From the IMG/VR virus record IMGVR_UViG_3300008448_000009, positions 1-64,000 of that record: a stretch of DNA of 64,000 nt; one strand, 5' to 3'. Position numbers and translations under genes: made by a program. Each line of letters starts with the position of its first letter. Within the stretch, counting starts at the first letter, position 1. Under the pieces are notes generated by a model. The model was not told where the DNA came from and did no database searches. It worked only from the letters and a program-made list of their open reading frames with translations. Positions 1 through 64,000 of the stretch are shown piece after piece. The DNA comes from a virus.

Positions 1-1256
1 AAATTTAAAGTATTACCTGTTATTTGTGCACCTACACTAGCTACTGTTGCAACATTCTTCAATCTCAACCCAATACCTGATGTAGAAGCATCAATGGCTG
101 CTAAGAAATCTGAAGATGTTAATTCAGCTGTCCCAACGGTATTATCAACAGGAACATCTTTTCTAACACTACCTGTTGGTGGTATTATCAATTCTCCTGT
201 AAATTCACCAAATTCTCCAAATACAACACCATTTCTAACATTTGGAATACCTGGATATCCACCATTGTAATCAGTAGTACTAAATTGTCTTTGTACTCCA
301 ACGGATGTGTTTATTCTCCAAAATGTTGATGCTGCCGTTAAAAACATTCTAACTGCTTGTACCGCTTGAACACCTAATGCGTTTATAAATGGACCTGACA
401 TTTGAACAACACCTGTTGATGATGTTGAAACAATCGCAGGAACACTAGACCCCGATAATGCTGTTACAACACCATTTACAGTTAATGCTCCTGCACCTGC
501 AAAACTAATAGCGGCACCTGCACTTCTACTAGACACGTTTCCTATTATATTAACCGCACCACCTGTTGCATTTATACCATTATTATTTACAAAAGTACCA
601 CCTTGTACTGTACCCGTAACATTACATTGACCACCTGTTTGTAAAATTGCGTGTTGAGTACCTACGTTACCACCACTGGCAGTTACAGAACCTGTTATAT
701 TTACTACTGCGTTCCCAATATTATTAATAACATATTGAACAGGGTTTCCAGCTGCAACAGCTGTTAAACTAACATTCCCCACAATATTCAAAGTTCCAGC
801 AGCCGCTAATTGAAAAGTCCTACTAGTATTATTAATACCAACGTTAGAATTAACAAAATTACCATTCATATTTAGAGTACCTACATTAGACAACAATATC
901 AACGTTACAGTACCTACAACAGAACCATTAAACGAAGTAACATTAGCATTTACAGTTGCATTTTGACCACTTGTTAATGCACATTCCAAAACAGCTATGT
1001 TATTATTTACGAAATATGTTATAATTCCATTTTCAGCAGTGCAAGTCAAATTAGAACCATTTCCTGTTAAAAATTTACCACCTACTGTCGCACCACCAGT
1101 GTTATTATTTCTTATTGATAAAACAATATGTGTTCCAGTAATAGTTACTGTAAATCCATTTGCTATAGCATCGTCTGCCTCTGTTGGTACAACCCCACCA
1201 ATCCAAGTTGTTGTAGCACTAAAAAACCCATTCTGAGCCGCTAAAATTGTTGCCAT
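1..1256 (-). CDS. Tail fibre/adhesin-like virion protein, partial (runs off the left edge); paralog of 1274..2923
   Basis: Missing from the ORF track because its stop lies outside the window. Both ends translated by hand in one frame from ATG at 1256: MATILAAQNGFFSATTTWIGGVVPT... and ...VPVDNTVGTAELTSSDFLAAIDASTSGIGLRLKNVATVASVG. Both ends match the neighbouring gene. Confidence 0.8.
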   Translation of the reverse strand, partial: MATILAAQNGFFSATTTWIGGVVPTEADDAIANGFTVTITGTHIVLSIRNNNTGGATVGGKFLTGNGSNLTCTAENGIITYFVNNNIAVLECALTSGQNATVNANVTSFNGSVVGTVTLILLSNVGTLNMNGNFVNSNVGINNTSRTFQLAAAGTLNIVGNVSLTAVAAGNPVQYVINNIGNAVVNITGSVTASGGNVGTQHAILQTGGQCNVTGTVQGGTFVNNNGINATGGAVNIIGNVSSRSAGAAISFAGAGALTVNGVVTALSGSSVPAIVSTSSTGVVQMSGPFINALGVQAVQAVRMFLTAASTFWRINTSVGVQRQFSTTDYNGGYPGIPNVRNGVVFGEFGEFTGELIIPPTGSVRKDVPVDNTVGTAELTSSDFLAAIDASTSGIGLRLKNVATVASVGAQITGNTLN

Positions 1257-1273
1257 TTGTTAATTTTTTATTT

Positions 1274-2923
1274 TTATATGTTAAATGATGCTAGTTGTTT
1301 TCCAACAGTAGCCACTGTTGCAATATTTTTTAATCTATAACCAACACCTGATGTACTACCACTTATTGCATCAAATAAATCTTGAGCTGTTAATGTTGCT
1401 GTACCTACGGTATTATCTGTTGGAACATTAATTCTAACATCTGAAGGTAAAGGAACATTCATTGTACCTATTGTTGTGTTTGTTGGACCATATACTTCAT
1501 TAAGTCTAACATCAGAAGCACTAGGAAACCCTGTTGTGTTTGTTGGGGCATCAGTGTATAAAATTCTATTTGTACTACCACTCGTTGTAAATGACCAATA
1601 AGTAGTAGCACTTGTTATAAAAAGTCTAGGTGCATTAACTGCCATAAAACCGTTGTTGTTAATCAACGGACCTGTTAATGTAACAGCCCCTAATCCAACT
1701 ATTGCGTTTGCACCTGACCCAGCTGTCACTGTTCCAGTAACATCTATATTTGCAGCTGCACCAGTATTTGAAATTGCGTTTACAGTGCTTATACTTGTTA
1801 CATTACCTGAAACAACACAATTACTTGATGAAACTAAACCTATAGTTGGATTAATACCTGCACTAACATTACCGTTTACGTTAACAGTTCCAGTTCCTCT
1901 ATGATATATTATGAAAGTACCACCATTAATTAAATTACCAGTGATATTAATAGTTGAAGTGGTACTTAAGTCATATGTTGGTGAAATAGCCGAGCTAGCG
2001 TTATTAGGCGACCCAGTAACATTCAATATTCCTCCTAAAGTTACGTTTACCACTCTACCACCACTAGAGTTATTAGTATGATTCCCAATCATATTTAAAG
2101 TTCCTGTTCCTGAATGTAAAACAGCTGTCTGATTTGTTGATATAGCTGGTGAAATTATATTACCATTAATTGTTGCACTATTTGGTGAGTTTAAACCAAA
2201 AGTCACTGGTGCTGTAGCTGAATTAACTACAACACCTGTCGAGGCAGTAACTGTTAAATTAGTACCATTTAATAAGTTAAAAGTACCACCAACCACACCA
2301 CCTTGAACAGTACCTGTTAGTTCAGTCATTTCCAACTCAGCAACCTGCAAAGTGTTAGCACCACCATTATTTAATGTTATGTTCATCCTATAAAAACTAT
2401 AAGCATTTGTATTTGTTAGAGCAGAACTTGTATAGGTAGCACTAATACCAATTGAACTACCAGTAACGGTATCTAATGTTGTATAATTCACACCATCGTT
2501 ACTTCCTTCAAAAGTCCAGTTTCTGGGGTTATTGGTAGGGTTAGTAGAAGGACTTCTCCATAAATATCTTTTAATTATTCTAGCTGTTGGAAATTGATAT
2601 CCTATAGACCCTGTTACTGTACCTGTAGGGGTCCCCCAAATAGTTGTAGTATTTTTGTCGAACGCTCTCCAAGCCTCACCACCAACAGCAGCTGTACTTG
2701 CAAATGCTTGACCTGATGGTGTTGTATTAGAAGTCATTAGTGGTATTGGCATCCCTGGTAATAAATAAGTTGTTGCATCATTTCTAACCGTATTACAACT
2801 TACAGTACCACTAACTTGTATTGTGAAACCATTTGAGTAAGCGTCCTCACTACCTGTTGGTACAATACCTGTGTCCCATATTGCTGGATTACTAAAAGTT
2901 CCACTTGTTATTGCAAAAGCCAT
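1274..2923 (-). CDS. Tail fibre/adhesin protein with a discoidin (F5/8 type C, galactose-binding-like) domain
   Basis: G/T/N/S-rich beta-solenoid-like sequence. AWRAFD...W...PRNWTFEGSNDG...YSFYRMNIT is typical of F5/8 type C domains. Confidence 0.7.
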   Translation of the reverse strand: MAFAITSGTFSNPAIWDTGIVPTGSEDAYSNGFTIQVSGTVSCNTVRNDATTYLLPGMPIPLMTSNTTPSGQAFASTAAVGGEAWRAFDKNTTTIWGTPTGTVTGSIGYQFPTARIIKRYLWRSPSTNPTNNPRNWTFEGSNDGVNYTTLDTVTGSSIGISATYTSSALTNTNAYSFYRMNITLNNGGANTLQVAELEMTELTGTVQGGVVGGTFNLLNGTNLTVTASTGVVVNSATAPVTFGLNSPNSATINGNIISPAISTNQTAVLHSGTGTLNMIGNHTNNSSGGRVVNVTLGGILNVTGSPNNASSAISPTYDLSTTSTINITGNLINGGTFIIYHRGTGTVNVNGNVSAGINPTIGLVSSSNCVVSGNVTSISTVNAISNTGAAANIDVTGTVTAGSGANAIVGLGAVTLTGPLINNNGFMAVNAPRLFITSATTYWSFTTSGSTNRILYTDAPTNTTGFPSASDVRLNEVYGPTNTTIGTMNVPLPSDVRINVPTDNTVGTATLTAQDLFDAISGSTSGVGYRLKNIATVATVGKQLASFNI

Positions 2924-2926
2924 ATC

Positions 2927-3220
2927 TTATAAATTTTTATCTGTTATGAATTGTTGTAATGAACCAAATATTGTCATTAAAGCTTGACCTAAAGCTGGGT
3001 CTGTTTCAGCAGAAACAAACACATCTAAATAAACCAATTGTATTGGGTCATCTAAAAATTCAAATGTACCATCTCCTAAAACTCTATAAGGTTTAAATAC
3101 GATAGCACAAGAACCACCAATGTTGGTTTCTTCAATCAATGGTGATATTGCTAAATTAGCTGTTACATATGGATATTCAATTCCATCTACTATTTTTGGT
3201 GTGTTTAATGTTAAAGGCAT
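2927..3220 (-). CDS. Hypothetical protein, possibly tail-fibre associated
   Basis: 97-aa ORF tightly packed between fibre genes. Confidence 0.6.
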   Translation of the reverse strand: MPLTLNTPKIVDGIEYPYVTANLAISPLIEETNIGGSCAIVFKPYRVLGDGTFEFLDDPIQLVYLDVFVSAETDPALGQALMTIFGSLQQFITDKNL

Positions 3221-3243
3221 ATTTTTATGTATTAAATTATATT

Positions 3244-6200
3244 TTATGTGTATGATATTGATTCTCTATTATTCCAAACTGAGTTAGGTGCACTTACAGC
3301 TGTAGTTACAGAACCTTCAACAGCTACTGTTATTCTCGTTATAGTCCATGCAGAAGCAGAAGTTGTAACTCCTGTTCCTAATGCAATACCACAATAATTA
3401 ATAGCGTCATTTGTTGAATTATTTGCATTTTGTCTAGTATATGATACCCCTCCTGAAATTGATATATTTCCACTACCTAAAAGTGAAAAAGTATTTATTG
3501 TTTTTATATTGCTACCACTCACTAAAGCATCTTGTTTACTATTAAAAGAATTCCAATTAGTACTAGTTAATACACCAGTAGTTGCTGATGAGGAAAGTGG
3601 TAAATTATTATATGTGGTAGCTGATATAGTGTTAGCGGTTAAACCATTTGTAAACGTAGTTGAACCTGATACAGTACCACCAGTAAAAGTTGAATTAGGT
3701 AAATTTTGATAAGTTGTTGCTGATATAGTTGTTGCTTTTAAAGTACCATTAACATTAACATTAGGTGATGTAACATCTACTCTATCACTAGCAGTAAGGG
3801 CTATTCTTGTATCATTATCATTTACTAATATATATGTACCACTTCCACTAACACCAGTATCTCCAATAACAACTTGATTAATATCATATCTAATAGAAAA
3901 TAACCCATCATCAGTATATTGTTGGTTTAAAATTTTGAAACTGGTATTTGTTTGTTCAGTTTCTGTATATAATGTATTACCACTATTAGTAACTCTATTA
4001 CGTATAAATCCAGTATTATCAACAGTGCTTACAACTGAAGTAATATGATTATTATAAATGTTAAAACTAGAAACATATGAATTAGAAGCATTATCTTGGA
4101 AATAACCAAAACCTTCTTCAGGGTTTATAAAAAATTGTGAACTACCAAAGTTATCATGGTTACTACCATTTTTACCTAGAAAATAAAGTCCATAATCTTG
4201 TATTCTAAAATTAGAATATAAACCTACATTATCATTAACCCCTTTTTCAGTTGTAAGTAAACCATCAAGTCTTGTATTTCCATTTACGTGAAAATATTCA
4301 GTTGGAGTGTCGGTATTAACACCAACAAATCCATTATCTAATATAGATATAAGATTTGATGAACCACTTCTATTTTTAAAACGTATAGAATTACCCAAAG
4401 ATTTAATTACGGTGTCATTATTGTTAGAATAAACACTAGCATACATAGTACCACCAGTAGATTGAAATCTAAGACCATAACCATTTTGAAAAGCAATAGA
4501 ACCATTCTCAACATTAATTACATCAGATAAAGGCATAGTAGCACCACCAATTCTCATATTACCAACAGAATTTATTCTCATTCTTTCAGTCATTGTGGTA
4601 CTACCATCTGGTGTTGTAAAGAATGTTAATCTAGAAGGTAAATCATTACCACCACTAGTCGCATCCATTGAAGCTTCAATTTTTGCGTTGGCGATAAAAG
4701 TTGAAGTTGCAGAATTCCAAGCTCCAAATTCTAATCTACCTACAGCACTACCTGAACTAGGTGTTGTTGGTGATTCTTGAGTTCCAGATGCTCTAAATAA
4801 TCTAAGTCTACCATATGTTCCGTAATTGTTTGTTTCTATTTGAGAATTAAACAAATCTAAATCATTGTTAATAATAACATATTGTAAATTAGTTGGGTTA
4901 CCTGTAACGGTTAATGTACCTGCTGATATTGTTGTTGAAGTAAGACCAGCATTAAAAGATTGAGACACACTGAAATTGTTGTCAGTGTTAGTCAACGCTA
5001 AATTGTTATATTTGTTTGAATCTAAATGATAATACTGTCCAGCCAAACCGCCTTGAATACCAGCCAAATCATTATGTAATACTGGCGCCCCAGAAGGTTG
5101 AAATACCGTATTAAATGCTGATTGGATAATACCAGTAGTCGCGCTTACACCAACAATTATTCTACCAACCAAAAATGCGTGTGATGTAATTAACTCTGGT
5201 AAATTAGGTTCTGGTGACGCTTCAGCTAATTGAATAGTATCGAATTGACCAAAACTAATTAATTCATATAAATGGTCATTAATTTCTTGACCCCTAAAAT
5301 ACCAGTTAACCAAATATTTACCAGCCGTTGCTAAAATTAAATCTGTACCATCATCATAAAAACTGTTGTTTATGGTGTTACCAGTAGTGGTATACACCCA
5401 AGTACCACCAGAATGAAAAGATTTAAAGAACACATCGTCTTGTGAGTTTACAGCGGTAACAATTTGTTTATATGGGCCATTCCATACAACACCAGAACTC
5501 AATGTAACAACACCAGTTGAACCACTAAGACCTAATGCACAACCACTTTCTCTAGCAAATCTATCAGTAGAAATTAAACGAGTATTTAGTTTGTTAGGTA
5601 AACCAGCACCCATATCACCAAACTCTAATGTGTGTACAAAGTTGTCTGCCCTGTAAACAATCATATACAATACAATATCACTACTGTTTACAGTCCCATC
5701 ATTGTCTAATACGTTGTATCTAGGTGAACCACCATTATATTCTACAATAATATAATTTGTGTCATTGTTTATAAGTGGCGGAATTCCACCAACACCTGTA
5801 GTACCACTAGCAACAGTATATATTTTAAGTAATTCTAAATTATTTGGATTATCATACAAAGCAACTTTTATCTCTGGTAAGTTGATACTTCCATTACCAT
5901 TGTCAACCCAATTTTCAGCACCTAATATAACACCAGCGTTATAATTTGAGGGTCCGTCAATGGTAAACGTACCGCCAGTGTTGTTCGTAAACGTTGTGAC
6001 ACCATCAAAATAAGTACCCCCCGTTACTCTAACATCTGTTGGTAAATTTAAATATGTTGTTGCGGATATTGTTGTTGCGGTAAGTCCATTTATAAAATAT
6101 GTTGGGTTAGCAACTGTACCACCAGTAAAAATAGTATCAGTAAGTCCAGTTAATGTAAACGTACCACCAGTATTGTTGACAAATGTTGCAACATCATTTG

Positions 6201-6837
6201 ATTTAGTGGCACCTGTAACAAATACATCTGTTGCGCCAGTATAAAACCCTGTTACATTAAATGTTCCACCAGTATTGTTTGTAAACATAGCGTTACCATC
6301 AGAATAAGTACCACCAGTAACAAATGTATCTTGTGTTGAAATACCAGAAAGATTAGAACCATCACCATAGAATGTTGTTGCGCTAACAGGTCCATTTACG
6401 TTTAATGATGTGAAATTATCGATAGTAGCACCGAATGTGACACCATCGTTTCTATATAATGTTAATAAATTATTAGTAAACGTAACAGCTGTTACATATA
6501 TGTCTGTTGCACCAGTATAAAAACCTGTTACATTAAATGTTCCACCAGTATTGTTGGTAAATGTTGCTACACCATAATTTTGGTCGTAGGTTCCACCAGT
6601 AACAAATGTATCTTGTGTTGAAATACCAGTAAGGTTCGAACCGTCACCATAAAATGTTGTGGCGCTAAACGATGAATTAGCTTGTATAATATTATCCCCT
6701 AGTAATATTTGTGTGTTACCAGTACATGAAATTAAAGCATTAGTAAAAAAACCAGTACATGCACTCATTGTTCCATCATTTTCAGGTTCAATGATGAATG
6801 TTTCGTTAATACTTAAAGATTTGTTTATATTGTTCAT
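3244..6837 (-). CDS. Long tail fibre protein
   Basis: Repeated VTGGTY...FTNNTGGTFNVTG and ISATT modules. Contains FFTTPDGSTTMTERMRI and GFVGVNTDTP segments typical of phage fibres. Confidence 0.75.
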   Translation of the reverse strand: MNNINKSLSINETFIIEPENDGTMSACTGFFTNALISCTGNTQILLGDNIIQANSSFSATTFYGDGSNLTGISTQDTFVTGGTYDQNYGVATFTNNTGGTFNVTGFYTGATDIYVTAVTFTNNLLTLYRNDGVTFGATIDNFTSLNVNGPVSATTFYGDGSNLSGISTQDTFVTGGTYSDGNAMFTNNTGGTFNVTGFYTGATDVFVTGATKSNDVATFVNNTGGTFTLTGLTDTIFTGGTVANPTYFINGLTATTISATTYLNLPTDVRVTGGTYFDGVTTFTNNTGGTFTIDGPSNYNAGVILGAENWVDNGNGSINLPEIKVALYDNPNNLELLKIYTVASGTTGVGGIPPLINNDTNYIIVEYNGGSPRYNVLDNDGTVNSSDIVLYMIVYRADNFVHTLEFGDMGAGLPNKLNTRLISTDRFARESGCALGLSGSTGVVTLSSGVVWNGPYKQIVTAVNSQDDVFFKSFHSGGTWVYTTTGNTINNSFYDDGTDLILATAGKYLVNWYFRGQEINDHLYELISFGQFDTIQLAEASPEPNLPELITSHAFLVGRIIVGVSATTGIIQSAFNTVFQPSGAPVLHNDLAGIQGGLAGQYYHLDSNKYNNLALTNTDNNFSVSQSFNAGLTSTTISAGTLTVTGNPTNLQYVIINNDLDLFNSQIETNNYGTYGRLRLFRASGTQESPTTPSSGSAVGRLEFGAWNSATSTFIANAKIEASMDATSGGNDLPSRLTFFTTPDGSTTMTERMRINSVGNMRIGGATMPLSDVINVENGSIAFQNGYGLRFQSTGGTMYASVYSNNNDTVIKSLGNSIRFKNRSGSSNLISILDNGFVGVNTDTPTEYFHVNGNTRLDGLLTTEKGVNDNVGLYSNFRIQDYGLYFLGKNGSNHDNFGSSQFFINPEEGFGYFQDNASNSYVSSFNIYNNHITSVVSTVDNTGFIRNRVTNSGNTLYTETEQTNTSFKILNQQYTDDGLFSIRYDINQVVIGDTGVSGSGTYILVNDNDTRIALTASDRVDVTSPNVNVNGTLKATTISATTYQNLPNSTFTGGTVSGSTTFTNGLTANTISATTYNNLPLSSSATTGVLTSTNWNSFNSKQDALVSGSNIKTINTFSLLGSGNISISGGVSYTRQNANNSTNDAINYCGIALGTGVTTSASAWTITRITVAVEGSVTTAVSAPNSVWNNRESISYT

Positions 6838-7901
6838 TACGTTGTTGTTGTTGTACCTATTAATTTAAAAGAACCTTGTGTAAGATTATTTTTATATACT
6901 CTAATTTTTATTACATCGTTAGCGCTTAATATCAAAGGTGATGATAATACTGTCCCATCAAAAATACCCACCCCATTAGCACTAATAACTATTCTACTTA
7001 TATTTGATATTTCAGTTAATATCGTAAAATTAACGTCGTATTTAAGTATAAATTCAAATTCATTTTTGGACCTAGGTTTAAATAAAAATTTAAAATTAGC
7101 TTCGTTATTTTTGTTGCTGCTGTCAAAAATTATATCGTTGTATAGTTTAGTTTCATCAATTTCCATCGCAAGTATTGTTCTATTTATTGACGGAACTACT
7201 TCATACTCTTCTTCATCTAGCAAATAACCTAATAATTTTAGTTCAAATAGTTGAACATAAAATCTTTTGTTTTCAAAATCATCAATGTTACTCTCATCAC
7301 CTATATTTTCAAGATGCAATGGCATTGGATGACCTTTAACATCAATATAACATTGTCTAGATTGAAACGCTCTTTGCATTAACCTATTAAACTTATTTAA
7401 GTGTCTTAATTTAGTTGCAAATATTCTAACCTCGTAGGTTAAATCTACACTTGTCGGTTGTGGTATCTTATACATATCCACACCTCTTCTTGCTCCGTCC
7501 CATGTTGGAACTTTTACCATTGTGTAGGTACGATTTCCTGGAATGTTCCATAGTCCAGCTTGGTTTTGACCCTGTTGAATATCTGGGTTTCTTACAACAG
7601 TTATAAATGGCATTCTTATGTTTTTATATTCATCAGTAAATTCCCAAGTTTTTGTAAACTCAGTCCATCTTTGGATTGTTAAAAATATAACTGGAATTCT
7701 TTCTCCTTCAAGACTCATATAAAATCTTTCGTCAGTTTTTAACGTTTCAATAACCGCTTCATCCATGTCTTCTTCTAAAACACCTCTAGGTAAAAAAGTA
7801 CCTTTGTCGGTAATACCATCTAGAATTTCTTGTCTTCTTTCTGGTCCGATTTTACTTGGTGTAATATCTATGTTGGTCATATAACCTTTGGGCATTCCCA
7901 T
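6837..7901 (-). CDS. Putative tail terminator/tail completion protein (T4 gp15-like) with a C-terminal extension
   Basis: Adjacent to a neck gene. The MPFITVVR and PTSVDLTYEVRIF motifs resemble tail-terminator folds; family assignment is an inference. Confidence 0.5.
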   Translation of the reverse strand: MGMPKGYMTNIDITPSKIGPERRQEILDGITDKGTFLPRGVLEEDMDEAVIETLKTDERFYMSLEGERIPVIFLTIQRWTEFTKTWEFTDEYKNIRMPFITVVRNPDIQQGQNQAGLWNIPGNRTYTMVKVPTWDGARRGVDMYKIPQPTSVDLTYEVRIFATKLRHLNKFNRLMQRAFQSRQCYIDVKGHPMPLHLENIGDESNIDDFENKRFYVQLFELKLLGYLLDEEEYEVVPSINRTILAMEIDETKLYNDIIFDSSNKNNEANFKFLFKPRSKNEFEFILKYDVNFTILTEISNISRIVISANGVGIFDGTVLSSPLILSANDVIKIRVYKNNLTQGSFKLIGTTTTT

Positions 7902-7919
7902 ATCTTATCTGTTTTTAAA

Positions 7920-8441
7920 TTACATACCTTGGAATTCTAAATCTTCAATTGTAGCGCAAATAATTGTTCTAAACGCACCTTTGTAACCCATAATCGTATG
8001 TTTATTGTCGTAATTTTTAACTCCATCATTAACAACGCTGAAATATCTAATTTCTGTTTCTGTAACTGGATAACCTATATAATCACCATAGCTTATCTCA
8101 GTATCCAATTCTTTCAATTGTGCATCATAAATTCCAAAAGTTAATTGTCCATCTTGTAAATATCTCAAACCACCATTGGAGTTGTATGCTTTATTTTCAG
8201 CTTCATCCATAATAGGGATTACTTTAAGCTCAATCGGTGGAAAATATCTAATACCGTCAGCAGACGCTTCACCATATAAATCATCAGATTCGGTTAGTTG
8301 TCTATCAACTCTGTATAGAATTAAAGTAAAATTACCATCACCTTCGATAGCTTCTCTACCCATTTCAATTTCAAGGTTAAAATCTTCCTCAGAAAACCAT
8401 TTATTTACCCTTGTTATCGGTGTTACTTTTTTATTATCCAT
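7920..8441 (-). CDS. Putative neck/head-closure protein (T4 gp14-like)
   Basis: DDLYGEA...F.PPIEL and GDYIGY motifs, plus size and position. Confidence 0.55.
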   Translation of the reverse strand: MDNKKVTPITRVNKWFSEEDFNLEIEMGREAIEGDGNFTLILYRVDRQLTESDDLYGEASADGIRYFPPIELKVIPIMDEAENKAYNSNGGLRYLQDGQLTFGIYDAQLKELDTEISYGDYIGYPVTETEIRYFSVVNDGVKNYDNKHTIMGYKGAFRTIICATIEDLEFQGM

Positions 8442-8490
8442 AGGTTTTATTTTATAAATATTTATGTTTTAATTAATCTACAGCAAACCC

Positions 8491-8521
8491 TTGATTTTTA
8501 TTTTTATTTTCGTTATATTTG
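8491..8521 (+). promoter_or_regulatory. Host-type promoter for the helicase operon
   Basis: TTGATT-17-TATATTTG. The downstream element fits the Bacteroidota -7 consensus TAnnTTTG. Confidence 0.6.
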
Positions 8522-8553
8522 TATATAATAACCAGGATTAAACTAGTAATTAT

Positions 8554-10389
8554 TTGATAAATTTAGACGACATAAAAGGACGCTCAGCAATATCTCTATT
8601 AGAGAATTACGACGGTATTAACCCTTACATTAAAGGGTTACAAAATCAGTACCTTAAAAACAATAAATTGGCCCTTACGGATAACCAATCCAAATATATT
8701 ATAGATAACATTGATAGAGAACCGCTATATATAAATAGAGTGGTAAATATAACTAGTTATTTAGGTGAAGAACTACAAAAAAAACATGAATTATCTTTTA
8801 TACCAGAAAGAGTTCTTATCGAATTTATTTTGGGTGAAACAGATAAATCATACCACATTTATGGAAAGTTTTCAACAAAACAACAATCCAAAATGTATTT
8901 TATCCCAAAAACACAAGTAATTGATGACCCATATTTTGAACCAATCAAGATAGATGTTGATTTTACAAAATATAACGATGTATTAGCTAAAACGGGTAAA
9001 AAACTATATCAGCACCAAGAAGAAGGTATTAAATTTTTATTATCTAGAAACGGCTGTATTCTAGCCGATGATATGGGTTTGGGTAAATCGATGCAATCAA
9101 TAATTGCTGCGTTGGAAAGTGGTGCTAAAAAGATATTGATTGTGTGTCCATCAGCCACTAAAATTAATTGGCAACGTGAGATAAATGTATTTTGTGATGA
9201 AACAACAATTATTGACGGTAAAAAATTCAAAGATGCAAAATTTACAATAATAAATTTTGATATTCTTAAAAACTTTCATAGCCTTAAATCAACCAAAAGA
9301 CTAAAAGAAGGTGAAGTTGAACCAGAACCAATCAGAAACTTAGCTAACGCTGGGTATGATTTATGTATTGTTGATGAAGCTCACTATTTGAAAAATAACG
9401 ATAGTATTCGCGGTAAAATAATTGTAGAGTTATCCACAAAGTTTAATATTCAAAAAGTTTGGTTATTGACTGGAACACCAGTTGCAAACAGACCAATGGA
9501 TTTCTTTAATTTATTAAAGATTATAAAGTCTCCTATTGCAGAAAATTGGAAACACTATGCTACGAGATACTGTGAAGGTAGAAAGTTCTTTAGAACGCTT
9601 AAAAATGGTCAGAAAAGACAAATATGGTTAACTGATGGTGCCAGCAATTTAGAAGAGTTGGCCACTAAAACAAAAAATATACTTTTGAGAAGACTTAAAA
9701 CTGAAGTGTTGGACATGCCAGACAAAGTCATCACACCCATGCATCATGTGTTAGATACTAAACAATTATCACAATACGAATATTTATGGGATGAGTATAT
9801 GTTGGCCAAGATAGAAGCTGGTAAAAAAGTTCGTGAAGAACAGAAAGACTTGGTAGAACTTATTTTGCTTAGACAGTTTATTGCACAACAAGCTATCCCA
9901 TATACAATTGAAATGGCTGAGAATGCGATAGAAATGGGTCGTAAAGTAATTATTTTTACTAGTTTTACTGAAGAACTTGAAATGATTACAAATCATTTTG
10001 GAAAAGCTGCTGTAAAACATAATGGACCAATGAGTACCGTTAACAAACAAAAATCAGTTGATGCATTTCAAAATAATGACAAAGTTAAAGTTTTTGTTGG
10101 AAATATTAAATCTGCTGGTGTTGGGATTACATTAACAGAAGGTACTGTTGTAATTTTTAATTCATTCGATTGGGTACCAGGCTCAAACGAACAAGCCGAA
10201 GATAGAGCATTTCGTATCGGACAAAAAAATGACGTTAATGTTTACTATCAATTATTTGATGGTACTATTTCTACTAGAATGTGGGAAATGTTGAAAAACA
10301 AAAGAGACATCATATCAACCATTATGGGTGAAAAAGTGATGACAGAAGATGAAATAACAGAATTATTAATAGAACAATTATTAGATTAA
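8554..10389 (+). CDS. SNF2-family (HARP/SMARCAL1-like) helicase/ATPase
   Basis: LADDMGLGKS (Walker A), VDEAH, LTGTP, AGVGITLT and QAEDRAFRIGQ motifs. TTG start. Confidence 0.92.
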   Translation: MINLDDIKGRSAISLLENYDGINPYIKGLQNQYLKNNKLALTDNQSKYIIDNIDREPLYINRVVNITSYLGEELQKKHELSFIPERVLIEFILGETDKSYHIYGKFSTKQQSKMYFIPKTQVIDDPYFEPIKIDVDFTKYNDVLAKTGKKLYQHQEEGIKFLLSRNGCILADDMGLGKSMQSIIAALESGAKKILIVCPSATKINWQREINVFCDETTIIDGKKFKDAKFTIINFDILKNFHSLKSTKRLKEGEVEPEPIRNLANAGYDLCIVDEAHYLKNNDSIRGKIIVELSTKFNIQKVWLLTGTPVANRPMDFFNLLKIIKSPIAENWKHYATRYCEGRKFFRTLKNGQKRQIWLTDGASNLEELATKTKNILLRRLKTEVLDMPDKVITPMHHVLDTKQLSQYEYLWDEYMLAKIEAGKKVREEQKDLVELILLRQFIAQQAIPYTIEMAENAIEMGRKVIIFTSFTEELEMITNHFGKAAVKHNGPMSTVNKQKSVDAFQNNDKVKVFVGNIKSAGVGITLTEGTVVIFNSFDWVPGSNEQAEDRAFRIGQKNDVNVYYQLFDGTISTRMWEMLKNKRDIISTIMGEKVMTEDEITELLIEQLLD

Positions 10390-10391
10390 TT

Positions 10392-10646
10392 ATGGTAACA
10401 ATTTACACAATGCAAAACTGCCCATATTGCGCAGAATTAAAAGAACTTCTTACTACTGAAAATATCGAATTTAACGATATAGATATTTTTGATAAAGAAC
10501 ATGAAAAAGAAGTTGGAGAAATAATGGAAGCATCAAAAGCTGAAGAAGTCCCAATAGTTAGGGTTGAAAAGCAATTATTTATACCAAACGTTTCATTCAA
10601 AAGTATTAAAGAAGCTGTAGAGTTAACTAAAAGATTTATTGGTTAA
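10392..10646 (+). CDS. Glutaredoxin (NrdH/Grx-like)
   Basis: CPYC active site and VP motif in an 84-aa protein. Confidence 0.9.
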   Translation: MVTIYTMQNCPYCAELKELLTTENIEFNDIDIFDKEHEKEVGEIMEASKAEEVPIVRVEKQLFIPNVSFKSIKEAVELTKRFIG

Positions 10647-10660
10647 TTTAAAAATTTCTT

Positions 10661-10669
10661 ATATTTATA
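10661..10669 (+). promoter_or_regulatory. Putative phage late promoter ATATTTATA (representative copy)
   Basis: The same motif lies 11-17 nt upstream of starts at 8453(-), 20910(-), 27261(-), 30925(-), 30948(+), 48742(+, ATATTTATT), 53367(+) and 56943(+). Confidence 0.65.
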
Positions 10670-10683
10670 AGAAAAGATAAAAA

Positions 10684-11823
10684 ATGTCAATAAGTACAGA
10701 AGAAAGAGAAAAACTATTTAGACAATTTAGACATTCAGTTGGTGCGCCTATCCGTAAGATTGAATTAGAAGATGAACAACTTTGTACACTTCTAGAAATT
10801 TCAATTGAAGACTACGCACAGTATGTACAAGAATGGCTTATAGAACACCAATGGCAATCATTGTTAGGTCAAAGTATTGACACTACAGATATGGCTTTTG
10901 CTTTGAGTGTTAGAAGTTTAGATTTAGCAACGCAATATACATACGCATATTCAAAACAAGTAGGTTTGCAAACTAGAGGTCCGTGGGAACTTAAAAAAGA
11001 TTATGTTTCAATAGAATCTGGGAGACAAGTTTATCAAATCCCAGCTGGTCGTGAAATCAACGAAGTTCTTTGGATAACACCACCAGCAACCAGCCAAGCT
11101 TTATTGGCCAACTATGGCGGTATTGATTATGGTTTTGGTGGTGGATTCTCACAAGTAGGTGGTGGTGTAGGTACTGGTGGCCCTAATGGTAGAATGGGTT
11201 ATTATATAGCACCAGCTTTTGACATATTGTTAACCGCTGCTGATATGAACCTTAAAAATCGTATCATTAGAAGTGAATTGGTTTATAAGATTACTGCGGG
11301 TCCAGCTGGGACTAAATTGTTGCATTTGATGAGTACGCCTGGTTCTAAATTATCATTTGGACAAGGTATTGGTGGTGTCGGTAGTTCAATCAACATGACT
11401 GGTTGTCAAGTTTGGTATCACTATTATGATACAACACCTGAAAACATTGACCAATGTCTTCAAGACAATCCAGATATTATTAAAATGCCAAACCAAGTTC
11501 CGTTGTCAAAATTAGATTATGCTGATTTTAACGAACCAACAAAAACTCTTATACGTCAGTTATTTATTGCTGAAGCTAAAAGAGCGTTAGGAAGAACAAG
11601 AGGTAAATTTGGTGGTATAGTAGGTCCACCTGAAGCTGAAAGAACAATGGATTATGAAACCCTTATCAGTGAAGGTAATGAAGAAAGAAAAGCTGTGTTG
11701 GAAAGACTAGATGCTAGATTACTTAGATTATCATCAACATCACAATTAGAGAGAGGTGCCAAAGAAGCAACTGATTTGAATACATCAATGAAATACAGAC
11801 CATTAGGGTTCTGGGTATATTAA
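10684..11823 (+). CDS. Putative neck/head-tail adaptor protein (T4 gp13-like)
   Basis: N-terminal GAPIRKIELEDEQL and C-terminal AEAKRALGRTRGKF resemble gp13-like neck proteins. Preceded by the late-promoter motif. Confidence 0.65.
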   Translation: MSISTEEREKLFRQFRHSVGAPIRKIELEDEQLCTLLEISIEDYAQYVQEWLIEHQWQSLLGQSIDTTDMAFALSVRSLDLATQYTYAYSKQVGLQTRGPWELKKDYVSIESGRQVYQIPAGREINEVLWITPPATSQALLANYGGIDYGFGGGFSQVGGGVGTGGPNGRMGYYIAPAFDILLTAADMNLKNRIIRSELVYKITAGPAGTKLLHLMSTPGSKLSFGQGIGGVGSSINMTGCQVWYHYYDTTPENIDQCLQDNPDIIKMPNQVPLSKLDYADFNEPTKTLIRQLFIAEAKRALGRTRGKFGGIVGPPEAERTMDYETLISEGNEERKAVLERLDARLLRLSSTSQLERGAKEATDLNTSMKYRPLGFWVY

Positions 11824-11853
11824 CAAATAACAATAAAAATAAAAATAACTAAA

Positions 11854-12162
11854 ATGGGATTAAAAATCACTAGCGAAATTCACACAAATAAAGGTGTAAC
11901 ATCTGAAATGTATTTAAACATTGAAAACATAATATTGAGTAAATTTAACAATAATCGTTCAATTATGGTTAACAAATATCTTAATAAAGATGCAAGAGAT
12001 GCTAATCATTTTGACAAATGTGAATCTTATGAGATTCCAAATGTGTTAAACTTAAATTTAGATATAAATGAATTATCATCAGTTTACGTATATGAATTAG
12101 CATACACTAAAATAAAAGAAGAGTTAGAATCTAAAGGTTTAACTGTAGAAGATTTAATATAA
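11854..12162 (+). CDS. Hypothetical protein
   Basis: 102-aa ORF followed by a terminator. Confidence 0.6.
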   Translation: MGLKITSEIHTNKGVTSEMYLNIENIILSKFNNNRSIMVNKYLNKDARDANHFDKCESYEIPNVLNLNLDINELSSVYVYELAYTKIKEELESKGLTVEDLI

Positions 12163-12192
12163 AAAAAGGGGCGTTAAGCCCCTTATTTATTT
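12161..12192. terminator. Bidirectional intrinsic terminator
   Basis: A-tract, AAGGGGC-gttaa-GCCCCTT, T-rich tail, located between convergent genes. Confidence 0.85.
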
Positions 12193-15100
12193 CTAAAATC
12201 CCCAATCTTCTTCTGGTTCTTCTTTTTGTAAATCAGCTTCTTTATCCATATCATTTACAATAGCTAATTCGTCAGCACTAACTTTTATTGGTTCACTAAT
12301 TACATAACCATCTGGCATCTCACCATATGTATCATCATATTCATCATCCAACAATAAATCTTCATCAGTTCTAATTAAGTTTCCGTCTTCATCTTCTTCC
12401 ATTTCTTCATCATCTTCTTCATTTTCAGAATATACACGTTTTTTCTTAACCTCTTTAACTTCGACCAATACTTCTTTGGCTTTTTCGTTAAATTTTTCAG
12501 CAATATCTTTAATATCTGGGGTTAAAAGTTCAACTTCATTTGAAAATGTTTCACCGCTAAGATGTTTATGTTCAGCTAAATAATCTAACCATAACTCATA
12601 TCTATCATCATCATTTTCCAAGGATTTTTCTTTGTAAAATAAATCTCTTTCAATGGCCTGTTTTCTATAGTCCATGATATCTTTAACTGGTCGTAAAGGT
12701 TCACCCCATTTTCTAGAACAAAACGTTTCAGTTTCTTCATCAATATTACAAATAACCAACACATCAATAGGTATCAAACCATCTTTAAGTAATCTTTCAT
12801 AATCATAAGCTTCTAAGTGTTTAAAAGCATGCTCTAACCTTTCTTTTTCATCTTTTAAACCTTCTTCTTTAGCAATACGCATTCTCTCGTGGTAATCACT
12901 TTTAAGTACATCCCATTCTTCTTGTGTCATATTGTTCGGCAATTTATCAACTCTTTCCCAGAATTTAATTTCTTTGTCTTCCATAATCATAAGGTCTTTG
13001 TAAGAGTCTTGGTCAGTTTCCTTAAATGGTTTACCAGAAACTAAACCACATTGAGATTTTGTAAACACCATTCTGTCTTTTAATTTCTCGTATGTTTTTT
13101 TGGTTTCTTTATCTTTAACCTTAACAATATCTAAAAGAATGTTGTGGCGAATCTCAGGGTCAAAACAAACCAACAATGGTCTTACTTTCTTGTTAAACGC
13201 ATCCAAATAACGAGCAACGTTGTATTCATCAGTAAACAATTCTTCTTCGATTTGAGATATTCTTTCTTCCATGTCAGCAATGTTTGCATCACCTTCTTCT
13301 AAAGAAGCTATAGCTTTTTTAAGCATTTCTAATTCTTTAACAGCTTCAAAATCACGCTCAACAGTTGCTGGGTCAATAAGCTTACAATTTAATTGAACTT
13401 CTTTAGTTACTTCAGGTGGTATTCTGTCAGTACCGTTATTAGCATACCATTTTTCAAGTTGTTTATCCGTCATTTTGTTATGATAAATCGTTTTCAAATC
13501 ACCTTGAGATTTAGAAGTACCAGTGTTTATGTAATACAATACATCACCCAAATTCAAATCTAATCCTTCTCTCATCGCTAATTCCATATGCGCTTGTTTT
13601 GGCATAGGGTTACCAGCTTTGTTCTTCATGGTAGCTTTTTTCTTGTACTCTGGCATAGATAATTTAACTTTAGCTTTTGACGCAATTTTAACCAATGGGA
13701 TTTGATAATTATAAATCTTATCAACATACTCATAATAATAATTAATAAATGAATAACCATCACCATCCAATAACATACGAATCGCTTTACCCAAGAAATC
13801 TTCGATATAAACGGACATCTTTTTAGATTTAACAGAGTTACCCACAAGTTTGATTTTACCACCTATATCGTTCGCGTAGTTCTTTCTAGCAAAGTTAATT
13901 GTAGAACTACACACATCATCTAAATCTAACCCCATACGACCTTCCATGTATGTTTCGTTAAACTCAGCCAAAACAGCATCAATACCAACCAACTCTTTAC
14001 CACCATCATCACTAGTTTTCCAGTGACTACCTTTAGCTACATACTTGATATCGTTTAGGTTTTCTGGAGCTGCGAAGTTGAAACCATCTGTATCACCTAC
14101 TAGCGCGCGGAAACCATGTTTTTCAGTAAAGTGTCTAACCATAAGACGTAAGTATTGACGGCCACGACATGTTGTTTCTTCGGCCGAGTCAGTATCACCC
14201 CAATTAAAGATATATGGCGCACCATACGAACCAAACCATGAGTTAGCAAGTATTTTAAGTGGTAACTGTTTTTTATCATATAAACTAGCTAACGATTTGT
14301 GTTCTGCTATTTGTTTTTTAAGAGCTTCTATTTCAGCTGTAGACATGTTGTCTTTATTTGCGTCTAATTGCTCTTGTAACTTTTTAGCTTTTTTCTTTTC
14401 AATACCAGTTTTGAATTTGAATTCATCACGACTATCAACAACGTAGGTAAGCATTCCAGCCATTACACCACTAATATCCAAATCTGGGAAGATTCCATGT
14501 GTTAACTGTGTTTTAGGATATAATGCAGCGTAATCTAATTTGTAAACATTTTTAGCAAAACCTACTTCTAATAAACGTGACAAACCACCAGTAAAATCTC
14601 TTTTGGTTTGTGTTTCTGGGATAGCTAAACCGTTTTCGTAAGACCATGCCGCCATGATAAGTTTCCACTGACCAGCGGTACCCATCGTGGATGAACGTTG
14701 GAATGTAGTTGGTAACATTTTTGCAATAAGGAAACTGGCTTGGTTATAGATATAATCAATTTGCTCAGTTTCCCAAAGGTCATCACATAAATAACGTTGA
14801 ACAATATATGCACCACTTTTAATTGTGTAACCTTCTTTCAACGGATTTTTAGTTGTTATTTTATACCAATCACCATTATCGTTGTTAAATGCGTATTTGT
14901 TTTTTTTGTCGGACCATGTTGAGTTGATTTTATCACCTGGGACGTATACACGGTTAGGTTTTGCAATTTCAGAATATTGTGTAATGTACTTCAAACCCCA
15001 AGATTTAATTTCAGAGTTAATAGCCATAGCTCTACGAACAGCGTGTGATATATCGATAATACTATACCCATACATACTTGTTTGTAAGTAATGTTCTGTT

Positions 15101-15954
15101 TCACCACCCAACTTAAGTGTTGCTGGTTTTCTTTTGATTTTAGAAATTCTATTAAGTGTTATTGCTAATTCGGTTATTGGTACACCTAAACGTTCAGCGC
15201 GCTCAAATAAATAAGGCCAGTCAAAGTTTTCAGAGTTATAACCAGTAATTATATCTGGTTTAACCATATCAATAATCTTAAAAAATTTTGATATATTTTC
15301 TCTTTCGCTTTTTCTTCTTTCTTGTGCGGTTTCACCAAGAGTTTCCATAACACCTTCTAACCCTTTGTTGTCACGAACACCGATTTGGAAGATTGCATTC
15401 TTACTAGCGAATAAACCTTCCGTCTCCAAGTCAAATTGAAATCTATGGACATCATCGTAATCGTCCATACCTCTAAATAATCGTTTACCACTTTGTATTA
15501 GGAATTGTTCAGTTGGACTGAACATAACAAAACTCTTCATGTAGTCTTTGTGGAATACATCAATACCACCTTCTTTGAAGAATTGAATAAGTGAATTATA
15601 GGACCTATCACACGTTGCCATGTATTTGTATCCATAAGCTAAACGGTCAGGTGAAACACCTTCATCGTTCCAAGTTCTAAGTGTTTTTATTTTAACACCG
15701 TATTGTCTTCCAGCTTCAATACGTTTTAGTTTTTTACCACCATAAAGTTCTTTGGTGATATCTTCTTTAAACCACAAGAATGGTTTATAAGGACAATCCT
15801 CTAATCTTTTTTCACAATCTGGTTCGTTGATAACCAACGTTACTGATGGTTTATCATAACTAGATTCTACTGCTACTATGTATTCTTGAGGGTCACTACC
15901 TTGCAAAAACGATTCAATTATTTCGTTACTTACTTTTGTGTTTGTTTGACTCAT
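12193..15954 (-). CDS. polB: Family B DNA polymerase with a 3'-5' exonuclease domain and an acidic C-terminal extension
   Basis: ExoI FDLETEG, ExoII GYNSENFDWPY, ExoIII YLCDD. Polymerase motifs LDYAALYP, KILANSWFG, VGDTDG and RKNYA. Confidence 0.93.
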   Translation of the reverse strand: MSQTNTKVSNEIIESFLQGSDPQEYIVAVESSYDKPSVTLVINEPDCEKRLEDCPYKPFLWFKEDITKELYGGKKLKRIEAGRQYGVKIKTLRTWNDEGVSPDRLAYGYKYMATCDRSYNSLIQFFKEGGIDVFHKDYMKSFVMFSPTEQFLIQSGKRLFRGMDDYDDVHRFQFDLETEGLFASKNAIFQIGVRDNKGLEGVMETLGETAQERRKSERENISKFFKIIDMVKPDIITGYNSENFDWPYLFERAERLGVPITELAITLNRISKIKRKPATLKLGGETEHYLQTSMYGYSIIDISHAVRRAMAINSEIKSWGLKYITQYSEIAKPNRVYVPGDKINSTWSDKKNKYAFNNDNGDWYKITTKNPLKEGYTIKSGAYIVQRYLCDDLWETEQIDYIYNQASFLIAKMLPTTFQRSSTMGTAGQWKLIMAAWSYENGLAIPETQTKRDFTGGLSRLLEVGFAKNVYKLDYAALYPKTQLTHGIFPDLDISGVMAGMLTYVVDSRDEFKFKTGIEKKKAKKLQEQLDANKDNMSTAEIEALKKQIAEHKSLASLYDKKQLPLKILANSWFGSYGAPYIFNWGDTDSAEETTCRGRQYLRLMVRHFTEKHGFRALVGDTDGFNFAAPENLNDIKYVAKGSHWKTSDDGGKELVGIDAVLAEFNETYMEGRMGLDLDDVCSSTINFARKNYANDIGGKIKLVGNSVKSKKMSVYIEDFLGKAIRMLLDGDGYSFINYYYEYVDKIYNYQIPLVKIASKAKVKLSMPEYKKKATMKNKAGNPMPKQAHMELAMREGLDLNLGDVLYYINTGTSKSQGDLKTIYHNKMTDKQLEKWYANNGTDRIPPEVTKEVQLNCKLIDPATVERDFEAVKELEMLKKAIASLEEGDANIADMEERISQIEEELFTDEYNVARYLDAFNKKVRPLLVCFDPEIRHNILLDIVKVKDKETKKTYEKLKDRMVFTKSQCGLVSGKPFKETDQDSYKDLMIMEDKEIKFWERVDKLPNNMTQEEWDVLKSDYHERMRIAKEEGLKDEKERLEHAFKHLEAYDYERLLKDGLIPIDVLVICNIDEETETFCSRKWGEPLRPVKDIMDYRKQAIERDLFYKEKSLENDDDRYELWLDYLAEHKHLSGETFSNEVELLTPDIKDIAEKFNEKAKEVLVEVKEVKKKRVYSENEEDDEEMEEDEDGNLIRTDEDLLLDDEYDDTYGEMPDGYVISEPIKVSADELAIVNDMDKEADLQKEEPEEDWGF

Positions 15955-15971
15955 GTTAAATATATTTTATG

Positions 15972-16070
15972 CAAATATACTAAACAATTTTGGTTTTTAC
16001 AAGGTTTTGACCTATAAATATTTTTAACTTTGTAACGTACAAAGTTACTATTTTTTTTCTAATTATGCAA
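15972..16070 (-). promoter_or_regulatory. Two tandem host-type promoters for the polymerase, plus a perfect 10-bp inverted repeat
   Basis: On the minus strand: TTGTAA-17-TATATTTG (16002..15972) and TTGCAT-17-TAACTTTG (16070..16040). Inverted repeat TAACTTTGTA-acg-TACAAAGTTA at 16025..16047. Confidence 0.6.
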
Positions 16071-16080
16071 TATTTAATAG

Positions 16081-16452
16081 TTATTTTTTTATTGTCCCAT
16101 CCAACACATTGATAAATAGTTCTTCTCTAATTGGTACTATAAGTGTTCCACTACCATCTAAAAATATAATTTCAAATTGCCCTACAAATCTACCAGCAAC
16201 GCTAGTTTCTCTTTCAGTAAATTGGTATACCAAATAGAATTCTGGACCAACACAATCCTCTGGTTCTACTTGTTCTATACCAGCAACTTTTTTAGCTATT
16301 TTTTTAACACCAGTAATAACGTCAGACATTGTAAAATAAATGTTAGCGTTTTGTATTTTTTCATGAAATTTGTTAAAATCATTACGGCCGTCCTGTATCA
16401 ATTCTAATTTCAAAACAGGTAAAGTTGAGTTTTTATTTATTGAGAATTCCAT
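16081..16452 (-). CDS. Small Ig-like/BppU-like structural protein (putative)
   Basis: YQFTERETSVAGRFVGQFEIIF...GTLIVP pattern resembles BppU N-terminal-like domains. Confidence 0.45.
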   Translation of the reverse strand: MEFSINKNSTLPVLKLELIQDGRNDFNKFHEKIQNANIYFTMSDVITGVKKIAKKVAGIEQVEPEDCVGPEFYLVYQFTERETSVAGRFVGQFEIIFLDGSGTLIVPIREELFINVLDGTIKK

Positions 16453-16483
16453 TCTATCTATTTGCTTTATTTAATATTATCTT

Positions 16484-19400
16484 TTATATCGTTAATGGTT
16501 TCCAACCAGTTATCAAACCTGTCCAACCAAAGAAATTTTTATTTACCGAATCATAAACAATAGTCCCTTCACCACCTGAAGGAACTGGTGATGTTGCACC
16601 ACTAGTTAACGAGGTATATGTCGACCCAACTTTAATCGCACCGTTAACATCTAAAGTTTCCAAAGGTGTTGTTGTGCCAATACCAATATTACCTGTAAAC
16701 GTTGTTCCAGAAGTCAAACCACTTATAGGTTTAGATATTAATCTACCACTTGAATTTGTAGATAGATAATTACTTGTAGTTCCAGTGTCAACTCTAGAAG
16801 TAGGGTAACTTAAAAACTCAACATAATCAGTACCAATATTAAACTTAGCTACAGGGTTAAAATAACTATCTCTAAATGAAAATAATAAAGCACTTGTCGC
16901 ACCAAAACCATTATAACCAGCATCTTTAGTTGCGGAAAAATTTAATTGAGCTTGTGTGGTTGAACTTCCAGAATAACTACCAATAATTATATTTGGACCA
17001 GTTGTCCCATTAGCTGTATTAGAAAATAAAGTTAAATATGAAGCGACATTTGTCCCATTACCAATATGACCAGTACTCAAACCTAAACCAACACCAACAC
17101 TAGGTGCGGTGCTAAAATACGCTGTGTTACCTGTAACACCTATAGCGTCACCTCGATAAATACCACCTGTTGTACCCGTAACTATTCCATTACCAGATAA
17201 ATACCTAAATATATTATATGATGTTGTACCACTAACAATATTACCATTTATATCTATACCTAAATTTCTAATCGAAGTAGTGGTATCTAAGGTTTTAATA
17301 TTAAACTTATCAACATAGGTTGTGTTAGCAGCATTACCATTTATGTTATCACCTAATACAATTGTGCTTTCAGTAAACGCTGTTGAGAAATTACCATGAA
17401 CAAATGAATAATCTCCAAATGCAACAGAAGAATTACCACCAACATGACTATCTCTTCCTCTAGCGGTATTATACTCACCTTCAGCGTGACTTGCTAAACC
17501 AATAGCTACATTACTAGCACCTTCAGCATGTGAATAATCACCAAAAGCTCTTGTTCCAGCACCTTCAGCATGACTCGTATAACCAGTAGCGCGTGTATTA
17601 AAACCTTCAGCATGACTATAATTACCAATAGCTGTTGTTTCACTACCTTCAGCATGACTACCATTACCAATAGCTTGTGTATTAGCACCTTCAGCATGAC
17701 TAAATTGTCCAATAGCTGTTGTTAAAGACCCTTCAGAATGACTTGATTGCCCAGATGCTGTTGTAAGATTACCTTCAGCATGACTATTGAGTCCATAAGC
17801 TATACTGTATTGACCCTCAGCGTGACTTGAGTACGCAAAAGCTGTTGTTCCAATACCTTCAGCATGACTTACAATTCCAATAGCTGTTGTTTGTTGTCCT
17901 TCAGCGTGACTTCCAAATCCTTGAGCTATAGTGGCAAGACCTTCAGCATGACTATAATCACCACTTGCCGTTGTACTAGCACCTTCAGAGTGACTAGTAG
18001 TACCACTAGCTATTGTTTGCTGACCCTCAGCATGGCTGTATAAACCACTAGCAGTTGTAATATAACCTTCAGCATGTGAACAATCATTACTGGCTATTGC
18101 ATAAACACCTTCAGCGTGACTATAACTACCACTAGCAGTTGTACTACCACCTTCAGCGTGACTGTAATTACCAATTGCTATTGTGTTAACACCCTCAGAG
18201 TGACTTACTCCACCAATAGCTCTTGAATAATAACCTTCAGCATGGCTAGATTGACCACTTGCTGTTGTACCTTCACCTTCAGCGTGACTGTAATTTCCAA
18301 TAGCTTTTGTAAAATAACCTTCAGCATGACTGGAAGAACCAGATGCTGTTGTACTACTACCTTCAGCATGACTACTAACATTACTAGCGATGGTGCTAGA
18401 ACCTTCAGTATGACTATAATTACCACTAGCCGTTGTTACATAACCCTCAGCATGTGAACCATAACCAATAGCTTTTGTTCCAGCACCTTCAGAGTGACTT
18501 GACTCACCACTAGCTGTTGTTTGATAACCTTCAGCATGACTTGAATCACCACTAGCTGTTGTAAGATAACCTTCAGAGTGACTACCATAATCACCAAACG
18601 CTGTTGTAACATGACCTTCAGCGTGACTGGCACTACCACTTGCAGTAGTATAATATCCTTCAGCGTGTGCCGATGTTTCATAAAAACCTTCATATTGATA
18701 TGTTATACCGCTAATTGATGTATAACTATCATCCAACAATTCATAATTAGGGATATATGTGCTATCAGTACCTGAATCATAATAAACACTAGAAACTTCC
18801 CATGGGTTAAAATCAAAATTAGCACCTATACCATCATACAACACAAAAGCAAAATTATTGTTAATAATATAATCAGACCATTCTGTACTTACATCACCAG
18901 CAAACACGACAGCATAATAACCGTCAACAGGGTCTGAAGTTGTAATTGTACAAGCGCTAGTTACAATTGTTTCTATAGGTGTTACTAAATCACCATAAAA
19001 TAATTGAGAATGTGCTGTTGTGTTATTACCCTCAGCATGATTTGAAAACCCTAAAGCTAGTGTTCTAGAACCTTCAGCATGACTATTATCACCACTTGCT
19101 GTTGTTTGATAACCTTCTGCATGGCTAGCATCACCACTAGCATGCGTGCTTTGACCCTCAGCGTGACTACTTGAACCACTAGCTGTTGTTGTATTACCTT
19201 CAGCATGGCTAGCTCCACCAATAGCTGTTGTTACTAACCCTTCCGCATGACTACCAATACCTAAAGCAGTACCACCTTTAACAAAAGATAAACTAGAACC
19301 ACCTTCTGCGTGAGCACCATAATTACCAGCTATTGTTAGAAAACCTTCAGCGTGACTAGAAACACCACTTGCTGTTGTTAAATAACCTTCAGCATGACTA

Positions 19401-20893
19401 TAGTTACCACTTGCTGTAGTTTGTTGACCTTCAGAATGGCTACCAAAACCACTAGATGTAGTTTGTTGACCTTCAGCATGACTGCCAAGATTTAAAGCTA
19501 TACTATTTGTCCCTTCGGCATGTGACCACCAACCACTTGCTGTTGTATAATAACCTTCAGCGTGTGTATAAAAACTATTAGAAACAGTACCCCAACCTTC
19601 AGCATGTGAATAGTTACCACTTGATGTTGTTTCTCGACCTTCAGCATGACAACCAACACCATTAGCTATTGTTAAGTGACCTTCAGCGTGACTATATTCA
19701 CCACTAGCTGTTGTTTGATAACCTTCAGCGTGTGATGCATCATTTAAAGATTTAGTTTCCCAACCTTCAGAATGTGAACCTCTATTACCACTAGCTGTTG
19801 AAAAATAACCTTCAGCATGTGAATATTGACCACTAGCTGTTGTTGTTCCACCTTCAGCATGACTTCCAAGGTTTAAAGATTTTGTCCCAATACCTTCAGC
19901 GTGTGCAGAATTACCTGATGCTGTTGTTCCAATACCTTCAGCGTGAGCAGCATTACCAAATGCTTTTGCAGAAGAACCTTCAGCATGACTACTAGAACCA
20001 GATGCTGTTGTATTATAACCTTCAGCGTGAGAACCAAAATCACCACTGGCTGTTGTGTAAATACCTTCAACGTGACTATGAAAACCTGACGCTGTTGTAA
20101 AATAACCTTCAGCGTGTGAATTATCACCTATTGCTCTAGTACCATTACCTTCAGCAAAACTAGAATTACCTGATGCCAGTGTATTATTACCAGACGCAAC
20201 AGAATAATTTCCAGTAGAGTCTAGTCCCGTTGAATTAATTGCTTTTATTGATTTGGTACCAGTTGAACCACTAGTCCACATATTAGTTATACTACTAGTT
20301 AAATTAACACCATTCGAATTGTTTATAGTCATAGTATCTACTCCGTTTGAAGTAAAACCAGTAACACTAACATCGGTATAACCAGTCAAGAAACCAGTAA
20401 CGTTAAATGTACCACCACTATTATTTGTAAATGTACCAACACCTGTAGCTGGGTTGTATGTACCACCAGTAACTCTAAGGTCACCAGCAAGTATCCCTAG
20501 ACTTTGTGTAAAACCAACACCATCATTTCTATTAACTGTTAAATCGTATGTTCCTTGGTTAAAAGTCAAACCACTCACATAAACGTCGTCTGCCGAAGTA
20601 AAAAACCCATTAATACTTACGGTACCACCATTAACATTATTTAACGTTACAACACCTGTAGATGGGTTGTATGTACCACCAGTTACCCCAGCACCAACAC
20701 CGTTAAGTGAAACATCTATGGTTTCACCATTGATTTTGGTTAGTGTTAGTAAACTATCTACAGTAGATGCTGTATATATTAACTCACCTTTTAATTGAAT
20801 GAAATTATTGTCAAGTTCTTGATGTGATAAAACACTACCTTTGGTTGTATCTGAATATGGACTGCTAAGAGTTCTAAGTATTAAATTAATCAT
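16484..20893 (-). CDS. Giant tail fibre/adhesin with ~14-aa SHAEG (YadA-head-like) repeats
   Basis: Dozens of SHAEGxxTxASG repeats. N-terminal KGSVLSHQELDNNF anchor-type motif. C-terminal GNIGIGTTTPLETLDVNG. Confidence 0.85.
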   Translation of the reverse strand: MINLILRTLSSPYSDTTKGSVLSHQELDNNFIQLKGELIYTASTVDSLLTLTKINGETIDVSLNGVGAGVTGGTYNPSTGVVTLNNVNGGTVSINGFFTSADDVYVSGLTFNQGTYDLTVNRNDGVGFTQSLGILAGDLRVTGGTYNPATGVGTFTNNSGGTFNVTGFLTGYTDVSVTGFTSNGVDTMTINNSNGVNLTSSITNMWTSGSTGTKSIKAINSTGLDSTGNYSVASGNNTLASGNSSFAEGNGTRAIGDNSHAEGYFTTASGFHSHVEGIYTTASGDFGSHAEGYNTTASGSSSHAEGSSAKAFGNAAHAEGIGTTASGNSAHAEGIGTKSLNLGSHAEGGTTTASGQYSHAEGYFSTASGNRGSHSEGWETKSLNDASHAEGYQTTASGEYSHAEGHLTIANGVGCHAEGRETTSSGNYSHAEGWGTVSNSFYTHAEGYYTTASGWWSHAEGTNSIALNLGSHAEGQQTTSSGFGSHSEGQQTTASGNYSHAEGYLTTASGVSSHAEGFLTIAGNYGAHAEGGSSLSFVKGGTALGIGSHAEGLVTTAIGGASHAEGNTTTASGSSSHAEGQSTHASGDASHAEGYQTTASGDNSHAEGSRTLALGFSNHAEGNNTTAHSQLFYGDLVTPIETIVTSACTITTSDPVDGYYAVVFAGDVSTEWSDYIINNNFAFVLYDGIGANFDFNPWEVSSVYYDSGTDSTYIPNYELLDDSYTSISGITYQYEGFYETSAHAEGYYTTASGSASHAEGHVTTAFGDYGSHSEGYLTTASGDSSHAEGYQTTASGESSHSEGAGTKAIGYGSHAEGYVTTASGNYSHTEGSSTIASNVSSHAEGSSTTASGSSSHAEGYFTKAIGNYSHAEGEGTTASGQSSHAEGYYSRAIGGVSHSEGVNTIAIGNYSHAEGGSTTASGSYSHAEGVYAIASNDCSHAEGYITTASGLYSHAEGQQTIASGTTSHSEGASTTASGDYSHAEGLATIAQGFGSHAEGQQTTAIGIVSHAEGIGTTAFAYSSHAEGQYSIAYGLNSHAEGNLTTASGQSSHSEGSLTTAIGQFSHAEGANTQAIGNGSHAEGSETTAIGNYSHAEGFNTRATGYTSHAEGAGTRAFGDYSHAEGASNVAIGLASHAEGEYNTARGRDSHVGGNSSVAFGDYSFVHGNFSTAFTESTIVLGDNINGNAANTTYVDKFNIKTLDTTTSIRNLGIDINGNIVSGTTSYNIFRYLSGNGIVTGTTGGIYRGDAIGVTGNTAYFSTAPSVGVGLGLSTGHIGNGTNVASYLTLFSNTANGTTGPNIIIGSYSGSSTTQAQLNFSATKDAGYNGFGATSALLFSFRDSYFNPVAKFNIGTDYVEFLSYPTSRVDTGTTSNYLSTNSSGRLISKPISGLTSGTTFTGNIGIGTTTPLETLDVNGAIKVGSTYTSLTSGATSPVPSGGEGTIVYDSVNKNFFGWTGLITGWKPLTI
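17336..17659. repeat. ~324-bp block nearly identical to 29329..29652
   Basis: Direct visual alignment: colinear, with mostly synonymous mismatches. Confidence 0.85.
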
Positions 20894-20978
20894 AGATTGT
20901 TTTTTTTATTATAAATATAACAAAACTAACAAATATTAGATTAATTTAATACTTTTGTTTTAGTAAACCGTATTACAA

Positions 20979-23108
20979 TTAAGTAATTGTAATTGTTCTT
21001 GTGACTCCACTTATTCTTATTTTTAATCCAGTTAAATCGTTTGATTCTAACCAAACGTCACCGTCGTTAGGTGCAGATGGTGCTGGACCAACAGTAAGTC
21101 TCATAAGAGCTTGAGCTGTTGTTGATGCTGCTATGTGTAAATTAGCTGTTGGTGTTTCAACACCAATACCAATTCTACCACCAGTGTTTGCACTAAATGT
21201 TGGTGTACCAGCAGTTATAGCATATGTTCCAGTACCAAACAACACACCACCTAAGTTTAAGCTGTTTGTTGTCCCAGCTGACAATGTTATGTTTGTACCA
21301 ATTATAATGTTGTTTGAACCAATAGTATTTGCTGCAAAACCTGCATTAGCAACATTATAACCAATCAATGTAGAAAAACTAGCACCTGATGCAATATTAC
21401 CAGCAAAACGCCCTAAAAAATTTGAGTTATTAGCGTTGGTTGCTTGATTACCAGTTTGTTGACCAAAGAAGTTTGAATTAAAAGCATTGGTAGCGGTATT
21501 ACCAGCTGAATTACCAATAAAGTTTGAATTACTTGCATTGGTTGCATTATTACCAGCATTACCACCAAAAAATTTTGATTGGGTTGCGTTAGTTGCACCA
21601 TTACCAGCAAGAGCACCAATAAAAATTGACCTAGTTGCACCCGTTGCGTTAATACCAGCTTGAAAACCAAAGAAAACCCCTAGAGTACTACTAAAATTAT
21701 TGGTTGCTGGGCTTGTTGAATATAATGAAGTACCAGAAGTTGCTATAGAACCTGAACCTGATGGCAAATTAAGATAAGTTGTTGCAGATATTGTTGTTGC
21801 TGATAACCCACCTTGCAACCTTGTATTACCAACTACATGCAACGTTTCTTGAGGTGTTACAACACCAATACCTATTCTACCATTTGCTTGTGGTGTTGTG
21901 CTCGGATTACCACCAGTTGTACTATATGTGTTAACCCCATATAATACATTACCTATATTTAAACTGTTTGTTGTACCAGCTGATAATGTTATGTTGGTCC
22001 CAATTATAATGTTATTTGAACCAATAGAATTTGTGTCAAATAGTGTGTTAGCAACATTATAACCAATCAACGTTGAATAACTAGCACCAGACGCATTATC
22101 ACCAGCTCTATCACCAAAAAAGTTTGAATAATTAGCATCTTTTGCGAAATTACCAGCTCGAAAACCAAAAAAGTTTGAGCCAGTGGCACCTGTTGCCAAA
22201 TAACCAGCAAATTTACCAAAAAAGTTTGATTGACTAGCATTGGTTGCTAGATAACCAGCTGAAATACCAATAAAGTTTGATTCAGATGCATTGGTTGCTA
22301 GATAACCAGCTAAATTACCAATAAAGTTTGATTCAGATGCATTGGTTGCTAGATAACCAGCCTCAGTGCCAATAAAGTTTGAAACCAAAGCATTCGTTGC
22401 ACCTATACCAGCTTGATAACCTAAAAAGTTTGAGGCATAAGCGTTGGTTGCCCCTTTACCAGCTGAATTACCAATAAAGTTTGAGTTAAAAGCACTAGTT
22501 GCACCAGAACCAGCACTAGACCCCATAAAGTTTGAATTATTAGCTAATGTTGCACTTCTACCAGCTTGAGGACCAAAAAAGTTTGAATTATTTGCACTAG
22601 TTGCTTCATAACCAGCACCATCACCAAAAAAGTTTGAAAATTGTGCGTTTGTTGCTTGGCTACCAGAATTTTGCCCTAGAAAGTTTGAGTTAGTTGCACT
22701 ACTCGCACTATAACCAGCATTTTGACCTAAGAAATTTGAATTATCTGCACCAGTTGCATTATTACCAGCACTAAAACCAATAAAGTTTGAATTAGAAGCA
22801 CTTGTTGCATTTAAACCAGCATTCTGACCTAAGAAGATACTATTAGAATCACTAAAATTTTCAGTAGCTGGGTCATTAGAATATAGTGTTGTTCCTGATA
22901 CTGATATTGGTGATGAACCACCACCTGTTGTGATACCAGTAACACTAAATGTTCCACCAGTTGTGTTTGTAAAAACTAGAACTTCATTAGAATAAACACC
23001 ACTGTTTACATATACATCTGGTGGTAAATTAATTGAACTAATTTTACCTGTGCTATCTAAACCAGCATAACCACCATTTTTATCTTTATTTAATTTGCTT
23101 TCAAACAT
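20979..23108 (-). CDS. Tail fibre/adhesin with 17-aa SNFxGxxAGxxATNA repeats in two modules
   Basis: Repeats visible in both protein and DNA. GRIGIGV.TP motifs close each module. Confidence 0.8.
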   Translation of the reverse strand: MFESKLNKDKNGGYAGLDSTGKISSINLPPDVYVNSGVYSNEVLVFTNTTGGTFSVTGITTGGGSSPISVSGTTLYSNDPATENFSDSNSIFLGQNAGLNATSASNSNFIGFSAGNNATGADNSNFLGQNAGYSASSATNSNFLGQNSGSQATNAQFSNFFGDGAGYEATSANNSNFFGPQAGRSATLANNSNFMGSSAGSGATSAFNSNFIGNSAGKGATNAYASNFLGYQAGIGATNALVSNFIGTEAGYLATNASESNFIGNLAGYLATNASESNFIGISAGYLATNASQSNFFGKFAGYLATGATGSNFFGFRAGNFAKDANYSNFFGDRAGDNASGASYSTLIGYNVANTLFDTNSIGSNNIIIGTNITLSAGTTNSLNIGNVLYGVNTYSTTGGNPSTTPQANGRIGIGVVTPQETLHVVGNTRLQGGLSATTISATTYLNLPSGSGSIATSGTSLYSTSPATNNFSSTLGVFFGFQAGINATGATRSIFIGALAGNGATNATQSKFFGGNAGNNATNASNSNFIGNSAGNTATNAFNSNFFGQQTGNQATNANNSNFLGRFAGNIASGASFSTLIGYNVANAGFAANTIGSNNIIIGTNITLSAGTTNSLNLGGVLFGTGTYAITAGTPTFSANTGGRIGIGVETPTANLHIAASTTAQALMRLTVGPAPSAPNDGDVWLESNDLTGLKIRISGVTRTITIT
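22237..22382. repeat. ~3 near-perfect 51-bp tandem repeats
   Basis: gcattggttgctagataaccagc...ccaataaagtttga unit repeated, encoding AGYLATNASESNFIG. Confidence 0.85.
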
Positions 23109-23156
23109 TTAATTTGGTTTATTTTTAAGAAATTTATTTCTTTTTTTTTTTTATTA

Positions 23157-23810
23157 TTAGTTATATACTCTTATTTCTATACAAATAGGGTTATATATAA
23201 CACTATCTGCAAGGGTATCAACATCCTCTAAGGTTCTTAAAACAATACTTGATGTATCGTCTTTAATTAACAAATACCCTCTCTGAACATTAAACCCTGT
23301 CCCATCAGCATTTATTAACCTATTAAAAACAGAAATATTTGCAAGACTTGCCCCATTTATAAATGTTTTATTATCAATAAATAAATTATCAGAATTTAAA
23401 ATATATTTTCCTGTGCTAGCATAAACCCACCAAATATTACCAATAGTGTTTTCTAACACTGTTACTACTGGAGCTCCTGTGTTGTATCTTAACTCCCCTG
23501 ATGTGCCCCAACTATTAGGTGTTGTACCTGTTGCAACAAAAAAAGTTCCTTGATTATTGTTAGGAGCACCTACATTTGTAAAATCTGCATTACTAACAAT
23601 ATCGCTTCTTATCTCATATGTAACCCCAATAATTAAATCTCCTGAAGTAATAACTTGCAAGTCATCTCCACCACTCTGTGTTAATAGAGCTGTGTACACT
23701 TTATATGGTCTTGTATTTGTGGTACCTGTAATAACAACATTACCGTTGATTGTTAAATCACCAGTTATAGTTTGTCCTGATACGTTGTTTACTATGTATT
23801 TTGTGCTCAT
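23157..23810 (-). CDS. Virion/fibre-associated protein
   Basis: ORF within the fibre cluster carrying a YKVYTALLTQ...APVVTVLENTIG domain. Start probably at ATG 23810. Confidence 0.6.
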   Translation of the reverse strand: MSTKYIVNNVSGQTITGDLTINGNVVITGTTNTRPYKVYTALLTQSGGDDLQVITSGDLIIGVTYEIRSDIVSNADFTNVGAPNNNQGTFFVATGTTPNSWGTSGELRYNTGAPVVTVLENTIGNIWWVYASTGKYILNSDNLFIDNKTFINGASLANISVFNRLINADGTGFNVQRGYLLIKDDTSSIVLRTLEDVDTLADSVIYNPICIEIRVYN

Positions 23811-23811
23811 A

Positions 23812-26607
23812 TTATACATTTATATCGGTTATTGTTAAGATATCGTTTCCATCATAGAACGATAATCTTTTATCACCACCTTGTCTTTCAAAAATTTGAC
23901 ATGTGTATGGTTCGTATACTGATGGGTTAGGTGCAACACCAGTTACTGTGATAACAACATTATCATCAGGGGTATCACCACCAATATCAGTTCCTAATAT
24001 TGTTATTGTATCATTAACAACATATAATATACCTTCAGTATTTCCAGTAACACCTATTACAGCACCACTAGATACTTCAACATCAAAAACGGCATTAACG
24101 CCATTACCGTTGGTTGTACCACCTACTGTGTATATGTTATCGGTAGCACTAGTTCCAGTTGCTGTGTATGTAAACCCAGTTATATTTCCATAGTTTGGAG
24201 TAAAATCTTCAAACTCAACATTTGTATTTACAATATTCCATCGAAAATAATCTCCGATTGTGTTGTTAGTGAAGTTGTCAGAAATAGTGTTATCATAAAA
24301 ATATTCACCTATATTGTTACTATTAAAATAATTTCCAATTTTGTTGCCTCGGTAGTTACTACCACCAAAACCAAACCCATCAAGTATATTATTAAATTCA
24401 AATGACGACCCAATTACATTACTTCTAAAGTCATTTGTAATGTTATTATTTCTAAAATCATTTTTAATTTGATTATCTTTAAAATCGTTACCTATATTAT
24501 TATTTTGGTAATAATTACCAATTTTATTATTCACAAAATTGACACCATTATCTAGTTGTGTATAAATTGAGTTCCATTCGGTATCCTGAGGTGAAACACC
24601 ACTATTCCAAGACCCTTCTGTTGCAATATTATAAATACCCTCTGAACTATTTCTAGTTATTTCAACAACACCTTCAACAATAATATCAAATTCAGAACCA
24701 TTATTTGTTTTGTTAAAAATAATTAAATTACCTATAGGATTACCGTTAGAATCAATTTCCTGTCTTTCGTATTGGAACCCACTTCCACCTCCATCTGTCC
24801 ATTGAGTAAATTTAATTTTAAAGTATTGTGATGTTGAAATTATTTTCATCACTAATTCTTTACCCAATAGTCTATTGTTAAAATTACCCTGAACAGAGTC
24901 ATAAAAAAGCCCGTAATTTCTTGTTGACACTGTTGATAAATCATTCCAACCAAATAAAGTATAATTGGAAGGATTATTATTTTGAAAATACGAACCTACA
25001 TTGTTTTCATAAAATTCATTACTAATTATGTTATTGTAAAAATAATAATCTGTGCTATTAGAATAAAAACTATCATATATGGTGTTTTCATTGAACCCAT
25101 TACCAATATTATTTAGACCAAAATAATCACCAGTTTTATTATTATTAAAACCATTCAATATTGTATTACCAATAAAATCACCATTTATGGTATTATCTTG
25201 GAAATTAGTACCTATTTGATTATTTTGGAAATCTTTTCTTATAATATTACTATTAAAATTATTACGAATATAATTTCTGCGAAATTCATTATCAGTTAAG
25301 TTACCAAAATCACCAATTACATTACCGTTAAAATTATCTAATATCTCATTTTTATAAAATCTAGAATAAATAATATTATTATTAAAACCGTTACCAATTA
25401 TGTTATCCTCAAAAGCATCATTATTTTCAGCTAATAGTTGGTTATTGTTAAAATAGTTACCAATATGATTTGAAACTAAATTATCATTTATTAGGTTATC
25501 ATGAAAATAATGTCCAATGATATTATCGTCAATATCATTTGTTGATACGTTTTGATAACACCAATCTCCCCAAATATTATTTTCATTATCAGTACCAAAA
25601 GTATTGTTATAACAATAATCACCAAATTTGTTACTTGAATATTGACCCTGTAAAAACACATTGTTGGCTAATAAGAACGTAAAACCATTATTTGTATAGT
25701 TGTTGGCAAAATTACCTACGTAATTGTTTTTAGCGTACTCCTGACTTATTGCATTACCAAATGTAGTATACTCAATAAAATCATTTGTTTTGACATTTGT
25801 TCTTTTATAACTGAAATATCCATTAATATCGTTTGTCTCTTCAACAGTTAAATAAAACGGTGAACCTGGACCAGTAGTACCTATAGTATCACCAGAAACC
25901 GTCATAGTTGTATTATCAGATATACTAACAATTTCATAATAACTAGGAAAAGCATTCGATATCTTGATAACATCACCAACATCTAACGCAGTAAAAGATG
26001 TGTTTGTACCATTGACAGTACCATCGTTTAATAACTCTACAGTACCATTTAATCGTAGTCCTTCTCTATTGGTAAATAAACGATATCTTTTAAATAAAAT
26101 TGTTCTGTGGTCGTAATCTGTTCTGTTATTGAACTCATCAATTCTTTCAGTTATTCTACCAAATGCTGGTGAATTTGTAACTTCAGTTTCATTAAAAGTC
26201 CAATCATATTGGATTCTATCATTAGGGTATAATGGTTGAAAAGCGTTAGTTGAAATTGTTGATATACTAGTAGCAAAAACCATAATAGGTTCAATAGCCG
26301 CTTGCTTAGTTGTACCTGTAGTTATAGATTGACCCTCAATATCAAAATCTGGTTGGTCGTAACATGTTCTAAAATCTGTTATCAGATAAAAAGAACCAGC
26401 TGTTAAGCCACTAGTTGTTATTGTGTTAACTAACCCACTATAAGTGGTTTCATTATAACCACCACCGCCACCACCACCGTATACTTCACCAGCGGAATCT
26501 TTTACTTTTAAATTATTATCTGTTTGGTCCACAAAAATATTAAAATTACCAACTGAAGGTGTATTTAATGAATTTGGGTCTTGTGATTGAAATTGAATGT
26601 ATTGCAT
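23812..26607 (-). CDS. Tail fibre/spike with Asn-rich 9-10 aa beta-helix repeats
   Basis: Many NxIGNxFxxN repeats. N-terminal TYSGLV...SGLTAGSFYLITDF motif. Confidence 0.7.
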   Translation of the reverse strand: MQYIQFQSQDPNSLNTPSVGNFNIFVDQTDNNLKVKDSAGEVYGGGGGGGYNETTYSGLVNTITTSGLTAGSFYLITDFRTCYDQPDFDIEGQSITTGTTKQAAIEPIMVFATSISTISTNAFQPLYPNDRIQYDWTFNETEVTNSPAFGRITERIDEFNNRTDYDHRTILFKRYRLFTNREGLRLNGTVELLNDGTVNGTNTSFTALDVGDVIKISNAFPSYYEIVSISDNTTMTVSGDTIGTTGPGSPFYLTVEETNDINGYFSYKRTNVKTNDFIEYTTFGNAISQEYAKNNYVGNFANNYTNNGFTFLLANNVFLQGQYSSNKFGDYCYNNTFGTDNENNIWGDWCYQNVSTNDIDDNIIGHYFHDNLINDNLVSNHIGNYFNNNQLLAENNDAFEDNIIGNGFNNNIIYSRFYKNEILDNFNGNVIGDFGNLTDNEFRRNYIRNNFNSNIIRKDFQNNQIGTNFQDNTINGDFIGNTILNGFNNNKTGDYFGLNNIGNGFNENTIYDSFYSNSTDYYFYNNIISNEFYENNVGSYFQNNNPSNYTLFGWNDLSTVSTRNYGLFYDSVQGNFNNRLLGKELVMKIISTSQYFKIKFTQWTDGGGSGFQYERQEIDSNGNPIGNLIIFNKTNNGSEFDIIVEGVVEITRNSSEGIYNIATEGSWNSGVSPQDTEWNSIYTQLDNGVNFVNNKIGNYYQNNNIGNDFKDNQIKNDFRNNNITNDFRSNVIGSSFEFNNILDGFGFGGSNYRGNKIGNYFNSNNIGEYFYDNTISDNFTNNTIGDYFRWNIVNTNVEFEDFTPNYGNITGFTYTATGTSATDNIYTVGGTTNGNGVNAVFDVEVSSGAVIGVTGNTEGILYVVNDTITILGTDIGGDTPDDNVVITVTGVAPNPSVYEPYTCQIFERQGGDKRLSFYDGNDILTITDINV

Positions 26608-26611
26608 AGTT

Positions 26612-27244
26612 TTAAATTATTATCCCCGTTCCTGTTATTGTTGTATTTCCAGACAATATTAAACCACCCGAAATGCTTATAATACCGTCATTATTTATTG
26701 TTGTGTCATTAAAAAACGTGTTACCACCTATATATAGTTCACCCTTTTCTTCAAAAAGAATATTACCAATACTTATGGAATCCCCACCATCTAATATGTT
26801 TAATTCAGAATCTTGTAACACATAGTTACCAGAGACTAATATTGTTTCCTCACCAGAAATTTCCACTGTTCCACCAGTTTTCCATTTTTTTGTATTTCCG
26901 TTAGGAATACCAGTTACGTTAAACGTACCACCCGTATTATTTGTGAACGTTACGGTTTCAGCAGAAGATGAATATGTTCCACCAGTAACTCTAATATCTA
27001 TCGGTAAGTTTTGATATGTTGTTGCTGATATTGTATTAGCTGTAAGACCATTTGTAAACCTAGTTGCTCCAGAAACTGTACCACCAGTAAAAATTGGGTT
27101 TACAGTATCGATATATGGTGCAATAAAAGCGGTTAACCCAGTTAAGCTTAACTGTTTAGTAATACCATCATTAACAACAGGAAACACATCCAAAAGTGTT
27201 GGATTATTGTTTATTGTTAATTGGGTTATCTTTTTATTAGGCAT
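26612..27244 (-). CDS. Short fibre-type virion protein
   Basis: N-terminal KKITQL. Shares TANTISATTYQNLP and FTNNTGGTFNVTG modules with 3244..6837. Confidence 0.65.
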   Translation of the reverse strand: MPNKKITQLTINNNPTLLDVFPVVNDGITKQLSLTGLTAFIAPYIDTVNPIFTGGTVSGATRFTNGLTANTISATTYQNLPIDIRVTGGTYSSSAETVTFTNNTGGTFNVTGIPNGNTKKWKTGGTVEISGEETILVSGNYVLQDSELNILDGGDSISIGNILFEEKGELYIGGNTFFNDTTINNDGIISISGGLILSGNTTITGTGIII

Positions 27245-27313
27245 TTTGTTTTTGTTTTATTATAAATATTATATTTAAAGTTAAAAAATGGTTTAATCGA
27301 ATAATTTTTATAA

Positions 27314-29185
27314 TTAATTCCATAACAAACCATAACCATCCTCTTGTAACAAATAATCACCATCCTCTTGTAACAATAAATTGGTATCTAAAGGTCTATA
27401 TGTTGGTATTCCATCATTAAAGTTCTGTATAATGTTGCAATATTTTAACTCACAAATGTTAAACTTGAATTGTGAAATCGAACCAATAAAACTACCAGCA
27501 AAATTTGTTTCTATTGGCAGATTTCTATCGTTAGGGTCCAATCCATCAAATGTCTGACTTTCCAATAACCCTTGGGTACCACCACCTAAACTAAAGTTAA
27601 ACGGCACACCAACTTGTTTTGATTTATGTTCATCAAGTCTTCTAGCTATAAATTCGCTAAAATTGTCAAAAACTTGTTTAAGTTTACCATTAACATAAAC
27701 CATAAGTTTTCCTTTTCTTTTGTAAGCAGTCGTTAAATCACATTCTGATTTGTAATCAGTTACAAATTTAAGCACAATATAAGACCATACGTCTGTTTCA
27801 ACAGCTCCTGAAGGTGAATATCTTTCTTCTATAGTAACACCAGTAGCGTTAATTCTTTCACCGTTGATAGTTTCACATTTGCCAGTTACTGTTAATAATC
27901 TATAACCTATACTACCATCGTCTTTTATTCTAAAACCTATCGCATTATCTATTATGTCTAAATTATAATCAATGGTTTCTAACGGTGCTGTTCTACCACT
28001 AAACGAACATACTGTCTGATTACCTAACCCATCACCTGAACCAGAACATCTAGCACATCTACATCTACCAGGCTCCGCTTTACCATATATTAAAAATGGG
28101 TTTTGTTCATTTGTTAAACTTTTTCTAACTCTTCTTACAGCTATACCATCACCACTATAACTACATACAGTTTGACTACCCAAACCATCATTAGGTCCAC
28201 CACAACCTCTACAACCACAATTTAATGGGTTAACAGTTGTGCCAGTAGGTTCATCAATAACAACCAACCCAGTCTCACCAGTATACCTAGGTCCGTTATG
28301 TCCGTGACCTCTACCATATATCAAAAAATTATTGGTGATTACATCAATTTCTACCTGTGGTGGTGACAAAGGAATACCTATCTCATAATCACCTACCAAA
28401 GTAATATCTGTTTCTTTTGGTATTGTACACCATTCACTAACAGTTTCACCACTTGTACACGCGCTTGACGTACAATCACTAGTACACCCAGTGTCAGCCC
28501 CATAAAATTGATTCCAGAACTTGTTTTCTGCTCTGGTACCCATGTAGAAAAACATACCTTTATTATTAGGGTATAAATCGTTCAATGTTGTGCCAGTAGT
28601 AACTTCGTTAAATTCAGGTTTAATCCAAAATTCAGTACTCCACGAATTTTCAACCCTAGTAGGTAATAGTTCATATGTTGTCCCGTCTAATTTATAATAA
28701 CCTTGATAAAAACCACCTAAAAATTTAGCATAACTTCCACTTATAATATCTAGACCATAATCTATATCATAGTTTAAGTTGCTAGTTGTACCAGTAACTC
28801 TATTCATCACCAACCTAGTATCACCAGATGGTATAACCAACACAGATTCTGTCAAAGCTGACAACAACGCTTGATTTGTTGTGTCACCAGAAGTTTTATC
28901 AAAAGTAATCAAACCGTTATCAATACCCGTTAAACCAATAGTATTTAAAGTATAACCAGTATTGGTTGCTCCAGTCCACGAATAAAGACTGTAAATTGTA
29001 TCTTTGTCTCCGTTATTATAAATGTTTGAATTATTAAAATCATACCAAACAACAGAACAACTACCACTCAACAAAGCATCACAGTTACCACCACGGTCAT
29101 CGTTGGCCAAATAGAAATCCCAATAATCGCTTTTGGATAGTTTTAAGTCTAAATTGTTAAAGTTAAAATTTTTTATATTTCCCAT
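27314..29185 (-). CDS. Concanavalin A/LamG-like virion protein with Cys-rich inserts
   Basis: WSTEFWIKP, LMVYVNGKL and FIGSISQFKF are LamG-like elements. C-terminal LLQEDG duplicated. Confidence 0.6.
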   Translation of the reverse strand: MGNIKNFNFNNLDLKLSKSDYWDFYLANDDRGGNCDALLSGSCSVVWYDFNNSNIYNNGDKDTIYSLYSWTGATNTGYTLNTIGLTGIDNGLITFDKTSGDTTNQALLSALTESVLVIPSGDTRLVMNRVTGTTSNLNYDIDYGLDIISGSYAKFLGGFYQGYYKLDGTTYELLPTRVENSWSTEFWIKPEFNEVTTGTTLNDLYPNNKGMFFYMGTRAENKFWNQFYGADTGCTSDCTSSACTSGETVSEWCTIPKETDITLVGDYEIGIPLSPPQVEIDVITNNFLIYGRGHGHNGPRYTGETGLVVIDEPTGTTVNPLNCGCRGCGGPNDGLGSQTVCSYSGDGIAVRRVRKSLTNEQNPFLIYGKAEPGRCRCARCSGSGDGLGNQTVCSFSGRTAPLETIDYNLDIIDNAIGFRIKDDGSIGYRLLTVTGKCETINGERINATGVTIEERYSPSGAVETDVWSYIVLKFVTDYKSECDLTTAYKRKGKLMVYVNGKLKQVFDNFSEFIARRLDEHKSKQVGVPFNFSLGGGTQGLLESQTFDGLDPNDRNLPIETNFAGSFIGSISQFKFNICELKYCNIIQNFNDGIPTYRPLDTNLLLQEDGDYLLQEDGYGLLWN

Positions 29186-30909
29186 TAGTATCTAACCATT
29201 AATTGTCCTGTTGATGTTCTATAAACGGTACCAACTTCTAAACCACCAGAGGTTGCCGCTGCGTTATCAGCATATACAGCAAGGGTTTTTATATTTAATC
29301 TATCAACATATGTTGTATCGGGTACTGAACCATTTATGTTATCACCTAATACAATCGTGCTTTCAGTAAATGCTGTTGAAAAATTACCATGAACAAATGA
29401 ATAATCTCCAAACGCAACAGAAGAATTACCACCAACATGACTATCTCTTCCTCTAGCAGTATTATACTCACCTTCAGCATGACTTGCTAAACCAATAGTT
29501 ACATTACTAGCACCTTCAGCGTGACTAGATTGACCATAAGCTCTTGTTCCAGCACCTTCAGCGTGGGCTGTATAACCAGTAGCACGTGTATTAAAACCTT
29601 CAGCATGACTATAATTACCAATTGCTGTTGTTTCACCACCTTCAGCATGACTTCCACCACCTAAAGCAACACCACCTAAAACACCTAAAGCTTGAGAACC
29701 ACCTTCAGCATGACTACCTTCACCATCAGCTGTTGAGTAGTAACCTTCAGCGTGTGAATAATCACCACTAGCTGTTGTTTGTCGACCTTCAGCGTGACTC
29801 GCTTTGCCACTAGCAGTACCACCAGAAACCAATAAAGAATACACACCACCCTCAGCGTGTGACCCTTCACCACTAGCTAATGATTTATAACCTTCAGCAT
29901 GACTACCATAATCACCACTAGCTATTGTGTAATTACCTTCAGCGTGACTATTAATCCCACTAGCCGTTGTCCAACCACCTTCAGCATGGCTACCTTGATT
30001 ACTAGCTGTTGTAGCGCCACCTTCAGCATGACTTCCAGTTCCGCTAGCTAATGTATTGGCACCTTCAGCGTGTGAATAATCGCCAATTGCTTGTGAATTA
30101 CTACCTTCAGCATGGCTAATATATCCACTAGCTGTGGTAAAAGCACCTTCAACATGACTATTGTTACCAGAAGCTAATGCGTTATATCCAGATGCTACAG
30201 AATAATTTCCAGAAGCTATTGAATTGTAATTCTTAGCGGCTATAGAGTATGTGCCAGTACCAGAAGACCATAATATTGAACCGCCACTTATTGTAACACC
30301 AGTAACAGCTTCCCATTTAGCCATACCTTCACTAGTGTAACATGTCAATACGTAACCAATTTGAGGTGCGTTAGTAACTATAAGTCTTTCAGTTCTAGTA
30401 ATACCAGAAACATCTACCCATATTGTTCTACCAGTGTAGTCTAAACTAGTAGCTGAATAAGTTGTCAAATCCAAAGTTTCAACGGTACCGCTATAATTAC
30501 CACCACCTAAATCATAGAAAGCTATAGGTGTTATATCAAAAGTAACTCCAGTATAAAACAATCCAACGGTGTTTCCGTCAATAACAGTGGTTGTTTCAGC
30601 CGAAAAAACTGGTTCTTCAATAAGTTGAGTAGTTGCGGATAAAGATGGTGTTATCGCTGAAAGATAAGGTTCACCAATAGCCATTATTGGGTCATACCAA
30701 TTATAAATAGTTGTTGTACCGTTGCCTGAAAATGTACTAGCTAGCGTTGTGTATGTTTCTGTGTCTCCGCTAGTTTCCAAATTTGGGCCACTAGTCAACG
30801 CACTGAATGTTAACCCAAATGATGTACCACCAGATAAAATTGTGTGAGATTTCTCAAATTGCTTTATTTGTCTATTGTCTGAATAATCTAATTTTGTTCT
30901 AAAAGCCAT
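29185..30909 (-). CDS. Second SHAEG-repeat tail fibre/adhesin
   Basis: SHAEG repeats. C-terminal YADNAAATSGGLEVGTVYRTSTG. Confidence 0.8.
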   Translation of the reverse strand: MAFRTKLDYSDNRQIKQFEKSHTILSGGTSFGLTFSALTSGPNLETSGDTETYTTLASTFSGNGTTTIYNWYDPIMAIGEPYLSAITPSLSATTQLIEEPVFSAETTTVIDGNTVGLFYTGVTFDITPIAFYDLGGGNYSGTVETLDLTTYSATSLDYTGRTIWVDVSGITRTERLIVTNAPQIGYVLTCYTSEGMAKWEAVTGVTISGGSILWSSGTGTYSIAAKNYNSIASGNYSVASGYNALASGNNSHVEGAFTTASGYISHAEGSNSQAIGDYSHAEGANTLASGTGSHAEGGATTASNQGSHAEGGWTTASGINSHAEGNYTIASGDYGSHAEGYKSLASGEGSHAEGGVYSLLVSGGTASGKASHAEGRQTTASGDYSHAEGYYSTADGEGSHAEGGSQALGVLGGVALGGGSHAEGGETTAIGNYSHAEGFNTRATGYTAHAEGAGTRAYGQSSHAEGASNVTIGLASHAEGEYNTARGRDSHVGGNSSVAFGDYSFVHGNFSTAFTESTIVLGDNINGSVPDTTYVDRLNIKTLAVYADNAAATSGGLEVGTVYRTSTGQLMVRY

Positions 30910-30970
30910 ATTTTATAGTTTTATTATAAATATTCTAGGTTTTGAATATATTTATAATAAAACATAATTT

Positions 30971-31480
30971 ATGAATAGATTTATATCAAAAGAACGTTTA
31001 CAGGAATTAGTTGGTGGTGATATCACATCAAATGGTGGGGATTTTATCGCAACTAATGATAGTCAAATACAAACAGGGCCAGTTGAAAAACCATACAATG
31101 ATGATTCTGAATACGAAAAAGGTATGCCAACAACAACCGATAAAGTGTTTGGTCGTTATAGACAAAACATCCCATGGTTTGCTGTTTATAGCTTTGGTGG
31201 TTCAAACACTGGTGGTTTAGCGCTTAACTATGGTTCAATTAGTAAAGTAAATGTTAATGAAAACACCACAATTATTAAAAAGAAAACAGTGGAAGAAAAA
31301 ATAGATGATTTGGTTAAAAGAAGCAAAACTTCAGATGTTACCGATAAAAATTATAACCCAAAAGTTGCTAGATTGATTGACACCATTAACGATGTTGATT
31401 TATCCGACGCTCAATTAGAAGAATTGTCAAAAGCAATATTAGATAAAAAGAACAACATCAAACCAATTAAAAACCTATAA
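30971..31480 (+). CDS. Hypothetical late protein
   Basis: First gene after the ATATTTATA motif at 30948..30956. Confidence 0.65.
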   Translation: MNRFISKERLQELVGGDITSNGGDFIATNDSQIQTGPVEKPYNDDSEYEKGMPTTTDKVFGRYRQNIPWFAVYSFGGSNTGGLALNYGSISKVNVNENTTIIKKKTVEEKIDDLVKRSKTSDVTDKNYNPKVARLIDTINDVDLSDAQLEELSKAILDKKNNIKPIKNL

Positions 31481-31481
31481 T

Positions 31482-31910
31482 ATGAATAGTAACATCAATG
31501 ATAAACAAATTAAAAGCACCGATGGCCAAGTTAAAAACCATCAAGCTTTTGCTATGGAACTATCTAGGATTGGTGAAGCTAAAAAAATGTGTGAAGAAAC
31601 TAAAAATTGTTTTGAATACAATAGATTAGGTGGTCAAAAAAGAAAAATAGAACTTGAATCAATAGTTCAAAGTGAAAGAAAAAGGGATGAAATGAGAAGA
31701 AAAACTCAAATGGATACAAATCCTGAAAACATGCACCAAGATGAAAAAAAACCAACTGACGTTGGTGTTGCTAAAGTGACAAAATCAGCGGACCATAGTG
31801 GCGGTGAAGTAAAAAAGATTCTTTCTAACTCACAAGCATTATCTGAAGAAATTTCTAATATGAAATATTTAATAGAATACATGAATAATAACAAAAAACA
31901 AAAACTATAA
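31482..31910 (+). CDS. Hypothetical protein
   Basis: 142-aa ORF, tightly coupled to its neighbours. Confidence 0.6.
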   Translation: MNSNINDKQIKSTDGQVKNHQAFAMELSRIGEAKKMCEETKNCFEYNRLGGQKRKIELESIVQSERKRDEMRRKTQMDTNPENMHQDEKKPTDVGVAKVTKSADHSGGEVKKILSNSQALSEEISNMKYLIEYMNNNKKQKL

Positions 31911-31913
31911 AAC

Positions 31914-32372
31914 ATGCCTACAGTTTACAACGGTGGTCAATCACCATTAGAAAATTATGCAATCAACGGTAACCCAATATATCCTGGGACTGGTAGATTA
32001 GCTATTATCCAACAAACTAGAATTGGTACTGGTAAATATACCTTCCAAGGACCTTATAAAAACCCACAAATAACAGGTAACCTAAACGACGTTTACGGTG
32101 CTACCAACACAAACGCATTAGCTGATAACTTATCCCCATATAATGGTAGAGGTACTGGTGACGGTGTAACTAACGGTGTATATGCAGCAATTACTAATTA
32201 TGCTGGTGGTAATATTGAAGACATAAATGGTGTTGCTTCTTATGCGGGTTCTGGTAGAAATCAAGAAGTTACTCTTAATGCTGCGACTTGGGGTTACGGA
32301 CCATCAGCTATTGCTGGTAGTAACTATGTAATACCTAACACAGCTGGTAACGTTGGTCAAGTAATAATCTAA
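31914..32372 (+). CDS. Hypothetical G/N-rich protein, probably structural
   Basis: 152 aa with very few charged residues. Confidence 0.6.
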   Translation: MPTVYNGGQSPLENYAINGNPIYPGTGRLAIIQQTRIGTGKYTFQGPYKNPQITGNLNDVYGATNTNALADNLSPYNGRGTGDGVTNGVYAAITNYAGGNIEDINGVASYAGSGRNQEVTLNAATWGYGPSAIAGSNYVIPNTAGNVGQVII

Positions 32373-32383
32373 AAAAATATTTT

Positions 32384-32881
32384 ATGAACCTTTACAATAT
32401 CTTTGAAGAAGTTATATTAGAAGAAATCAAGAAAAATTCTCAGTTAATTTCTGAGGGTGTTTCTTCTGATGCTGTTAAATCTGCTATCAGAGATAAAGTA
32501 AATGTAAACATACTTTATCAAGATTATGTTGACCAACCACCTAGTAAACGATATATACAAGTATATAATTACGCATCAACTAAAGCAAACAACGACTCAA
32601 TTAGAGCGTATCAAATTAGTGGTGGTTCAAAAACTAAAAAACCAAATGCTTGGAAAATATTTTTGTTAGATAAAATAGTTGGTTGGTATCCAACAAACAT
32701 GAAATGGCAAAACCCTGTATCTGATTACGATGCTAGCATTCCAGCTTATAACCAGTTAGGTGATAGAACGATGAGTCAAGTTTATGATAAAGTCAATCCT
32801 GATACGTTCACTAGACAAAGAAGTGATATTTATCAAAACCCTAACTTAACACAAGATAACGAAGAAGACGAAGAATTTTAA
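32384..32881 (+). CDS. Stand-alone WYL-like domain protein
   Basis: VNILY...KRYIQVY...IRAYQ...WKIFLLDKI matches the WYL Sm-like pattern (R-x-F-R-L-D-R-I-like). No HTH domain seen. Confidence 0.55.
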   Translation: MNLYNIFEEVILEEIKKNSQLISEGVSSDAVKSAIRDKVNVNILYQDYVDQPPSKRYIQVYNYASTKANNDSIRAYQISGGSKTKKPNAWKIFLLDKIVGWYPTNMKWQNPVSDYDASIPAYNQLGDRTMSQVYDKVNPDTFTRQRSDIYQNPNLTQDNEEDEEF

Positions 32882-32885
32882 AATT

Positions 32886-33500
32886 ATGGATGTACCAAAA
32901 CCAGTAGATATAGGTGCTTTAAGTGCTTTATTAGGTAAAGCAAAACAAGTAATGAATGTGGTAGAATCTAGAGCTCCAGAAAAAAAACAAGAAAGAGGTC
33001 GAGATTTTGACCCTAGAGACTCATATAATCAATCAATGTTTGATAATACTCCAATATATAATGAATCTGACGAAAGAGAACCTATCTATGAAAATTATCA
33101 ACAATCAGCACCACAAGGTGTTGTTCAAAACCATGACTACACCCCAGAACAAATTATGGCGTCAAATTTACCTCCAATAGTAAAAGAAGCGATGTTAAAA
33201 AACCCAATCCCTAGATTGAGTGGACCACCTTCAAAAGTTAGTGCTGAAGACATTGCTAGAATAACTGGAGCTAAAATTAGAACACCACAACATCAACAAC
33301 AAAGACAAGTTATTTCTGAAGGTAGAACGAGTGATGATATGATAACGATTAGCAAAACCCAATTACAAGATATGATTAATGAATCAATCAACACTTTCTT
33401 TAAGCAAACGTATAATAAAACTGTTACAGAAGAAACAATAAAAAAGACAATTAATCTACTAATAAAAGAAGGTAAAATACAAACTAAAAGAAAAATATAA
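32886..33500 (+). CDS. Hypothetical protein
   Basis: 204-aa ORF ending at a terminator. Confidence 0.65.
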   Translation: MDVPKPVDIGALSALLGKAKQVMNVVESRAPEKKQERGRDFDPRDSYNQSMFDNTPIYNESDEREPIYENYQQSAPQGVVQNHDYTPEQIMASNLPPIVKEAMLKNPIPRLSGPPSKVSAEDIARITGAKIRTPQHQQQRQVISEGRTSDDMITISKTQLQDMINESINTFFKQTYNKTVTEETIKKTINLLIKEGKIQTKRKI

Positions 33501-33530
33501 AAAAAAGGGGTTTAATAACCCCTTTTTTAT
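33499..33530 (+). terminator. Intrinsic terminator
   Basis: AAAAAAGGGGTT-taat-AACCCCTTTTTT. Confidence 0.85.
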
Positions 33531-33560
33531 TTACTATTTGTTTTTAAAACGATATATTTA
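33530..33560 (+). promoter_or_regulatory. Putative promoter for the glycosyltransferase region
   Basis: TTTACT-17-TATATT. Confidence 0.45.
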
Positions 33561-33592
33561 AAAATCAATAAAATGTTTTAAAACAAATTTTC

Positions 33593-34819
33593 ATGAAAAA
33601 ATTAAAAGTATTGGTAGTGCCTTCAGACCGTACAGGTGTAAGCTACTTCCGTTCAACAAACCCACACATCGCATTAGAAAACAATTACCCAGATGAGTTT
33701 TCAGTAGATATTGATTATGAACCACAATTAAATAACGATGAGTGGTTAAAACAATATGACATCATTCATTACCATAGAACACTTGGTAGTTACGAGCAAA
33801 TGCCACAATTATTACAACATCTAGATAATTTAGGTATAGTTACCATTATGGATTTAGATGACCATTGGGCTCCAGGTCCACACCACCCAGCATATCACAT
33901 TATTAAATCTTCTGGGTTAGATAAAAAGATATTAGACAACATCAAGTGCGCTAGAAACGTAACAACAACAACACGTTTATTTGCAGAAGAAATAGCTAAA
34001 CACAATAAAAATGTTTTTGTTCTTCCAAACGCAGTTGAACCAACTGAAAAACAATTTACTCCAAACTTAGAAAAATCTGATAGAATTAGAATCGGATGGT
34101 TAGGTGGGTCTTCTCACTTAAAAGATTTAGAAATTCTTAATGGTGTTGTGACTAAATTAAGAGGTGATAATTTGATTGACAAAGTTCAGTTTGTTTTGTG
34201 TGGTTTTGATACAAGAGGTACACACACAGAAATTGACCAAGCAACTGGTCAGCAAAAAGTAAGACAAATTACACCTATGGAAAGTGTTTGGTTTAGATAT
34301 GAAAAAATATTTACAGACAACTATCAAATCGTTAGCCCAGAGTATAAATCTCACCTTATGAAATTTACATTGGATGAATTCCCAAATGTTGCTAATGAAC
34401 CGTATAGAAGAGTTTGGACAAAACCAATATCAACTTACGCGTCAAACTATAATTTATTTGATATTTCATTGGCACCACTAGAAGAAAACGTTTTCAACAA
34501 AGTTAAAAGTCAACTAAAGGTTATCGAAGCTGGTTTTCACCATAAAGCTATTATCGCTCAAGACTTTGGCCCATATAAATTGGATTTAAAAAATGCGATT
34601 CAATATGGTGGTGGTTTTGATGAAACAGCCAACGGTATTCTTATCGACTCTAAAAAGAACCACAAAGATTGGTATACTTCGTTGAAAAAATTAATAACAA
34701 ACCCTAATATGATTCCAATCCTTCAAGAAAATCTTTACAACACTGTTAAAGACACATATTCAATGAACAAAGTAACTGAGGATAGAAAAGAATTATATTT
34801 AAAATTAACACAAAAATAA
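33593..34819 (+). CDS. GT-B fold (GT4-like) glycosyltransferase
   Basis: IGWLGGSSH and DISLAPL...FNKVKSQLKVIEAG motifs. Confidence 0.8.
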   Translation: MKKLKVLVVPSDRTGVSYFRSTNPHIALENNYPDEFSVDIDYEPQLNNDEWLKQYDIIHYHRTLGSYEQMPQLLQHLDNLGIVTIMDLDDHWAPGPHHPAYHIIKSSGLDKKILDNIKCARNVTTTTRLFAEEIAKHNKNVFVLPNAVEPTEKQFTPNLEKSDRIRIGWLGGSSHLKDLEILNGVVTKLRGDNLIDKVQFVLCGFDTRGTHTEIDQATGQQKVRQITPMESVWFRYEKIFTDNYQIVSPEYKSHLMKFTLDEFPNVANEPYRRVWTKPISTYASNYNLFDISLAPLEENVFNKVKSQLKVIEAGFHHKAIIAQDFGPYKLDLKNAIQYGGGFDETANGILIDSKKNHKDWYTSLKKLITNPNMIPILQENLYNTVKDTYSMNKVTEDRKELYLKLTQK

Positions 34820-34820
34820 A

Positions 34821-35210
34821 ATGGGAAAGAAAAAAGATTTAAAAAAAGTATTGGTATTTTTGGCTGATTATTTAAAAGAAGAAAAAACTAAAAAAAGAAA
34901 AAAAGTTAAAGTTGAAAAAACATTGTTGGTTGAACAAAAAGAAGATGAATTAACTAAACTTAAAACACCTATAGATAACCTTAGTGTAACGGCAGAACAT
35001 ATCAAAGACCTTATGGATAGGATTGATGAAAAAAGAGTGGAAGAAGCTAAAACTAAAACTTTGTTATCCAACCAAAGAAAAGAATTTCAAGAAGAGATTA
35101 AAAAAGTAAAAGAAAACGCTATTGAAAAAATTTTAGAGTCTAAAAAAGAAGAAGAAGTTTTATTAAGTGGTGTTACTTTGTCAGTGTTAAATAATGATTT
35201 TTCAAATTAA
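34821..35210 (+). CDS. Hypothetical K/E-rich coiled-coil protein
   Basis: 129-aa ORF. Confidence 0.55.
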   Translation: MGKKKDLKKVLVFLADYLKEEKTKKRKKVKVEKTLLVEQKEDELTKLKTPIDNLSVTAEHIKDLMDRIDEKRVEEAKTKTLLSNQRKEFQEEIKKVKENAIEKILESKKEEEVLLSGVTLSVLNNDFSN

Positions 35211-35237
35211 CATAGATAAAAAAAGTATACAAAAACA

Positions 35238-35268
35238 TTGATTTTTTGTATTTTTATGCGTATATTTG
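35238..35268 (+). promoter_or_regulatory. Host-type promoter
   Basis: TTGATT-17-TATATTTG, the same architecture as 8491..8521. Confidence 0.6.
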
Positions 35269-35301
35269 TAAAAAAATAACAGATACTAATATATAAAAAC
35301 A

Positions 35302-35853
35302 ATGTCTTTAACACAAGAAAAAATCCTTGCTAACACAAAAAAATATTTTGAGACAGCAAAAAATAATGATTTCATGACTGATGAACTTATGACTTTCTTA
35401 GGTGAAAGTTTTATAAAAGCTCCAGCATCAACAATGGATTCTTTACATAACGCTTTTGAAGGTGGTCTAATTGACCATTTATTAAGAGTTGCGTTTTACG
35501 CTGTAAGATTCAATAACTCATTACCAGACGACAAAAAAGTAGACCAAAAAAGTCTTCTTAAAGTTTGTTTGCTACACCAAATCGGTAAAGCTAATCTTTA
35601 TGTTGACGGTCCAGAATGGGCAAAGAAAAACGGTAAACATTACGATTTCAACAACTTATTGGTTTCAATGAGAGTTAGTGAAAGAAGTATTTACTATGCA
35701 ACATCTAATGGAGTTACTTTCACAGAAGAAGAATTTGGCGCTATTCTAATGTCAGATAAATCAGATGACAAACAAGCAGAATACCATAATTCAACTTTGG
35801 GTGATTTGTTAAAAATGTCTAACTTATTTGCAATTAAACACGAGAAAAACTAA
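35302..35853 (+). CDS. HD-domain phosphohydrolase-like protein (HD changed to HQ)
   Basis: APAS...HNAFEGGLIDHLL...CLLHQIGK resembles YhaM-type HD proteins. Confidence 0.7.
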   Translation: MSLTQEKILANTKKYFETAKNNDFMTDELMTFLGESFIKAPASTMDSLHNAFEGGLIDHLLRVAFYAVRFNNSLPDDKKVDQKSLLKVCLLHQIGKANLYVDGPEWAKKNGKHYDFNNLLVSMRVSERSIYYATSNGVTFTEEEFGAILMSDKSDDKQAEYHNSTLGDLLKMSNLFAIKHEKN

Positions 35854-36434
35854 TGAATTACAACGTTGAAGAAATGAGAAAGAAGTTATTAGATACTTTT
35901 GATTCTAATAGCGGTTATACTATGGATGATTTTAACAAAGAGTTCAATAACCAAATGCCTTTAAGTATTGCTGAACAATTCAAATTCAAGGTTAATTTCA
36001 AAAATGAATCAACAAACCCAGACCCAGAGTATGCAACTGCTGGGTCTTCTGGTTTTGATTTAAGAGCTAATCTAGTAGACGGTCCTATGAAACTATACAC
36101 TGGTGAAAGAGCTATAGTGCCAACTGGTTTATTTTTTGAATTACCAGAAAACTTTGAGATTCAAGTTAGACCTAGAAGTGGTTTGGCTGCTAAGAATGGT
36201 GTTACGGTTTTGAATACACCTGGAACGGTTGATGCTGATTATCGCGGTGAAATTAAAGTTATCTTAATTAATTTAGGTGAAAAACCATTTGAAATATTTC
36301 ATGGTGATAGAATAGCCCAAGCAGTTGTTGCTAGTGTAACAGCTAAAAACATTATTAACTTAAATAGAGTTACTGAAATATCAGAAAACACTGAACGTGG
36401 TTCTGGTGGGTTTGGTAGCACAGGAATAAACTAA
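35853..36434 (+). CDS. dut: Trimeric dUTPase
   Basis: All five motifs: SGFDL, RPRSG, GTVDADYRGE, GDRIAQ and RGSGGFGSTG. Confidence 0.97.
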   Translation: MNYNVEEMRKKLLDTFDSNSGYTMDDFNKEFNNQMPLSIAEQFKFKVNFKNESTNPDPEYATAGSSGFDLRANLVDGPMKLYTGERAIVPTGLFFELPENFEIQVRPRSGLAAKNGVTVLNTPGTVDADYRGEIKVILINLGEKPFEIFHGDRIAQAVVASVTAKNIINLNRVTEISENTERGSGGFGSTGIN

Positions 36435-36438
36435 AACA

Positions 36439-38085
36439 ATGGTAACAGTAGTATATTGTACAAGAGAAACAAAGCCAGAACATAGAGAACACTTGATTAA
36501 GTCTTCTGGGCTTCATAAACACATTGAGGTGATAGAAATCATCAACAATGGTGAATCACTAACCAAAGCGTATAATCGTGGCTTAAAACAAGCTAAAAAC
36601 AATATTGTGGTTTTTTGTCATGATGATTTAACTATTGAGACAAAACAATGGGGTAATAAATTAACCAAACTATTTGATAAAAACCCAAAGTTTGGTATCA
36701 TTGGTGTTGCTGGTAGCAAAAACATGCCAGAGTCTGGTCAATGGTGGGAAAACAGAAGTAAAATGTATGGTCGCGTACAACACACGCACGAAGGCAAAAC
36801 TTGGTTATCAAGTTATTCTGAGGACTTAGGTCAAGAACTTGAAGAAGTTGTTGTTTGTGATGGTGTTTGGTTTGCTGTTGATAAGACAAGGTTAAAAAAA
36901 GAATTTAATGAACAAGTTGAAGGATTTCATTTTTATGACGTAACTTTTGCTTTTGAAAACTATCTACAAGGTGTTAAAGTTGGGGTAACTACTGCTATTA
37001 GAATCAATCACCAATCTATCGGTATGACCAACGAAGCGTGGGAAAAAAACAGAGCTGATTTCTCTGAAGCTTTCCAAGCATTCTTACCAGCAAACGTAAA
37101 GAAAACACTTAGAAAAGGTCAAAAACTTAAAGTACTTATTGGCTGTTTAAGTTTTGCTAATTATACTGGTTCAGAACTATACGTTTTTGAGCTAGCCAAA
37201 CAACTAATTAAACAGGGTTGTGATGTTTCTGTATGTTCAAGTATTGGAGAACCTTTATTATCTGCTGCAAATAAACTAGGTGTTAAAATGTATAGTATAC
37301 AAGAACCACCTGGTTTTAAACTAGGTGATGGTAAATGGATGTTAAAATCGCCACAAGGTGATGTAGTATCACAACCAAACACACTGTACAAAGTTAGTGA
37401 TGTAAATTTTGATGTAATTCATTTAAACCACAAACCAGTTACAGAACATTTATTAAGATTCTATCCAGAAACACCTGTAATCTGTTCTATACATTCAGAA
37501 GTAATCTCTTTAGAAGAACCAGTTATTTCCCCACAAATAAAACAATACATAGCTATTAGACCAGAAATTAAAGAACACATCGTGGAGACTTTTGGTGTTG
37601 ATAAAGATTTGGTTAGTGTTATCTACAACCCAATTGATGCTGATAAATTTAAAGTGGTTAACACAACTGAAAAAAGAAATAAAAAAAGAATACTTTTTGT
37701 CGGTACTATTGATTATCTTAGAAGAAACACAATTCAAGATTTGATAAATGTTACTCGAGAAAACAACCAAGAACTTTGGATTGTTGGGAAGAAAAACGAT
37801 ACGTATTTAGATGATATGATAGCCAACGAACCACATGTAACATATTATGAACCTACATCTAATGTTGAAAAATTCATTCATCAATGTGATGAAACCGCTG
37901 GGATACTTTTAGGTAGAACAACTATTGAAGGTTGGATGTGTGGTAAATCTGGTTGGATTTACAACGTTGATTCTACTGGAATTATATTGTCAAAAGCATT
38001 GCATGAAGTACCTACAGACGTTGATAAATTTAACAGCAAAAACATAACAACCCAAATAATTGAAGAATATAAAAAAATATTATAA
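36439..38085 (+). CDS. Fusion of GT2-like and GT-B glycosyltransferase domains
   Basis: N-terminal SLTKAYNRG...VFCHDD...GFHFYD. C-terminal TGSELYVFELA...NPID...GRTTIEG. Confidence 0.8.
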   Translation: MVTVVYCTRETKPEHREHLIKSSGLHKHIEVIEIINNGESLTKAYNRGLKQAKNNIVVFCHDDLTIETKQWGNKLTKLFDKNPKFGIIGVAGSKNMPESGQWWENRSKMYGRVQHTHEGKTWLSSYSEDLGQELEEVVVCDGVWFAVDKTRLKKEFNEQVEGFHFYDVTFAFENYLQGVKVGVTTAIRINHQSIGMTNEAWEKNRADFSEAFQAFLPANVKKTLRKGQKLKVLIGCLSFANYTGSELYVFELAKQLIKQGCDVSVCSSIGEPLLSAANKLGVKMYSIQEPPGFKLGDGKWMLKSPQGDVVSQPNTLYKVSDVNFDVIHLNHKPVTEHLLRFYPETPVICSIHSEVISLEEPVISPQIKQYIAIRPEIKEHIVETFGVDKDLVSVIYNPIDADKFKVVNTTEKRNKKRILFVGTIDYLRRNTIQDLINVTRENNQELWIVGKKNDTYLDDMIANEPHVTYYEPTSNVEKFIHQCDETAGILLGRTTIEGWMCGKSGWIYNVDSTGIILSKALHEVPTDVDKFNSKNITTQIIEEYKKIL

Positions 38086-39032
38086 TGAGTGTGATAGAAT
38101 GGTTTAAAAGGAAAGTTGCTGTAGTGTCATTAGCTTTAAGCAACGTTGAAAAAGGCGCGTTGACGCAGACTGGTGAAGGTTTATCTAGTGATGTAACACA
38201 TAGTCAAAGACTTAGTCAAGGTCAAGTTGCTGATTCATTGATAAATGGTGAAGTAACTCAAGAAGTGCTTAATCTTAAATGGAGGACATATAAGGTTTTG
38301 AAAGCCACTGAAGGTCTTACAGCTGAAATAGTTGGTTATGATAAGGATGGTATGCCTATAGTTAAAACTCAAAAAAGAAGCAAGAAAAAAGGTCTTAAAA
38401 AAGTAAACTTAGATACTATCGATAACTATGTGTTAGAGATGGTTGTCGACAATAGTGAGATAGTATTATCTGGAAGTCAAGCTATGGATAACGAACATAT
38501 TAGTTTATTAGATGAGGTTATGTTAAATGATGGTGAGATTGGACAAACAGCTACTCATGGTAGTATTGATTCTGACGAATATTTTATAACTAGTAAAACT
38601 GAACGACCTATAAAAATTGGTAGAGACACATTACCAAATTTTTACATAGAAAATTTTGCCAAGAAATTAAACGTAAGAAAAATTAATAAAAACAAAAGAT
38701 TATTAGAATTCTACGTTAGCAAATATGTTAACGAAGACAATAGAACTAGTAGATTATTTATTAGCGCTATTAAAAAAGTTATGAGCGGTAACACACAAAA
38801 ACAAAGTTTTATAGAACTTAAAGATGTGGAATTTGTTACTTACAAAAGTTTAGGTGTTGAAGATTATTTGGAGTTTAAATACGATATAGAATCTTTTGAT
38901 AAAATAATTGAATTTAACGGATTCTATGTGATAAAATTTGTTGCCAAAGTCACTACTAACGGTAAATACCTTTTTGAAGAACATAGAGTAGATGAGTTAG
39001 ATAAAAAATACGAACAAAAAGCTAAAAAATAA
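38085..39032 (+). CDS. Hypothetical protein
   Basis: 315-aa ORF coupled by TAATG overlaps. Confidence 0.65.
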   Translation: MSVIEWFKRKVAVVSLALSNVEKGALTQTGEGLSSDVTHSQRLSQGQVADSLINGEVTQEVLNLKWRTYKVLKATEGLTAEIVGYDKDGMPIVKTQKRSKKKGLKKVNLDTIDNYVLEMVVDNSEIVLSGSQAMDNEHISLLDEVMLNDGEIGQTATHGSIDSDEYFITSKTERPIKIGRDTLPNFYIENFAKKLNVRKINKNKRLLEFYVSKYVNEDNRTSRLFISAIKKVMSGNTQKQSFIELKDVEFVTYKSLGVEDYLEFKYDIESFDKIIEFNGFYVIKFVAKVTTNGKYLFEEHRVDELDKKYEQKAKK

Positions 39033-39655
39033 TGGTTGATTTAAAAAAATATTTTGATAGAATTTATGTAATCAACCTAGACAGACGACCAGATAGGTTA
39101 GAGAAATTTAATCTAGAGCTTGATAAGTTCGGAATTACCGATGTTGAAAAATTTTCAGCGATTGACGGAACAACTATTTCACCAAATAATAACACTTTGT
39201 TAGCTGGTGAAATAGGTGTTTTAATGTCACATCTAGAAATAATTAAAAAATGTCATTCTGAAGGGGTTAAAAATGTTTTAATATTAGAAGATGATGTGTT
39301 TTTCACTGATGAAATAAAAAAGTTAGATGAATATATGTTAGAAGTCCCTAAAGATTGGGATTTTATTTATTTTGGTGGAAACCATGTTTACGGGGCTGCA
39401 CCAACGAAAATATCAGATAAAGTGCTTAAATTAAATTTTACAGTAGCTTTACAATGTGTTGCGATAAACAATACATTATTTGAAACCATCATGGCTATTT
39501 TACCTAAAATGGGTAAACAAGTTGATGGTTATTACGCACAATTACATAACGTCTACAATGCTTATGGGTTTTATCCTAATATGGCAAAACAAGTTGCTGG
39601 TTTTAGTGACATCCAAAATAGGAACGTAGACTATTCAGGGTTTTTTAAAGATTAA
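39032..39655 (+). CDS. GT25-family glycosyltransferase
   Basis: YVINLDRRPDR, FSAIDG, GEIGVLMSH and LILEDD motifs. Confidence 0.88.
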   Translation: MVDLKKYFDRIYVINLDRRPDRLEKFNLELDKFGITDVEKFSAIDGTTISPNNNTLLAGEIGVLMSHLEIIKKCHSEGVKNVLILEDDVFFTDEIKKLDEYMLEVPKDWDFIYFGGNHVYGAAPTKISDKVLKLNFTVALQCVAINNTLFETIMAILPKMGKQVDGYYAQLHNVYNAYGFYPNMAKQVAGFSDIQNRNVDYSGFFKD

Positions 39656-40479
39656 TGGAAAAATATAAAAATCAATTAATTATTTTCTCTAAAAATAGGG
39701 CGTGTCAATTGAATCTTTTGTTAGATTCGTTAGTATTAAATGCTCCGCTATTATTTGACAAAATACATGTTTTATATAAATCTGAAAACGATTATATTTT
39801 GGGGTACGAAAAACTTAAAGAAAAATACAGTGGTATCAATTTCCATTCTGAAACTAATTTTAGAAAAGATTTATTTAAACTAATAGATGACGAAATTGAA
39901 GTAACAACATTTATGGTTGATGATGCGGTAGTGTTTAAACAAATAATGGCTAGGAAAATAGAAATAATCAAACCAGTTGTTGAAAACAATTTAATATTTT
40001 CATTAAGACTAGGTAAAAATTGTGTTTATTCGCATCCAGCTAATTTAAACTATACTCTTGGTGAACATGAAGTAGATGGTGAATATATTAGCTTCGACTA
40101 TACCAAACAACAAATAGGTGATTTCAAATACCCACTATCAACAGATGGCCATATTTTTAACACTAAATTAATAAAAGATTTACTTATAGATATTAATTTT
40201 CACAACCCAAATACCTTAGAAGCCAATTTACAAAAATTTGTTTTTATGAATTCTATACCTACTAAAATGAAATGTTTTACTGAATCAAAATTAGTTAGCA
40301 TACCAGTTAATTTGGTTAATGAAACCTTTAATAATAGACATGGATTGGAATTTGGTATATCAGAAAAAGAACTTAACGATAAATATCTTAACGGTGAGGT
40401 TATAGATTTAAAATCCATGGATTTTAATGGTATAAATGGACCACATAAAGAAATAATATATAAATTTAAAACGAATTAA
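39655..40479 (+). CDS. GT-A-like glycosyltransferase (putative)
   Basis: IIFSKNRACQL...FMVDD, plus cluster context. Confidence 0.6.
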   Translation: MEKYKNQLIIFSKNRACQLNLLLDSLVLNAPLLFDKIHVLYKSENDYILGYEKLKEKYSGINFHSETNFRKDLFKLIDDEIEVTTFMVDDAVVFKQIMARKIEIIKPVVENNLIFSLRLGKNCVYSHPANLNYTLGEHEVDGEYISFDYTKQQIGDFKYPLSTDGHIFNTKLIKDLLIDINFHNPNTLEANLQKFVFMNSIPTKMKCFTESKLVSIPVNLVNETFNNRHGLEFGISEKELNDKYLNGEVIDLKSMDFNGINGPHKEIIYKFKTN

Positions 40480-40480
40480 A

Positions 40481-41092
40481 ATGCTATTAAACTTAGACAA
40501 TTTAAAAGAAAAATATGACCTTAAAATTAAAGGTATATTACACATTGGTGCTCACGTTGGTCAAGAATATAACACATACCAAAGATTAGGTATTGATAAC
40601 GTAATGTTCTTCGAACCAGTACCATCAACATTTCAAAGACTAAAAGAAAATGTTGGTGATAACGCAATTTTACATAACACTGCTTTAGGTAATATTGAAG
40701 GTGAAGTTGAAATGTTTACTGAAACTATAAACGAAGGACAATCTAGTTCTGTTTTACAACCAGACTATCATTTGGTGCAACACCCAAATATTCAATTTGA
40801 TGGGAAAGAAACTGTTAAAATAACAAAGTTAGATAATTTTATTGAAGATAAAGATAAATATAATTTCATCAACGTAGACGTTCAAGGTTATGAACTAGAA
40901 GTTTTTAAAGGTGGTTCTGAATTTTTAAATTCCATTGATTATATCATGACTGAAGTAAACCGAGCTGAACTTTATAAAGGTTGTGCTAGAATTGAAGAAT
41001 TAGATACTTTCCTAAGTGAATATGGTTTTGAAAGAGTTGAAACAACTTGGGATGGTGGAACATGGGGAGACGCTTTTTATGTTAAAGGATAA
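40481..41092 (+). CDS. FkbM-family methyltransferase
   Basis: HIGAHVG, FFEP, NVDVQGYELEV and WGDAFY motifs. Confidence 0.9.
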   Translation: MLLNLDNLKEKYDLKIKGILHIGAHVGQEYNTYQRLGIDNVMFFEPVPSTFQRLKENVGDNAILHNTALGNIEGEVEMFTETINEGQSSSVLQPDYHLVQHPNIQFDGKETVKITKLDNFIEDKDKYNFINVDVQGYELEVFKGGSEFLNSIDYIMTEVNRAELYKGCARIEELDTFLSEYGFERVETTWDGGTWGDAFYVKG

Positions 41093-41888
41093 ACTATACA
41101 TACATGATAGAATGTTTTCTCACGCAAAATCTAGTAGTGGGCACAATGAACCAGAGCTATTTGAATGGGTTAGAAAATATGATGAAGACCATTTAATTTT
41201 AACTGACTTTTCATTAACGGAAGTTGATAAGTTTATCAACCCTAAAAAATATGGTTGGCTATTAGAATCACCAGAAATAACACCTAATGCTTATCAATAC
41301 ATAGCTAAAAATTACGATAAATTTGATATGGTTTTTACGTTTAGTAAAGAGCTACTCAAAATATCTGATAAATTTGTTTTAATACCCTACGGTGGTTGTT
41401 GGATTGATGTGGAAGATAGAATGATTTATGAAAAATCAAAAAATGTTTCTATTATCCTATCAGCAAAACAAACAACAGTAGGTCATAGACTTAGACATAC
41501 AGTTTTAAAAACTTTTCCAGCGTTAGACAATTTCGGGTTTAACAATCCAATTGAAAAAAAGATTACAGCGTTAAAAGATTATCGTTTTTCAATTGTAATT
41601 GAAAACTGTCAAAAAGATTATTATTTTAGTGAAAAATTGATTGATTGTTTTATGACTGGTACAATACCAATTTATTGGGGCTGCCCATCTATTGGTGAAT
41701 TTTTCGACACCAATGGAATGTTGATAATAAATAACGTTGATGATTTAGAAGCAGCGATAAAATCTTTAAGTGAAAAACTCTACGCTTCGAAATTGGAATC
41801 AATCAAACATAATTTTGAAGTGGCTAAAAAATATTTGGTCGCTGATAACATCATATACAATAAATTAAAAGAATATGAAGGTAGTTAG
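41079..41888 (+). CDS. GT10-family alpha-1,3/4-fucosyltransferase-like protein
   Basis: Signature YRFSIVIEN...YYFSEKLIDCF..GTIPIYWG. Start probably at ATG 41079. Confidence 0.85.
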   Translation: MLKDKLYIHDRMFSHAKSSSGHNEPELFEWVRKYDEDHLILTDFSLTEVDKFINPKKYGWLLESPEITPNAYQYIAKNYDKFDMVFTFSKELLKISDKFVLIPYGGCWIDVEDRMIYEKSKNVSIILSAKQTTVGHRLRHTVLKTFPALDNFGFNNPIEKKITALKDYRFSIVIENCQKDYYFSEKLIDCFMTGTIPIYWGCPSIGEFFDTNGMLIINNVDDLEAAIKSLSEKLYASKLESIKHNFEVAKKYLVADNIIYNKLKEYEGS

Positions 41889-42558
41889 TTTCTCACTATA
41901 CGGTGATAACGTGATTTACACTGTTGGTTGTATAAAAAACGCCATATTAATGGAGGATTACTTCAAAGATTGGGAAATGTGGGTTTACCATAATGATTCG
42001 GTACCTAGCTTTATTCTGGAAGAGCTTCAAACTCTAGGTGTGCATCTTATCAATACACATGAAAATAATGGGTTTTTGGGTTCCCTTTGGCGTTTCAGAC
42101 CAATCATGGACCAACAGGTTGAATACTTTATATCTAGGGATTGTGATTCAAGGATTAGTTTGCGTGATGAAACCGCTGTCAACGAATGGATTGAGTCTGG
42201 AAAAAGTTTCCACATTATAAGAGAACACCCTATTGGTCACGGTTGGGTTATCAACGCTGGAATGTGGGGTGCCAAGGGTGGTTCAATCCAAAACTTTTCA
42301 GAGTTAATGAGTGCTTACTTGCAAAAAAATAATAGGACTGGTGATAAGACCGTAGACCAATGTTTTTTGAGAGATATTATTCACCCGATTGTGGTTAATG
42401 ATTTGTTTCTACATGATGAGTTCTTCAACTACGAAGGTATTGGGACTCACATAAAAAGAGATAGAAACTTAGACAATTTTGCTTTTATTGGTGAGTCAGT
42501 AGATGAAAATAATTTTCCTAGGGGTGACCAAAGGACTAGTATAAGACAAAGATATTAA
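41875..42558 (+). CDS. Putative glycosyltransferase-like protein
   Basis: SFSLYG, WRF, SRDCDSR (DxD), AGMWG and DQ.FL motifs. Confidence 0.55.
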   Translation: MKVVSFSLYGDNVIYTVGCIKNAILMEDYFKDWEMWVYHNDSVPSFILEELQTLGVHLINTHENNGFLGSLWRFRPIMDQQVEYFISRDCDSRISLRDETAVNEWIESGKSFHIIREHPIGHGWVINAGMWGAKGGSIQNFSELMSAYLQKNNRTGDKTVDQCFLRDIIHPIVVNDLFLHDEFFNYEGIGTHIKRDRNLDNFAFIGESVDENNFPRGDQRTSIRQRY

Positions 42559-42559
42559 A

Positions 42560-43288
42560 ATGAAAATAGATTACGCAATAATGGGGTCAAATATGAACCC
42601 AATGTATTTGGATTTCTGGCCAATTATTTCTAAGACTTGGAAAGAGGTTTTTAACATAACACCAGTATTAGGTTTGATATGTGATGAGGATTCCGATTTT
42701 ATTGAAGATGAATATGGATTGGTTAAAAAGTTTAAAGCAATCGAAGGTATCGACACAGGTCTTCAATCACAAATAATTAGATTGTATCTGGCTAAAGAAC
42801 TTAGTGGTAACATTGTGATTAGCGATATTGATATGGTGCCGCTATCAAAACAATACTTTATTGACCAAGTAGTTGGTTTTGATTCTTTAAAAATATATGT
42901 TATGAGTTCTGATAATGCGGAATGCAATAACAACAAGGAAATCCCGATGTGTTACAACATTTCAGATTCTCAGCTTTTCGCTAGAATGTTACAATTAGAC
43001 AACACTTGGGTAGATTTCGCCAATAGGTTAAACTCTATGGGTTTTGGTTGGACTACAGACCAAAACTATCTATGGCTTAAGATGCAACAATTCAAGGAGC
43101 AAAACCCAGATTCTGTTGTTTTATTGAGCCGAGGTTGGCCACGTGGGGCCGATAGACGAATAGACCGTTTATGGTGGTCATATGATGCTAATTTGGTTAA
43201 TTCTGGTTACTACATTGATTCACATTTATTAAGACCATATAAACAACATAAGTCACAAGTTGACACACTTATTAATTTGTTGTACTAA
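42560..43288 (+). CDS. Putative glycosyltransferase-like protein
   Basis: SDIDMVPL (DxD), WTTDQ and YIDSHLLRPY motifs, plus context. Confidence 0.5.
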   Translation: MKIDYAIMGSNMNPMYLDFWPIISKTWKEVFNITPVLGLICDEDSDFIEDEYGLVKKFKAIEGIDTGLQSQIIRLYLAKELSGNIVISDIDMVPLSKQYFIDQVVGFDSLKIYVMSSDNAECNNNKEIPMCYNISDSQLFARMLQLDNTWVDFANRLNSMGFGWTTDQNYLWLKMQQFKEQNPDSVVLLSRGWPRGADRRIDRLWWSYDANLVNSGYYIDSHLLRPYKQHKSQVDTLINLLY

Positions 43289-44043
43289 TGGAATTTATCA
43301 CTGGTAACAAGTTTAAACGAGCTTGTCACTATTCTCTAGATGAGAAAGGATTTGTAAAACACTCAGAACCAATAAACGGTGAAACGTTAAGAATATTTGT
43401 TAAGATTGATTATGTGTATTCGTTTTTTACTATAAATATTGAAACACCATATATTTTATTTACACACAATGGGGATTTACCAGTAGATGATAATTACTTG
43501 CGTTACATGGATAACCCTAACCTGTTAAAATGGTGTGGTCAAAATATTATGACGCAACACCCTAAGCTTTCATCAATACCAATCGGTTTAGGTAATGAAA
43601 TTTGGTCTCACGGTGACGAAAAAGTTTTTAGTGAAGTCATAGACCAGAACCTACCAAAAGAACGTCTTATATATGTTAATTTTGATGTTAACACCAATAG
43701 ACGTGAACGCAATTATTGTTTAAACGAATTAAACCAAAAAGGGTTTCAAATGGGTGATAAACTTCCTTTTAAAGAATATTTACAAGAAGTGGCTAAAAGT
43801 TATTTTGTCGTATCACCCAACGGTAACGGTGTTGATTGTCATAAAACTTGGGAAGCATTGTATTTGGGTACAATACCAATCGTGACAAAATCAATCAATA
43901 TTGGGTTTTACAATGATTACCCTATGGTAGTTATAGATTCGTGGTCAGATTTTGACCCATCATCGTTTTCAATAGAGCTTTACCAAAAATTATGGTCAGA
44001 TTTTGACCAAACAAAAATTGATGTTAATTATTTTATCAAATGA
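43288..44043 (+). CDS. Exostosin/GT47-like glycosyltransferase
   Basis: SYFVVSPNGNGVDCHKTWEALYLGTIPIV. Confidence 0.7.
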   Translation: MEFITGNKFKRACHYSLDEKGFVKHSEPINGETLRIFVKIDYVYSFFTINIETPYILFTHNGDLPVDDNYLRYMDNPNLLKWCGQNIMTQHPKLSSIPIGLGNEIWSHGDEKVFSEVIDQNLPKERLIYVNFDVNTNRRERNYCLNELNQKGFQMGDKLPFKEYLQEVAKSYFVVSPNGNGVDCHKTWEALYLGTIPIVTKSINIGFYNDYPMVVIDSWSDFDPSSFSIELYQKLWSDFDQTKIDVNYFIK

Positions 44044-44828
44044 AAAAAGTATTAGTGATTATTTCGGATGGAAATTATTTAGAGCATGCAAAATCATTGT
44101 TTTCAAATGTTAAAAATGAAGGCAAATGGGATGGGGACTTATGTCTTATTGCCAATAACTTGGATGGTCATGATTTGTCTGATTTTGAGAAATTCGGGGT
44201 TAAAATCTTACACAGAAATTGCGACAATAAATTCAGAATAAACCTACATGTTTTTGACATATATTTTAAACAATGGGATTATGTTATTTACATGGATTGT
44301 GATTTTATGGTATTTAAAGATTTGAATAAATTCTTAGACAAATACGATACTAATTTTATCGGGTTACTGGCAGATATTGAACCATTTAAAATAAAAGACT
44401 ACCTATGTCAAGGTTGGGATTTGGGTAACAAAAATTCTTCACTATCAAAACTAGAGGGGAAATATGATTTAAACAAAAACGGTTTTAACGCTGGTTTCTT
44501 CTCATTCAACACAAAAGTAATCAATAAAGATACGTTAAATGAGTTGTTTGGTTTAGAAAATGAAATTAAAGACGTAAACAATCATATCATACCAACTGGT
44601 AGTGACCAACCAATCTTTAATTTGTACTTTATTGATAAAGTTGAGTATATACAAAATAACGACATTTGTTATTGTGGTTTGATAAGCGAAGAAACAACTG
44701 CTGCTCATTTTTGTGGTGGTGATAGACCTTGGACCCGTAACGAATTTTCAAATTCGTTTAATATGACATTTAAAGAAAAATATGACGAAAATTTAAACAG
44801 GTTTTATGAGTGTATCAATAAATTATAG
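44040..44828 (+). CDS. GT8-like glycosyltransferase
   Basis: VIYMDCD, FNAGF, SDQPIFN and HFCGGDRPW motifs. Confidence 0.8.
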   Translation: MKKVLVIISDGNYLEHAKSLFSNVKNEGKWDGDLCLIANNLDGHDLSDFEKFGVKILHRNCDNKFRINLHVFDIYFKQWDYVIYMDCDFMVFKDLNKFLDKYDTNFIGLLADIEPFKIKDYLCQGWDLGNKNSSLSKLEGKYDLNKNGFNAGFFSFNTKVINKDTLNELFGLENEIKDVNNHIIPTGSDQPIFNLYFIDKVEYIQNNDICYCGLISEETTAAHFCGGDRPWTRNEFSNSFNMTFKEKYDENLNRFYECINKL

Positions 44829-45567
44829 TGGTAGGTTAGGTAACAATTTGTTCCAATATGTCGCTGCGTATATCTTTGCTAAAAAATTTAATCTAAAAAT
44901 ATCGTCTGGTGTTGTGGAGAATAAATTTGATTTGCCTTTGTTGACTGGTGAAGAAACTGGTGGGCCAATCATCGATGTTGATGATTCTAATTTCATGAGG
45001 TTATTGGAATCGGAAAGTATCACACCAGCTCATTATCGTTTTGTTGGTTATTATCAAAATAGAGATTTTATCTTAAAAAATAGAGATGAAATAAAGTCGC
45101 TATTTAATTTAACCTTTACCGATACACCAAATGACCAAGTATTTGTCGCGTACAGAATTGGTGATATAAACGGTGAAAGACAAATGTTACCAATTGAATA
45201 CTACAGGGAAGCCTTACAAAACATTCGTTGTCACGATGGTTATATCACTTCAGACACACCAGACCACCCTAATGTTTTGCAATTAGCAAACGAATTTAAT
45301 TTAAAGATTTATAATGAATCACCTTTAGAAACTATTGATTTTGCCAAAAATTTTAATAACTTGGTGTTGAGTGAAGGAAGTTTTAGTTGGTGGATTGGTT
45401 TTCTTAGTAATGCTGAAAACATTTATTACAACGAAAGACCTAGATTCTGGCATGGAGATATATTTGTTCTACCAGAATGGAAGGGGTTAAAATATGACTG
45501 GTGTCCAACATGTGTCGGACATAATAATATGTTAAAATGTAACAAAATAATAAATAATAATATATGA
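44806..45567 (+). CDS. GT11-family alpha-1,2-fucosyltransferase-like protein
   Basis: GRLGNNLFQY, GYYQ, YRIGD and SFSWW motifs. Confidence 0.82.
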   Translation: MSVSINYSGRLGNNLFQYVAAYIFAKKFNLKISSGVVENKFDLPLLTGEETGGPIIDVDDSNFMRLLESESITPAHYRFVGYYQNRDFILKNRDEIKSLFNLTFTDTPNDQVFVAYRIGDINGERQMLPIEYYREALQNIRCHDGYITSDTPDHPNVLQLANEFNLKIYNESPLETIDFAKNFNNLVLSEGSFSWWIGFLSNAENIYYNERPRFWHGDIFVLPEWKGLKYDWCPTCVGHNNMLKCNKIINNNI

Positions 45568-46193
45568 AAATAGCTTTTGATATTGGTGCAAATATAGGTC
45601 AAACTGTTGACGAACTATTACCTAATTATGATAAAATAATTTGTTTTGAACCAAACCCAAGTCTTGTAACCGTTATTAAAAATAAATTTTTTAATAATGA
45701 TAAAGTTACTATTGAAGAATTAGGATTATCGGATAAAACAGAAACTAAAAAATTTAATATTTCAAACTCACATGTTGTGTCAACATTTTCTGAGGATTGG
45801 ATAAATAACTCCAGATTCACCAATGTTTATAATTGGGATACATCAATAGATGTTAAAACAACAACATTAGATGAAGTTATCGATAAATACGGTATCCCAT
45901 ATTTTATAAAAATAGATGTTGAAGGTTATGAATATGAAGTATTAAAAGGGTTGACAAAACTATTAGACAACACTTATTTTGCTTTTGAATGGGCTGAAGA
46001 ACAATATGAAATAGTGAATAAAACTGTTAAATATTTAAAAGAGTTAGGTTACAACAATTTCTCATACACATATCAAGATAGTCTATTAAATTTAGAAAAT
46101 ATTAATTGGTGTAATTGGGAAGATTTAACCATACATAATGACATAAACAAAGACCGAAAAGAAAAGTGGGGTATGATTTACTTTAAAAAATAA
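45564..46193 (+). CDS. FkbM-family methyltransferase
   Basis: FDIGANIG, CFEPNP and IKIDVEGYE motifs. Confidence 0.92.
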   Translation: MKIAFDIGANIGQTVDELLPNYDKIICFEPNPSLVTVIKNKFFNNDKVTIEELGLSDKTETKKFNISNSHVVSTFSEDWINNSRFTNVYNWDTSIDVKTTTLDEVIDKYGIPYFIKIDVEGYEYEVLKGLTKLLDNTYFAFEWAEEQYEIVNKTVKYLKELGYNNFSYTYQDSLLNLENINWCNWEDLTIHNDINKDRKEKWGMIYFKK

Positions 46194-46196
46194 AAT

Positions 46197-46832
46197 ATGT
46201 TTAATAATTTTAATATAGAAACAAATGGCGAAATATTTTTCGTAAACAAAATCAAAGATGAAATTGATATTATTTTTGATATAGGTAGTAGAGATGATAG
46301 TTTATTTTTAAGTTTTGAAAAGGAAGTTCATTATTTTGAACCAGTACCAAATTTTTTAGAAGAATTAAAACAAAAAAATAACAAAAATAAAAAATCTTTT
46401 TTTAATGCTTTTGGGTTATCTGACACCGATACGGTATTACCATATTACGTAAATTTTCAATCTTTCGTAGATAGGTCTAACTCACAAGGTAGTTCGTCAA
46501 AAATAGAATTAATAGTTAAAAAAGCTATAGATTATATAAACGATAACGGAATAAATAATATAGGTTTAATTAAAATAGACACTGAAGGTTTCGAATTAAA
46601 TGTTATGAAAGGGTTTGGTGAAAAGCTAAATATTGTTAAATACATTCAGTTTGAATACGGTGGAACATATTTAGACAAAGGGTTAAAATTAATAGACGTT
46701 GTTAACTATTTGAAAAATCATGGTTTTGATGATTTTTCATATTTAGGTGGTGAAGTTTTAACACCTATAACTGATTTTACCGACCATTACAATTACTCAA
46801 ACATAGTTTGTAAAAATAAAAAATATGAATAA
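46197..46832 (+). CDS. FkbM-family methyltransferase
   Basis: FDIG, YFEP, IKIDTEGFELNV and IQFEYGG motifs. Confidence 0.88.
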   Translation: MFNNFNIETNGEIFFVNKIKDEIDIIFDIGSRDDSLFLSFEKEVHYFEPVPNFLEELKQKNNKNKKSFFNAFGLSDTDTVLPYYVNFQSFVDRSNSQGSSSKIELIVKKAIDYINDNGINNIGLIKIDTEGFELNVMKGFGEKLNIVKYIQFEYGGTYLDKGLKLIDVVNYLKNHGFDDFSYLGGEVLTPITDFTDHYNYSNIVCKNKKYE

Positions 46833-47802
46833 AACAGCTTTAATCATTGGCGCCAACGGTCAAGATGCGTCATACATGGCAGAATTCCTTATAGAAAAAG
46901 GATACGTTGTACATGGGACTATTAGAAGAAATTCTGTTCCAGAATCACAAACAACTAGAATCGAGCATTTACGTTCACAAGATTTAATAACACTTCATTA
47001 TATGGACCTTACAGACCCTATTAGTGTTGAGTCAATCATCAATGAATTGAAACCAGATGAGATTTATCATTTAGCAGCTCAATCACATGTTCAAATTAGT
47101 TTTGAATTACCTAAATATACTTTGGATGTTAACGCTGGTGGTACACTAGCTGTATTAGAAGCGGTTAGAAAATTCTCACCTAAATCAAAAATTTATCACG
47201 CAGCGACTTCAGAAATGTTTGGGAACCAATCTGACCAAGATTATTTTCAAAGAGAAACTACTAAAATGATTCCAGTATCACCATATGGTTGTAGCAAGTT
47301 GTATGCACATAGTCTTTGCCATAACTACAGAAATTCATATAATATGTTTATTAGTTCTGGTATATTATTCAACCACGAGAGCCCTAGAAGAGGGATAAAT
47401 TTTGTTACTAACAAAGTAGTGCTTGAAGCTGTAAAGATTAAACTAGGGCTCTCTAATGAGCTTGTATTGGGTAATCTAGACGCTATGAGAGATTGGGGTC
47501 ACGCAAAAGACTATGTTGAAGGTATGTGGTTGATGCTACAACAAGAAAAACCAAATGACTATGTGTTAGCCACTGGGATTTCAAATAAAGTTAGTGATTT
47601 GGTTGATTATGTTTTTGGTAAATTAGAGTTAGGCCAAGAAAAATATGTTAAATTAGATAAAAAATTTGAACGAGCAGAAGAATTACACTATCTAAGAGGT
47701 GACGCCACTAAAGCTAAAACAGAATTGGGTTGGCAACCTAAATATACTTTCGAAAGTATGTTAGACGAAATGATAGAATATTGGTTAAATAAATTAAGTT
47801 AA
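46825..47802 (+). CDS. gmd: GDP-mannose 4,6-dehydratase
   Basis: GANGQD, LAAQSHV, TSEMFG, SPYGCSK, LFNHESPRRG and RDWGHAKDYV motifs. Confidence 0.95.
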   Translation: MNKTALIIGANGQDASYMAEFLIEKGYVVHGTIRRNSVPESQTTRIEHLRSQDLITLHYMDLTDPISVESIINELKPDEIYHLAAQSHVQISFELPKYTLDVNAGGTLAVLEAVRKFSPKSKIYHAATSEMFGNQSDQDYFQRETTKMIPVSPYGCSKLYAHSLCHNYRNSYNMFISSGILFNHESPRRGINFVTNKVVLEAVKIKLGLSNELVLGNLDAMRDWGHAKDYVEGMWLMLQQEKPNDYVLATGISNKVSDLVDYVFGKLELGQEKYVKLDKKFERAEELHYLRGDATKAKTELGWQPKYTFESMLDEMIEYWLNKLS

Positions 47803-47804
47803 TT

Positions 47805-48740
47805 ATGGGAAATTTATTAGTTACAGGTGCCAACGGTTTAGTTGGTTCACAATTTAAAGGTGATTTAATTCAAATCACTTCAAAACATGGTGATTTAAAA
47901 AACCCTAAGACTATTGATAGTCTTTTACATTTTTATGCTGATAAAGAACTTAGAAAAGAACACGCTGTGGATAGAATCATACACTGTGCTGCCAAAGTTG
48001 GTGGAGTTGGTGGAAACATGAAATATAAAGGTGAATTTTTTTACGATAACATTATGATTAACACCAACGTAATTGAATCAGCAAGACAACACGGTGTTAA
48101 AAAATTAGTAGCGTTCCTATCTACATGTGTTTTTCCAGACAACGTAGAATACCCTTTAACTGAATCTAAAATACACTTAGGGCCACCACATTTTTCAAAT
48201 GATGCATATGCCTACGCAAAACGTATGGCAGAAGTTCAAATAAGAGCTTATAGAGAACAATATGGGTTAAACTATACGTCAGTAATACCTACAAACATTT
48301 ATGGTCCTAACGACAACTTTAACATAGAAAACGGACATGTTATTCCATCATTAATACACAAATGTTATTTAGCAAGAGAAAACAACACAGATTTAACTAT
48401 TTGGGGTTCTGGAAAACCACTTAGAGAATTCATATACTCTAAAGATGTTGCCGAACTAGCGTTGTGGGTTTTAGAAAACTATGATGAACCAGAACCAATT
48501 ATTTTATCGACATCACAAGAGATATCAATTAAAGATGTTGTTGGTGTTATTGTTGATGCTATGAATTTTAAAGGTAATGTTATTTTTGATAAAACAAAAC
48601 CAGACGGACAATTTAGAAAACCTAGTGATAACTCAAAGTTAATGAGTTATTTACCAGATTTTAAGTTTACACCTTTTGATGTTGGTATAAAAGAAACGGT
48701 AGAATGGTTTGAGAAAAACTATCCTAACATAAAACAATAA
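47805..48740 (+). CDS. fcl: GDP-L-fucose synthase (epimerase/reductase)
   Basis: TGANGLVG, AAKVGG, YAYAKR, PTNIYGPNDNF, HVIPSL, WGSGKPLREF and KPDGQFRK motifs. Confidence 0.93.
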   Translation: MGNLLVTGANGLVGSQFKGDLIQITSKHGDLKNPKTIDSLLHFYADKELRKEHAVDRIIHCAAKVGGVGGNMKYKGEFFYDNIMINTNVIESARQHGVKKLVAFLSTCVFPDNVEYPLTESKIHLGPPHFSNDAYAYAKRMAEVQIRAYREQYGLNYTSVIPTNIYGPNDNFNIENGHVIPSLIHKCYLARENNTDLTIWGSGKPLREFIYSKDVAELALWVLENYDEPEPIILSTSQEISIKDVVGVIVDAMNFKGNVIFDKTKPDGQFRKPSDNSKLMSYLPDFKFTPFDVGIKETVEWFEKNYPNIKQ

Positions 48741-48761
48741 TATATTTATTAATAAAAATTT

Positions 48762-49622
48762 ATGACTAGAAAAGTTACACCAGCTCCAAAAAGTGGTACC
48801 ACAAAAACTACTAGAGCTAAAAAAGCTGTTTTACCAAAAGAATCAACGATTAACCTTAAACAAGATTTATTGTCTCAAATTAAAATAGATTTGAAACATA
48901 AAAACGAAACTCAAAAAAAGCTAACTAATTCTATTAAAAATGGCGACGTAACCGTATGTATCGGCCCAGCTGGTACTGGTAAAACTCTTCTTAGTGTCGC
49001 TGAAGCTTTATTGTTGTTAAAAACACATCCAGACAAATATCATGACATAAAATTGGTTAAGTCTATAGTCCAACTTAAAGATGAAGACCTAGGTACTTTG
49101 CCAGGTGACGAAAAAGATAAACTTAAATTCATCATGATGTCTTTCCTTGACGCTTTCTACCAATTAATCGGTGAAGAACTTACTGATAAACTTATAGAGG
49201 TTGGGTATATCAAAATGGAAGTTTTTGGTTCTGTTAGAGGTAGGTCAATCCCAAATTGTATCCTATTGTTTGATGAATTTCAAAATGTTAACGATGGAAA
49301 CGCAAAAACACTTCTTACAAGGTTTTCTGAAAACACAAAAGTTGTAATATTAGGTGACACAAACCAAGTAGACCTTAAAAAGAAAGAAGACAGCTCCTTG
49401 GGTGAATTGGTAAGAATGGTTAAATTGTTGCCAGAAGAACAAGGTGTTTCTGTGATTGAATTTAGTGAAGAAGAAATTGTTAGACATAGACTTACAAAAT
49501 TCTTTGTTAAACTTTTTGAACACCCAGAGTATAAAAAACAAAACAAACCAACTAGGGTAAATATTCCAGTTGTTTTAAAAAAGAAAACTTTTTTAGAAAA
49601 ATTTTTAGATTTATTTAGATAA
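48762..49622 (+). CDS. phoH: PhoH-family ATPase
   Basis: GPAGTGKT, LGTLPGD, RGRS, DEFQN, GDTNQVD and IVRH motifs. Confidence 0.92.
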   Translation: MTRKVTPAPKSGTTKTTRAKKAVLPKESTINLKQDLLSQIKIDLKHKNETQKKLTNSIKNGDVTVCIGPAGTGKTLLSVAEALLLLKTHPDKYHDIKLVKSIVQLKDEDLGTLPGDEKDKLKFIMMSFLDAFYQLIGEELTDKLIEVGYIKMEVFGSVRGRSIPNCILLFDEFQNVNDGNAKTLLTRFSENTKVVILGDTNQVDLKKKEDSSLGELVRMVKLLPEEQGVSVIEFSEEEIVRHRLTKFFVKLFEHPEYKKQNKPTRVNIPVVLKKKTFLEKFLDLFR

Positions 49623-49671
49623 ATTATATTTTTTGCTTTACTTATCGATTTTTAATCAGTAAATTGGTTAT

Positions 49672-50301
49672 ATGAAAATAGGAATAAGCATAAATGAGGT
49701 TTTAAGGGATTTTATTGGACAGTTCATCTACACCTATGACAAGTATATTGTTCCAGAGCTAGAAGCTGATGGGATAACAGTACCAGACTTAGAGATAGAA
49801 GATGTAACCAGTTTCAATTTAATGGACCATTTTGAATTTAAAGACATCAACAGATTCAATACGTTTCTATATTTAGAAGCACCTCTAGAAATTTTTGGTC
49901 ATGCTGACCTGATGTCAGATGGTTTAATGAACCATTTCAATAACTTTTTAATGGATATTAAAGACGACGAAGAGCACGAAGTATATTTGGTTAGTCGTGA
50001 AGTTGATAAAAGTATCCCATCTACTTATTTTTTCCTTTCTAAAACTGGCTGTAAAGCCGATAAAATACAGTTCTGTTCTAATAATGAAAATGAATGGGAT
50101 GGAATTGACGTTTTGGTAACTGCTAACGTAATAGCTTTGGAAAACAAACCACAAGGTAAAATCAGCATTAAAGTTAAATCACCTTACAATAAAGATGTGA
50201 AAGCTGATTACGAAATCGACACTCTTTTAGATTTCATAAATAATGAAGAATTCAGAAATAGAATTTTAAATACAATAATAACAACTTACGAAGAAATTTA
50301 A
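49672..50301 (+). CDS. 5'(3')-nucleotidase (HAD/NT5C)-like protein with a degenerate motif I
   Basis: KIGISINEVLRDF in place of the canonical IGIDIDGVL. C-terminal SPYN. Confidence 0.55.
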   Translation: MKIGISINEVLRDFIGQFIYTYDKYIVPELEADGITVPDLEIEDVTSFNLMDHFEFKDINRFNTFLYLEAPLEIFGHADLMSDGLMNHFNNFLMDIKDDEEHEVYLVSREVDKSIPSTYFFLSKTGCKADKIQFCSNNENEWDGIDVLVTANVIALENKPQGKISIKVKSPYNKDVKADYEIDTLLDFINNEEFRNRILNTIITTYEEI

Positions 50302-50306
50302 AAATT

Positions 50307-50660
50307 ATGATTGATTTTGGCGGGGCAATTTATTATCTAGATATTGATAGATTTACAGAACTTATCAAAATGGATGACAAACAAGATGACAAAGTTTATG
50401 AAACTGTTATCAAAAATTTTAAAGATGAAAAAGGAAAACTTCTTACTACTGAAGAATTAACAACATGTAGAGAAAGAGACGTTTTCATCAACACTAACAA
50501 ACATGAAATGTTCAGACTAATGATAGAAATTATCTTAGATGACATTGAAGAAGCTGACGATTCGTTAGGTTCAGAAAGAGCTTTATCAAAAGCTTTATTC
50601 TCTTACAAATTAGCATTTAATACTCTACTACATTACGGAATATTAGTAGAAGTTGAATAA
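50307..50660 (+). CDS. Hypothetical protein
   Basis: 117-aa ORF. Confidence 0.6.
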   Translation: MIDFGGAIYYLDIDRFTELIKMDDKQDDKVYETVIKNFKDEKGKLLTTEELTTCRERDVFINTNKHEMFRLMIEIILDDIEEADDSLGSERALSKALFSYKLAFNTLLHYGILVEVE

Positions 50661-50682
50661 TAAAATTAAAATAAAAAAACAA

Positions 50683-51831
50683 ATGGAAGAACAAAAAAAA
50701 CAAATGGATGAACAAATCAATCAATTAAAATCTGTGATTGATAAATTAGAAACAAAAGATTTTAGTTTGTATTTTTTCACATTGGATACAAAAGGTAACC
50801 CTACTGCTGGAATAGCCAACATCTACGAACACGTTAAAGTGTTAAACGAATTAGGTTATAAAGCTGCTATCCTTCATGAAAAAAACGATTATAAACTTAG
50901 AGGTGATGAAAACGGTAACGGAGTTGCTGATTGGTTAGGTGAAGAATACGCACAATTACCACACGTTTCTATTGAAGGACAAGAATTACAAATTAGCCCA
51001 GCTGATTTTATTATCATCCCTGAGATTTTCTCAAACATCATGGACCAAGTTAAAGGTTTTCCATGTAAAAAAATCGTATTGTCACAAAGTTACGATTACT
51101 TATTAGAATTACTACCTGTTGGTAAAAGATGGGATATGGATTATGGTTTTATTGATGTGATAACAACTTCTGAAAAACAATCACAATACGTTAAATCATT
51201 ATTTCCATCTATTAGAACACACGTTGTCCCAGTATCTATCCCAACATACTTCAAAGATAGTGATAAACCTAAAAAACCTATCGTTGCTGTTCACACTAGA
51301 AATCAAGGTGATGCGGCTAAATTAGCAAAATCATTCTACCTTCAATTCCCAATTTACAAATGGGTTACATTTAAAGAATTAAGAGGATTGAGTAGAGAAA
51401 AATTTGCTGCTCAATTAAGTGAATCGTGTGTAGCTGTTTGGATTGATGACGTGTCTGGTTTTGGTACTTTCCCTTTGGAAGCAATTGAATGTAACACTCC
51501 AGTTATTGGTAAAATGCCAAATATGATTCCAGAATGGATGGAAGCTACTGATGCTGAAGGAAACCCTTACATTAACAACAACGGTGTTTGGACAAACACT
51601 ACACTTAACATTCCAGAGTTAATCGCAACTTATATGAAAGTTTGGTTAGAAGATGCTGTACCACAAGATTTATTAGACGGTATCAAAGGTACTCAAGGTA
51701 AATACACACCTGAAAAACAAAAAACAACTATGGAAAGTGTTTACGAAAATTTAGTTTATACAAGAACTAACGAACTTAAAATAACTTTAGAGAAATTAGA
51801 AGAATCTCTAGAAGAAACAACTAACGCATAA
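50683..51831 (+). CDS. GT-B fold glycosyltransferase-like protein
   Basis: DFIIIPE and SGFGTFPLEAIECNTPVIG (E-x7-E-like region). Start probably at ATG 50683. Confidence 0.7.
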   Translation: MEEQKKQMDEQINQLKSVIDKLETKDFSLYFFTLDTKGNPTAGIANIYEHVKVLNELGYKAAILHEKNDYKLRGDENGNGVADWLGEEYAQLPHVSIEGQELQISPADFIIIPEIFSNIMDQVKGFPCKKIVLSQSYDYLLELLPVGKRWDMDYGFIDVITTSEKQSQYVKSLFPSIRTHVVPVSIPTYFKDSDKPKKPIVAVHTRNQGDAAKLAKSFYLQFPIYKWVTFKELRGLSREKFAAQLSESCVAVWIDDVSGFGTFPLEAIECNTPVIGKMPNMIPEWMEATDAEGNPYINNNGVWTNTTLNIPELIATYMKVWLEDAVPQDLLDGIKGTQGKYTPEKQKTTMESVYENLVYTRTNELKITLEKLEESLEETTNA

Positions 51832-51836
51832 TACAA

Positions 51837-52637
51837 ATGAAAGAAAAAAATAATATCTCTGTCATTCTTCCTGTTCATGAATTGGACGACACAACAAAAC
51901 AATTATTTGCAAACGCAGTTAAAAGTGTTACAGACCAAACGGTTAGACCTGACACATTAATTGTTGTAACACCTAAAGGTAGTGATGTTACTAAATATGC
52001 TAAAGATTTTGACTATGGTGATTACAAAAGCTCAGTAACCATTGTTGAAAACGATGGTGAAACAGATTTTTGTTCACAAGTTAATTACGGTGTATCTCAA
52101 TGTAAAACTGAATGGTTTAGTATTTTAGAATACGATGATGAATACGCTAAGATTTGGTTTAAAAACGTTGTAGAATATAAAAACGCTCATACAAACGTTG
52201 ACTTATTCTTACCAATCATCGTGGACGTTGACGCTAAAGGTTCTTTTGCTGGTTTAACAAACGAAGCAGTTTGGGCCAACAGTTTTTCAGATGAATTAGG
52301 TATTTTAGATAACAACGCGTTGTTAACGTATCAAAATTTCAATACTGATGGAATGGTAATTAGAAAATCGACCTATGAAGATTTAGGTGGGTTTAAAAGT
52401 AATATAAAATTAACATTCGTTTATGAATTTTTATTACGTATGACATTTAAAGATGTTAGAGTTATGGTTGTACCTAAATTTGGTTACAAACACGTAAACC
52501 AAAGAGAAGGTTCTCTATTCTCTTCATACAAACAAACTATCGACCCAGTTGAAGCTAGATATTGGTTATCAGCAGCTAAAAAGGAATACTATTTTGCAAA
52601 TGATAGAAAAATAACATACGAAGTTCAAAATGGATAA
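51837..52637 (+). CDS. GT2-family glycosyltransferase
   Basis: ISVILPV...SVTDQT...WFSILEYDD...DLGGF. Confidence 0.8.
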   Translation: MKEKNNISVILPVHELDDTTKQLFANAVKSVTDQTVRPDTLIVVTPKGSDVTKYAKDFDYGDYKSSVTIVENDGETDFCSQVNYGVSQCKTEWFSILEYDDEYAKIWFKNVVEYKNAHTNVDLFLPIIVDVDAKGSFAGLTNEAVWANSFSDELGILDNNALLTYQNFNTDGMVIRKSTYEDLGGFKSNIKLTFVYEFLLRMTFKDVRVMVVPKFGYKHVNQREGSLFSSYKQTIDPVEARYWLSAAKKEYYFANDRKITYEVQNG

Positions 52638-53366
52638 ATGGCTACGAAACGAGGACGCAAAAGAACAAACGAAATGTATTTTGGTCCAGAAGAAGAAGAA
52701 GCTGTTGTCAAATTTTTAGAGTCAACTGACGAATCAGAAAGAAACATCATATTCAACGAGTGGCTTAAAGCCCCGTTGGATAAGATGATTGAATCAATTA
52801 TAAGAAGGTACAAATTATATAGAAAGGGTGAAACTTTTGAAGAACTTCATAGTGACACCGTTTCTTTTTTAATGACAAAGGTTCATAGGTTTGAAGCTGG
52901 ACGAGGTAAAAAAGCTTATTCATATTTTGGAACCATTAGTAAAAACTATATCTTAGGTTTACTCATCAAAGATGAGAAATATCTTAGACAAACTTCATCA
53001 TATGAAGACATGGCTAATGAATTTGAAGAAAGAGAAGATTTAACGTATGTTATTGATAACGATGGGTTTGTTATGGATGATTTTATTGTAAAACTAATCG
53101 AAGGTATAAAAGAAGAGATGAACGATGAAAATTTACCACCCAAAAAGAAATTAAATGACAATGAGAAAAAAGTTGGTTTTGCCCTGATTTATATTTTAGA
53201 AAATTGGGAAACAGCTTTTGAAACGATGGAAGGTGGGTCAAAATACAATAAAAACTCTGTTTTGGAAACAATGAGAAACTATACTTTACTATCAACCAAA
53301 GATATACGTATAGCTATGAAAAGGTATAAAGACTTGTATGAATTGCTTACAAAACACGGTTTGTAG
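52638..53366 (+). CDS. Phage late-transcription sigma factor (T4 gp55-like)
   Basis: Sigma region-2-like segment with KAYSYFGTISKNY, comparable to the gp55-type AYFTQI motif. Confidence 0.6.
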   Translation: MATKRGRKRTNEMYFGPEEEEAVVKFLESTDESERNIIFNEWLKAPLDKMIESIIRRYKLYRKGETFEELHSDTVSFLMTKVHRFEAGRGKKAYSYFGTISKNYILGLLIKDEKYLRQTSSYEDMANEFEEREDLTYVIDNDGFVMDDFIVKLIEGIKEEMNDENLPPKKKLNDNEKKVGFALIYILENWETAFETMEGGSKYNKNSVLETMRNYTLLSTKDIRIAMKRYKDLYELLTKHGL

Positions 53367-53392
53367 ATATTTATATATAAAAACTAATTACC

Positions 53393-53782
53393 ATGCCTAG
53401 AAAAAGAAAACAAGACGTTAAAGTAAACAATACCGAATCATTAGAGGGACTTATGCAAGAAACTTATAACGATGCATGTTTACAAATAAATGATGCTCAA
53501 AGAACTATCAATGAGCTTACAGTTAGCGCAGCGCCAGATGGTGTTGATGATTTAACAAAAATAGCTAAAGAAAAAGGTGGTTTATTAAAAATAAAAGATT
53601 CTGCTATCAGAATTAAATTAGAATTGGCTAAACTACAAAGTGATATCATTAAAAATCGTGGAGATGTTGAAACCGCAGTTTCTGAAAGAAGCAATGGTTT
53701 AGCGTCTCTTAATGATTTTAAGTCTATTAGACAAATGATTAAAAACAGTAATAACCCAGAAGAGGAAGAAGAAACAGATTAA
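53393..53782 (+). CDS. Hypothetical helical protein
   Basis: 129 aa, preceded by the late-promoter motif. Confidence 0.6.
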   Translation: MPRKRKQDVKVNNTESLEGLMQETYNDACLQINDAQRTINELTVSAAPDGVDDLTKIAKEKGGLLKIKDSAIRIKLELAKLQSDIIKNRGDVETAVSERSNGLASLNDFKSIRQMIKNSNNPEEEEETD

Positions 53783-53783
53783 T

Positions 53784-55211
53784 ATGTCATTAGTTGATAA
53801 AAAGAAAAAAGTTTTTGGTGAAATAGCTGCTGCTAGAACATTGACAGAAGGAATGCCTAAGTTCAAACTTGATTCATCTTTTCCGTCGATTAATAACGGT
53901 TCTGACCCGATTGTTTTTTTGGTCGATTTGATTAAATCATTAATCGGTCAGTCAAATTTTGTTAATAAAATTTCAAAAATGTTGGCTACAACACTTGACA
54001 CTATTGAACAAAAATTAAAAATAGTCCTTAAAAAAACTTTAAAGGGTATAGTTACTTGCGGTGTTGACCCAAGCATACCAGCATTTATGAGGTCTGGTCC
54101 AAACACTACTGGTATTGTTATAGAAGTTAGTAAAATAGATTTCTTTGAACAATTTAAAACAGACCCAACAACACCTATAGGTAAACTAATGTATAACGAC
54201 GTAACATCATCATTGGTTACTAGTAGTGATATGAATACGTTTTTATATGCTGTTATTCAAGACGAAGGTACTACACGCACATGGCAGAATATTTTGGATT
54301 TTACATTTTATTCTATAGGGACAAATGGAAACCCAAACAATTGTTTTGTCATCAAATGTAACCAAACATATGACAATAAAAAACTTAACCAATTAAATGA
54401 TAATTTTATCGATTCTTTGGATTTATTTGAATCTAGTAATATAATAAACAAAATCATCGATGCTTTATTTGGTTCAATTTCTTTTAATTTGAATAAAACC
54501 AATAAACAACTTGAGATGGAAGCTCAAATTAATGACGTTATTGATAGGTTATCAAACGCTGACATTAATAAAGAAATAACTGATGATTATTTCGAGTTTT
54601 CAAATGAAGAGATTGCTCAACAACAATACTTAGCAAACGATAGGAAAAATGGTATTATTAGAGTTAAAACTAGTGTAGAAACAAAAGCCAATATGCCAAT
54701 TAGTTATTTAGAAACATTGACCAATGATTTAAACGCACCTAGTGTTACGTTAGTACAAAAGAGGGATATTATAAATACTAGTTTAAATAGCATGGCCGAT
54801 AACTTAAGTAGTCAAATACCCAACAATCAAGACGGCCAAACTGTTAAAATTAGCTTTTTTAAAGATTTAATAAAAAATTTAATCAAAACAATTACTAGTG
54901 TTTTATTATCACCGAAAATTATAATTATTTTTCTAATTAATTTTAAAATAATTTTCGGAGTTGCATCAACATTTAAAGACCCTATTGACTTTATAAAGAA
55001 AAATAGAGCACTATTTACCGCTGTAACTAAAGAAATTACAAACATTATTGTTCAATACCTTATGGCTATTGCTATGCGAGAAATAAGTAAATTAGCTGGT
55101 AACGCTGCTGTTATTAAATTAAAAGAAAAGGTTGACAATAAAAAACAACAATTGATAAGTCTATTAGGTGTTCCTCAAGACGCTATTAGAAAAATTAAAG
55201 GATTAATATAA
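53784..55211 (+). CDS. Hypothetical protein, probably baseplate/tail associated
   Basis: 475-aa ORF in the operon containing the spike gene. Confidence 0.55.
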   Translation: MSLVDKKKKVFGEIAAARTLTEGMPKFKLDSSFPSINNGSDPIVFLVDLIKSLIGQSNFVNKISKMLATTLDTIEQKLKIVLKKTLKGIVTCGVDPSIPAFMRSGPNTTGIVIEVSKIDFFEQFKTDPTTPIGKLMYNDVTSSLVTSSDMNTFLYAVIQDEGTTRTWQNILDFTFYSIGTNGNPNNCFVIKCNQTYDNKKLNQLNDNFIDSLDLFESSNIINKIIDALFGSISFNLNKTNKQLEMEAQINDVIDRLSNADINKEITDDYFEFSNEEIAQQQYLANDRKNGIIRVKTSVETKANMPISYLETLTNDLNAPSVTLVQKRDIINTSLNSMADNLSSQIPNNQDGQTVKISFFKDLIKNLIKTITSVLLSPKIIIIFLINFKIIFGVASTFKDPIDFIKKNRALFTAVTKEITNIIVQYLMAIAMREISKLAGNAAVIKLKEKVDNKKQQLISLLGVPQDAIRKIKGLI

Positions 55212-55705
55212 TGAGTGGAATAAACAACTTATCGGGACAAGGTAGCAATGCGCTAAACCAAGGTAAAGAAAAATTTTCAGAACTTAAAAAAAATGCCGAA
55301 AATATATTTGATTTTTCAAATATATCTGGAATTTTAAATATAATTTTATCTTTGTTTAAAATTCCAGATACACCTGTAGAACCATTACCACCACCACTTA
55401 TTATGGTAGGTGCACCACTAAGACCAGGAATGTCAGCCAAAGCTGTGGCTTCTAGAATTATAGCTAGACAATCTGAAGCTGGTTTACCAGTTGGTGATGT
55501 TTTTGCTGATGGAAATAACACTAGCGAAGCTATGTTAGCTATACAGGTTGATGAGGTTATAAATACTTTGTTAACAGAATCTGTGGTCAACGTTGTTATA
55601 CCTCCTGGAGTTGCAATAACAGCGGTGGGCGCTAATCTAGGTGGACCTATTGTAGTGCAAGGGTTTACAACAACCATGGGTGTCGGTAATGGAATAATGA
55701 GATAA
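55211..55705 (+). CDS. Hypothetical protein, probably baseplate associated
   Basis: 164-aa ORF with a beta-rich C-terminus. Confidence 0.55.
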   Translation: MSGINNLSGQGSNALNQGKEKFSELKKNAENIFDFSNISGILNIILSLFKIPDTPVEPLPPPLIMVGAPLRPGMSAKAVASRIIARQSEAGLPVGDVFADGNNTSEAMLAIQVDEVINTLLTESVVNVVIPPGVAITAVGANLGGPIVVQGFTTTMGVGNGIMR

Positions 55706-55718
55706 TTAAAATAATGTT

Positions 55719-55901
55719 ATGTACGAAGATTTAGAATCAAAATCAAACAATGAAATTTTGTTTGAAATAAAACAAATGGAGGCCGACCACGAGGCTATAA
55801 AACTTAAAATGTTGCAAGACTATGATAAACTAGTTGAAATCGAAAAAAGATTTGACGTAGCTAACAAACTAATTGTAAAAAGACTTAAAGGGGAACAATA
55901 A
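55719..55901 (+). CDS. Small hypothetical protein
   Basis: 60 aa, TAATG-coupled to the next gene. Confidence 0.55.
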   Translation: MYEDLESKSNNEILFEIKQMEADHEAIKLKMLQDYDKLVEIEKRFDVANKLIVKRLKGEQ

Positions 55902-56923
55902 TGCTAAATAACAAACATACCAGAGGTGAAAAAAGCCAGTACGATACCTACAAAACATTTACTTATTTAAAATATGGTGAAGTAATGTCTGTTAACGACC
56001 CAAGTAGTTTGGGGCGTATAAAAGTATGGATTAAAGGTTCTGTAAGTAATGGTGGTGATGACGAAATAGTAAATAGTGGTACCGATTATGATAAATTACC
56101 ATGGTGCCATCCTTTACTACCTAAACATTTATCAGTTCAACCAAAAGTTGGTGAAGGTGTTTGGGTTTTTGTTTTTAGTAAAGAAAAGGAAAGTGGGGAT
56201 AGAATGTTTATCGGACCTATCATTTCACAATTAAATAAATTAGATTTTGATAGTGCTAAAACAACTGCATTATCTGGTTTTAATTTCGGACCAACAAAAC
56301 CAAGTATAAATATTACAAACAAAGGTGGTGCTATTGCAATACCAGAGTTAATTGGTGTTTTCCCTAACCCTGAAGATGTATCAATTCAAGGTAGATACAA
56401 TACTGATATCACACAAAAAAAGAATGAAATAGTTCTTAGAGCTGGTAAGTTTGTTGAAGCACCAATATTTAACCCTAGTGAAAACCCATACCCTTTTGTT
56501 TTCAATACCGCAACACAAGGATTTATTCAAATTAAAAATAATGCCGTATTAGAAACAACTAACGTAGACCAAACACTAGTTAATAATAAAATTGGCACCA
56601 TTACCAATATAGTTTCAAACAAAATAAACCTTATCACACATGGTGGTTCACCAAGTTTTGAAGTTACTAACCAACAAAACCTGATTAGTGACGAAGAAAT
56701 GTTAAGAATTCTTTCTCAAGCTCACCAACTACCTTTTGGTGATATATTACTACAATATTTAAAACTGTTAAAAGATGCTTTCCTAAATCACGTACACAAC
56801 GGACATGGTAATAAATGTACTGATTTAACTATTGAAGGAAATAAACAAGCCGTAAAAGCTTTCCTAGATAAAGCCAAAGAATTGGAAGATTCTATGTTAT
56901 CTAAAAACATTCGTATTAATTAA
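55901..56923 (+). CDS. Baseplate central spike/hub protein (gp5/gpV OB-fold type)
   Basis: GEVMSVNDPSSLGRIKV...LPWC.PL...PKVGEGVWV OB-fold signature. C-terminal NHVH (HxH tip motif). Confidence 0.75.
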   Translation: MLNNKHTRGEKSQYDTYKTFTYLKYGEVMSVNDPSSLGRIKVWIKGSVSNGGDDEIVNSGTDYDKLPWCHPLLPKHLSVQPKVGEGVWVFVFSKEKESGDRMFIGPIISQLNKLDFDSAKTTALSGFNFGPTKPSINITNKGGAIAIPELIGVFPNPEDVSIQGRYNTDITQKKNEIVLRAGKFVEAPIFNPSENPYPFVFNTATQGFIQIKNNAVLETTNVDQTLVNNKIGTITNIVSNKINLITHGGSPSFEVTNQQNLISDEEMLRILSQAHQLPFGDILLQYLKLLKDAFLNHVHNGHGNKCTDLTIEGNKQAVKAFLDKAKELEDSMLSKNIRIN

Positions 56924-56965
56924 GCTTATTACTGTTTTTATGATATTTATAATAAAAACAAAACC

Positions 56966-58372
56966 ATGGTAATACGTACATATTTCGATAAAAACAACAC
57001 AATAGTTAGTAACTCAATTGTTAACACTGGATTAAACCCAGTGGCTGAGTTATTTTACGGTGGTGCTGATGGTGCAGAAAAATATAGTAGGTTTTTATTT
57101 TACTTTGATGAAACTAGACTTAGAAATTTATACACTGGGGGCACGTATACCGACTTAACTAAACTAAAACATACTCTTAGACTAACCAACACAGCATCGT
57201 TCGATACAGGCCTTTTAAACGGTACAATGGAAGCCAAAGACAGAGCTTCATCATTTGATTTGATTTTATTCAAAATTAATCAAGATTGGGATAACGGTGT
57301 AGGTTATGATTATGAAGTTCCTATAATTGTTAGTGGTGATTATTTCTATTCTAGTGACCCATCAAATTGGACAGCAGCCAAAACTGGTGAAGCATGGACC
57401 AACGGTACTGGTGTTTATTCTGGTTCACCATCAGGAATTACTGTAACAACACAACACTTTGATAAAGGTAATGAAAACATAGAAATGGATATTACAGACT
57501 ACGTTAATGGGTTGTTAACTGGTGACACAAACTATGGATTAGGAATTGCGTATGCTAGAGGTTATGAACAAATAAACACATCAGCTCTACAATATGTTGG
57601 ATTCTTTACTAACAACACACAAACATTTTATGAACCATTTGTTGAAACAATCTACGATAACCATATTAAAGACGATAGAAACAACTTTTTCTTAGATAAA
57701 CATAACAAACTATATCTTTACGTAAATCTTGCGGGAAATCCAACTAATTTGGATTCTATACCTAGTGTTGACATTTATGATGAAAACGGTGTTATATTTT
57801 CATCATATACATCTTCTGAGGTTACACACGTTACTTTGGGTGTTTATTCTATTGATATCATCGTACCAACAACTAATTCAAACGAAAATACAATGTATAA
57901 CGATGTTTGGAGTGATGTTGTGATAAACGGTGTTACCAGACCAAATATTAGTTTAGATTTTGTAATGAGACCATCGATGGAATATTACAATATTGGAAAC
58001 AACGATATGCTACCTAAAAAAATTGCTGTATCGATTGGTGGTATCAGAAACCAAGAAAAAATAAAACGTGGTGATATCCGTAAAGGTATCGTATCAGCTA
58101 GAATTCCTTACACCGTAGAACAAACTCAAAGTATTGATAACCTTCAATATAGATTATATGTTAAAGAAGGTGTGAGAGAATTAACAGTGATTGATTTCCA
58201 ACCAGTTGAAATGGCAAACAATTATTATTATTTCTTGTTAGATACAGCTAGTCTTATCCCGAATACTTACTATTTGGATATTCTTGCAACATCAAATTTA
58301 GAAGTAACAACAATAAAAAGTGTTGTTCAATTTGACATTGTAAACCAAGTTGAATTACGTAAAGGACAGTAA
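56966..58372 (+). CDS. Structural protein (baseplate/virion, beta-rich)
   Basis: Preceded by the late-promoter motif. SRFLFYFD, WDNGVGYD and MDITDYVN motifs. Confidence 0.55.
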   Translation: MVIRTYFDKNNTIVSNSIVNTGLNPVAELFYGGADGAEKYSRFLFYFDETRLRNLYTGGTYTDLTKLKHTLRLTNTASFDTGLLNGTMEAKDRASSFDLILFKINQDWDNGVGYDYEVPIIVSGDYFYSSDPSNWTAAKTGEAWTNGTGVYSGSPSGITVTTQHFDKGNENIEMDITDYVNGLLTGDTNYGLGIAYARGYEQINTSALQYVGFFTNNTQTFYEPFVETIYDNHIKDDRNNFFLDKHNKLYLYVNLAGNPTNLDSIPSVDIYDENGVIFSSYTSSEVTHVTLGVYSIDIIVPTTNSNENTMYNDVWSDVVINGVTRPNISLDFVMRPSMEYYNIGNNDMLPKKIAVSIGGIRNQEKIKRGDIRKGIVSARIPYTVEQTQSIDNLQYRLYVKEGVRELTVIDFQPVEMANNYYYFLLDTASLIPNTYYLDILATSNLEVTTIKSVVQFDIVNQVELRKGQ

Positions 58373-58373
58373 T

Positions 58374-58712
58374 ATGAAAAGTTTTATAAAACAAAGACTC
58401 AGAGAACAAATGATTGATGGTCAAAACATGAATGGCAGCATGCAAAATAGTTGTAATACAATGACTATTAATAGTTATGATGAAGCTTTAAGTAGAGTAG
58501 AAGCATCGCTTAAAGGTGTTAGTCCAGAAACAAGACAACAAGTTATGCAAAAAATTCACGTTCCGTTGGAAAATCTTAAACAAGAAGAACAAAAATTAAA
58601 CCGTGAAGAAAAATCACAACACATGACTGGTGATTCAATGCCAGACCAAGTAGACACCTATTGGCACCAAATTCAATCAACGTTGTGTGAATTAGGCCCA
58701 GATTTTGAATAA
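58374..58712 (+). CDS. Hypothetical protein, possible head-internal protein
   Basis: ATG at 58374; N-terminus MKSFIKQRLRE. Confidence 0.55.
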   Translation: MKSFIKQRLREQMIDGQNMNGSMQNSCNTMTINSYDEALSRVEASLKGVSPETRQQVMQKIHVPLENLKQEEQKLNREEKSQHMTGDSMPDQVDTYWHQIQSTLCELGPDFE

Positions 58713-58713
58713 T

Positions 58714-59235
58714 ATGAAACAAGTAATCAAACAATTATTAAGAGAAAATTTAATAAAATGTGTCAATCTTTATCCAACAAAAGAAGTTATAAACTATGTT
58801 AATAATTTTGATTCAGACGAACAACTATTACGTAGTGGTGGTTTACCAGATGATATCTTAGATAGATACGCTTTTGGTTTCACTGAGTCTGATATGACCG
58901 AATTAGACCCATCAAGAATCTCAATAAAATGGCATAGTGATTTAGAGAATGTTATTTGGGAGGTTAAAGAAAGTGGTCTTTCACCTATAGAATGGTCAAA
59001 AAAAATTAACTTAACAGAACCTATTGATGTTTCTTATGAGTCAAATGGTTTCGGGTTAAAATTTTATTTAGAAGATGGGCATCATAGATATTATGCTGCC
59101 AAAACATTAAAAAAACCATTAAATGTTAATTTAAGAATCAAAGCAAATCCAATAAATAAAATAACTAAAAACAAATTAGGATATGATGATTTTCATAGAT
59201 GTTTATTTAATCAAGTAAAAACTATTGACAATTAA
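58714..59235 (+). CDS. ParB/Srx-like domain protein
   Basis: EPIDV...LEDGHHRYYAA motif. ATG at 58714; N-terminus MKQVIKQLLRE. Confidence 0.7.
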   Translation: MKQVIKQLLRENLIKCVNLYPTKEVINYVNNFDSDEQLLRSGGLPDDILDRYAFGFTESDMTELDPSRISIKWHSDLENVIWEVKESGLSPIEWSKKINLTEPIDVSYESNGFGLKFYLEDGHHRYYAAKTLKKPLNVNLRIKANPINKITKNKLGYDDFHRCLFNQVKTIDN

Positions 59236-59253
59236 AATAGTTTTTAGTATATT
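59225..59253 (+). promoter_or_regulatory. Consensus-like promoter
   Basis: TTGACA-17-TATATT; predicted start site near 59260. Confidence 0.7.
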
Positions 59254-59259
59254 TATGAT

Positions 59260-59333
59260 TATACGTTAACTCACGTATTGGTTTCGAGTCAGAAATGGCT
59301 TTAGAGTTGTCTAGGCAACAAAGAAATTGGTAC
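59260..59333 (+). ncRNA. Candidate structured 5' leader RNA (three-way junction)
   Basis: P1 59275-85/59323-33; P2 GAGUCA-GAAA-UGGCUU; P3 GUUGU-CUAG-GCAAC. The G.U pairs work only on the + strand. Confidence 0.45.
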
Positions 59334-59365
59334 AATAATAACAATAAATTAAAAGTTAATTAAAC

Positions 59366-60346
59366 ATGAAAAACTTAAATTATGTGGCACCAAAAATGCC
59401 AACAGCTAATTTGGCTGTAAACAAAAGTAGAGTTAAACTCTACAACAAACAAGGCGATTTGCCAACTTATTACTTACAAAAAGGGCAAGAGTTCCAGATT
59501 GAACTTTTCAATCCAACTACGGACACTGTACTTGCTAAAATTACACTTAACGGAAATGTTATCTCACAAGGTGGTCTTGTTTTAAACCCTGGCCAAAGAG
59601 TATTTCTTGATAGATACTTAGACGTAGCTAAAAAATTCTTATTTGATACTTACGAAGTAGCTAACACACAAGAAGTGAAAGAAGCCATAGTAAACAACGG
59701 TGACTTCAAAGTAGAATTCTATAGAGAATCAAAACCAAGACCAAGAAATCCAATAATTACTCTTGGTGGTTTTGGTAAAAGAAGCGTTTTTGGTGGGCCA
59801 AATTATGACCAAGGGATTATTCGTTACGATAGTACAAACACTGGTGGTTATGTTTACAATTCAGGCACTGCACCTAACACACCGTTGTGTAATACATTCA
59901 CAACGTCTACTAACGCTGTTGGTGGTTCATATTCAACAACTGGTTTGTTAACTGGTGATATTTCAAACACACTTTCAACTAGCGCGTTCTATAGCTCAAA
60001 CGTAAATTATAGCGACACCTTAAACGGTGAAGTTACAATGGATTGGATGTCGACTGAAAAAAGTGTTGAAACACCTAAAAATCTAACTAGAAGTTTAAAA
60101 GCTAAAAAATCTAAATCAATTGAAACTGGTAGAGTTGAACAAGGTTCACATTCTGACCAAAAATTCAAAACTGTTGATAAAGATTTTGAATGGTTTGCTT
60201 TCCATACTGTTGAAGCCAAGTTGCTTCCAGTATCTCAAAAAGTTAACACAGCTGAAGATATTAATGTAAAAAGATATTGTACAAACTGTGGTGCCAAACT
60301 AGGTAAAGGACACAAGTTTTGCGCTACATGCGGCACAAAAGCATAA
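59366..60346 (+). CDS. Zinc-ribbon domain protein with an N-terminal beta-rich domain and an S/T-rich linker
   Basis: C-terminal CTNCG...FCATCG. Confidence 0.75.
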   Translation: MKNLNYVAPKMPTANLAVNKSRVKLYNKQGDLPTYYLQKGQEFQIELFNPTTDTVLAKITLNGNVISQGGLVLNPGQRVFLDRYLDVAKKFLFDTYEVANTQEVKEAIVNNGDFKVEFYRESKPRPRNPIITLGGFGKRSVFGGPNYDQGIIRYDSTNTGGYVYNSGTAPNTPLCNTFTTSTNAVGGSYSTTGLLTGDISNTLSTSAFYSSNVNYSDTLNGEVTMDWMSTEKSVETPKNLTRSLKAKKSKSIETGRVEQGSHSDQKFKTVDKDFEWFAFHTVEAKLLPVSQKVNTAEDINVKRYCTNCGAKLGKGHKFCATCGTKA

Positions 60347-60373
60347 TAAATAATTAATCGAGTTAACGTATAT

Positions 60374-60400
60374 AAAAAAAGGGCCATATGGCCCTTTTTT
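60374..60400. terminator. Bidirectional intrinsic terminator
   Basis: A7-GGGCCATATGGCCC-T6 palindrome between convergent genes. Confidence 0.88.
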
Positions 60401-61043
60401 ATTGTATTGTTAAATCCATTTTATTTAACTTGAACATATCGTTCAAATCTTTTAATGTGGTTGGTGTAATTAATCCGTTTATATTAGAACCAATCCAACA
60501 TTGTGTAGTACCGTTGATAAATAATACCTTAAAAAATGCTGATGGAATTGGAATTCTAGATTTACCCATATACTTTTTATTCTTAGGGTCATATATGACA
60601 CCAGTGATAATAACAACATCTTGTTTTGACTCAGCAATTATATCTTCAACATCACCTTCCATTTGGGCCCATTTACCTCTATTGAAACCAGCCAATTGTG
60701 GCGCTGCGTTGAACAAGCTAAAAGATTTATGGTTCAAATTATTATCATAAGATGTGATATGTGACGGTGTCAAATGACCAATATCATAACCAGTTTTTAA
60801 ATACGCGTCTTTATAGTATTTACCTTTGTACGTATCTTGAAACCAACGGTTGTCTCGCTCTTTATCTAGCTTTAGAAAGCTTGAATATTTTAAAACATGT
60901 TTGGATACCAAAGCGCAAGTATCTTTAGTTAAATACAACGTAATGTCTCCGTGGTTTATGATTAGTTTGTTGTCTGTTTTTACGGTCTGTGAAAACATGG
61001 TCATTGTCATGAACAATGTTATAAGTAAAAATATTTTCTTCAT
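60399..61043 (-). CDS. DNA/RNA non-specific endonuclease (Serratia/EndoG His-Me finger) with a signal peptide
   Basis: GYDIGHLTP, NAAPQLAGFNRGKW, ITG and IPIPSAFFKV motifs. N-terminus MKKIFLLITLFMTMTMFS resembles a Sec signal peptide. Confidence 0.85.
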   Translation of the reverse strand: MKKIFLLITLFMTMTMFSQTVKTDNKLIINHGDITLYLTKDTCALVSKHVLKYSSFLKLDKERDNRWFQDTYKGKYYKDAYLKTGYDIGHLTPSHITSYDNNLNHKSFSLFNAAPQLAGFNRGKWAQMEGDVEDIIAESKQDVVIITGVIYDPKNKKYMGKSRIPIPSAFFKVLFINGTTQCWIGSNINGLITPTTLKDLNDMFKLNKMDLTIQ

Positions 61044-61065
61044 ATCTATAAATATCCTATAAAAC

Positions 61066-61096
61066 AAAAAAGGCCACCGTAATGGTAGCCTTTTTT
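61066..61096 (-). terminator. Intrinsic terminator downstream of the major capsid gene
   Basis: A6-GGCCACCGTAATGGTAGCC-T6. Confidence 0.8.
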
Positions 61097-61114
61097 ATGT
61101 TATATAAGATAAGA

Positions 61115-62989
61115 TTATCTTAATTCGTTGATGTTAAATGTTTGAACACCGTCAACTCTTAAGTGACCATAGAAACGGTTGTTTACGACTTTTTTCGCGT
61201 AACGAGTCATAATACCTTTCACTGGAGCGAAGTTGAATGGGTTATACATTGTAGGTGTCAATTGTAATGGCACGTATGGAGCATAGATGTATCCAGTGTC
61301 TAACAATGATTTACCTTTGTGACCAATGATGATAGAGTAAGATGGTGCATAAGGGTCACGGTACACTTGGTAACGTCCACTTAAAGAACCGATTCTTTCA
61401 ATACCCATGTTGTATTGGTCTTGCTCTGGGTTAGCGTCACTTACGTGGAAGTATTCTAAGTCATCAAAGATAGCTGAGATTTCTGAAGATACTACGATAA
61501 AGTTAGCACCACCTCTAAGAGTTGATTTATGGATTTGAGCAGAGATTTGGTTTAATTTAGTAATTAAAGTTTGGTTCCACTCTTTTTGTGTGTATGGTGC
61601 AGCAGCATTACCTGTAGCTTTTCTCCATCCGTTGTAGTCCCAACGTAATTGCCATGCAGCAGCTTTACGTAAGTCTCTAAGGATTTCACGGTCGATTTCA
61701 GCAGCAACTTGCTCAGAAAGCATTGCAGTTAATTCAGCTTCAGCGTCGATGTTGTGGAATGCACTAACGTCTTGCGCTAATTCTGGAGACCATGTAGCTC
61801 TTAATTTTCTTTCTTCAACTGATACTACAACTTCATCTAATCTGAAAGATACTTCTCCCATTTCAGTTTCAAGTTCTAATGTAGCGTATTCAGCCCAAGT
61901 TACTACTAAACCAGCAGTAGTTGTGATAGCAGATACAGTAGTAGCAGAAGCACCTACATAACCATCGTATGTTGCAGTACCTACAGCAGCAGCACCTGTA
62001 CCAGCAGTTGAACCAGCTGGGTGAGTCAAGTCTAACTCAATGTACATAACACCGTTTGGTGTAGTTAAGATTGGGTAACCACTAGCGTTTACGTTTTTAG
62101 TTTGAACAATACCAGTTCCATATTTTTGAGTTACAATACGGAAAGGAACTTCACCACCAGCAGCAACAACTTGGTTACCATCACGGTCTAAAATAGCGTT
62201 AGTAGAAACAACTTTCAACGAAGCCAAGAATGACTCAGTATCCATGTTGTTACCATCAGGACCAGTTAATACTTCTCTACCAGCAGCAGAACCAGCACCA
62301 CCTGTGAAACCTGAAATAGATAAAATAGCGTTTCTCACAGAACCATCAGCAGCAGTTGGGAATGAGGTACTTGGAGGTGGAACACTAAATACACCATTAG
62401 AGTTTAATGTTTGAGCGTTAGCGTTAGTAATGTTGTAAGTTACGATAGTAAGAGTACCTTTTGATTGGTCGAATAAACCATCGTTGTAGAAAATATCATA
62501 CAAGTTTTTAGCCATCCAAGGAGTTACTGTACATGTAGCATCAGCACCTTTAACACATGATGGAATACCATCATACCCCATTGAAGTGTGAGCTGAGAAA
62601 GTAGGTCCATCACCGTTATAGTAATCACCACCAACACCAGCAGCGTTTACACGCTCTGAAGTCAAAGGCACAAAGAAGAACAATTTACCGATTGGCATGT
62701 TCATAGCTTGTACTGATACAACGTCATTAGCTAATAATTTTGAGAAAACTCTACGTACAATTGGGAATACTACAGTTTCAAAAGAACCTGAGCTACCAGC
62801 AGTAGTTGATTCAGTCAATAATGAAGACGCTTGGTTTTCATATAATTGAGCGATGTTTTCTTTAACGTGGCCTCTAAGACCATCTAGGAATCCTAATGAA
62901 TCCCATTTTTGTTGAGTCTCTAAACGGATAGCCTTCATGTGGTTTAATCCGATGTTACCAACTTGTCCAGATGTTAATAAATGTGACAT
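61115..62989 (-). CDS. Major capsid protein (T4 gp23-like)
   Basis: VSVQAMNMPIG, RKLRATWSPELAQD, IDAEAEL...EIDREIL and YAPYVPL...GIMTRYA motifs. Confidence 0.95.
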   Translation of the reverse strand: MSHLLTSGQVGNIGLNHMKAIRLETQQKWDSLGFLDGLRGHVKENIAQLYENQASSLLTESTTAGSSGSFETVVFPIVRRVFSKLLANDVVSVQAMNMPIGKLFFFVPLTSERVNAAGVGGDYYNGDGPTFSAHTSMGYDGIPSCVKGADATCTVTPWMAKNLYDIFYNDGLFDQSKGTLTIVTYNITNANAQTLNSNGVFSVPPPSTSFPTAADGSVRNAILSISGFTGGAGSAAGREVLTGPDGNNMDTESFLASLKVVSTNAILDRDGNQVVAAGGEVPFRIVTQKYGTGIVQTKNVNASGYPILTTPNGVMYIELDLTHPAGSTAGTGAAAVGTATYDGYVGASATTVSAITTTAGLVVTWAEYATLELETEMGEVSFRLDEVVVSVEERKLRATWSPELAQDVSAFHNIDAEAELTAMLSEQVAAEIDREILRDLRKAAAWQLRWDYNGWRKATGNAAAPYTQKEWNQTLITKLNQISAQIHKSTLRGGANFIVVSSEISAIFDDLEYFHVSDANPEQDQYNMGIERIGSLSGRYQVYRDPYAPSYSIIIGHKGKSLLDTGYIYAPYVPLQLTPTMYNPFNFAPVKGIMTRYAKKVVNNRFYGHLRVDGVQTFNINELR

Positions 62990-63022
62990 AATTTGTTTTT
63001 TTATTTTTTTATTGGGTTATTG

Positions 63023-64000
63023 TTATCTTTTTTCAACTCTGTGAATTAAATCCATAATTCTTTTAGTTGAAGGGTCAACATACGCAGTGCTTTCGTTTAA
63101 TTGTTTTGAAGTACTAGTAGTTGCCTCTTTTATAATTTTGTTTTCTACTGATTCTGAAATTGGTTTTCTTGATTCCAATTCATTAGCAATAGTTTTGTAA
63201 AGTCTTTTTGACTCTTTAAGGTTTGTTACCTCTTCATCAAATCTTTTGATTATAGTTTGTTTCTCACCTTTTGTTGTAGAATGTTCCATGAACAATCTTG
63301 TTACATAAGTCAAATTGCTGTTGAACACTACAGTCTCTACTAACTTAGTTCTAAATTCTTTAAGAGCTACTCTGAATTCTTCATTTTCACCTTTAAGTTT
63401 AGTTGCTTCAGTTAATAAACTGTTATATTTTTTAGCGGTTTCAGAAACTATCTGTTTTGCTTTGTTTACTGTTTCATCGATTTTTTCACCGTCTACAGAT
63501 TTTTTACCGTATCCTAAGTGAGAAGCACCGTGTCTTCTTTGACCTTGATGACCAGCACGACCATTAACGTTACCGATGGTTTCATCCAATTCTTCCTCTT
63601 CTTCGTCCAATTCTTCCACTTCGTTCAAATCTTCCTCTTCGTCCAATTCTTCCTCTTCGTTTAAATTTTCTTCTTCATCAGATTCCTCTTCAGATTCTTC
63701 ACCTTCTTCGTCTTCTTCTTCACCTTCTTCGTCATCACCTTCTTCGTCATCTAATTCGATTTCGTAGTCCATGTCTTCACCTTCTTCGTCTTCTTCTTCA
63801 CCACCCATTTCAGCTGGTTCTAAATCTAACTCTTCATCGTCACCCATTTCTGGTTCTGAAGATGGAGCTTGACCGTCAAGTTTAACAACATATTCTCCTG
63901 GTTCTGTAATGTTTAAGTGAAGTTCATCACCTACAATTTCAATTTCGTCTTCGCCACTTAATTTTTTGTAAATTGCGATTACTTCATCGTCTGGTGCTCC
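63023..64000 (-). CDS. Prohead scaffold/core protein (gp22-like), partial
   Basis: Immediately upstream of the capsid gene, very acidic and coiled-coil. The frame stays open to 64000 (GAPDDEVIAIYKKL...). Confidence 0.7.
   Translation of the reverse strand, partial: GAPDDEVIAIYKKLSGEDEIEIVGDELHLNITEPGEYVVKLDGQAPSSEPEMGDDEELDLEPAEMGGEEEDEEGEDMDYEIELDDEEGDDEEGEEEDEEGEESEEESDEEENLNEEEELDEEEDLNEVEELDEEEEELDETIGNVNGRAGHQGQRRHGASHLGYGKKSVDGEKIDETVNKAKQIVSETAKKYNSLLTEATKLKGENEEFRVALKEFRTKLVETVVFNSNLTYVTRLFMEHSTTKGEKQTIIKRFDEEVTNLKESKRLYKTIANELESRKPISESVENKIIKEATTSTSKQLNESTAYVDPSTKRIMDLIHRVEKR

Follow-up and report, generated by a model that had tools for sequence, protein, structure and literature searches.

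Chloroviruses build the glycans of their capsids in the cytoplasm; the glycosyltransferases (GTs) are virus-encoded multi-domain enzymes, a methyltransferase domain among them, and the glycans share a conserved core (PMC7826918). Some mycobacteriophages encode GTs with which they modify their capsid and tail-tube proteins (Freeman et al. 2023, as reported in PMC12619734), and a mycobacteriophage genome announcement gives two GTs (PMC11256854). Among large cyanophages, S-SCSM2R has 13 GTs (PMC12801897) and P-SSM2 has 24 "LPS" genes (PMC1079782). Freshwater jumbo phages have also been described as Moraphages; their hosts are predicted to be Bacteroidota, and genes for dUTPase, PhoH, a sigma factor, and a Clp ATPase are among their core genes, together with four GT orthogroups and T4-like structural genes (Perez-Hernandez et al. 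2025, PMC12619734). In Actinobacillus, the Agt homologues of the glucosyltransferase AmGGT extend glucose chains on cytoplasmically glycosylated peptides, AmGGT acts on free oligosaccharides, and none of the acceptors described for these enzymes is a lipid (PMC12159676).

The window analysed here, a stretch of 64,000 nucleotides, belongs to a T4-like jumbo phage (myovirus) from freshwater, uncultured and represented by a 119-kb fragment. An earlier note on this DNA had described a glycan island at 33593-52637 with about 12 GT ORFs, three FkbM methyltransferases, gmd, and fcl. The island is real and its ORFs lie where they had been placed (Table 1). In place of about 12 GT ORFs it contains nine supported as GTs (10 GT domains) and two leads only (39655 and 42560), together with the GDP-mannose dehydratase, the GDP-fucose synthase, and the three FkbM genes (68, 65, and 50 bits; TIGR01444 above its cut-off). 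The genes are tightly packed, with a gap of at most 5 nt or an overlap at 21 of 24 junctions. The description of the island as embedded among morphogenesis genes is right by position only: the opposite strand carries fibre genes on one side (16484-30909) and the head module on the other (from 61115 onward), and the island's own strand also encodes an HD hydrolase, a dUTPase, PhoH, and a sigma-like protein. The island is best explained as the glycan-building module of a jumbo myovirus infecting Bacteroidota, the host to which the promoter motifs point.

Table 1. Features of the glycan island and its borders, in window positions.
Position	Strand	Feature	Evidence or occurrence
30948..30955	+	Promoter-like motif M1 (phage), ATATTTAT	15 nt upstream of 30971 ATG
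33501..33528	+	Intrinsic terminator, 12-pair stem then T run	Closes upstream unit before first GT gene
33593..34819	+	Core GT 1, GT4-like GT-B, 408 aa	PHROG 7162 glycosyltransferase, 1.5e-40
34821..35210	+	129-aa Lys/Glu-rich ORF	1/14 relatives
35238..35268	+	Bacteroidota host-type promoter, -33 TTG / -7 TATATTTG	33 nt upstream of HD gene
35302..35853	+	HD-domain phosphohydrolase, conserved, non-glycan	
35853..36434	+	dUTPase, conserved, non-glycan	NF001862 179 bits
36439..38085	+	Core GT 2, two-domain fusion GT2_5 (residues 28-209) + GT4 (243-402), 548 aa	Glyco_tranf_2_5 116 bits, Glyco_transf_4 54.7 bits
38085..39032	+	Semi-conserved 315-aa protein, not recognisably a GT	9/14 relatives
39032..39655	+	GT25-family glycosyltransferase	57.9 bits; 3/14 relatives
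39655..40479	+	ORF with GT2-like lead only	ESM Atlas neighbours auto-named glycosyltransferase
40481..41092	+	FkbM methyltransferase 1	
41016..41888	+	GT10-like fucosyltransferase	24.0 bits vs cut-off 23.9
41875..42558	+	ORF without family assignment	Searched, no match
42560..43288	+	Phage-restricted family without Pfam match	Invariant D89/D91 (24-sequence alignment)
43288..44043	+	GT47/RXYLT1-like ORF, marginal	RXYLT1_C 26.9 bits, just under cut-off 27
44040..44828	+	GT8 glycosyltransferase	41.4 bits
44806..45567	+	GT11-like, alpha-1,2-fucosyltransferase family	27.0 bits
45564..46193	+	FkbM methyltransferase 2	
46197..46832	+	FkbM methyltransferase 3	
46825..47802	+	GDP-mannose 4,6-dehydratase (GMD)	Pfam 382 bits
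47805..48740	+	GDP-L-fucose synthase, Fcl-like SDR	NF047922 238 bits (below equivalog cut-off 500)
48742..48749	+	M1 motif, 12 nt upstream of PhoH	Predicted start of unit 48762-53366
48762..49622	+	PhoH-like ATPase	Conserved right border of variable slot
49672..50660	+	Two ORFs, 209 aa and 117 aa	No family match
50653..51831	+	Core GT 3, GT-B related to Actinobacillus Agt/AmGGT glucosyltransferases	Profile match to solved 8xsg, E 5e-11
51837..52637	+	Core GT 4, GT2 family	30.7 bits
52638..53366	+	Sigma-70 region-2-like protein, conserved	Last gene of unit 48762-53366

Comparison with 20 relatives (a set of 14 and a further 6) adds a further structure: core enzymes around a swappable slot. The island has two layers, the conserved core GTs (33593, 36439, 50653, and 51837) and a fast-changing cassette (38085-48740). 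The GTs at 50653 and 51837 occur in all relatives (14/14 and 6/6), as does the 209-aa ORF upstream of them, while its 117-aa neighbour is found in 10/14 and 1/6. Homologues of 33593, at 43-85% identity, occur in 17 of the 20 (13/14 and 4/6), the other three being contigs that end before the gene. These three GTs are thus conserved clade-wide; the 36439 fusion (13/14 and 3/6) is conserved in the main subclade and absent from the subclade G015/G022. The slot between the fusion and PhoH holds a glycan-gene cassette of 3-20 kb with quick turnover. Its 144 ORFs in 13 genomes fall into 87 families, of which 58 occur in a single genome; 79 of the 120 slot ORFs scanned in 12 relatives are glycan-related, and glycan genes are always found in the slot. 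Where the conserved part of the capsid protein is 94% identical, the Jaccard overlap of cassettes is at most 0.56. The core GTs are kept in phages with different fibre genes and with a capsid-protein identity of only 55%. That three GTs are conserved like structural genes argues for a conserved acceptor and for a core, not accessory, function. Searches of GenBank phages gave no match to 36439, 50653, or 51837, and the core GTs were not found in any cultured relative; phi92-type coliphage GTs are distant homologues of 33593. The fusion has 2896 metagenomic homologues, the best 120 of which are all at least 71% identical.

The cassette is predicted to yield a fucosylated and O-methylated glycan, as the earlier note had proposed, given the presence of GMD, Fcl, the GT10-like and GT11-like enzymes, and the three FkbM methyltransferases. 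The GMD matches a solved GMD at 319 bits and retains the TSE and YxxxK motifs, and its closest cellular homologues are just 47-62% identical. Homologues of the GT10-like gene in 5 of 14 relatives likewise match GT10; translation of this gene probably begins at an ATG further in, at 41079 or 41112. The 42560 product is possibly a GT-A enzyme, because of its invariant D-x-D-like pair. The 38085 protein, which in relatives lies at one or other end of the cassette, gave an AF2 model with pLDDT 61 and no fold, PDB, or Atlas match.

Two promoter types serve the region. Of the 46 occurrences of the M1 motif in the genome, 26 fall within oriented upstream gaps, which account for 2.7% of positions (binomial 5e-29). 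Genes for fibres, a scaffold-like protein, the prohead protease, and the terminase are preceded by this motif. M1 at 30948 opens a five-gene unit of small ORFs (30971-33500) upstream of the island; a stem-loop with a T run stands at the place of this unit's terminator in six relatives (G006, G007, G014, G008, G016, and G002). M1 also precedes PhoH in G005, G006, G007, and G001, and the last gene of the unit that it leads here possibly encodes a phage sigma factor, judging by its domain. The fusion GT and the cassette belong to the unit 35302-48740, with its predicted start at the host-type promoter. Of the 11 relatives with the HD gene, 6 have the -7 motif at the equivalent place, and in G010 it lies before the fusion GT. 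Expression from this promoter is predicted to be early.

A soluble pathway without membrane parts, also proposed in the earlier note, holds in the window, in a complete 345-kb relative, and in the cassettes of 12 relatives. Across the 30 ORFs from 30971 to 53366, no 19-residue Kyte-Doolittle window reaches 1.6 (maximum 1.43), so that all island enzymes are predicted to be soluble. In the relatives' cassettes, 2 of 130 ORFs have a single marginal hydrophobic segment each, and a multi-pass membrane protein was never found in the slot. The complete relative lacks Bac_transf, WecA-type, Wzx-type, and Wzy/ligase families (controls positive in 9-13 of 14 genomes). Because the host could supply a flippase and a ligase, the absence of both genes does not tell the candidate acceptors apart. 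Moreover, GT10, GT11, GT25, GT8, GT2, and GT4 enzymes are also soluble when they act on lipid-linked LPS/LOS precursors.

We tentatively favour cytoplasmic glycosylation of a phage protein, one of the virion, although we place this a little short of an even chance. Working in the cytoplasm, soluble enzymes would assemble an oligosaccharide on a conserved non-lipid acceptor, the core enzymes laying its conserved inner part and the cassette enzymes adding a strain-specific outer part, fucosylated and methyl-capped. The acceptor would most probably be a virion protein, either a fibre or the capsid protein at its variable insertions. Surface-type insertions in the capsid protein (amino acids 121-160, 181-240, 261-280, and 301-360) are rich in Ser, Thr, Gly, and Ala and have a conservation of 0.35-0.47 against 0.8-0.98 elsewhere. 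The core GTs at 50653 and 51837 lie within an M1-led unit, and M1 also precedes structural genes. AmGGT, the sole solved sequence relative of 50653, and its Agt homologues use non-lipid acceptors, which also argues for a virion protein. The constant glycan content of the slot, the complete relative's lack of priming and export families, the failure to find known DNA routes, and the chlorovirus precedent count on the same side. Against this reading, the variable cassette and the fusion GT stand behind a host-type promoter and not behind the structural-gene motif M1, which counts against the earlier note's framing; this arrangement fits host-takeover genes and early production of the enzymes equally well. 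No protein-initiating GT is recognisable, GT41/NGT being absent with a control positive in only 2 of 14 genomes. Once phylogeny is accounted for, cassette content shows no co-variation with the variable capsid loops (partial Mantel r 0.04, p 0.36, 13 genomes, low power), and none of the 37 proteins tested, each of 300 aa or more, is enriched in N-x-S/T sequons over what its composition predicts (all absolute z below 1.7).

It is less likely, and on the whole doubtful, that the phage GTs modify lipid-linked precursors of the host (O-antigen, capsule, or Bacteroidota O-glycan) at the inner face of the membrane, the host's own flippase and ligase exporting the altered glycan. Such an early surface change could block superinfection or stop progeny from adsorbing to debris. 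The host-type promoter, directly upstream of the cassette unit and conserved in relatives, suits this reading, as do the GT families and the GDP-fucose genes, which are those of LOS and O-antigen clusters; GT10, GT11, GT25, GT8, GT2, and GT4 are classic families there. However, a bacterial O-antigen or capsule cluster usually encodes a matched flippase and polymerase of its own, or an ABC transporter, whereas 13 different cassettes and the complete genome have no flippase, polymerase, or transporter. A fixed slot with hypervariable content is the pattern of a host-interaction island, and host-surface modification is the standing interpretation, putative there too, of the islands of P-SSM2 (PMC1079782) and S-SCSM2R (PMC12801897). 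Yet variable acceptors among host glycans are hard to square with the conservation of the core GTs across divergent phages, unless a conserved primer is what they glycosylate, and the relatives of the Agt-like core GT take non-lipid acceptors (PMC12159676).

Another soluble acceptor appears improbable. The product would then be a methylated oligosaccharide, free or linked to a small molecule, or else a glycosylated protein of the host or of the phage outside its virion, with a role in takeover or metabolism. AmGGT does use free oligosaccharides (PMC12159676), and 38085 is a semi-conserved non-enzyme ORF within the slot. The AF2 model of 33593 (pLDDT 81) matches GT4-type GT-B folds in Foldseek (GlgM, ManT, PglA, BshA, MshA, and PimA), among them makers of cytoplasmic glycans or thiol glycosides (GlgM, the methylmannose-polysaccharide enzyme ManT, BshA, and MshA), but these matches are of the generic GT4 type (TM scores 0.5-0.6, identity 11-13%). 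An internal metabolite would also have no obvious selective driver for fast diversification.

DNA is an unlikely target, and glycosylation of hydroxylated pyrimidines against restriction, as in T4 (glucosyl-hmC), RB69 (arabinosyl-5hoC), and TET-linked systems, very improbable: the locus resembles them in its soluble GT-B and GT-A enzymes, several in some of those phages, near nucleotide-metabolism genes (here dUTPase and the HD hydrolase between core GTs), multi-sugar phage DNA glycans exist (PMC13326640), and two proteins named DNA alpha-glucosyltransferase rank 29 and 50 in the viral fold search, but the known routes were not found, with no base-hydroxylating enzyme, a single thymidylate-synthase homologue per genome in three genomes including the complete one, a canonical thymidylate synthase in the complete relative and a canonical ThyA in the window's genome (the latter about 50% identical to bacterial ThyA, keeping the PPCH Cys and the equivalents of N177 and of D169, the residue changed to Asn in 5-hydroxy-dCMP synthases; PMC13326640), no C5 DNA methyltransferase (control positive in 9 of 14 genomes), no Tet/JBP (a weak point, the control being silent), and neither T4 alpha- nor beta-GT among the best 50 solved-structure matches of 33593. 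The earlier note, for which action on DNA bases would have counted against virion glycosylation, is in this respect supported.

Among known systems, the Actinobacillus NGT-Agt pathway offers a family link, as 50653 is a relative of its soluble, cytoplasmic, glucose-extending GT-B enzymes acting on glycopeptides or oligosaccharides (PMC12159676), although the relationship is distant (45 bits) and the phage genomes gave no NGT partner. The Moraphages resemble the window's clade by their list of core genes; their genomes reach 307 kb against 345 kb for the complete relative here, and the main text of their description mentions no fucose, FkbM, or methyltransferases and is not known to describe a variable cassette (PMC12619734). 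The islands of the cyanomyoviruses P-SSM2, S-SCSM1, and S-SCSM2R are alike in belonging to large T4-like phages and in their clusters of GT10, GT11, GT25, and GT2 genes with NDP-sugar epimerases (PMC12801897, PMC1079782). Given these known GT-rich islands, the earlier note's "unusually elaborate for a bacteriophage" was overstated. They are, however, accessory, P-SSM4 being described without one, and their hosts are cyanobacteria, whereas here, with Bacteroidota as predicted hosts, three to four GTs are clade-core and one conserved slot houses the variable genes. Mycobacteriophages have few GTs and Actinobacteria as hosts; the present, putative system has at least nine GT ORFs with sugar-nucleotide and methyl-transfer genes and a host from a Gram-negative phylum.

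In organisation, the locus is like that of chloroviruses such as PBCV-1, with virus-encoded soluble GTs (some multi-domain), a glycan core conserved within the group, strain-specific decoration, and sugar methylation (PMC7826918). The chlorovirus host is eukaryotic and its acceptor, Vp54, is proven. The proposed conserved core with variable decoration would mirror the chlorovirus capsid glycans, and chloroviruses also encode GMD and GDP-fucose synthase; unlike theirs, the variable part here is a single swappable cassette in a fixed slot.

How far the glycan island (window positions 33593 to 52637, plus strand) is shared between related phages was named in the earlier note as a check on its reading. 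We compared the syntenic region of 14 closer and 6 more distant relatives using all window proteins by tblastn (ORFs are named by their start coordinates), and found that the core glycosyltransferases (GTs) are kept while the cassette between them is swapped between genomes. The conservation of the four core GTs, of 49672 and of the sigma-like 52638 is given in the table. Where 33593 was not found, the contig stops short of that gene's position. In the most distant subclade (G015 and G022; capsid identity 55%), the fusion GT 36439 is genuinely absent: the contig spans the slot, i.e., the interval from the fusion GT to PhoH (48762), yet the cassette is absent. An IMP dehydrogenase/GMP reductase-like gene is found in its place in G015 (fetched stretch L129:3402-4517). 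Distant homologues of 33593 occur in phi92-type coliphages, within a row of four GT genes (Escherichia phage phi92 gp163-166, L123) that the record annotates by predicted fold alone.

The genes at 38085-48740 are not conserved, and most of them are common only to the closest relative, G006. Among the 14 closer relatives, gmd (at least 56% identity) is present in 8, fcl and the GT10 gene in 5 each, the GT25 gene in 3, and the GT8 and GT11 genes in 1 each; the complete relative G001 (345,454 bp, terminal repeats) has neither gmd nor fcl. The slot ranges from 2.9 to 19.8 kb in the 12 relatives with both borders. We scanned 120 of the 130 slot ORFs with Pfam and omitted the 10 that run across a junction of two fetched stretches; a match was obtained for 85, and in 79 of these it was glycan-related. 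The relatives' slots include GTs of families GT2, 6, 7, 8, 9, 10, 11, 25, 32, 47, 61, and GT-D, and FkbM methyltransferases in 9 of the 12, together with TylF- and C-methyltransferases, a sulfotransferase, hexapeptide acyltransferases, DegT aminotransferases, GMD, SDR epimerases, UDP-GlcNAc 2-epimerase, and nucleotidyltransferases. Clustering at 35% identity and 60% coverage placed the 144 cassette ORFs of 13 genomes in 87 families, 58 of which are confined to one genome; the window and G006 have 56% of families in common, despite 94% identity in the conserved capsid part. The content of the slots and these conservation patterns therefore show that the island's conserved core encloses a rapidly changing cassette whose slot is fixed.

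Individual cassettes differ in character. A strong GT6 match (164 bits) adjoins a GT11 (94 bits) in G002 (L117:18491-19994), which is without gmd or fcl; GT6 and GT11 are the enzyme pair making blood-group A/B-like trisaccharides. The cassette of G014 (L107-L108), with a sulfotransferase, a sugar C-methyltransferase, three FkbM genes, and two GMD-type dehydratases, points to a product that would be sulfated and heavily methylated. A GIY-YIG/NUMOD3 homing endonuclease lies within the cassette of G009 (L111:915-1682) and could drive cassette exchange, and one GT61 gene of G010 is on the opposite strand.

The ORFs of the window's island lie where the earlier note had placed them. Its count of about 12 GT-like ORFs stands for nine, which carry ten GT domains (see table), the rest being leads or unassigned. 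The profile match of 50653 to AmGGT spans chain residues 65-321 and is distant, too much so for specificity; the acceptor motif of AmGGT comprises residues 15-16 and 78-79, and residues 15-16 fall outside the alignment. ORF 39655 is a candidate GT, as a lead only, and 42560 is one of 294 unannotated proteins of a family restricted to phages, in which an Asp-x-Asp-like pair is invariant. Neither these two nor 41875 had a match in Pfam (E 0.05) or PDB searches, and hhalign against our own small alignments of cassette GT families gave probabilities of at most 27%. For 38085, there was no usable ESM Atlas match, nothing below E 0.3 in a PDB profile search, and no Foldseek match at E <=0.001 with an AF2 model of pLDDT 61. 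Profile matches confirm what had been recognised from the sequence alone: three FkbM methyltransferases, a GDP-mannose 4,6-dehydratase (gmd), and a GDP-fucose synthase (fcl). The GMD match is full-length (382 bits in Pfam, 319 bits to 1n7g), with the TSE and YGCSK catalytic motifs aligned, and Fcl matches NF047922 over its full length with 238 bits, under the equivalog cut-off of 500. The predicted de novo pathway to GDP-L-fucose (GMD plus Fcl) is complete as a gene set. No recent host donor of gmd was found, the best cellular match being 62% identical. The translational coupling and the lack of membrane proteins described previously were also borne out: 21 of 24 gene junctions overlap or have a gap of at most 5 nt, and across 30971-53366 no ORF reaches the usual hydrophobicity threshold in any 19-residue window. 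The island also includes an HD hydrolase, a dUTPase, PhoH, the sigma-like protein, and several ORFs without assigned function. Just upstream, a five-gene unit encodes a 152-aa protein (window 31914-32372) that is rich in Gly, Asn, and Tyr and has hardly any charged residues.

Coordinates, assignments, and conservation of the features discussed (window positions; ORFs by start coordinate)
Feature	Position	Strand	Assignment and evidence	Closer relatives	Distant relatives
Core GT	33593	plus	GT4-type GT-B; PHROG glycosyltransferase 1.5e-40; AF2 model (pLDDT 81) matching GT4-type GT-B enzymes	13/14	4/6
Core GT (fusion)	36439	plus	GT2_5 plus GT4	13/14	3/6
Cassette GT	39032	plus	GT25		
Cassette GT	41016	plus	GT10; 24.0 bits vs cut-off 23.9		
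Cassette GT	43288	plus	RXYLT1/GT47-like; 26.9 bits vs cut-off 27		
Cassette GT	44040	plus	GT8		
Cassette GT	44806	plus	GT11		
ORF	49672	plus	No assigned function	14/14	6/6
Core GT	50653	plus	GT-B; 13-sequence profile vs solved glucosyltransferase AmGGT (8xsg), E 5e-11	14/14	6/6
Core GT	51837	plus	GT2	14/14	6/6
Sigma-like protein	52638	plus		14/14	6/6
Host-type promoter before HD gene	35238-35268		Heads gap-free unit 35302-48740		
(T)ATATTTAT(A) motif	8458, 10661, 16014, 20911, 27262, 30926, 30948, 48742, 53367, 56943, 59249				
Fibre protein with YadA-head repeats (trimeric autotransporter adhesin type)	16484-20893	minus	110 and 48 bits for the pair		
Fibre protein with YadA-head repeats (trimeric autotransporter adhesin type)	29185-30909	minus	110 and 48 bits for the pair		
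gp23-type major capsid protein	61115-62989	minus	Pfam Gp23, 244 bits		

A linear IMG/VR virus record of 119,281 bp (CheckV completeness 36%) begins with the window, which has a GC content of ~32% and comes from a genome with T4-like phage gene content. The window encodes a family-B DNA polymerase and an SNF2 helicase, and the prohead protease, portal, and large terminase are encoded just beyond its end. The closest named capsid relatives (Flavobacterium phage immuto, an uncultured 484-kb phage, and Microcystis phage Mel-JY01) are 38-43% identical; IMG/VR holds at least 600 capsid relatives, of which we retained 80 that are 55-90% identical. Near-identical DNA is present in freshwater metagenomes of several studies. 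Among GenBank phages, megablast with the island found no near-identical DNA, and tblastn with core GTs 36439, 50653, and 51837 found no matches. The fusion GT has 2896 metagenomic homologues, and the top 120 of them share at least 71% identity with it and come from contigs as long as 368 kb, so the clade is abundant. The host phylum is probably Bacteroidota, since many upstream regions have a -33 TTG / -7 TAnnTTTG signature, the promoter consensus of this phylum, and since the gene content is like that of moraphages. These recently described phages have Flavobacteriia as predicted hosts and four core GT groups (PMC12619734), and at the level of gene lists they agree with the window's clade.

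Two classes of upstream motif occur in the genome, a host-type promoter and a second motif, (T)ATATTTAT(A). Host-type promoters stand at window 8514, 15979, and 35261, before the helicase, polymerase, and HD genes. They also precede nearly every small ORF of a 16-kb block at the far contig end (103000-119000 of the full record, G000), which looks like the early region; many promoters there have the form TTTGGTAG...TAcaTTTGCA. The unit headed by the promoter of the HD gene includes the fusion GT and the whole cassette with gmd and fcl, and no strong terminator was seen in it. Its -7 motif recurs before the HD gene in 6 of the 11 relatives having that gene, and before the fusion GT in G010. We predict that the cassette is transcribed by the host polymerase and therefore infer early expression. 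For fibre, prohead-protease, terminase, and other genes, the second motif mostly lies 12-19 nt ahead of the start codon, and for a scaffold-like gene (63023) the distance is 58 nt; island genes preceded by this motif are 30971, PhoH, and 53393. In the genome, 26 of its 46 occurrences fall in oriented upstream gaps, which make up 2.7% of positions, and its bare count in the window (20 vs 13.6 in shuffles) is only mildly above expectation. The motif could serve as a middle or late promoter belonging to the phage itself, perhaps recognised with the help of the sigma-like protein (52638-53366). Core GTs 50653 and 51837 appear to have this promoter type in common with structural genes.

Because a small conserved GT set and one exchangeable cassette occur in an export-free genome, the system points to a conserved non-lipid acceptor. 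That the acceptor is a phage protein has, in our judgement, a little under an even chance, and the mechanism of the earlier note, glycosylation of virion proteins, is one of two live readings. In its favour would be the clade-wide conservation of the GTs although fibre genes vary among relatives, and the thirteen different cassettes without matched export genes. Core GT 50653 also seems to belong near the Agt/AmGGT family; the acceptors known for that family are free oligosaccharides or glycopeptides made in the cytoplasm (PMC12159676). The core-plus-variable logic would parallel that of the chlorovirus system (PMC7826918). Candidate acceptor sites are the poorly conserved Ser/Thr/Gly/Ala-rich insertions of the capsid protein (residues 121-160, 181-240, 261-280, and 301-360), which lie between highly conserved gp23-like blocks. 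A partial Mantel test in 13 genomes found no covariation of cassette content with the capsid variable loops beyond phylogeny. The proteins tested had no enrichment of N-x-S/T sequons; a search for Ser/Thr-rich acceptor tails found only fibres to be generally Ser/Thr-rich (23-27%); and a GT41-type (NGT-like, PF13844) initiator was not found, in a search whose control gave a signal in only 2 of 14 genomes.

In Actinobacillus, the substrates of cytoplasmic NGT-Agt glycosylation are adhesins, and the YadA-head fibres together with the Agt-like 50653 offer a possible parallel. A repeated motif of ~33 residues ending TISATTYxNLP is common to three further fibre-like proteins (3244-6837, 20979-23108, and 26612-27244, minus strand) and occurs four times in the 1197-aa protein.

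The other live reading, in which the enzymes build on a lipid-linked surface glycan of the host, we hold to be somewhat unlikely. It stays alive because the host could supply all export and priming functions, the GT families of the island are those classic for LOS and O-antigen, and a host-type promoter precedes the cassette unit; for cyanophage islands of like kind, it is also the standing interpretation, itself untested (PMC1079782, PMC12801897). However, searches with positive controls showed the complete relative to have none of the Bac_transf, WecA-type, Wzx-type, and Wzy/ligase families (PF02397, PF00953, PF01943, PF04932), and only 2 of the 130 cassette ORFs of relatives have even one marginal hydrophobic segment. 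Another soluble acceptor is doubtful. DNA is a very improbable target and we rejected it, as no hydroxylated-pyrimidine enzyme (thymidylate synthase altered at N177/D169, or C5-methyltransferase plus TET) was found: three genomes, the complete one included, have one thymidylate-synthase homologue each; that of the window genome is canonical, ~50% identical to bacterial ThyA, and keeps the catalytic Cys, the D169-equivalent Asp, and the N177-equivalent Asn, the residue that sets substrate specificity, whereas 5-hydroxy-dCMP synthases have D169N (PMC13326640); no C5 DNA methyltransferase (PF00145) was found in the genomes searched; and a Tet/JBP domain (PF12851) was not found either, a weak result since the control was silent. 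The same thymidylate synthase (G000 81572-82774, outside the window) has 400 aa, against the usual ~264-316, with extra, stop-free segments between conserved blocks.

The earlier observation is real, and the island is richer than described. What is new is how it is organised: in a genome free of export genes, a conserved core is joined by a cassette that is exchangeable in the manner of an O-antigen locus. The GT-rich islands of large cyanophages and the four core GT groups of moraphages are already in print. We know of no demonstrated function for GT-rich islands of large phages since 2005, and this clade is a cleaner case than the earlier ones. To return to a phage-protein acceptor, its fullest form is a long shot: virions of this freshwater jumbo-phage clade would wear a phage-made glycan coat, with an inner core made by the clade-wide GTs and an outer part that is swapped by cassette exchange and sets the particle's interactions. 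It would be the virus-particle counterpart of an O-antigen locus in bacteria. Its outer glycan would be fucosylated, methylated, and in some relatives sulfated; it could, for example, be bait for the glycan-binding uptake systems in the outer membrane of Bacteroidota hosts, or shield against proteases, grazers, or host surface lectins. Should the acceptor prove to be a virion protein, the clade would provide the first case, in phages of a Gram-negative phylum, of a glycan coat that is both elaborate and variable between strains. Phage diversity would then gain a new axis, one that bears on how particles adsorb, decay, and are grazed in lakes. With any acceptor, the slot offers a natural library of soluble GT6, 7, 8, 9, 10, 11, 25, 32, 47, 61, and GT-D enzymes and of methyl-, sulfo-, and acyl-transferases that could serve glycoengineering.

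Among known systems, phage serotype conversion (GtrABC, O-acetylases) has the GtrA flippase, the bactoprenol GT GtrB, and a polytopic serotype-specific GT, whereas multi-pass membrane ORFs are absent from the window's island and from the 130 cassette ORFs of relatives. Bacterial O-antigen and capsule clusters encode an initiating phosphoglycosyl transferase and Wzx/Wzy or an ABC transporter with their GTs; unlike them, the complete relative has none of the priming-transferase, Wzx, and Wzy families searched for. The cyanomyovirus-type glycan ('LPS') island, a class defined by gene content alone, is matched here: a cluster of GT2/10/11/25 and NDP-sugar SDR genes in a large T4-like phage, varying between relatives. 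Virion glycosylation of the chlorovirus and mycobacteriophage type uses soluble enzymes without flippase or oligosaccharyltransferase and relies on several virus-encoded GTs; the island likewise encodes several GTs, all predicted to be soluble, although they may draw on host machinery.

Follow-up and report, generated by a model that had tools for sequence, protein, structure and literature searches.

In Bacillus subtilis, a 14-nt segment of the hbs 5' UTR is complementary to a site immediately before the terminator, with a dG of -19 kcal/mol; compensatory mutations confirmed this interaction, which limits cleavage by RNase (Braun, Durand and Condon 2017, PMC5737220). [quoted passage not shown] 2013, PMC3868564). 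These two, each established by mutagenesis in one species, are chief among the very few cases of intramolecular 5'/3'-UTR pairing in prokaryotes, and a literature search for a phage end-pairing motif found no publication. Here we analyse a locus in 64,000 nt of DNA from a large freshwater phage (the window; positions 1 to 64,000 of IMG/VR record IMGVR_UViG_3300008448_000009), the host being probably a Bacteroidota bacterium. We propose that a long-range RNA helix closes a full-length monocistronic phage mRNA, buries its ends, and stabilises or protects it. Our confidence in this statement as a whole is about even, but we consider it highly probable that the two arms form a 5'-3' helix at the RNA level.

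A sequence-only reading of the window had noticed a perfect 13-bp inverted repeat around a zinc-ribbon gene, and both arms are indeed present: the 5' arm, TATACGTTAACTC, at 59260-59272 and its exact reverse complement at 60360-60372, 13 nt with 100% complementarity and 1087 nt apart. The 13-mer occurs without mismatch at these two sites only within the window. That reading had also placed the 5' arm at the start point of a TTGACA-17-TATATT promoter, and a promoter-like site of this form lies at 59225-59253 on the + strand, where it matches 11 of 12 positions and is conserved in the flank alignment of relatives. The site is also compatible with the layout TTG-N20-TAnnTTTA, which is the Bacteroidota-type promoter consensus, and the pattern TTGAC-N16-19-TATA[TA]T occurs twice in the 119-kb record. 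Transcription is predicted to start at about 59259-59262, so that the 5' arm would form the first nucleotides of the mRNA. The arm lies 2-3 nt upstream of a structured leader. At the other end of the unit, the open reading frame ends at 60346, the 3' arm follows 13 nt 3' of the stop codon, and a bidirectional terminator-like hairpin (60375-60400; 11 pairs, 5 of them G-C, then a T run) comes next, which places the repeat between stop codon and terminator, as had been claimed. This hairpin, which is also found in the whole-transcript MFE structure, is common to the zinc-ribbon gene and a convergent nuclease gene (60399-61067, - strand). Of 47 loci compared, 46 have 5-16 nt between stop codon and 3' arm, 40 have 0-5 nt between 3' arm and terminator hairpin, and 27 have a 5' arm that begins 5-6 nt after the -10 hexamer.

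A 13-nt repeat is by itself not beyond chance in this AT-rich window. Inverted 13-mer pairs no more than 2 kb apart number 22 if overlapping ones are counted, or about 13 separate repeats, compared with a mean of 8.9-10.4 in Markov shuffles of the window. When upstream and downstream intergenic sequences from the same 119-kb record were paired at random 3000 times, 23 pairings matched over at least 13 nt; for the 150 real intergenic pairs tested, this amounts to about one such match expected per genome. Thus, only comparison with relatives can give the repeat significance. We also looked for further closed units in the 119-kb record, but rejected the longer upstream/downstream matches, as these were repeated promoter-like motifs and not closures.

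We compared 99 distinct loci, made up of 61 distinct loci among 74 from viral contigs and 38 new distinct loci among 90 fetched later; an extra scan of viral contigs with a divergent query gave 10 loci only. Complementarity was scored between a 5' window next to the leader and the 36 nt that follow the stop codon. A perfect 5'/3' complementarity of at least 10 nt was found at the same two positions in 73 of the 99 loci, versus 0.9% with shuffled 3' windows, and the duplex dG was -12.5 kcal/mol or lower in 85 of the 99, versus 3.4% after shuffling. The match is specific to the locus: over 62 distinct loci, the mean dG was -14.9 kcal/mol with the locus's own 3' flank and -9.3 kcal/mol with the flanks of other loci, and none of 5000 permutations reached the observed mean.

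In alignments built blind to structure, the 13 pairs of the helix were 81.8% paired, compared with 70.4% when 3' flanks were reassigned (0/500 reached the observed value) and 28-39% when the helix was slid. Cells changed on both sides numbered 72, against 24 with reassigned 3' flanks (again 0/500). One helix position holds AT 19 times, GC 17 times and TA 8 times, and another holds CG 31, TA 8, GC 5 and AT 5 times; on the protein tree there were at least 22 switches from one Watson-Crick pair to another, in 7 of 11 pairs. At least 30 different arm sequences occur, including unrelated ones such as ATCGTGATTGA, AACGTGATTAAACTA and AGACCTTGTG, and a 462-kb phage whose protein is 34% identical has the arm TCTCACTTTGTT; across loci the perfect helix measures 10-15 bp. 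In two loci (L003 and L021), a GIY-YIG/NUMOD homing-endonuclease gene has been inserted between the leader and the zinc-ribbon gene and the arms are about 2 kb apart, yet they match over 13 and 11 nt. A group I intron was considered as the carrier of these inserted genes and set aside, as Rfam gave no match to one; searches of L003, L021 and another locus, L064, returned 0 matches. The sequence-only reading had proposed looking among homologues for covarying complementary flanks, and this is what we find: compensatory substitutions alter the sequence of the arms, whereas their positions are kept. Because it has been retained through many compensating mutations in related phages, we regard the arm pairing as a real, conserved RNA structure.

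The helix is absent from 14 of the 99 distinct loci, and at least six of these retain the 5' arm core GTTAAC although the 3' flank has been replaced. The helix is thus dispensable, and something other than pairing constrains the 5' arm. Most arms contain the palindromic GTTAAC core, for which pairing alone does not account. In LR756504 and the homologues of the Prevotella Lak phages we saw no closure, only AT-rich 6-8-mers.

The leader that follows the 5' arm is a 59-nt three-way junction (59275-59333, + strand) predicted by RNAalifold on 59 leaders. Its helices, all on the + strand, are P1 (59275-59285 with 59323-59333), P2 (59286-59291 with 59296-59301) and P3 (59306-59310 with 59315-59319). 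In the alignment, 99.0% of cells are paired and 16 of 20 pairs are compensatory, which none of 500 shuffles reached, and slid controls gave 35-49%. Invariant G:U pairs are also present. These patterns clearly point to an RNA structure on the + strand. The leader is previously undescribed and absent from Rfam: a search of 59150-60450 gave no match at the gathering score, and the sub-threshold matches fell in the coding and terminator regions, none in the leader. Covariance model R1 matched once in the window's own record, in related loci and in distant huge phages. Between the leader and the gene is an A-rich start region (59334-59365, + strand), which has no Shine-Dalgarno motif and contains a conserved AGUUAAU (59354-59360) that can pair with the 5' arm core. 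Shine-Dalgarno motifs are found upstream of only 6 of 113 ORFs.

Whole-transcript folds contain the long-range helix in all 11 loci folded, that is, the window and 10 others picked for diversity. In the fold of 59260-60407, the 5' arm UAUACGUUAACUC pairs with the 3' arm GAGUUAACGUAUA (both read on the + strand) with pair probabilities of 0.76-1.00; mean pair probabilities of the helix in the 10 other loci were 0.86-1.00. Thus, the earlier proposal that the mRNA closes into a 5'-3' stem is supported both by covariation at fixed positions and by the folds. Where the helix has an interior mismatch, this is G:U in 8 loci, which represent about 6 lineages, and C:A in 1; the excess of 6 lineages to 1 is by itself not significant. 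A local 5' hairpin, ATACGT/ACGTAT, was rejected, as it was 76.5% paired with no two-sided change and shuffles did as well.

Small shares of the window were found in eight RNA runs. The RNA contigs cover parts of the gene, two of them (59367-59565 and 59659-59813) being identical to the window. In four freshwater metatranscriptomes, the contigs placed on the window covered neither arm and showed no joints; such contigs cannot show transcript ends. Three RNA contigs from two studies stop 7-10 nt downstream of the 5' arm, at 59279-59282, which hints weakly that the mature RNA may start past the arm; equally, the assembly could have broken at a variable site, or 5' ends could be poorly covered.

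The zinc-ribbon gene itself (59366-60346, + strand) encodes a protein of 326 aa in which a beta-sandwich domain at the N-terminus is followed by a low-complexity middle and, at the C-terminus, a zinc ribbon; the sole Pfam match is Zn_Ribbon_1 at residues 304-325. It has 1730 homologues; those named among the matches listed are 'hypothetical', save for one labelled 'Nob1'. An AlphaFold2 model had a pLDDT of 59.1 overall and 75-88 in the N-terminal domain (an earlier model with a pLDDT of 41.8 was discarded). With this model, a PDB fold search gave nothing at E <= 0.001, only generic beta-sandwiches, and a viral structure library gave uncharacterised proteins only (TM 0.2-0.44); a protein atlas search returned hypothetical viral clusters only. 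Gene order is conserved: of 81 loci, 66 have the major capsid gene downstream on the - strand, convergent with the zinc-ribbon gene, and 73 share the same upstream gene. Seven neighbouring proteins searched against Pfam and PHROGs included a nuclease, a ParB-like protein, a capsid protein and a CBM-like protein.

Based on these results, we propose the following model. The unit would begin with a strong promoter and continue, in order, with the 5' arm (from the predicted +1), the leader, the A-rich region lacking a Shine-Dalgarno motif, the gene, the 3' arm and the terminator. Once transcribed, the 3' arm would pair in the cell with the 5'-terminal nucleotides of the same RNA. This helix would then lie 2-3 nt from P1 and 0-5 nt from the terminator hairpin, forming a run of adjacent helices, and both ends of the completed RNA would therefore be buried. 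The likeliest result is that the full-length mRNA would be shielded from 5'-end-dependent and endonucleolytic decay, much as in hbs. The helix is supported by complementarity, by covariation, by a position that is fixed with respect to the promoter, the leader, the stop codon and the terminator, and by its thermodynamic dominance in whole-transcript folds. Given such a helix, we would place stabilisation or end protection as its main role with a confidence that at best reaches even.

It is possible, though unlikely, that the 5' arm core instead serves as a translation gate. In this scheme, GUUAACU in the nascent RNA would pair with AGUUAAU 9-15 nt upstream of the AUG, so that the leader would close off the start region. 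The 3' arm contains the same AGUUAAC and is a partner both longer and better; it could displace this pairing only after transcription is complete, so that only full-length mRNA would be licensed for translation. The leader folded alone does pair GUUAACU (59265-59271) with AGUUAAU (59354-59360), and this pairing is 82.5% paired over 58 leaders, versus 27-52% when slid. It changes from C:G to U:A in three sequences, and 10 cells are changed on both sides (0/500 shuffles reach this); however, two-sided change is seen in only 3 of 7 pairs, which 124 of 500 shuffles reach. The motif AGTTAA upstream of a start codon is not general in the genome (3/113 ORFs), and the 5' arm core is kept in loci that lack the 3' arm, but a gate would leave these same loci permanently repressed. 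By eye, two loci with different arms have matching start-proximal motifs (GGUCUC/GAGAUU in L086 and CCUUGU/AUAAGG in L080). The gate duplexes are weak, at -2 to -5 kcal/mol, and 5' arms fit their own start regions no better than those of other loci (mean dG -4.10 versus -3.99, reached by 881 of 5000 permutations) in a comparison that left out six loci, L080 and L086 included, in which helix P1 could not be placed.

A gate could also be combined with the closed ends, giving a transcript-completion checkpoint and a base-paired closed loop in a host without Shine-Dalgarno pairing. We consider this combination quite unlikely. If it were true, the 5' arm and AGUUAAU would shut the start region until the 3' arm, the last part to be made, captured the 5' arm and opened the start. 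As the stop codon, about 11 nt from the helix, would be brought near the leader, terminating ribosomes could reload, and the three-way junction would be a platform for a tuning protein or ligand. Such a unit would do in a prokaryote, and with RNA only, what the closed-loop mRNA does in eukaryotes.

Equally doubtful in our view is a role of the helix, which may stack on P1 and on the terminator hairpin, as a site of double-strand cleavage of the RNase III type. Cleavage would free a one-gene mRNA from read-through transcripts or begin its decay, on the pattern of rRNA precursor stems or the icaR 5'/3' duplex. Read-through precursors are possible because the upstream gene ends at 59235 and no terminator separates it from the 5' arm. 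However, the usual RNase III substrate is roughly two helical turns, or about 20 bp, and a perfect helix of 10-15 bp falls short of such a continuous helix, although stacking on P1 or the terminator could make it longer. The three RNA contigs that end just inside the helix-P1 junction give this reading a weak hint, but an end at 59279-59282 would destroy P1, whose pairing is almost perfectly conserved. A conserved promoter of its own also puts the arm at +1, which fits end protection better than excision. In favour of cleavage, the icaR pairing is reported to yield an RNase III substrate (PMC3868564).

The sequence-only reading had offered alternatives at the DNA level, namely paired protein-binding sites or the ends of an invertible or mobile cassette; the arms would then be crossover sites or terminal repeats. 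The palindromic core of most arms, the bracketing of a whole gene by inverted repeats and the overlap of the 5' arm with the predicted +1, a typical operator position, would suit them, yet we consider them very improbable: the arms covary as reverse complements over at least 30 variants, non-palindromic ones included, so that the specificity of a DNA-binding protein would need to shift in step each time; the promoter-like TATATTTAT precedes the arm in 59/59 aligned leaders, and none shows the flipped arrangement; no recombinase is found among the seven neighbouring proteins, and that reading too had noted none nearby; the conserved synteny keeps the location constant; read on the + strand, most interior mismatches are G:U; the predicted borders of the transcript fall exactly outside the arms; and the adjoining leader has the marks of + strand RNA.

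We believe that the closed-end unit is of interest for several reasons. In this DNA phage case, evolution has effectively repeated the compensatory-mutation experiment many times, and the helix has persisted through about 30 distinct versions of the arms and through the insertion of a 0.9-kb gene. The zinc-ribbon gene is a core gene of freshwater huge phages, with protein homologues also in Lak megaphages, and to it is attached a conserved three-way-junction leader new to Rfam. In the likely Bacteroidota hosts, post-transcriptional control and initiation without Shine-Dalgarno motifs are poorly understood. The unit thus offers a defined system for asking whether mRNA-end pairing controls stability or translation.

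How does this unit compare with known systems? It most resembles hbs as reported. Complementarity is full in both, over 14 nt in hbs and 13 nt here (-19 and about -18 kcal/mol), and both place the strands in a structured 5' UTR and just before the terminator of a short monocistronic mRNA, the borders here being predicted. With those predicted UTR borders, the phage unit has what defines the hbs type, complementary 5' UTR and 3' UTR segments of which the 3' one abuts the terminator. The hbs 5' strand lies inside the leader, over an RNase Y site, whereas the phage 5' strand lies at the predicted first nucleotides. In addition, hbs is a bacterial gene and rests on mutational tests; ours is a phage gene, probably of a Bacteroidota host, and its helix rests on natural covariation across about 100 loci. 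With icaR the unit shares intramolecular pairing of 5' and 3' UTRs in a prokaryotic mRNA, but the regulatory effect is that of icaR. As described, the long icaR 3' UTR pairs with the Shine-Dalgarno region, whereas the phage 3' UTR is about 60 nt, there is no Shine-Dalgarno motif, and the site to which the 3' arm pairs lies about 94 nt before the AUG. Pairing of the 3' UTR with the Shine-Dalgarno or start region, which defines the icaR type, is not what we find; a second contact in the window fold does join the start region to the 3' UTR, and by eye it is not conserved in the relatives' flanks.

Other likenesses are more distant. The processing stems of rRNA and the RNase III sites of T7 early mRNA are about 20 bp or more and are cleaved; as in the rRNA-flanking stems, distant flanks would pair here around a gene-sized loop, but the phage helix is shorter, at 10-15 bp. 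Local 5'-terminal stem-loops stabilise bacterial mRNAs such as ompA. Paired first nucleotides would likewise hinder 5'-end-dependent decay of the phage mRNA, except that their partner is not local: it lies 1.1 kb off, so that protection would apply to completed transcripts only. Finally, long-distance interactions occur in the RNA genomes of the ssRNA phages MS2 and Qbeta, and eukaryotic closed-loop mRNAs are held by protein bridges of cap and poly(A) factors. In these, as in the phage unit, long-range contacts couple distant parts of a translated RNA; however, the former are RNA genomes and the latter depend on protein bridges, whereas here the mRNA of a DNA phage would be closed by base pairing.

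The inverted repeat was confirmed as the sequence-only reading had given it: the 13-nt 5' arm, TATACGTTAACTC (59260-59272, + strand), has its exact reverse complement in the 3' arm at 60360-60372 (+ strand), with 1087 nt between the two. A promoter-like TTGACA-17-TATATT element (59225-59253, + strand; 11/12 consensus positions) precedes the 5' arm and a terminator-like hairpin with a T run (60375-60400) follows the 3' arm. Between promoter and hairpin lies an ORF of 326 aa (59366-60346, + strand), whose sole Pfam match is a zinc ribbon at residues 304-325. Taken alone, the 13-nt repeat is unremarkable. In this AT-rich window, about 13 separate repeats are inverted, perfect, at least 13 nt long and confined to 2 kb, and overlapping 13-mer inverted pairs number 22, versus 9-10 in Markov shuffles. 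When upstream and downstream intergenic regions of the same genome were paired at random, 13 nt was reached in 23/3000 trials; with 150 pairs tested, about one such match is thus expected per genome. The promoter is unusual within its own genome, because the pattern TTGAC-N16-19-TATA[TA]T occurs only twice in the whole 119-kb record (G000). Two other intergenic motifs are repeated in G000 and, from their sequence, look like phage promoter elements: GTTTTATTATAAATAT in three copies (27254, 30918 and, as reverse complement, 30948), two of which form a divergent pair at 30918-30963, and CCATATAAGTTTAT in five (107322, 109397, 114789, 119091 and, as reverse complement, 115522). Upstream/downstream matches arising from these motifs were rejected as spurious, being caused by the repeated copies.

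A scan of viral contigs gave 80 loci related to the zinc-ribbon gene, or 81 with the window's own. A callable gene and both flanks were present in 74/81, representing 62 distinct flank pairs; the seven left out had no start found (L003, L009 and L065), no stop within the locus (L076 and L081) or a short flank (L028 and L041). We searched 170 nt upstream against 70 nt downstream of the gene for the longest perfect complement. In most loci its two halves fell at the same two places, about 95-107 nt ahead of the ATG and 5-17 nt past the stop codon. Arms differed in sequence between loci, for example TAACGTTAACTC, ATGTGTTAACTC, TTGCGTTAACTA, ATATAGTTAACTA and GTTATGGTTAAC, and further ATGATTAACCC, ATCGTGATTGA, AACGTGATTAAACTA and AGACCTTGTG. 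Mean duplex energy with the 5' window was -14.9 kcal/mol for a locus's own 3' flank, compared with -9.3 kcal/mol for the flanks of other loci and -5.4 for shuffled own flanks; the own-flank mean was reached in 0/5000 permutations.

With the two flanks aligned separately by MAFFT, blind to structure, the 13 pairs of the window helix were 81.8% paired, a level reached in 0/500 reassignments of 3' flanks among loci, which gave 70.4%; sliding the partner by 1-3 columns gave 28-39%. Cells changed on both sides numbered 72, versus 24 in the control; the number of pairs with any two-sided change (9/13) was not exceptional, being reached in 103/500 controls. Single pairs took several Watson-Crick types (AT 19, GC 17 and TA 8 at one; CG 31, TA 8, GC 5 and AT 5 at another; GC 45 and AT 6 at a third). 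To enlarge the set, we placed the leader by a covariance model and added 38 new distinct loci, drawn from 90 that two scans had fetched, one of metagenomes and a second one of viral contigs. Both flanks were complete in 76 of these 90; they gave 64 distinct loci, of which 26 duplicated earlier ones. Perfect complementarity of at least 10 nt was present in 73/99 distinct loci (0.9% in shuffles) and a duplex of -12.5 kcal/mol or better in 85/99 (3.4% in shuffles), while the helix was absent in 14/99. The huge phage LR756500 showed clear closure with a wholly different arm (TCTCACTTTGTT / AACAAAGTGAGA); no convincing arm closure was seen in the Lak phage homologues or in LR756504. The sequence-only reading held that the mRNA closes into a 5'-3' stem, for which homologues should have covarying flanks. 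They do: position is kept while sequence changes, each locus prefers its own flank, and parsimony on a protein tree of 60 loci counts at least 22 Watson-Crick state switches over 7/11 pairs. The conserved complementarity is real and worth an experiment.

Conservation is higher in the stretch from the 5' arm to the start codon than in the protein. This stretch folds as a three-way junction of helices P1, P2 and P3 (59275-59333), with 20 pairs called by RNAalifold from 59 leaders. Leader cells were paired at 99.0%, compared with 35-49% in slid controls, and 16/20 pairs showed compensatory change (0/500 shuffles reach this). At three positions the pair is an invariant G:U or U:G, which makes sense only in + strand RNA, and unpaired junction bases are conserved as well. 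The leader is thus clearly an RNA structure. No Rfam family matches it, and the covariance model finds it once in its own record. It precedes the zinc-ribbon gene in LR756504, LR756500 and LR756508 (56, 49 and 37 bits); the match in Lak-A1 is marginal (20 bits, E 0.37). Besides the window, about 75 loci have the leader, and it also lies at L085:459-571, L086:473-587 and L087:455-571. The leader is a conserved RNA motif, found only before the zinc-ribbon gene, which reaches huge phages at 33-40% protein identity.

The arms keep close company with the other elements. Of 47 loci, 27 have the start of the perfect 5' arm 5-6 nt past the -10 hexamer, and 36 have its end 2-3 nt short of P1. The distance from the stop codon to the 3' arm is 5-16 nt in 46/47, and that from the 3' arm to the terminator hairpin is 0-5 nt in 40/47. 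Interior mismatches were 5'G:3'U in 8 loci (about six lineages) versus C:A in one, a bias that is suggestive but not significant; as the helix is mostly perfect, the wobble evidence is thin. Protein-binding sites or an invertible or mobile cassette, also offered at first, fared poorly, with no flipped unit among the aligned loci and some 30 covarying arm variants. We consider an RNA-level 5'-3' helix highly probable. If the transcript starts at the first arm nucleotide, as our folds assume, the minimum free energy structure of 59260-60407 (1148 nt) holds the whole helix (pair probabilities 0.76-1.00), the three-way junction and the terminator hairpin. The helix was also predicted in 10/10 other loci picked for diverse arms, with all pairs in nine and 11/12 pairs in one (mean pair probability 0.86-1.00).

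In four freshwater metatranscriptome runs, parts of the gene are represented by contigs, two of which show no difference from the window; none covers the arms. Three RNA contigs, drawn from two studies, stop at 59279-59282. Were this a true 5' end, the mature RNA would lack the arm and the nearly perfectly conserved P1 would be broken; contig ends are poor evidence, and we take these as a weak hint that the mature RNA may start past the arm. In the X2 run, an 817-nt RNA contig (depth 35) matches only the 35-nt start region 59345-59379 and runs into unrelated sequence on both sides; another expressed gene in that sample therefore has this start-proximal sequence in common.

Loci L003 and L021 initially seemed to be exceptions. 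The covariance model places their true leader about 0.9 kb further upstream, and an ORF with GIY-YIG and NUMOD domains lies between it and the zinc-ribbon gene (L003:2041-2856, L021:2169-2867). By its domains, this ORF is a free-standing homing endonuclease, inserted just after the leader. Rfam detected no group I intron at the insertion loci, and a degenerate second leader copy stands directly before the zinc-ribbon gene. Counting from the 5' arm before the true leader, the arms still match by 13 and 11 nt over about 2 kb. Thus, what the arms delimit is the transcription unit rather than the gene. The L021 endonuclease ORF begins with a copy of the first ~20 residues of the zinc-ribbon protein. 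In L064 the zinc-ribbon reading frame is cut off at 44 residues, with a GIY-YIG-like ORF behind it (1948-2200).

At least six helix-less loci (L024, L025, L036, L033, L075 and L059) have a different 3' flank, and a search of the region from -150 to +400 nt around the stop found no relocated arm in them. All six keep the 5' arm core GTTAAC. Loss of the helix is therefore possible, and the 5' arm is under further constraint. That constraint might come from the core pairing with AGUUAAU, a conserved motif 9-15 nt ahead of the AUG; this contact was 82.5% paired with a few compensatory cells, and failed the matched-versus-mismatched test (881/5000 permutations reach the observed mean). A local 5' hairpin had no covariation support and was dropped.

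The zinc-ribbon protein has 1730 homologues; among those listed with a name, all are 'hypothetical protein' except one labelled 'Nob1'. Matching phage records number 22; among them are huge phages (LR7565xx) and the Prevotella Lak megaphages, with 33-40% identity. Neither the two AlphaFold2 models nor the two fold searches pointed to a function. The Lak homologues L083 (Lak-A1) and L084 (Lak-B4) carry in-frame TAG codons (~574-1482), which fit the TAG recoding reported for Lak phages. The window belongs to a T4-like phage (estimated completeness of the 119-kb IMG/VR record, 36%) with a Gp23-type major capsid gene (61115-62989, - strand, protein match). Its closest isolates by capsid protein are Flavobacterium phages (38% identity). 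Shine-Dalgarno-like motifs precede only 6/113 ORFs of at least 100 aa in G000, and regions upstream of ORFs are 52% A. This combination, which we take to be a trait of Bacteroidota, points to that phylum as the probable host. Synteny around the unit is kept: of the 81 loci, 66 have the capsid gene downstream in opposite orientation and 73 have the same gene upstream. The ParB-like gene upstream of the unit (58705-59235; DGHHR motif by eye, weak PHROG match) is beside it in 1/81 loci, and the secreted DNA/RNA non-specific nuclease (60399-61067, - strand; Endonuclease_NS with signal peptide, protein match) in 22/81. These two genes are variable inserts, and the unit and capsid gene are constant.

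We propose that the completed transcript, given its predicted ends, closes on itself through the long-range helix. Closely flanked by P1 and the terminator hairpin, the helix would bury the 5' end beside the protected 3' end, and only full-length mRNA would be shielded against 5'-end-dependent and endonucleolytic attack. This closing helix, acting to stabilize completed mRNA, is our best reading, and we give it about an even chance. The same helix could instead gate translation by sensing transcript completion, which we think unlikely, or form a stem for RNase III-type processing, which seems slightly less likely again. Sites acting in DNA are very improbable, as a binding protein would need specificity shifts in step with about 30 arm variants, including non-palindromic ones.

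Intramolecular pairing of 5' and 3' UTRs in prokaryotic mRNA is already a known kind of interaction, and our literature search found no paper on this phage motif. The closest counterpart already known is the hbs mRNA of B. subtilis: 14 nt of its leader pair with a sequence immediately before the terminator (dG -19 kcal/mol), and disruptive and compensatory mutations showed that this limits cleavage by RNase (PMC5737220). A second precedent is icaR of S. aureus, whose logic differs from that of our unit: its 3' UTR masks the SD and makes an RNase III substrate (PMC3868564). A recent preprint describes long-range mRNA folding as widespread in B. subtilis (PMC12697547). Compared with these systems, what is new here is the setting in a DNA phage whose hosts are probably Bacteroidota, the geometry, in which the very 5' end would pair beside the terminator, the depth of natural covariation, and the link to a structured leader, not described before, on a gene that is core to huge phages.
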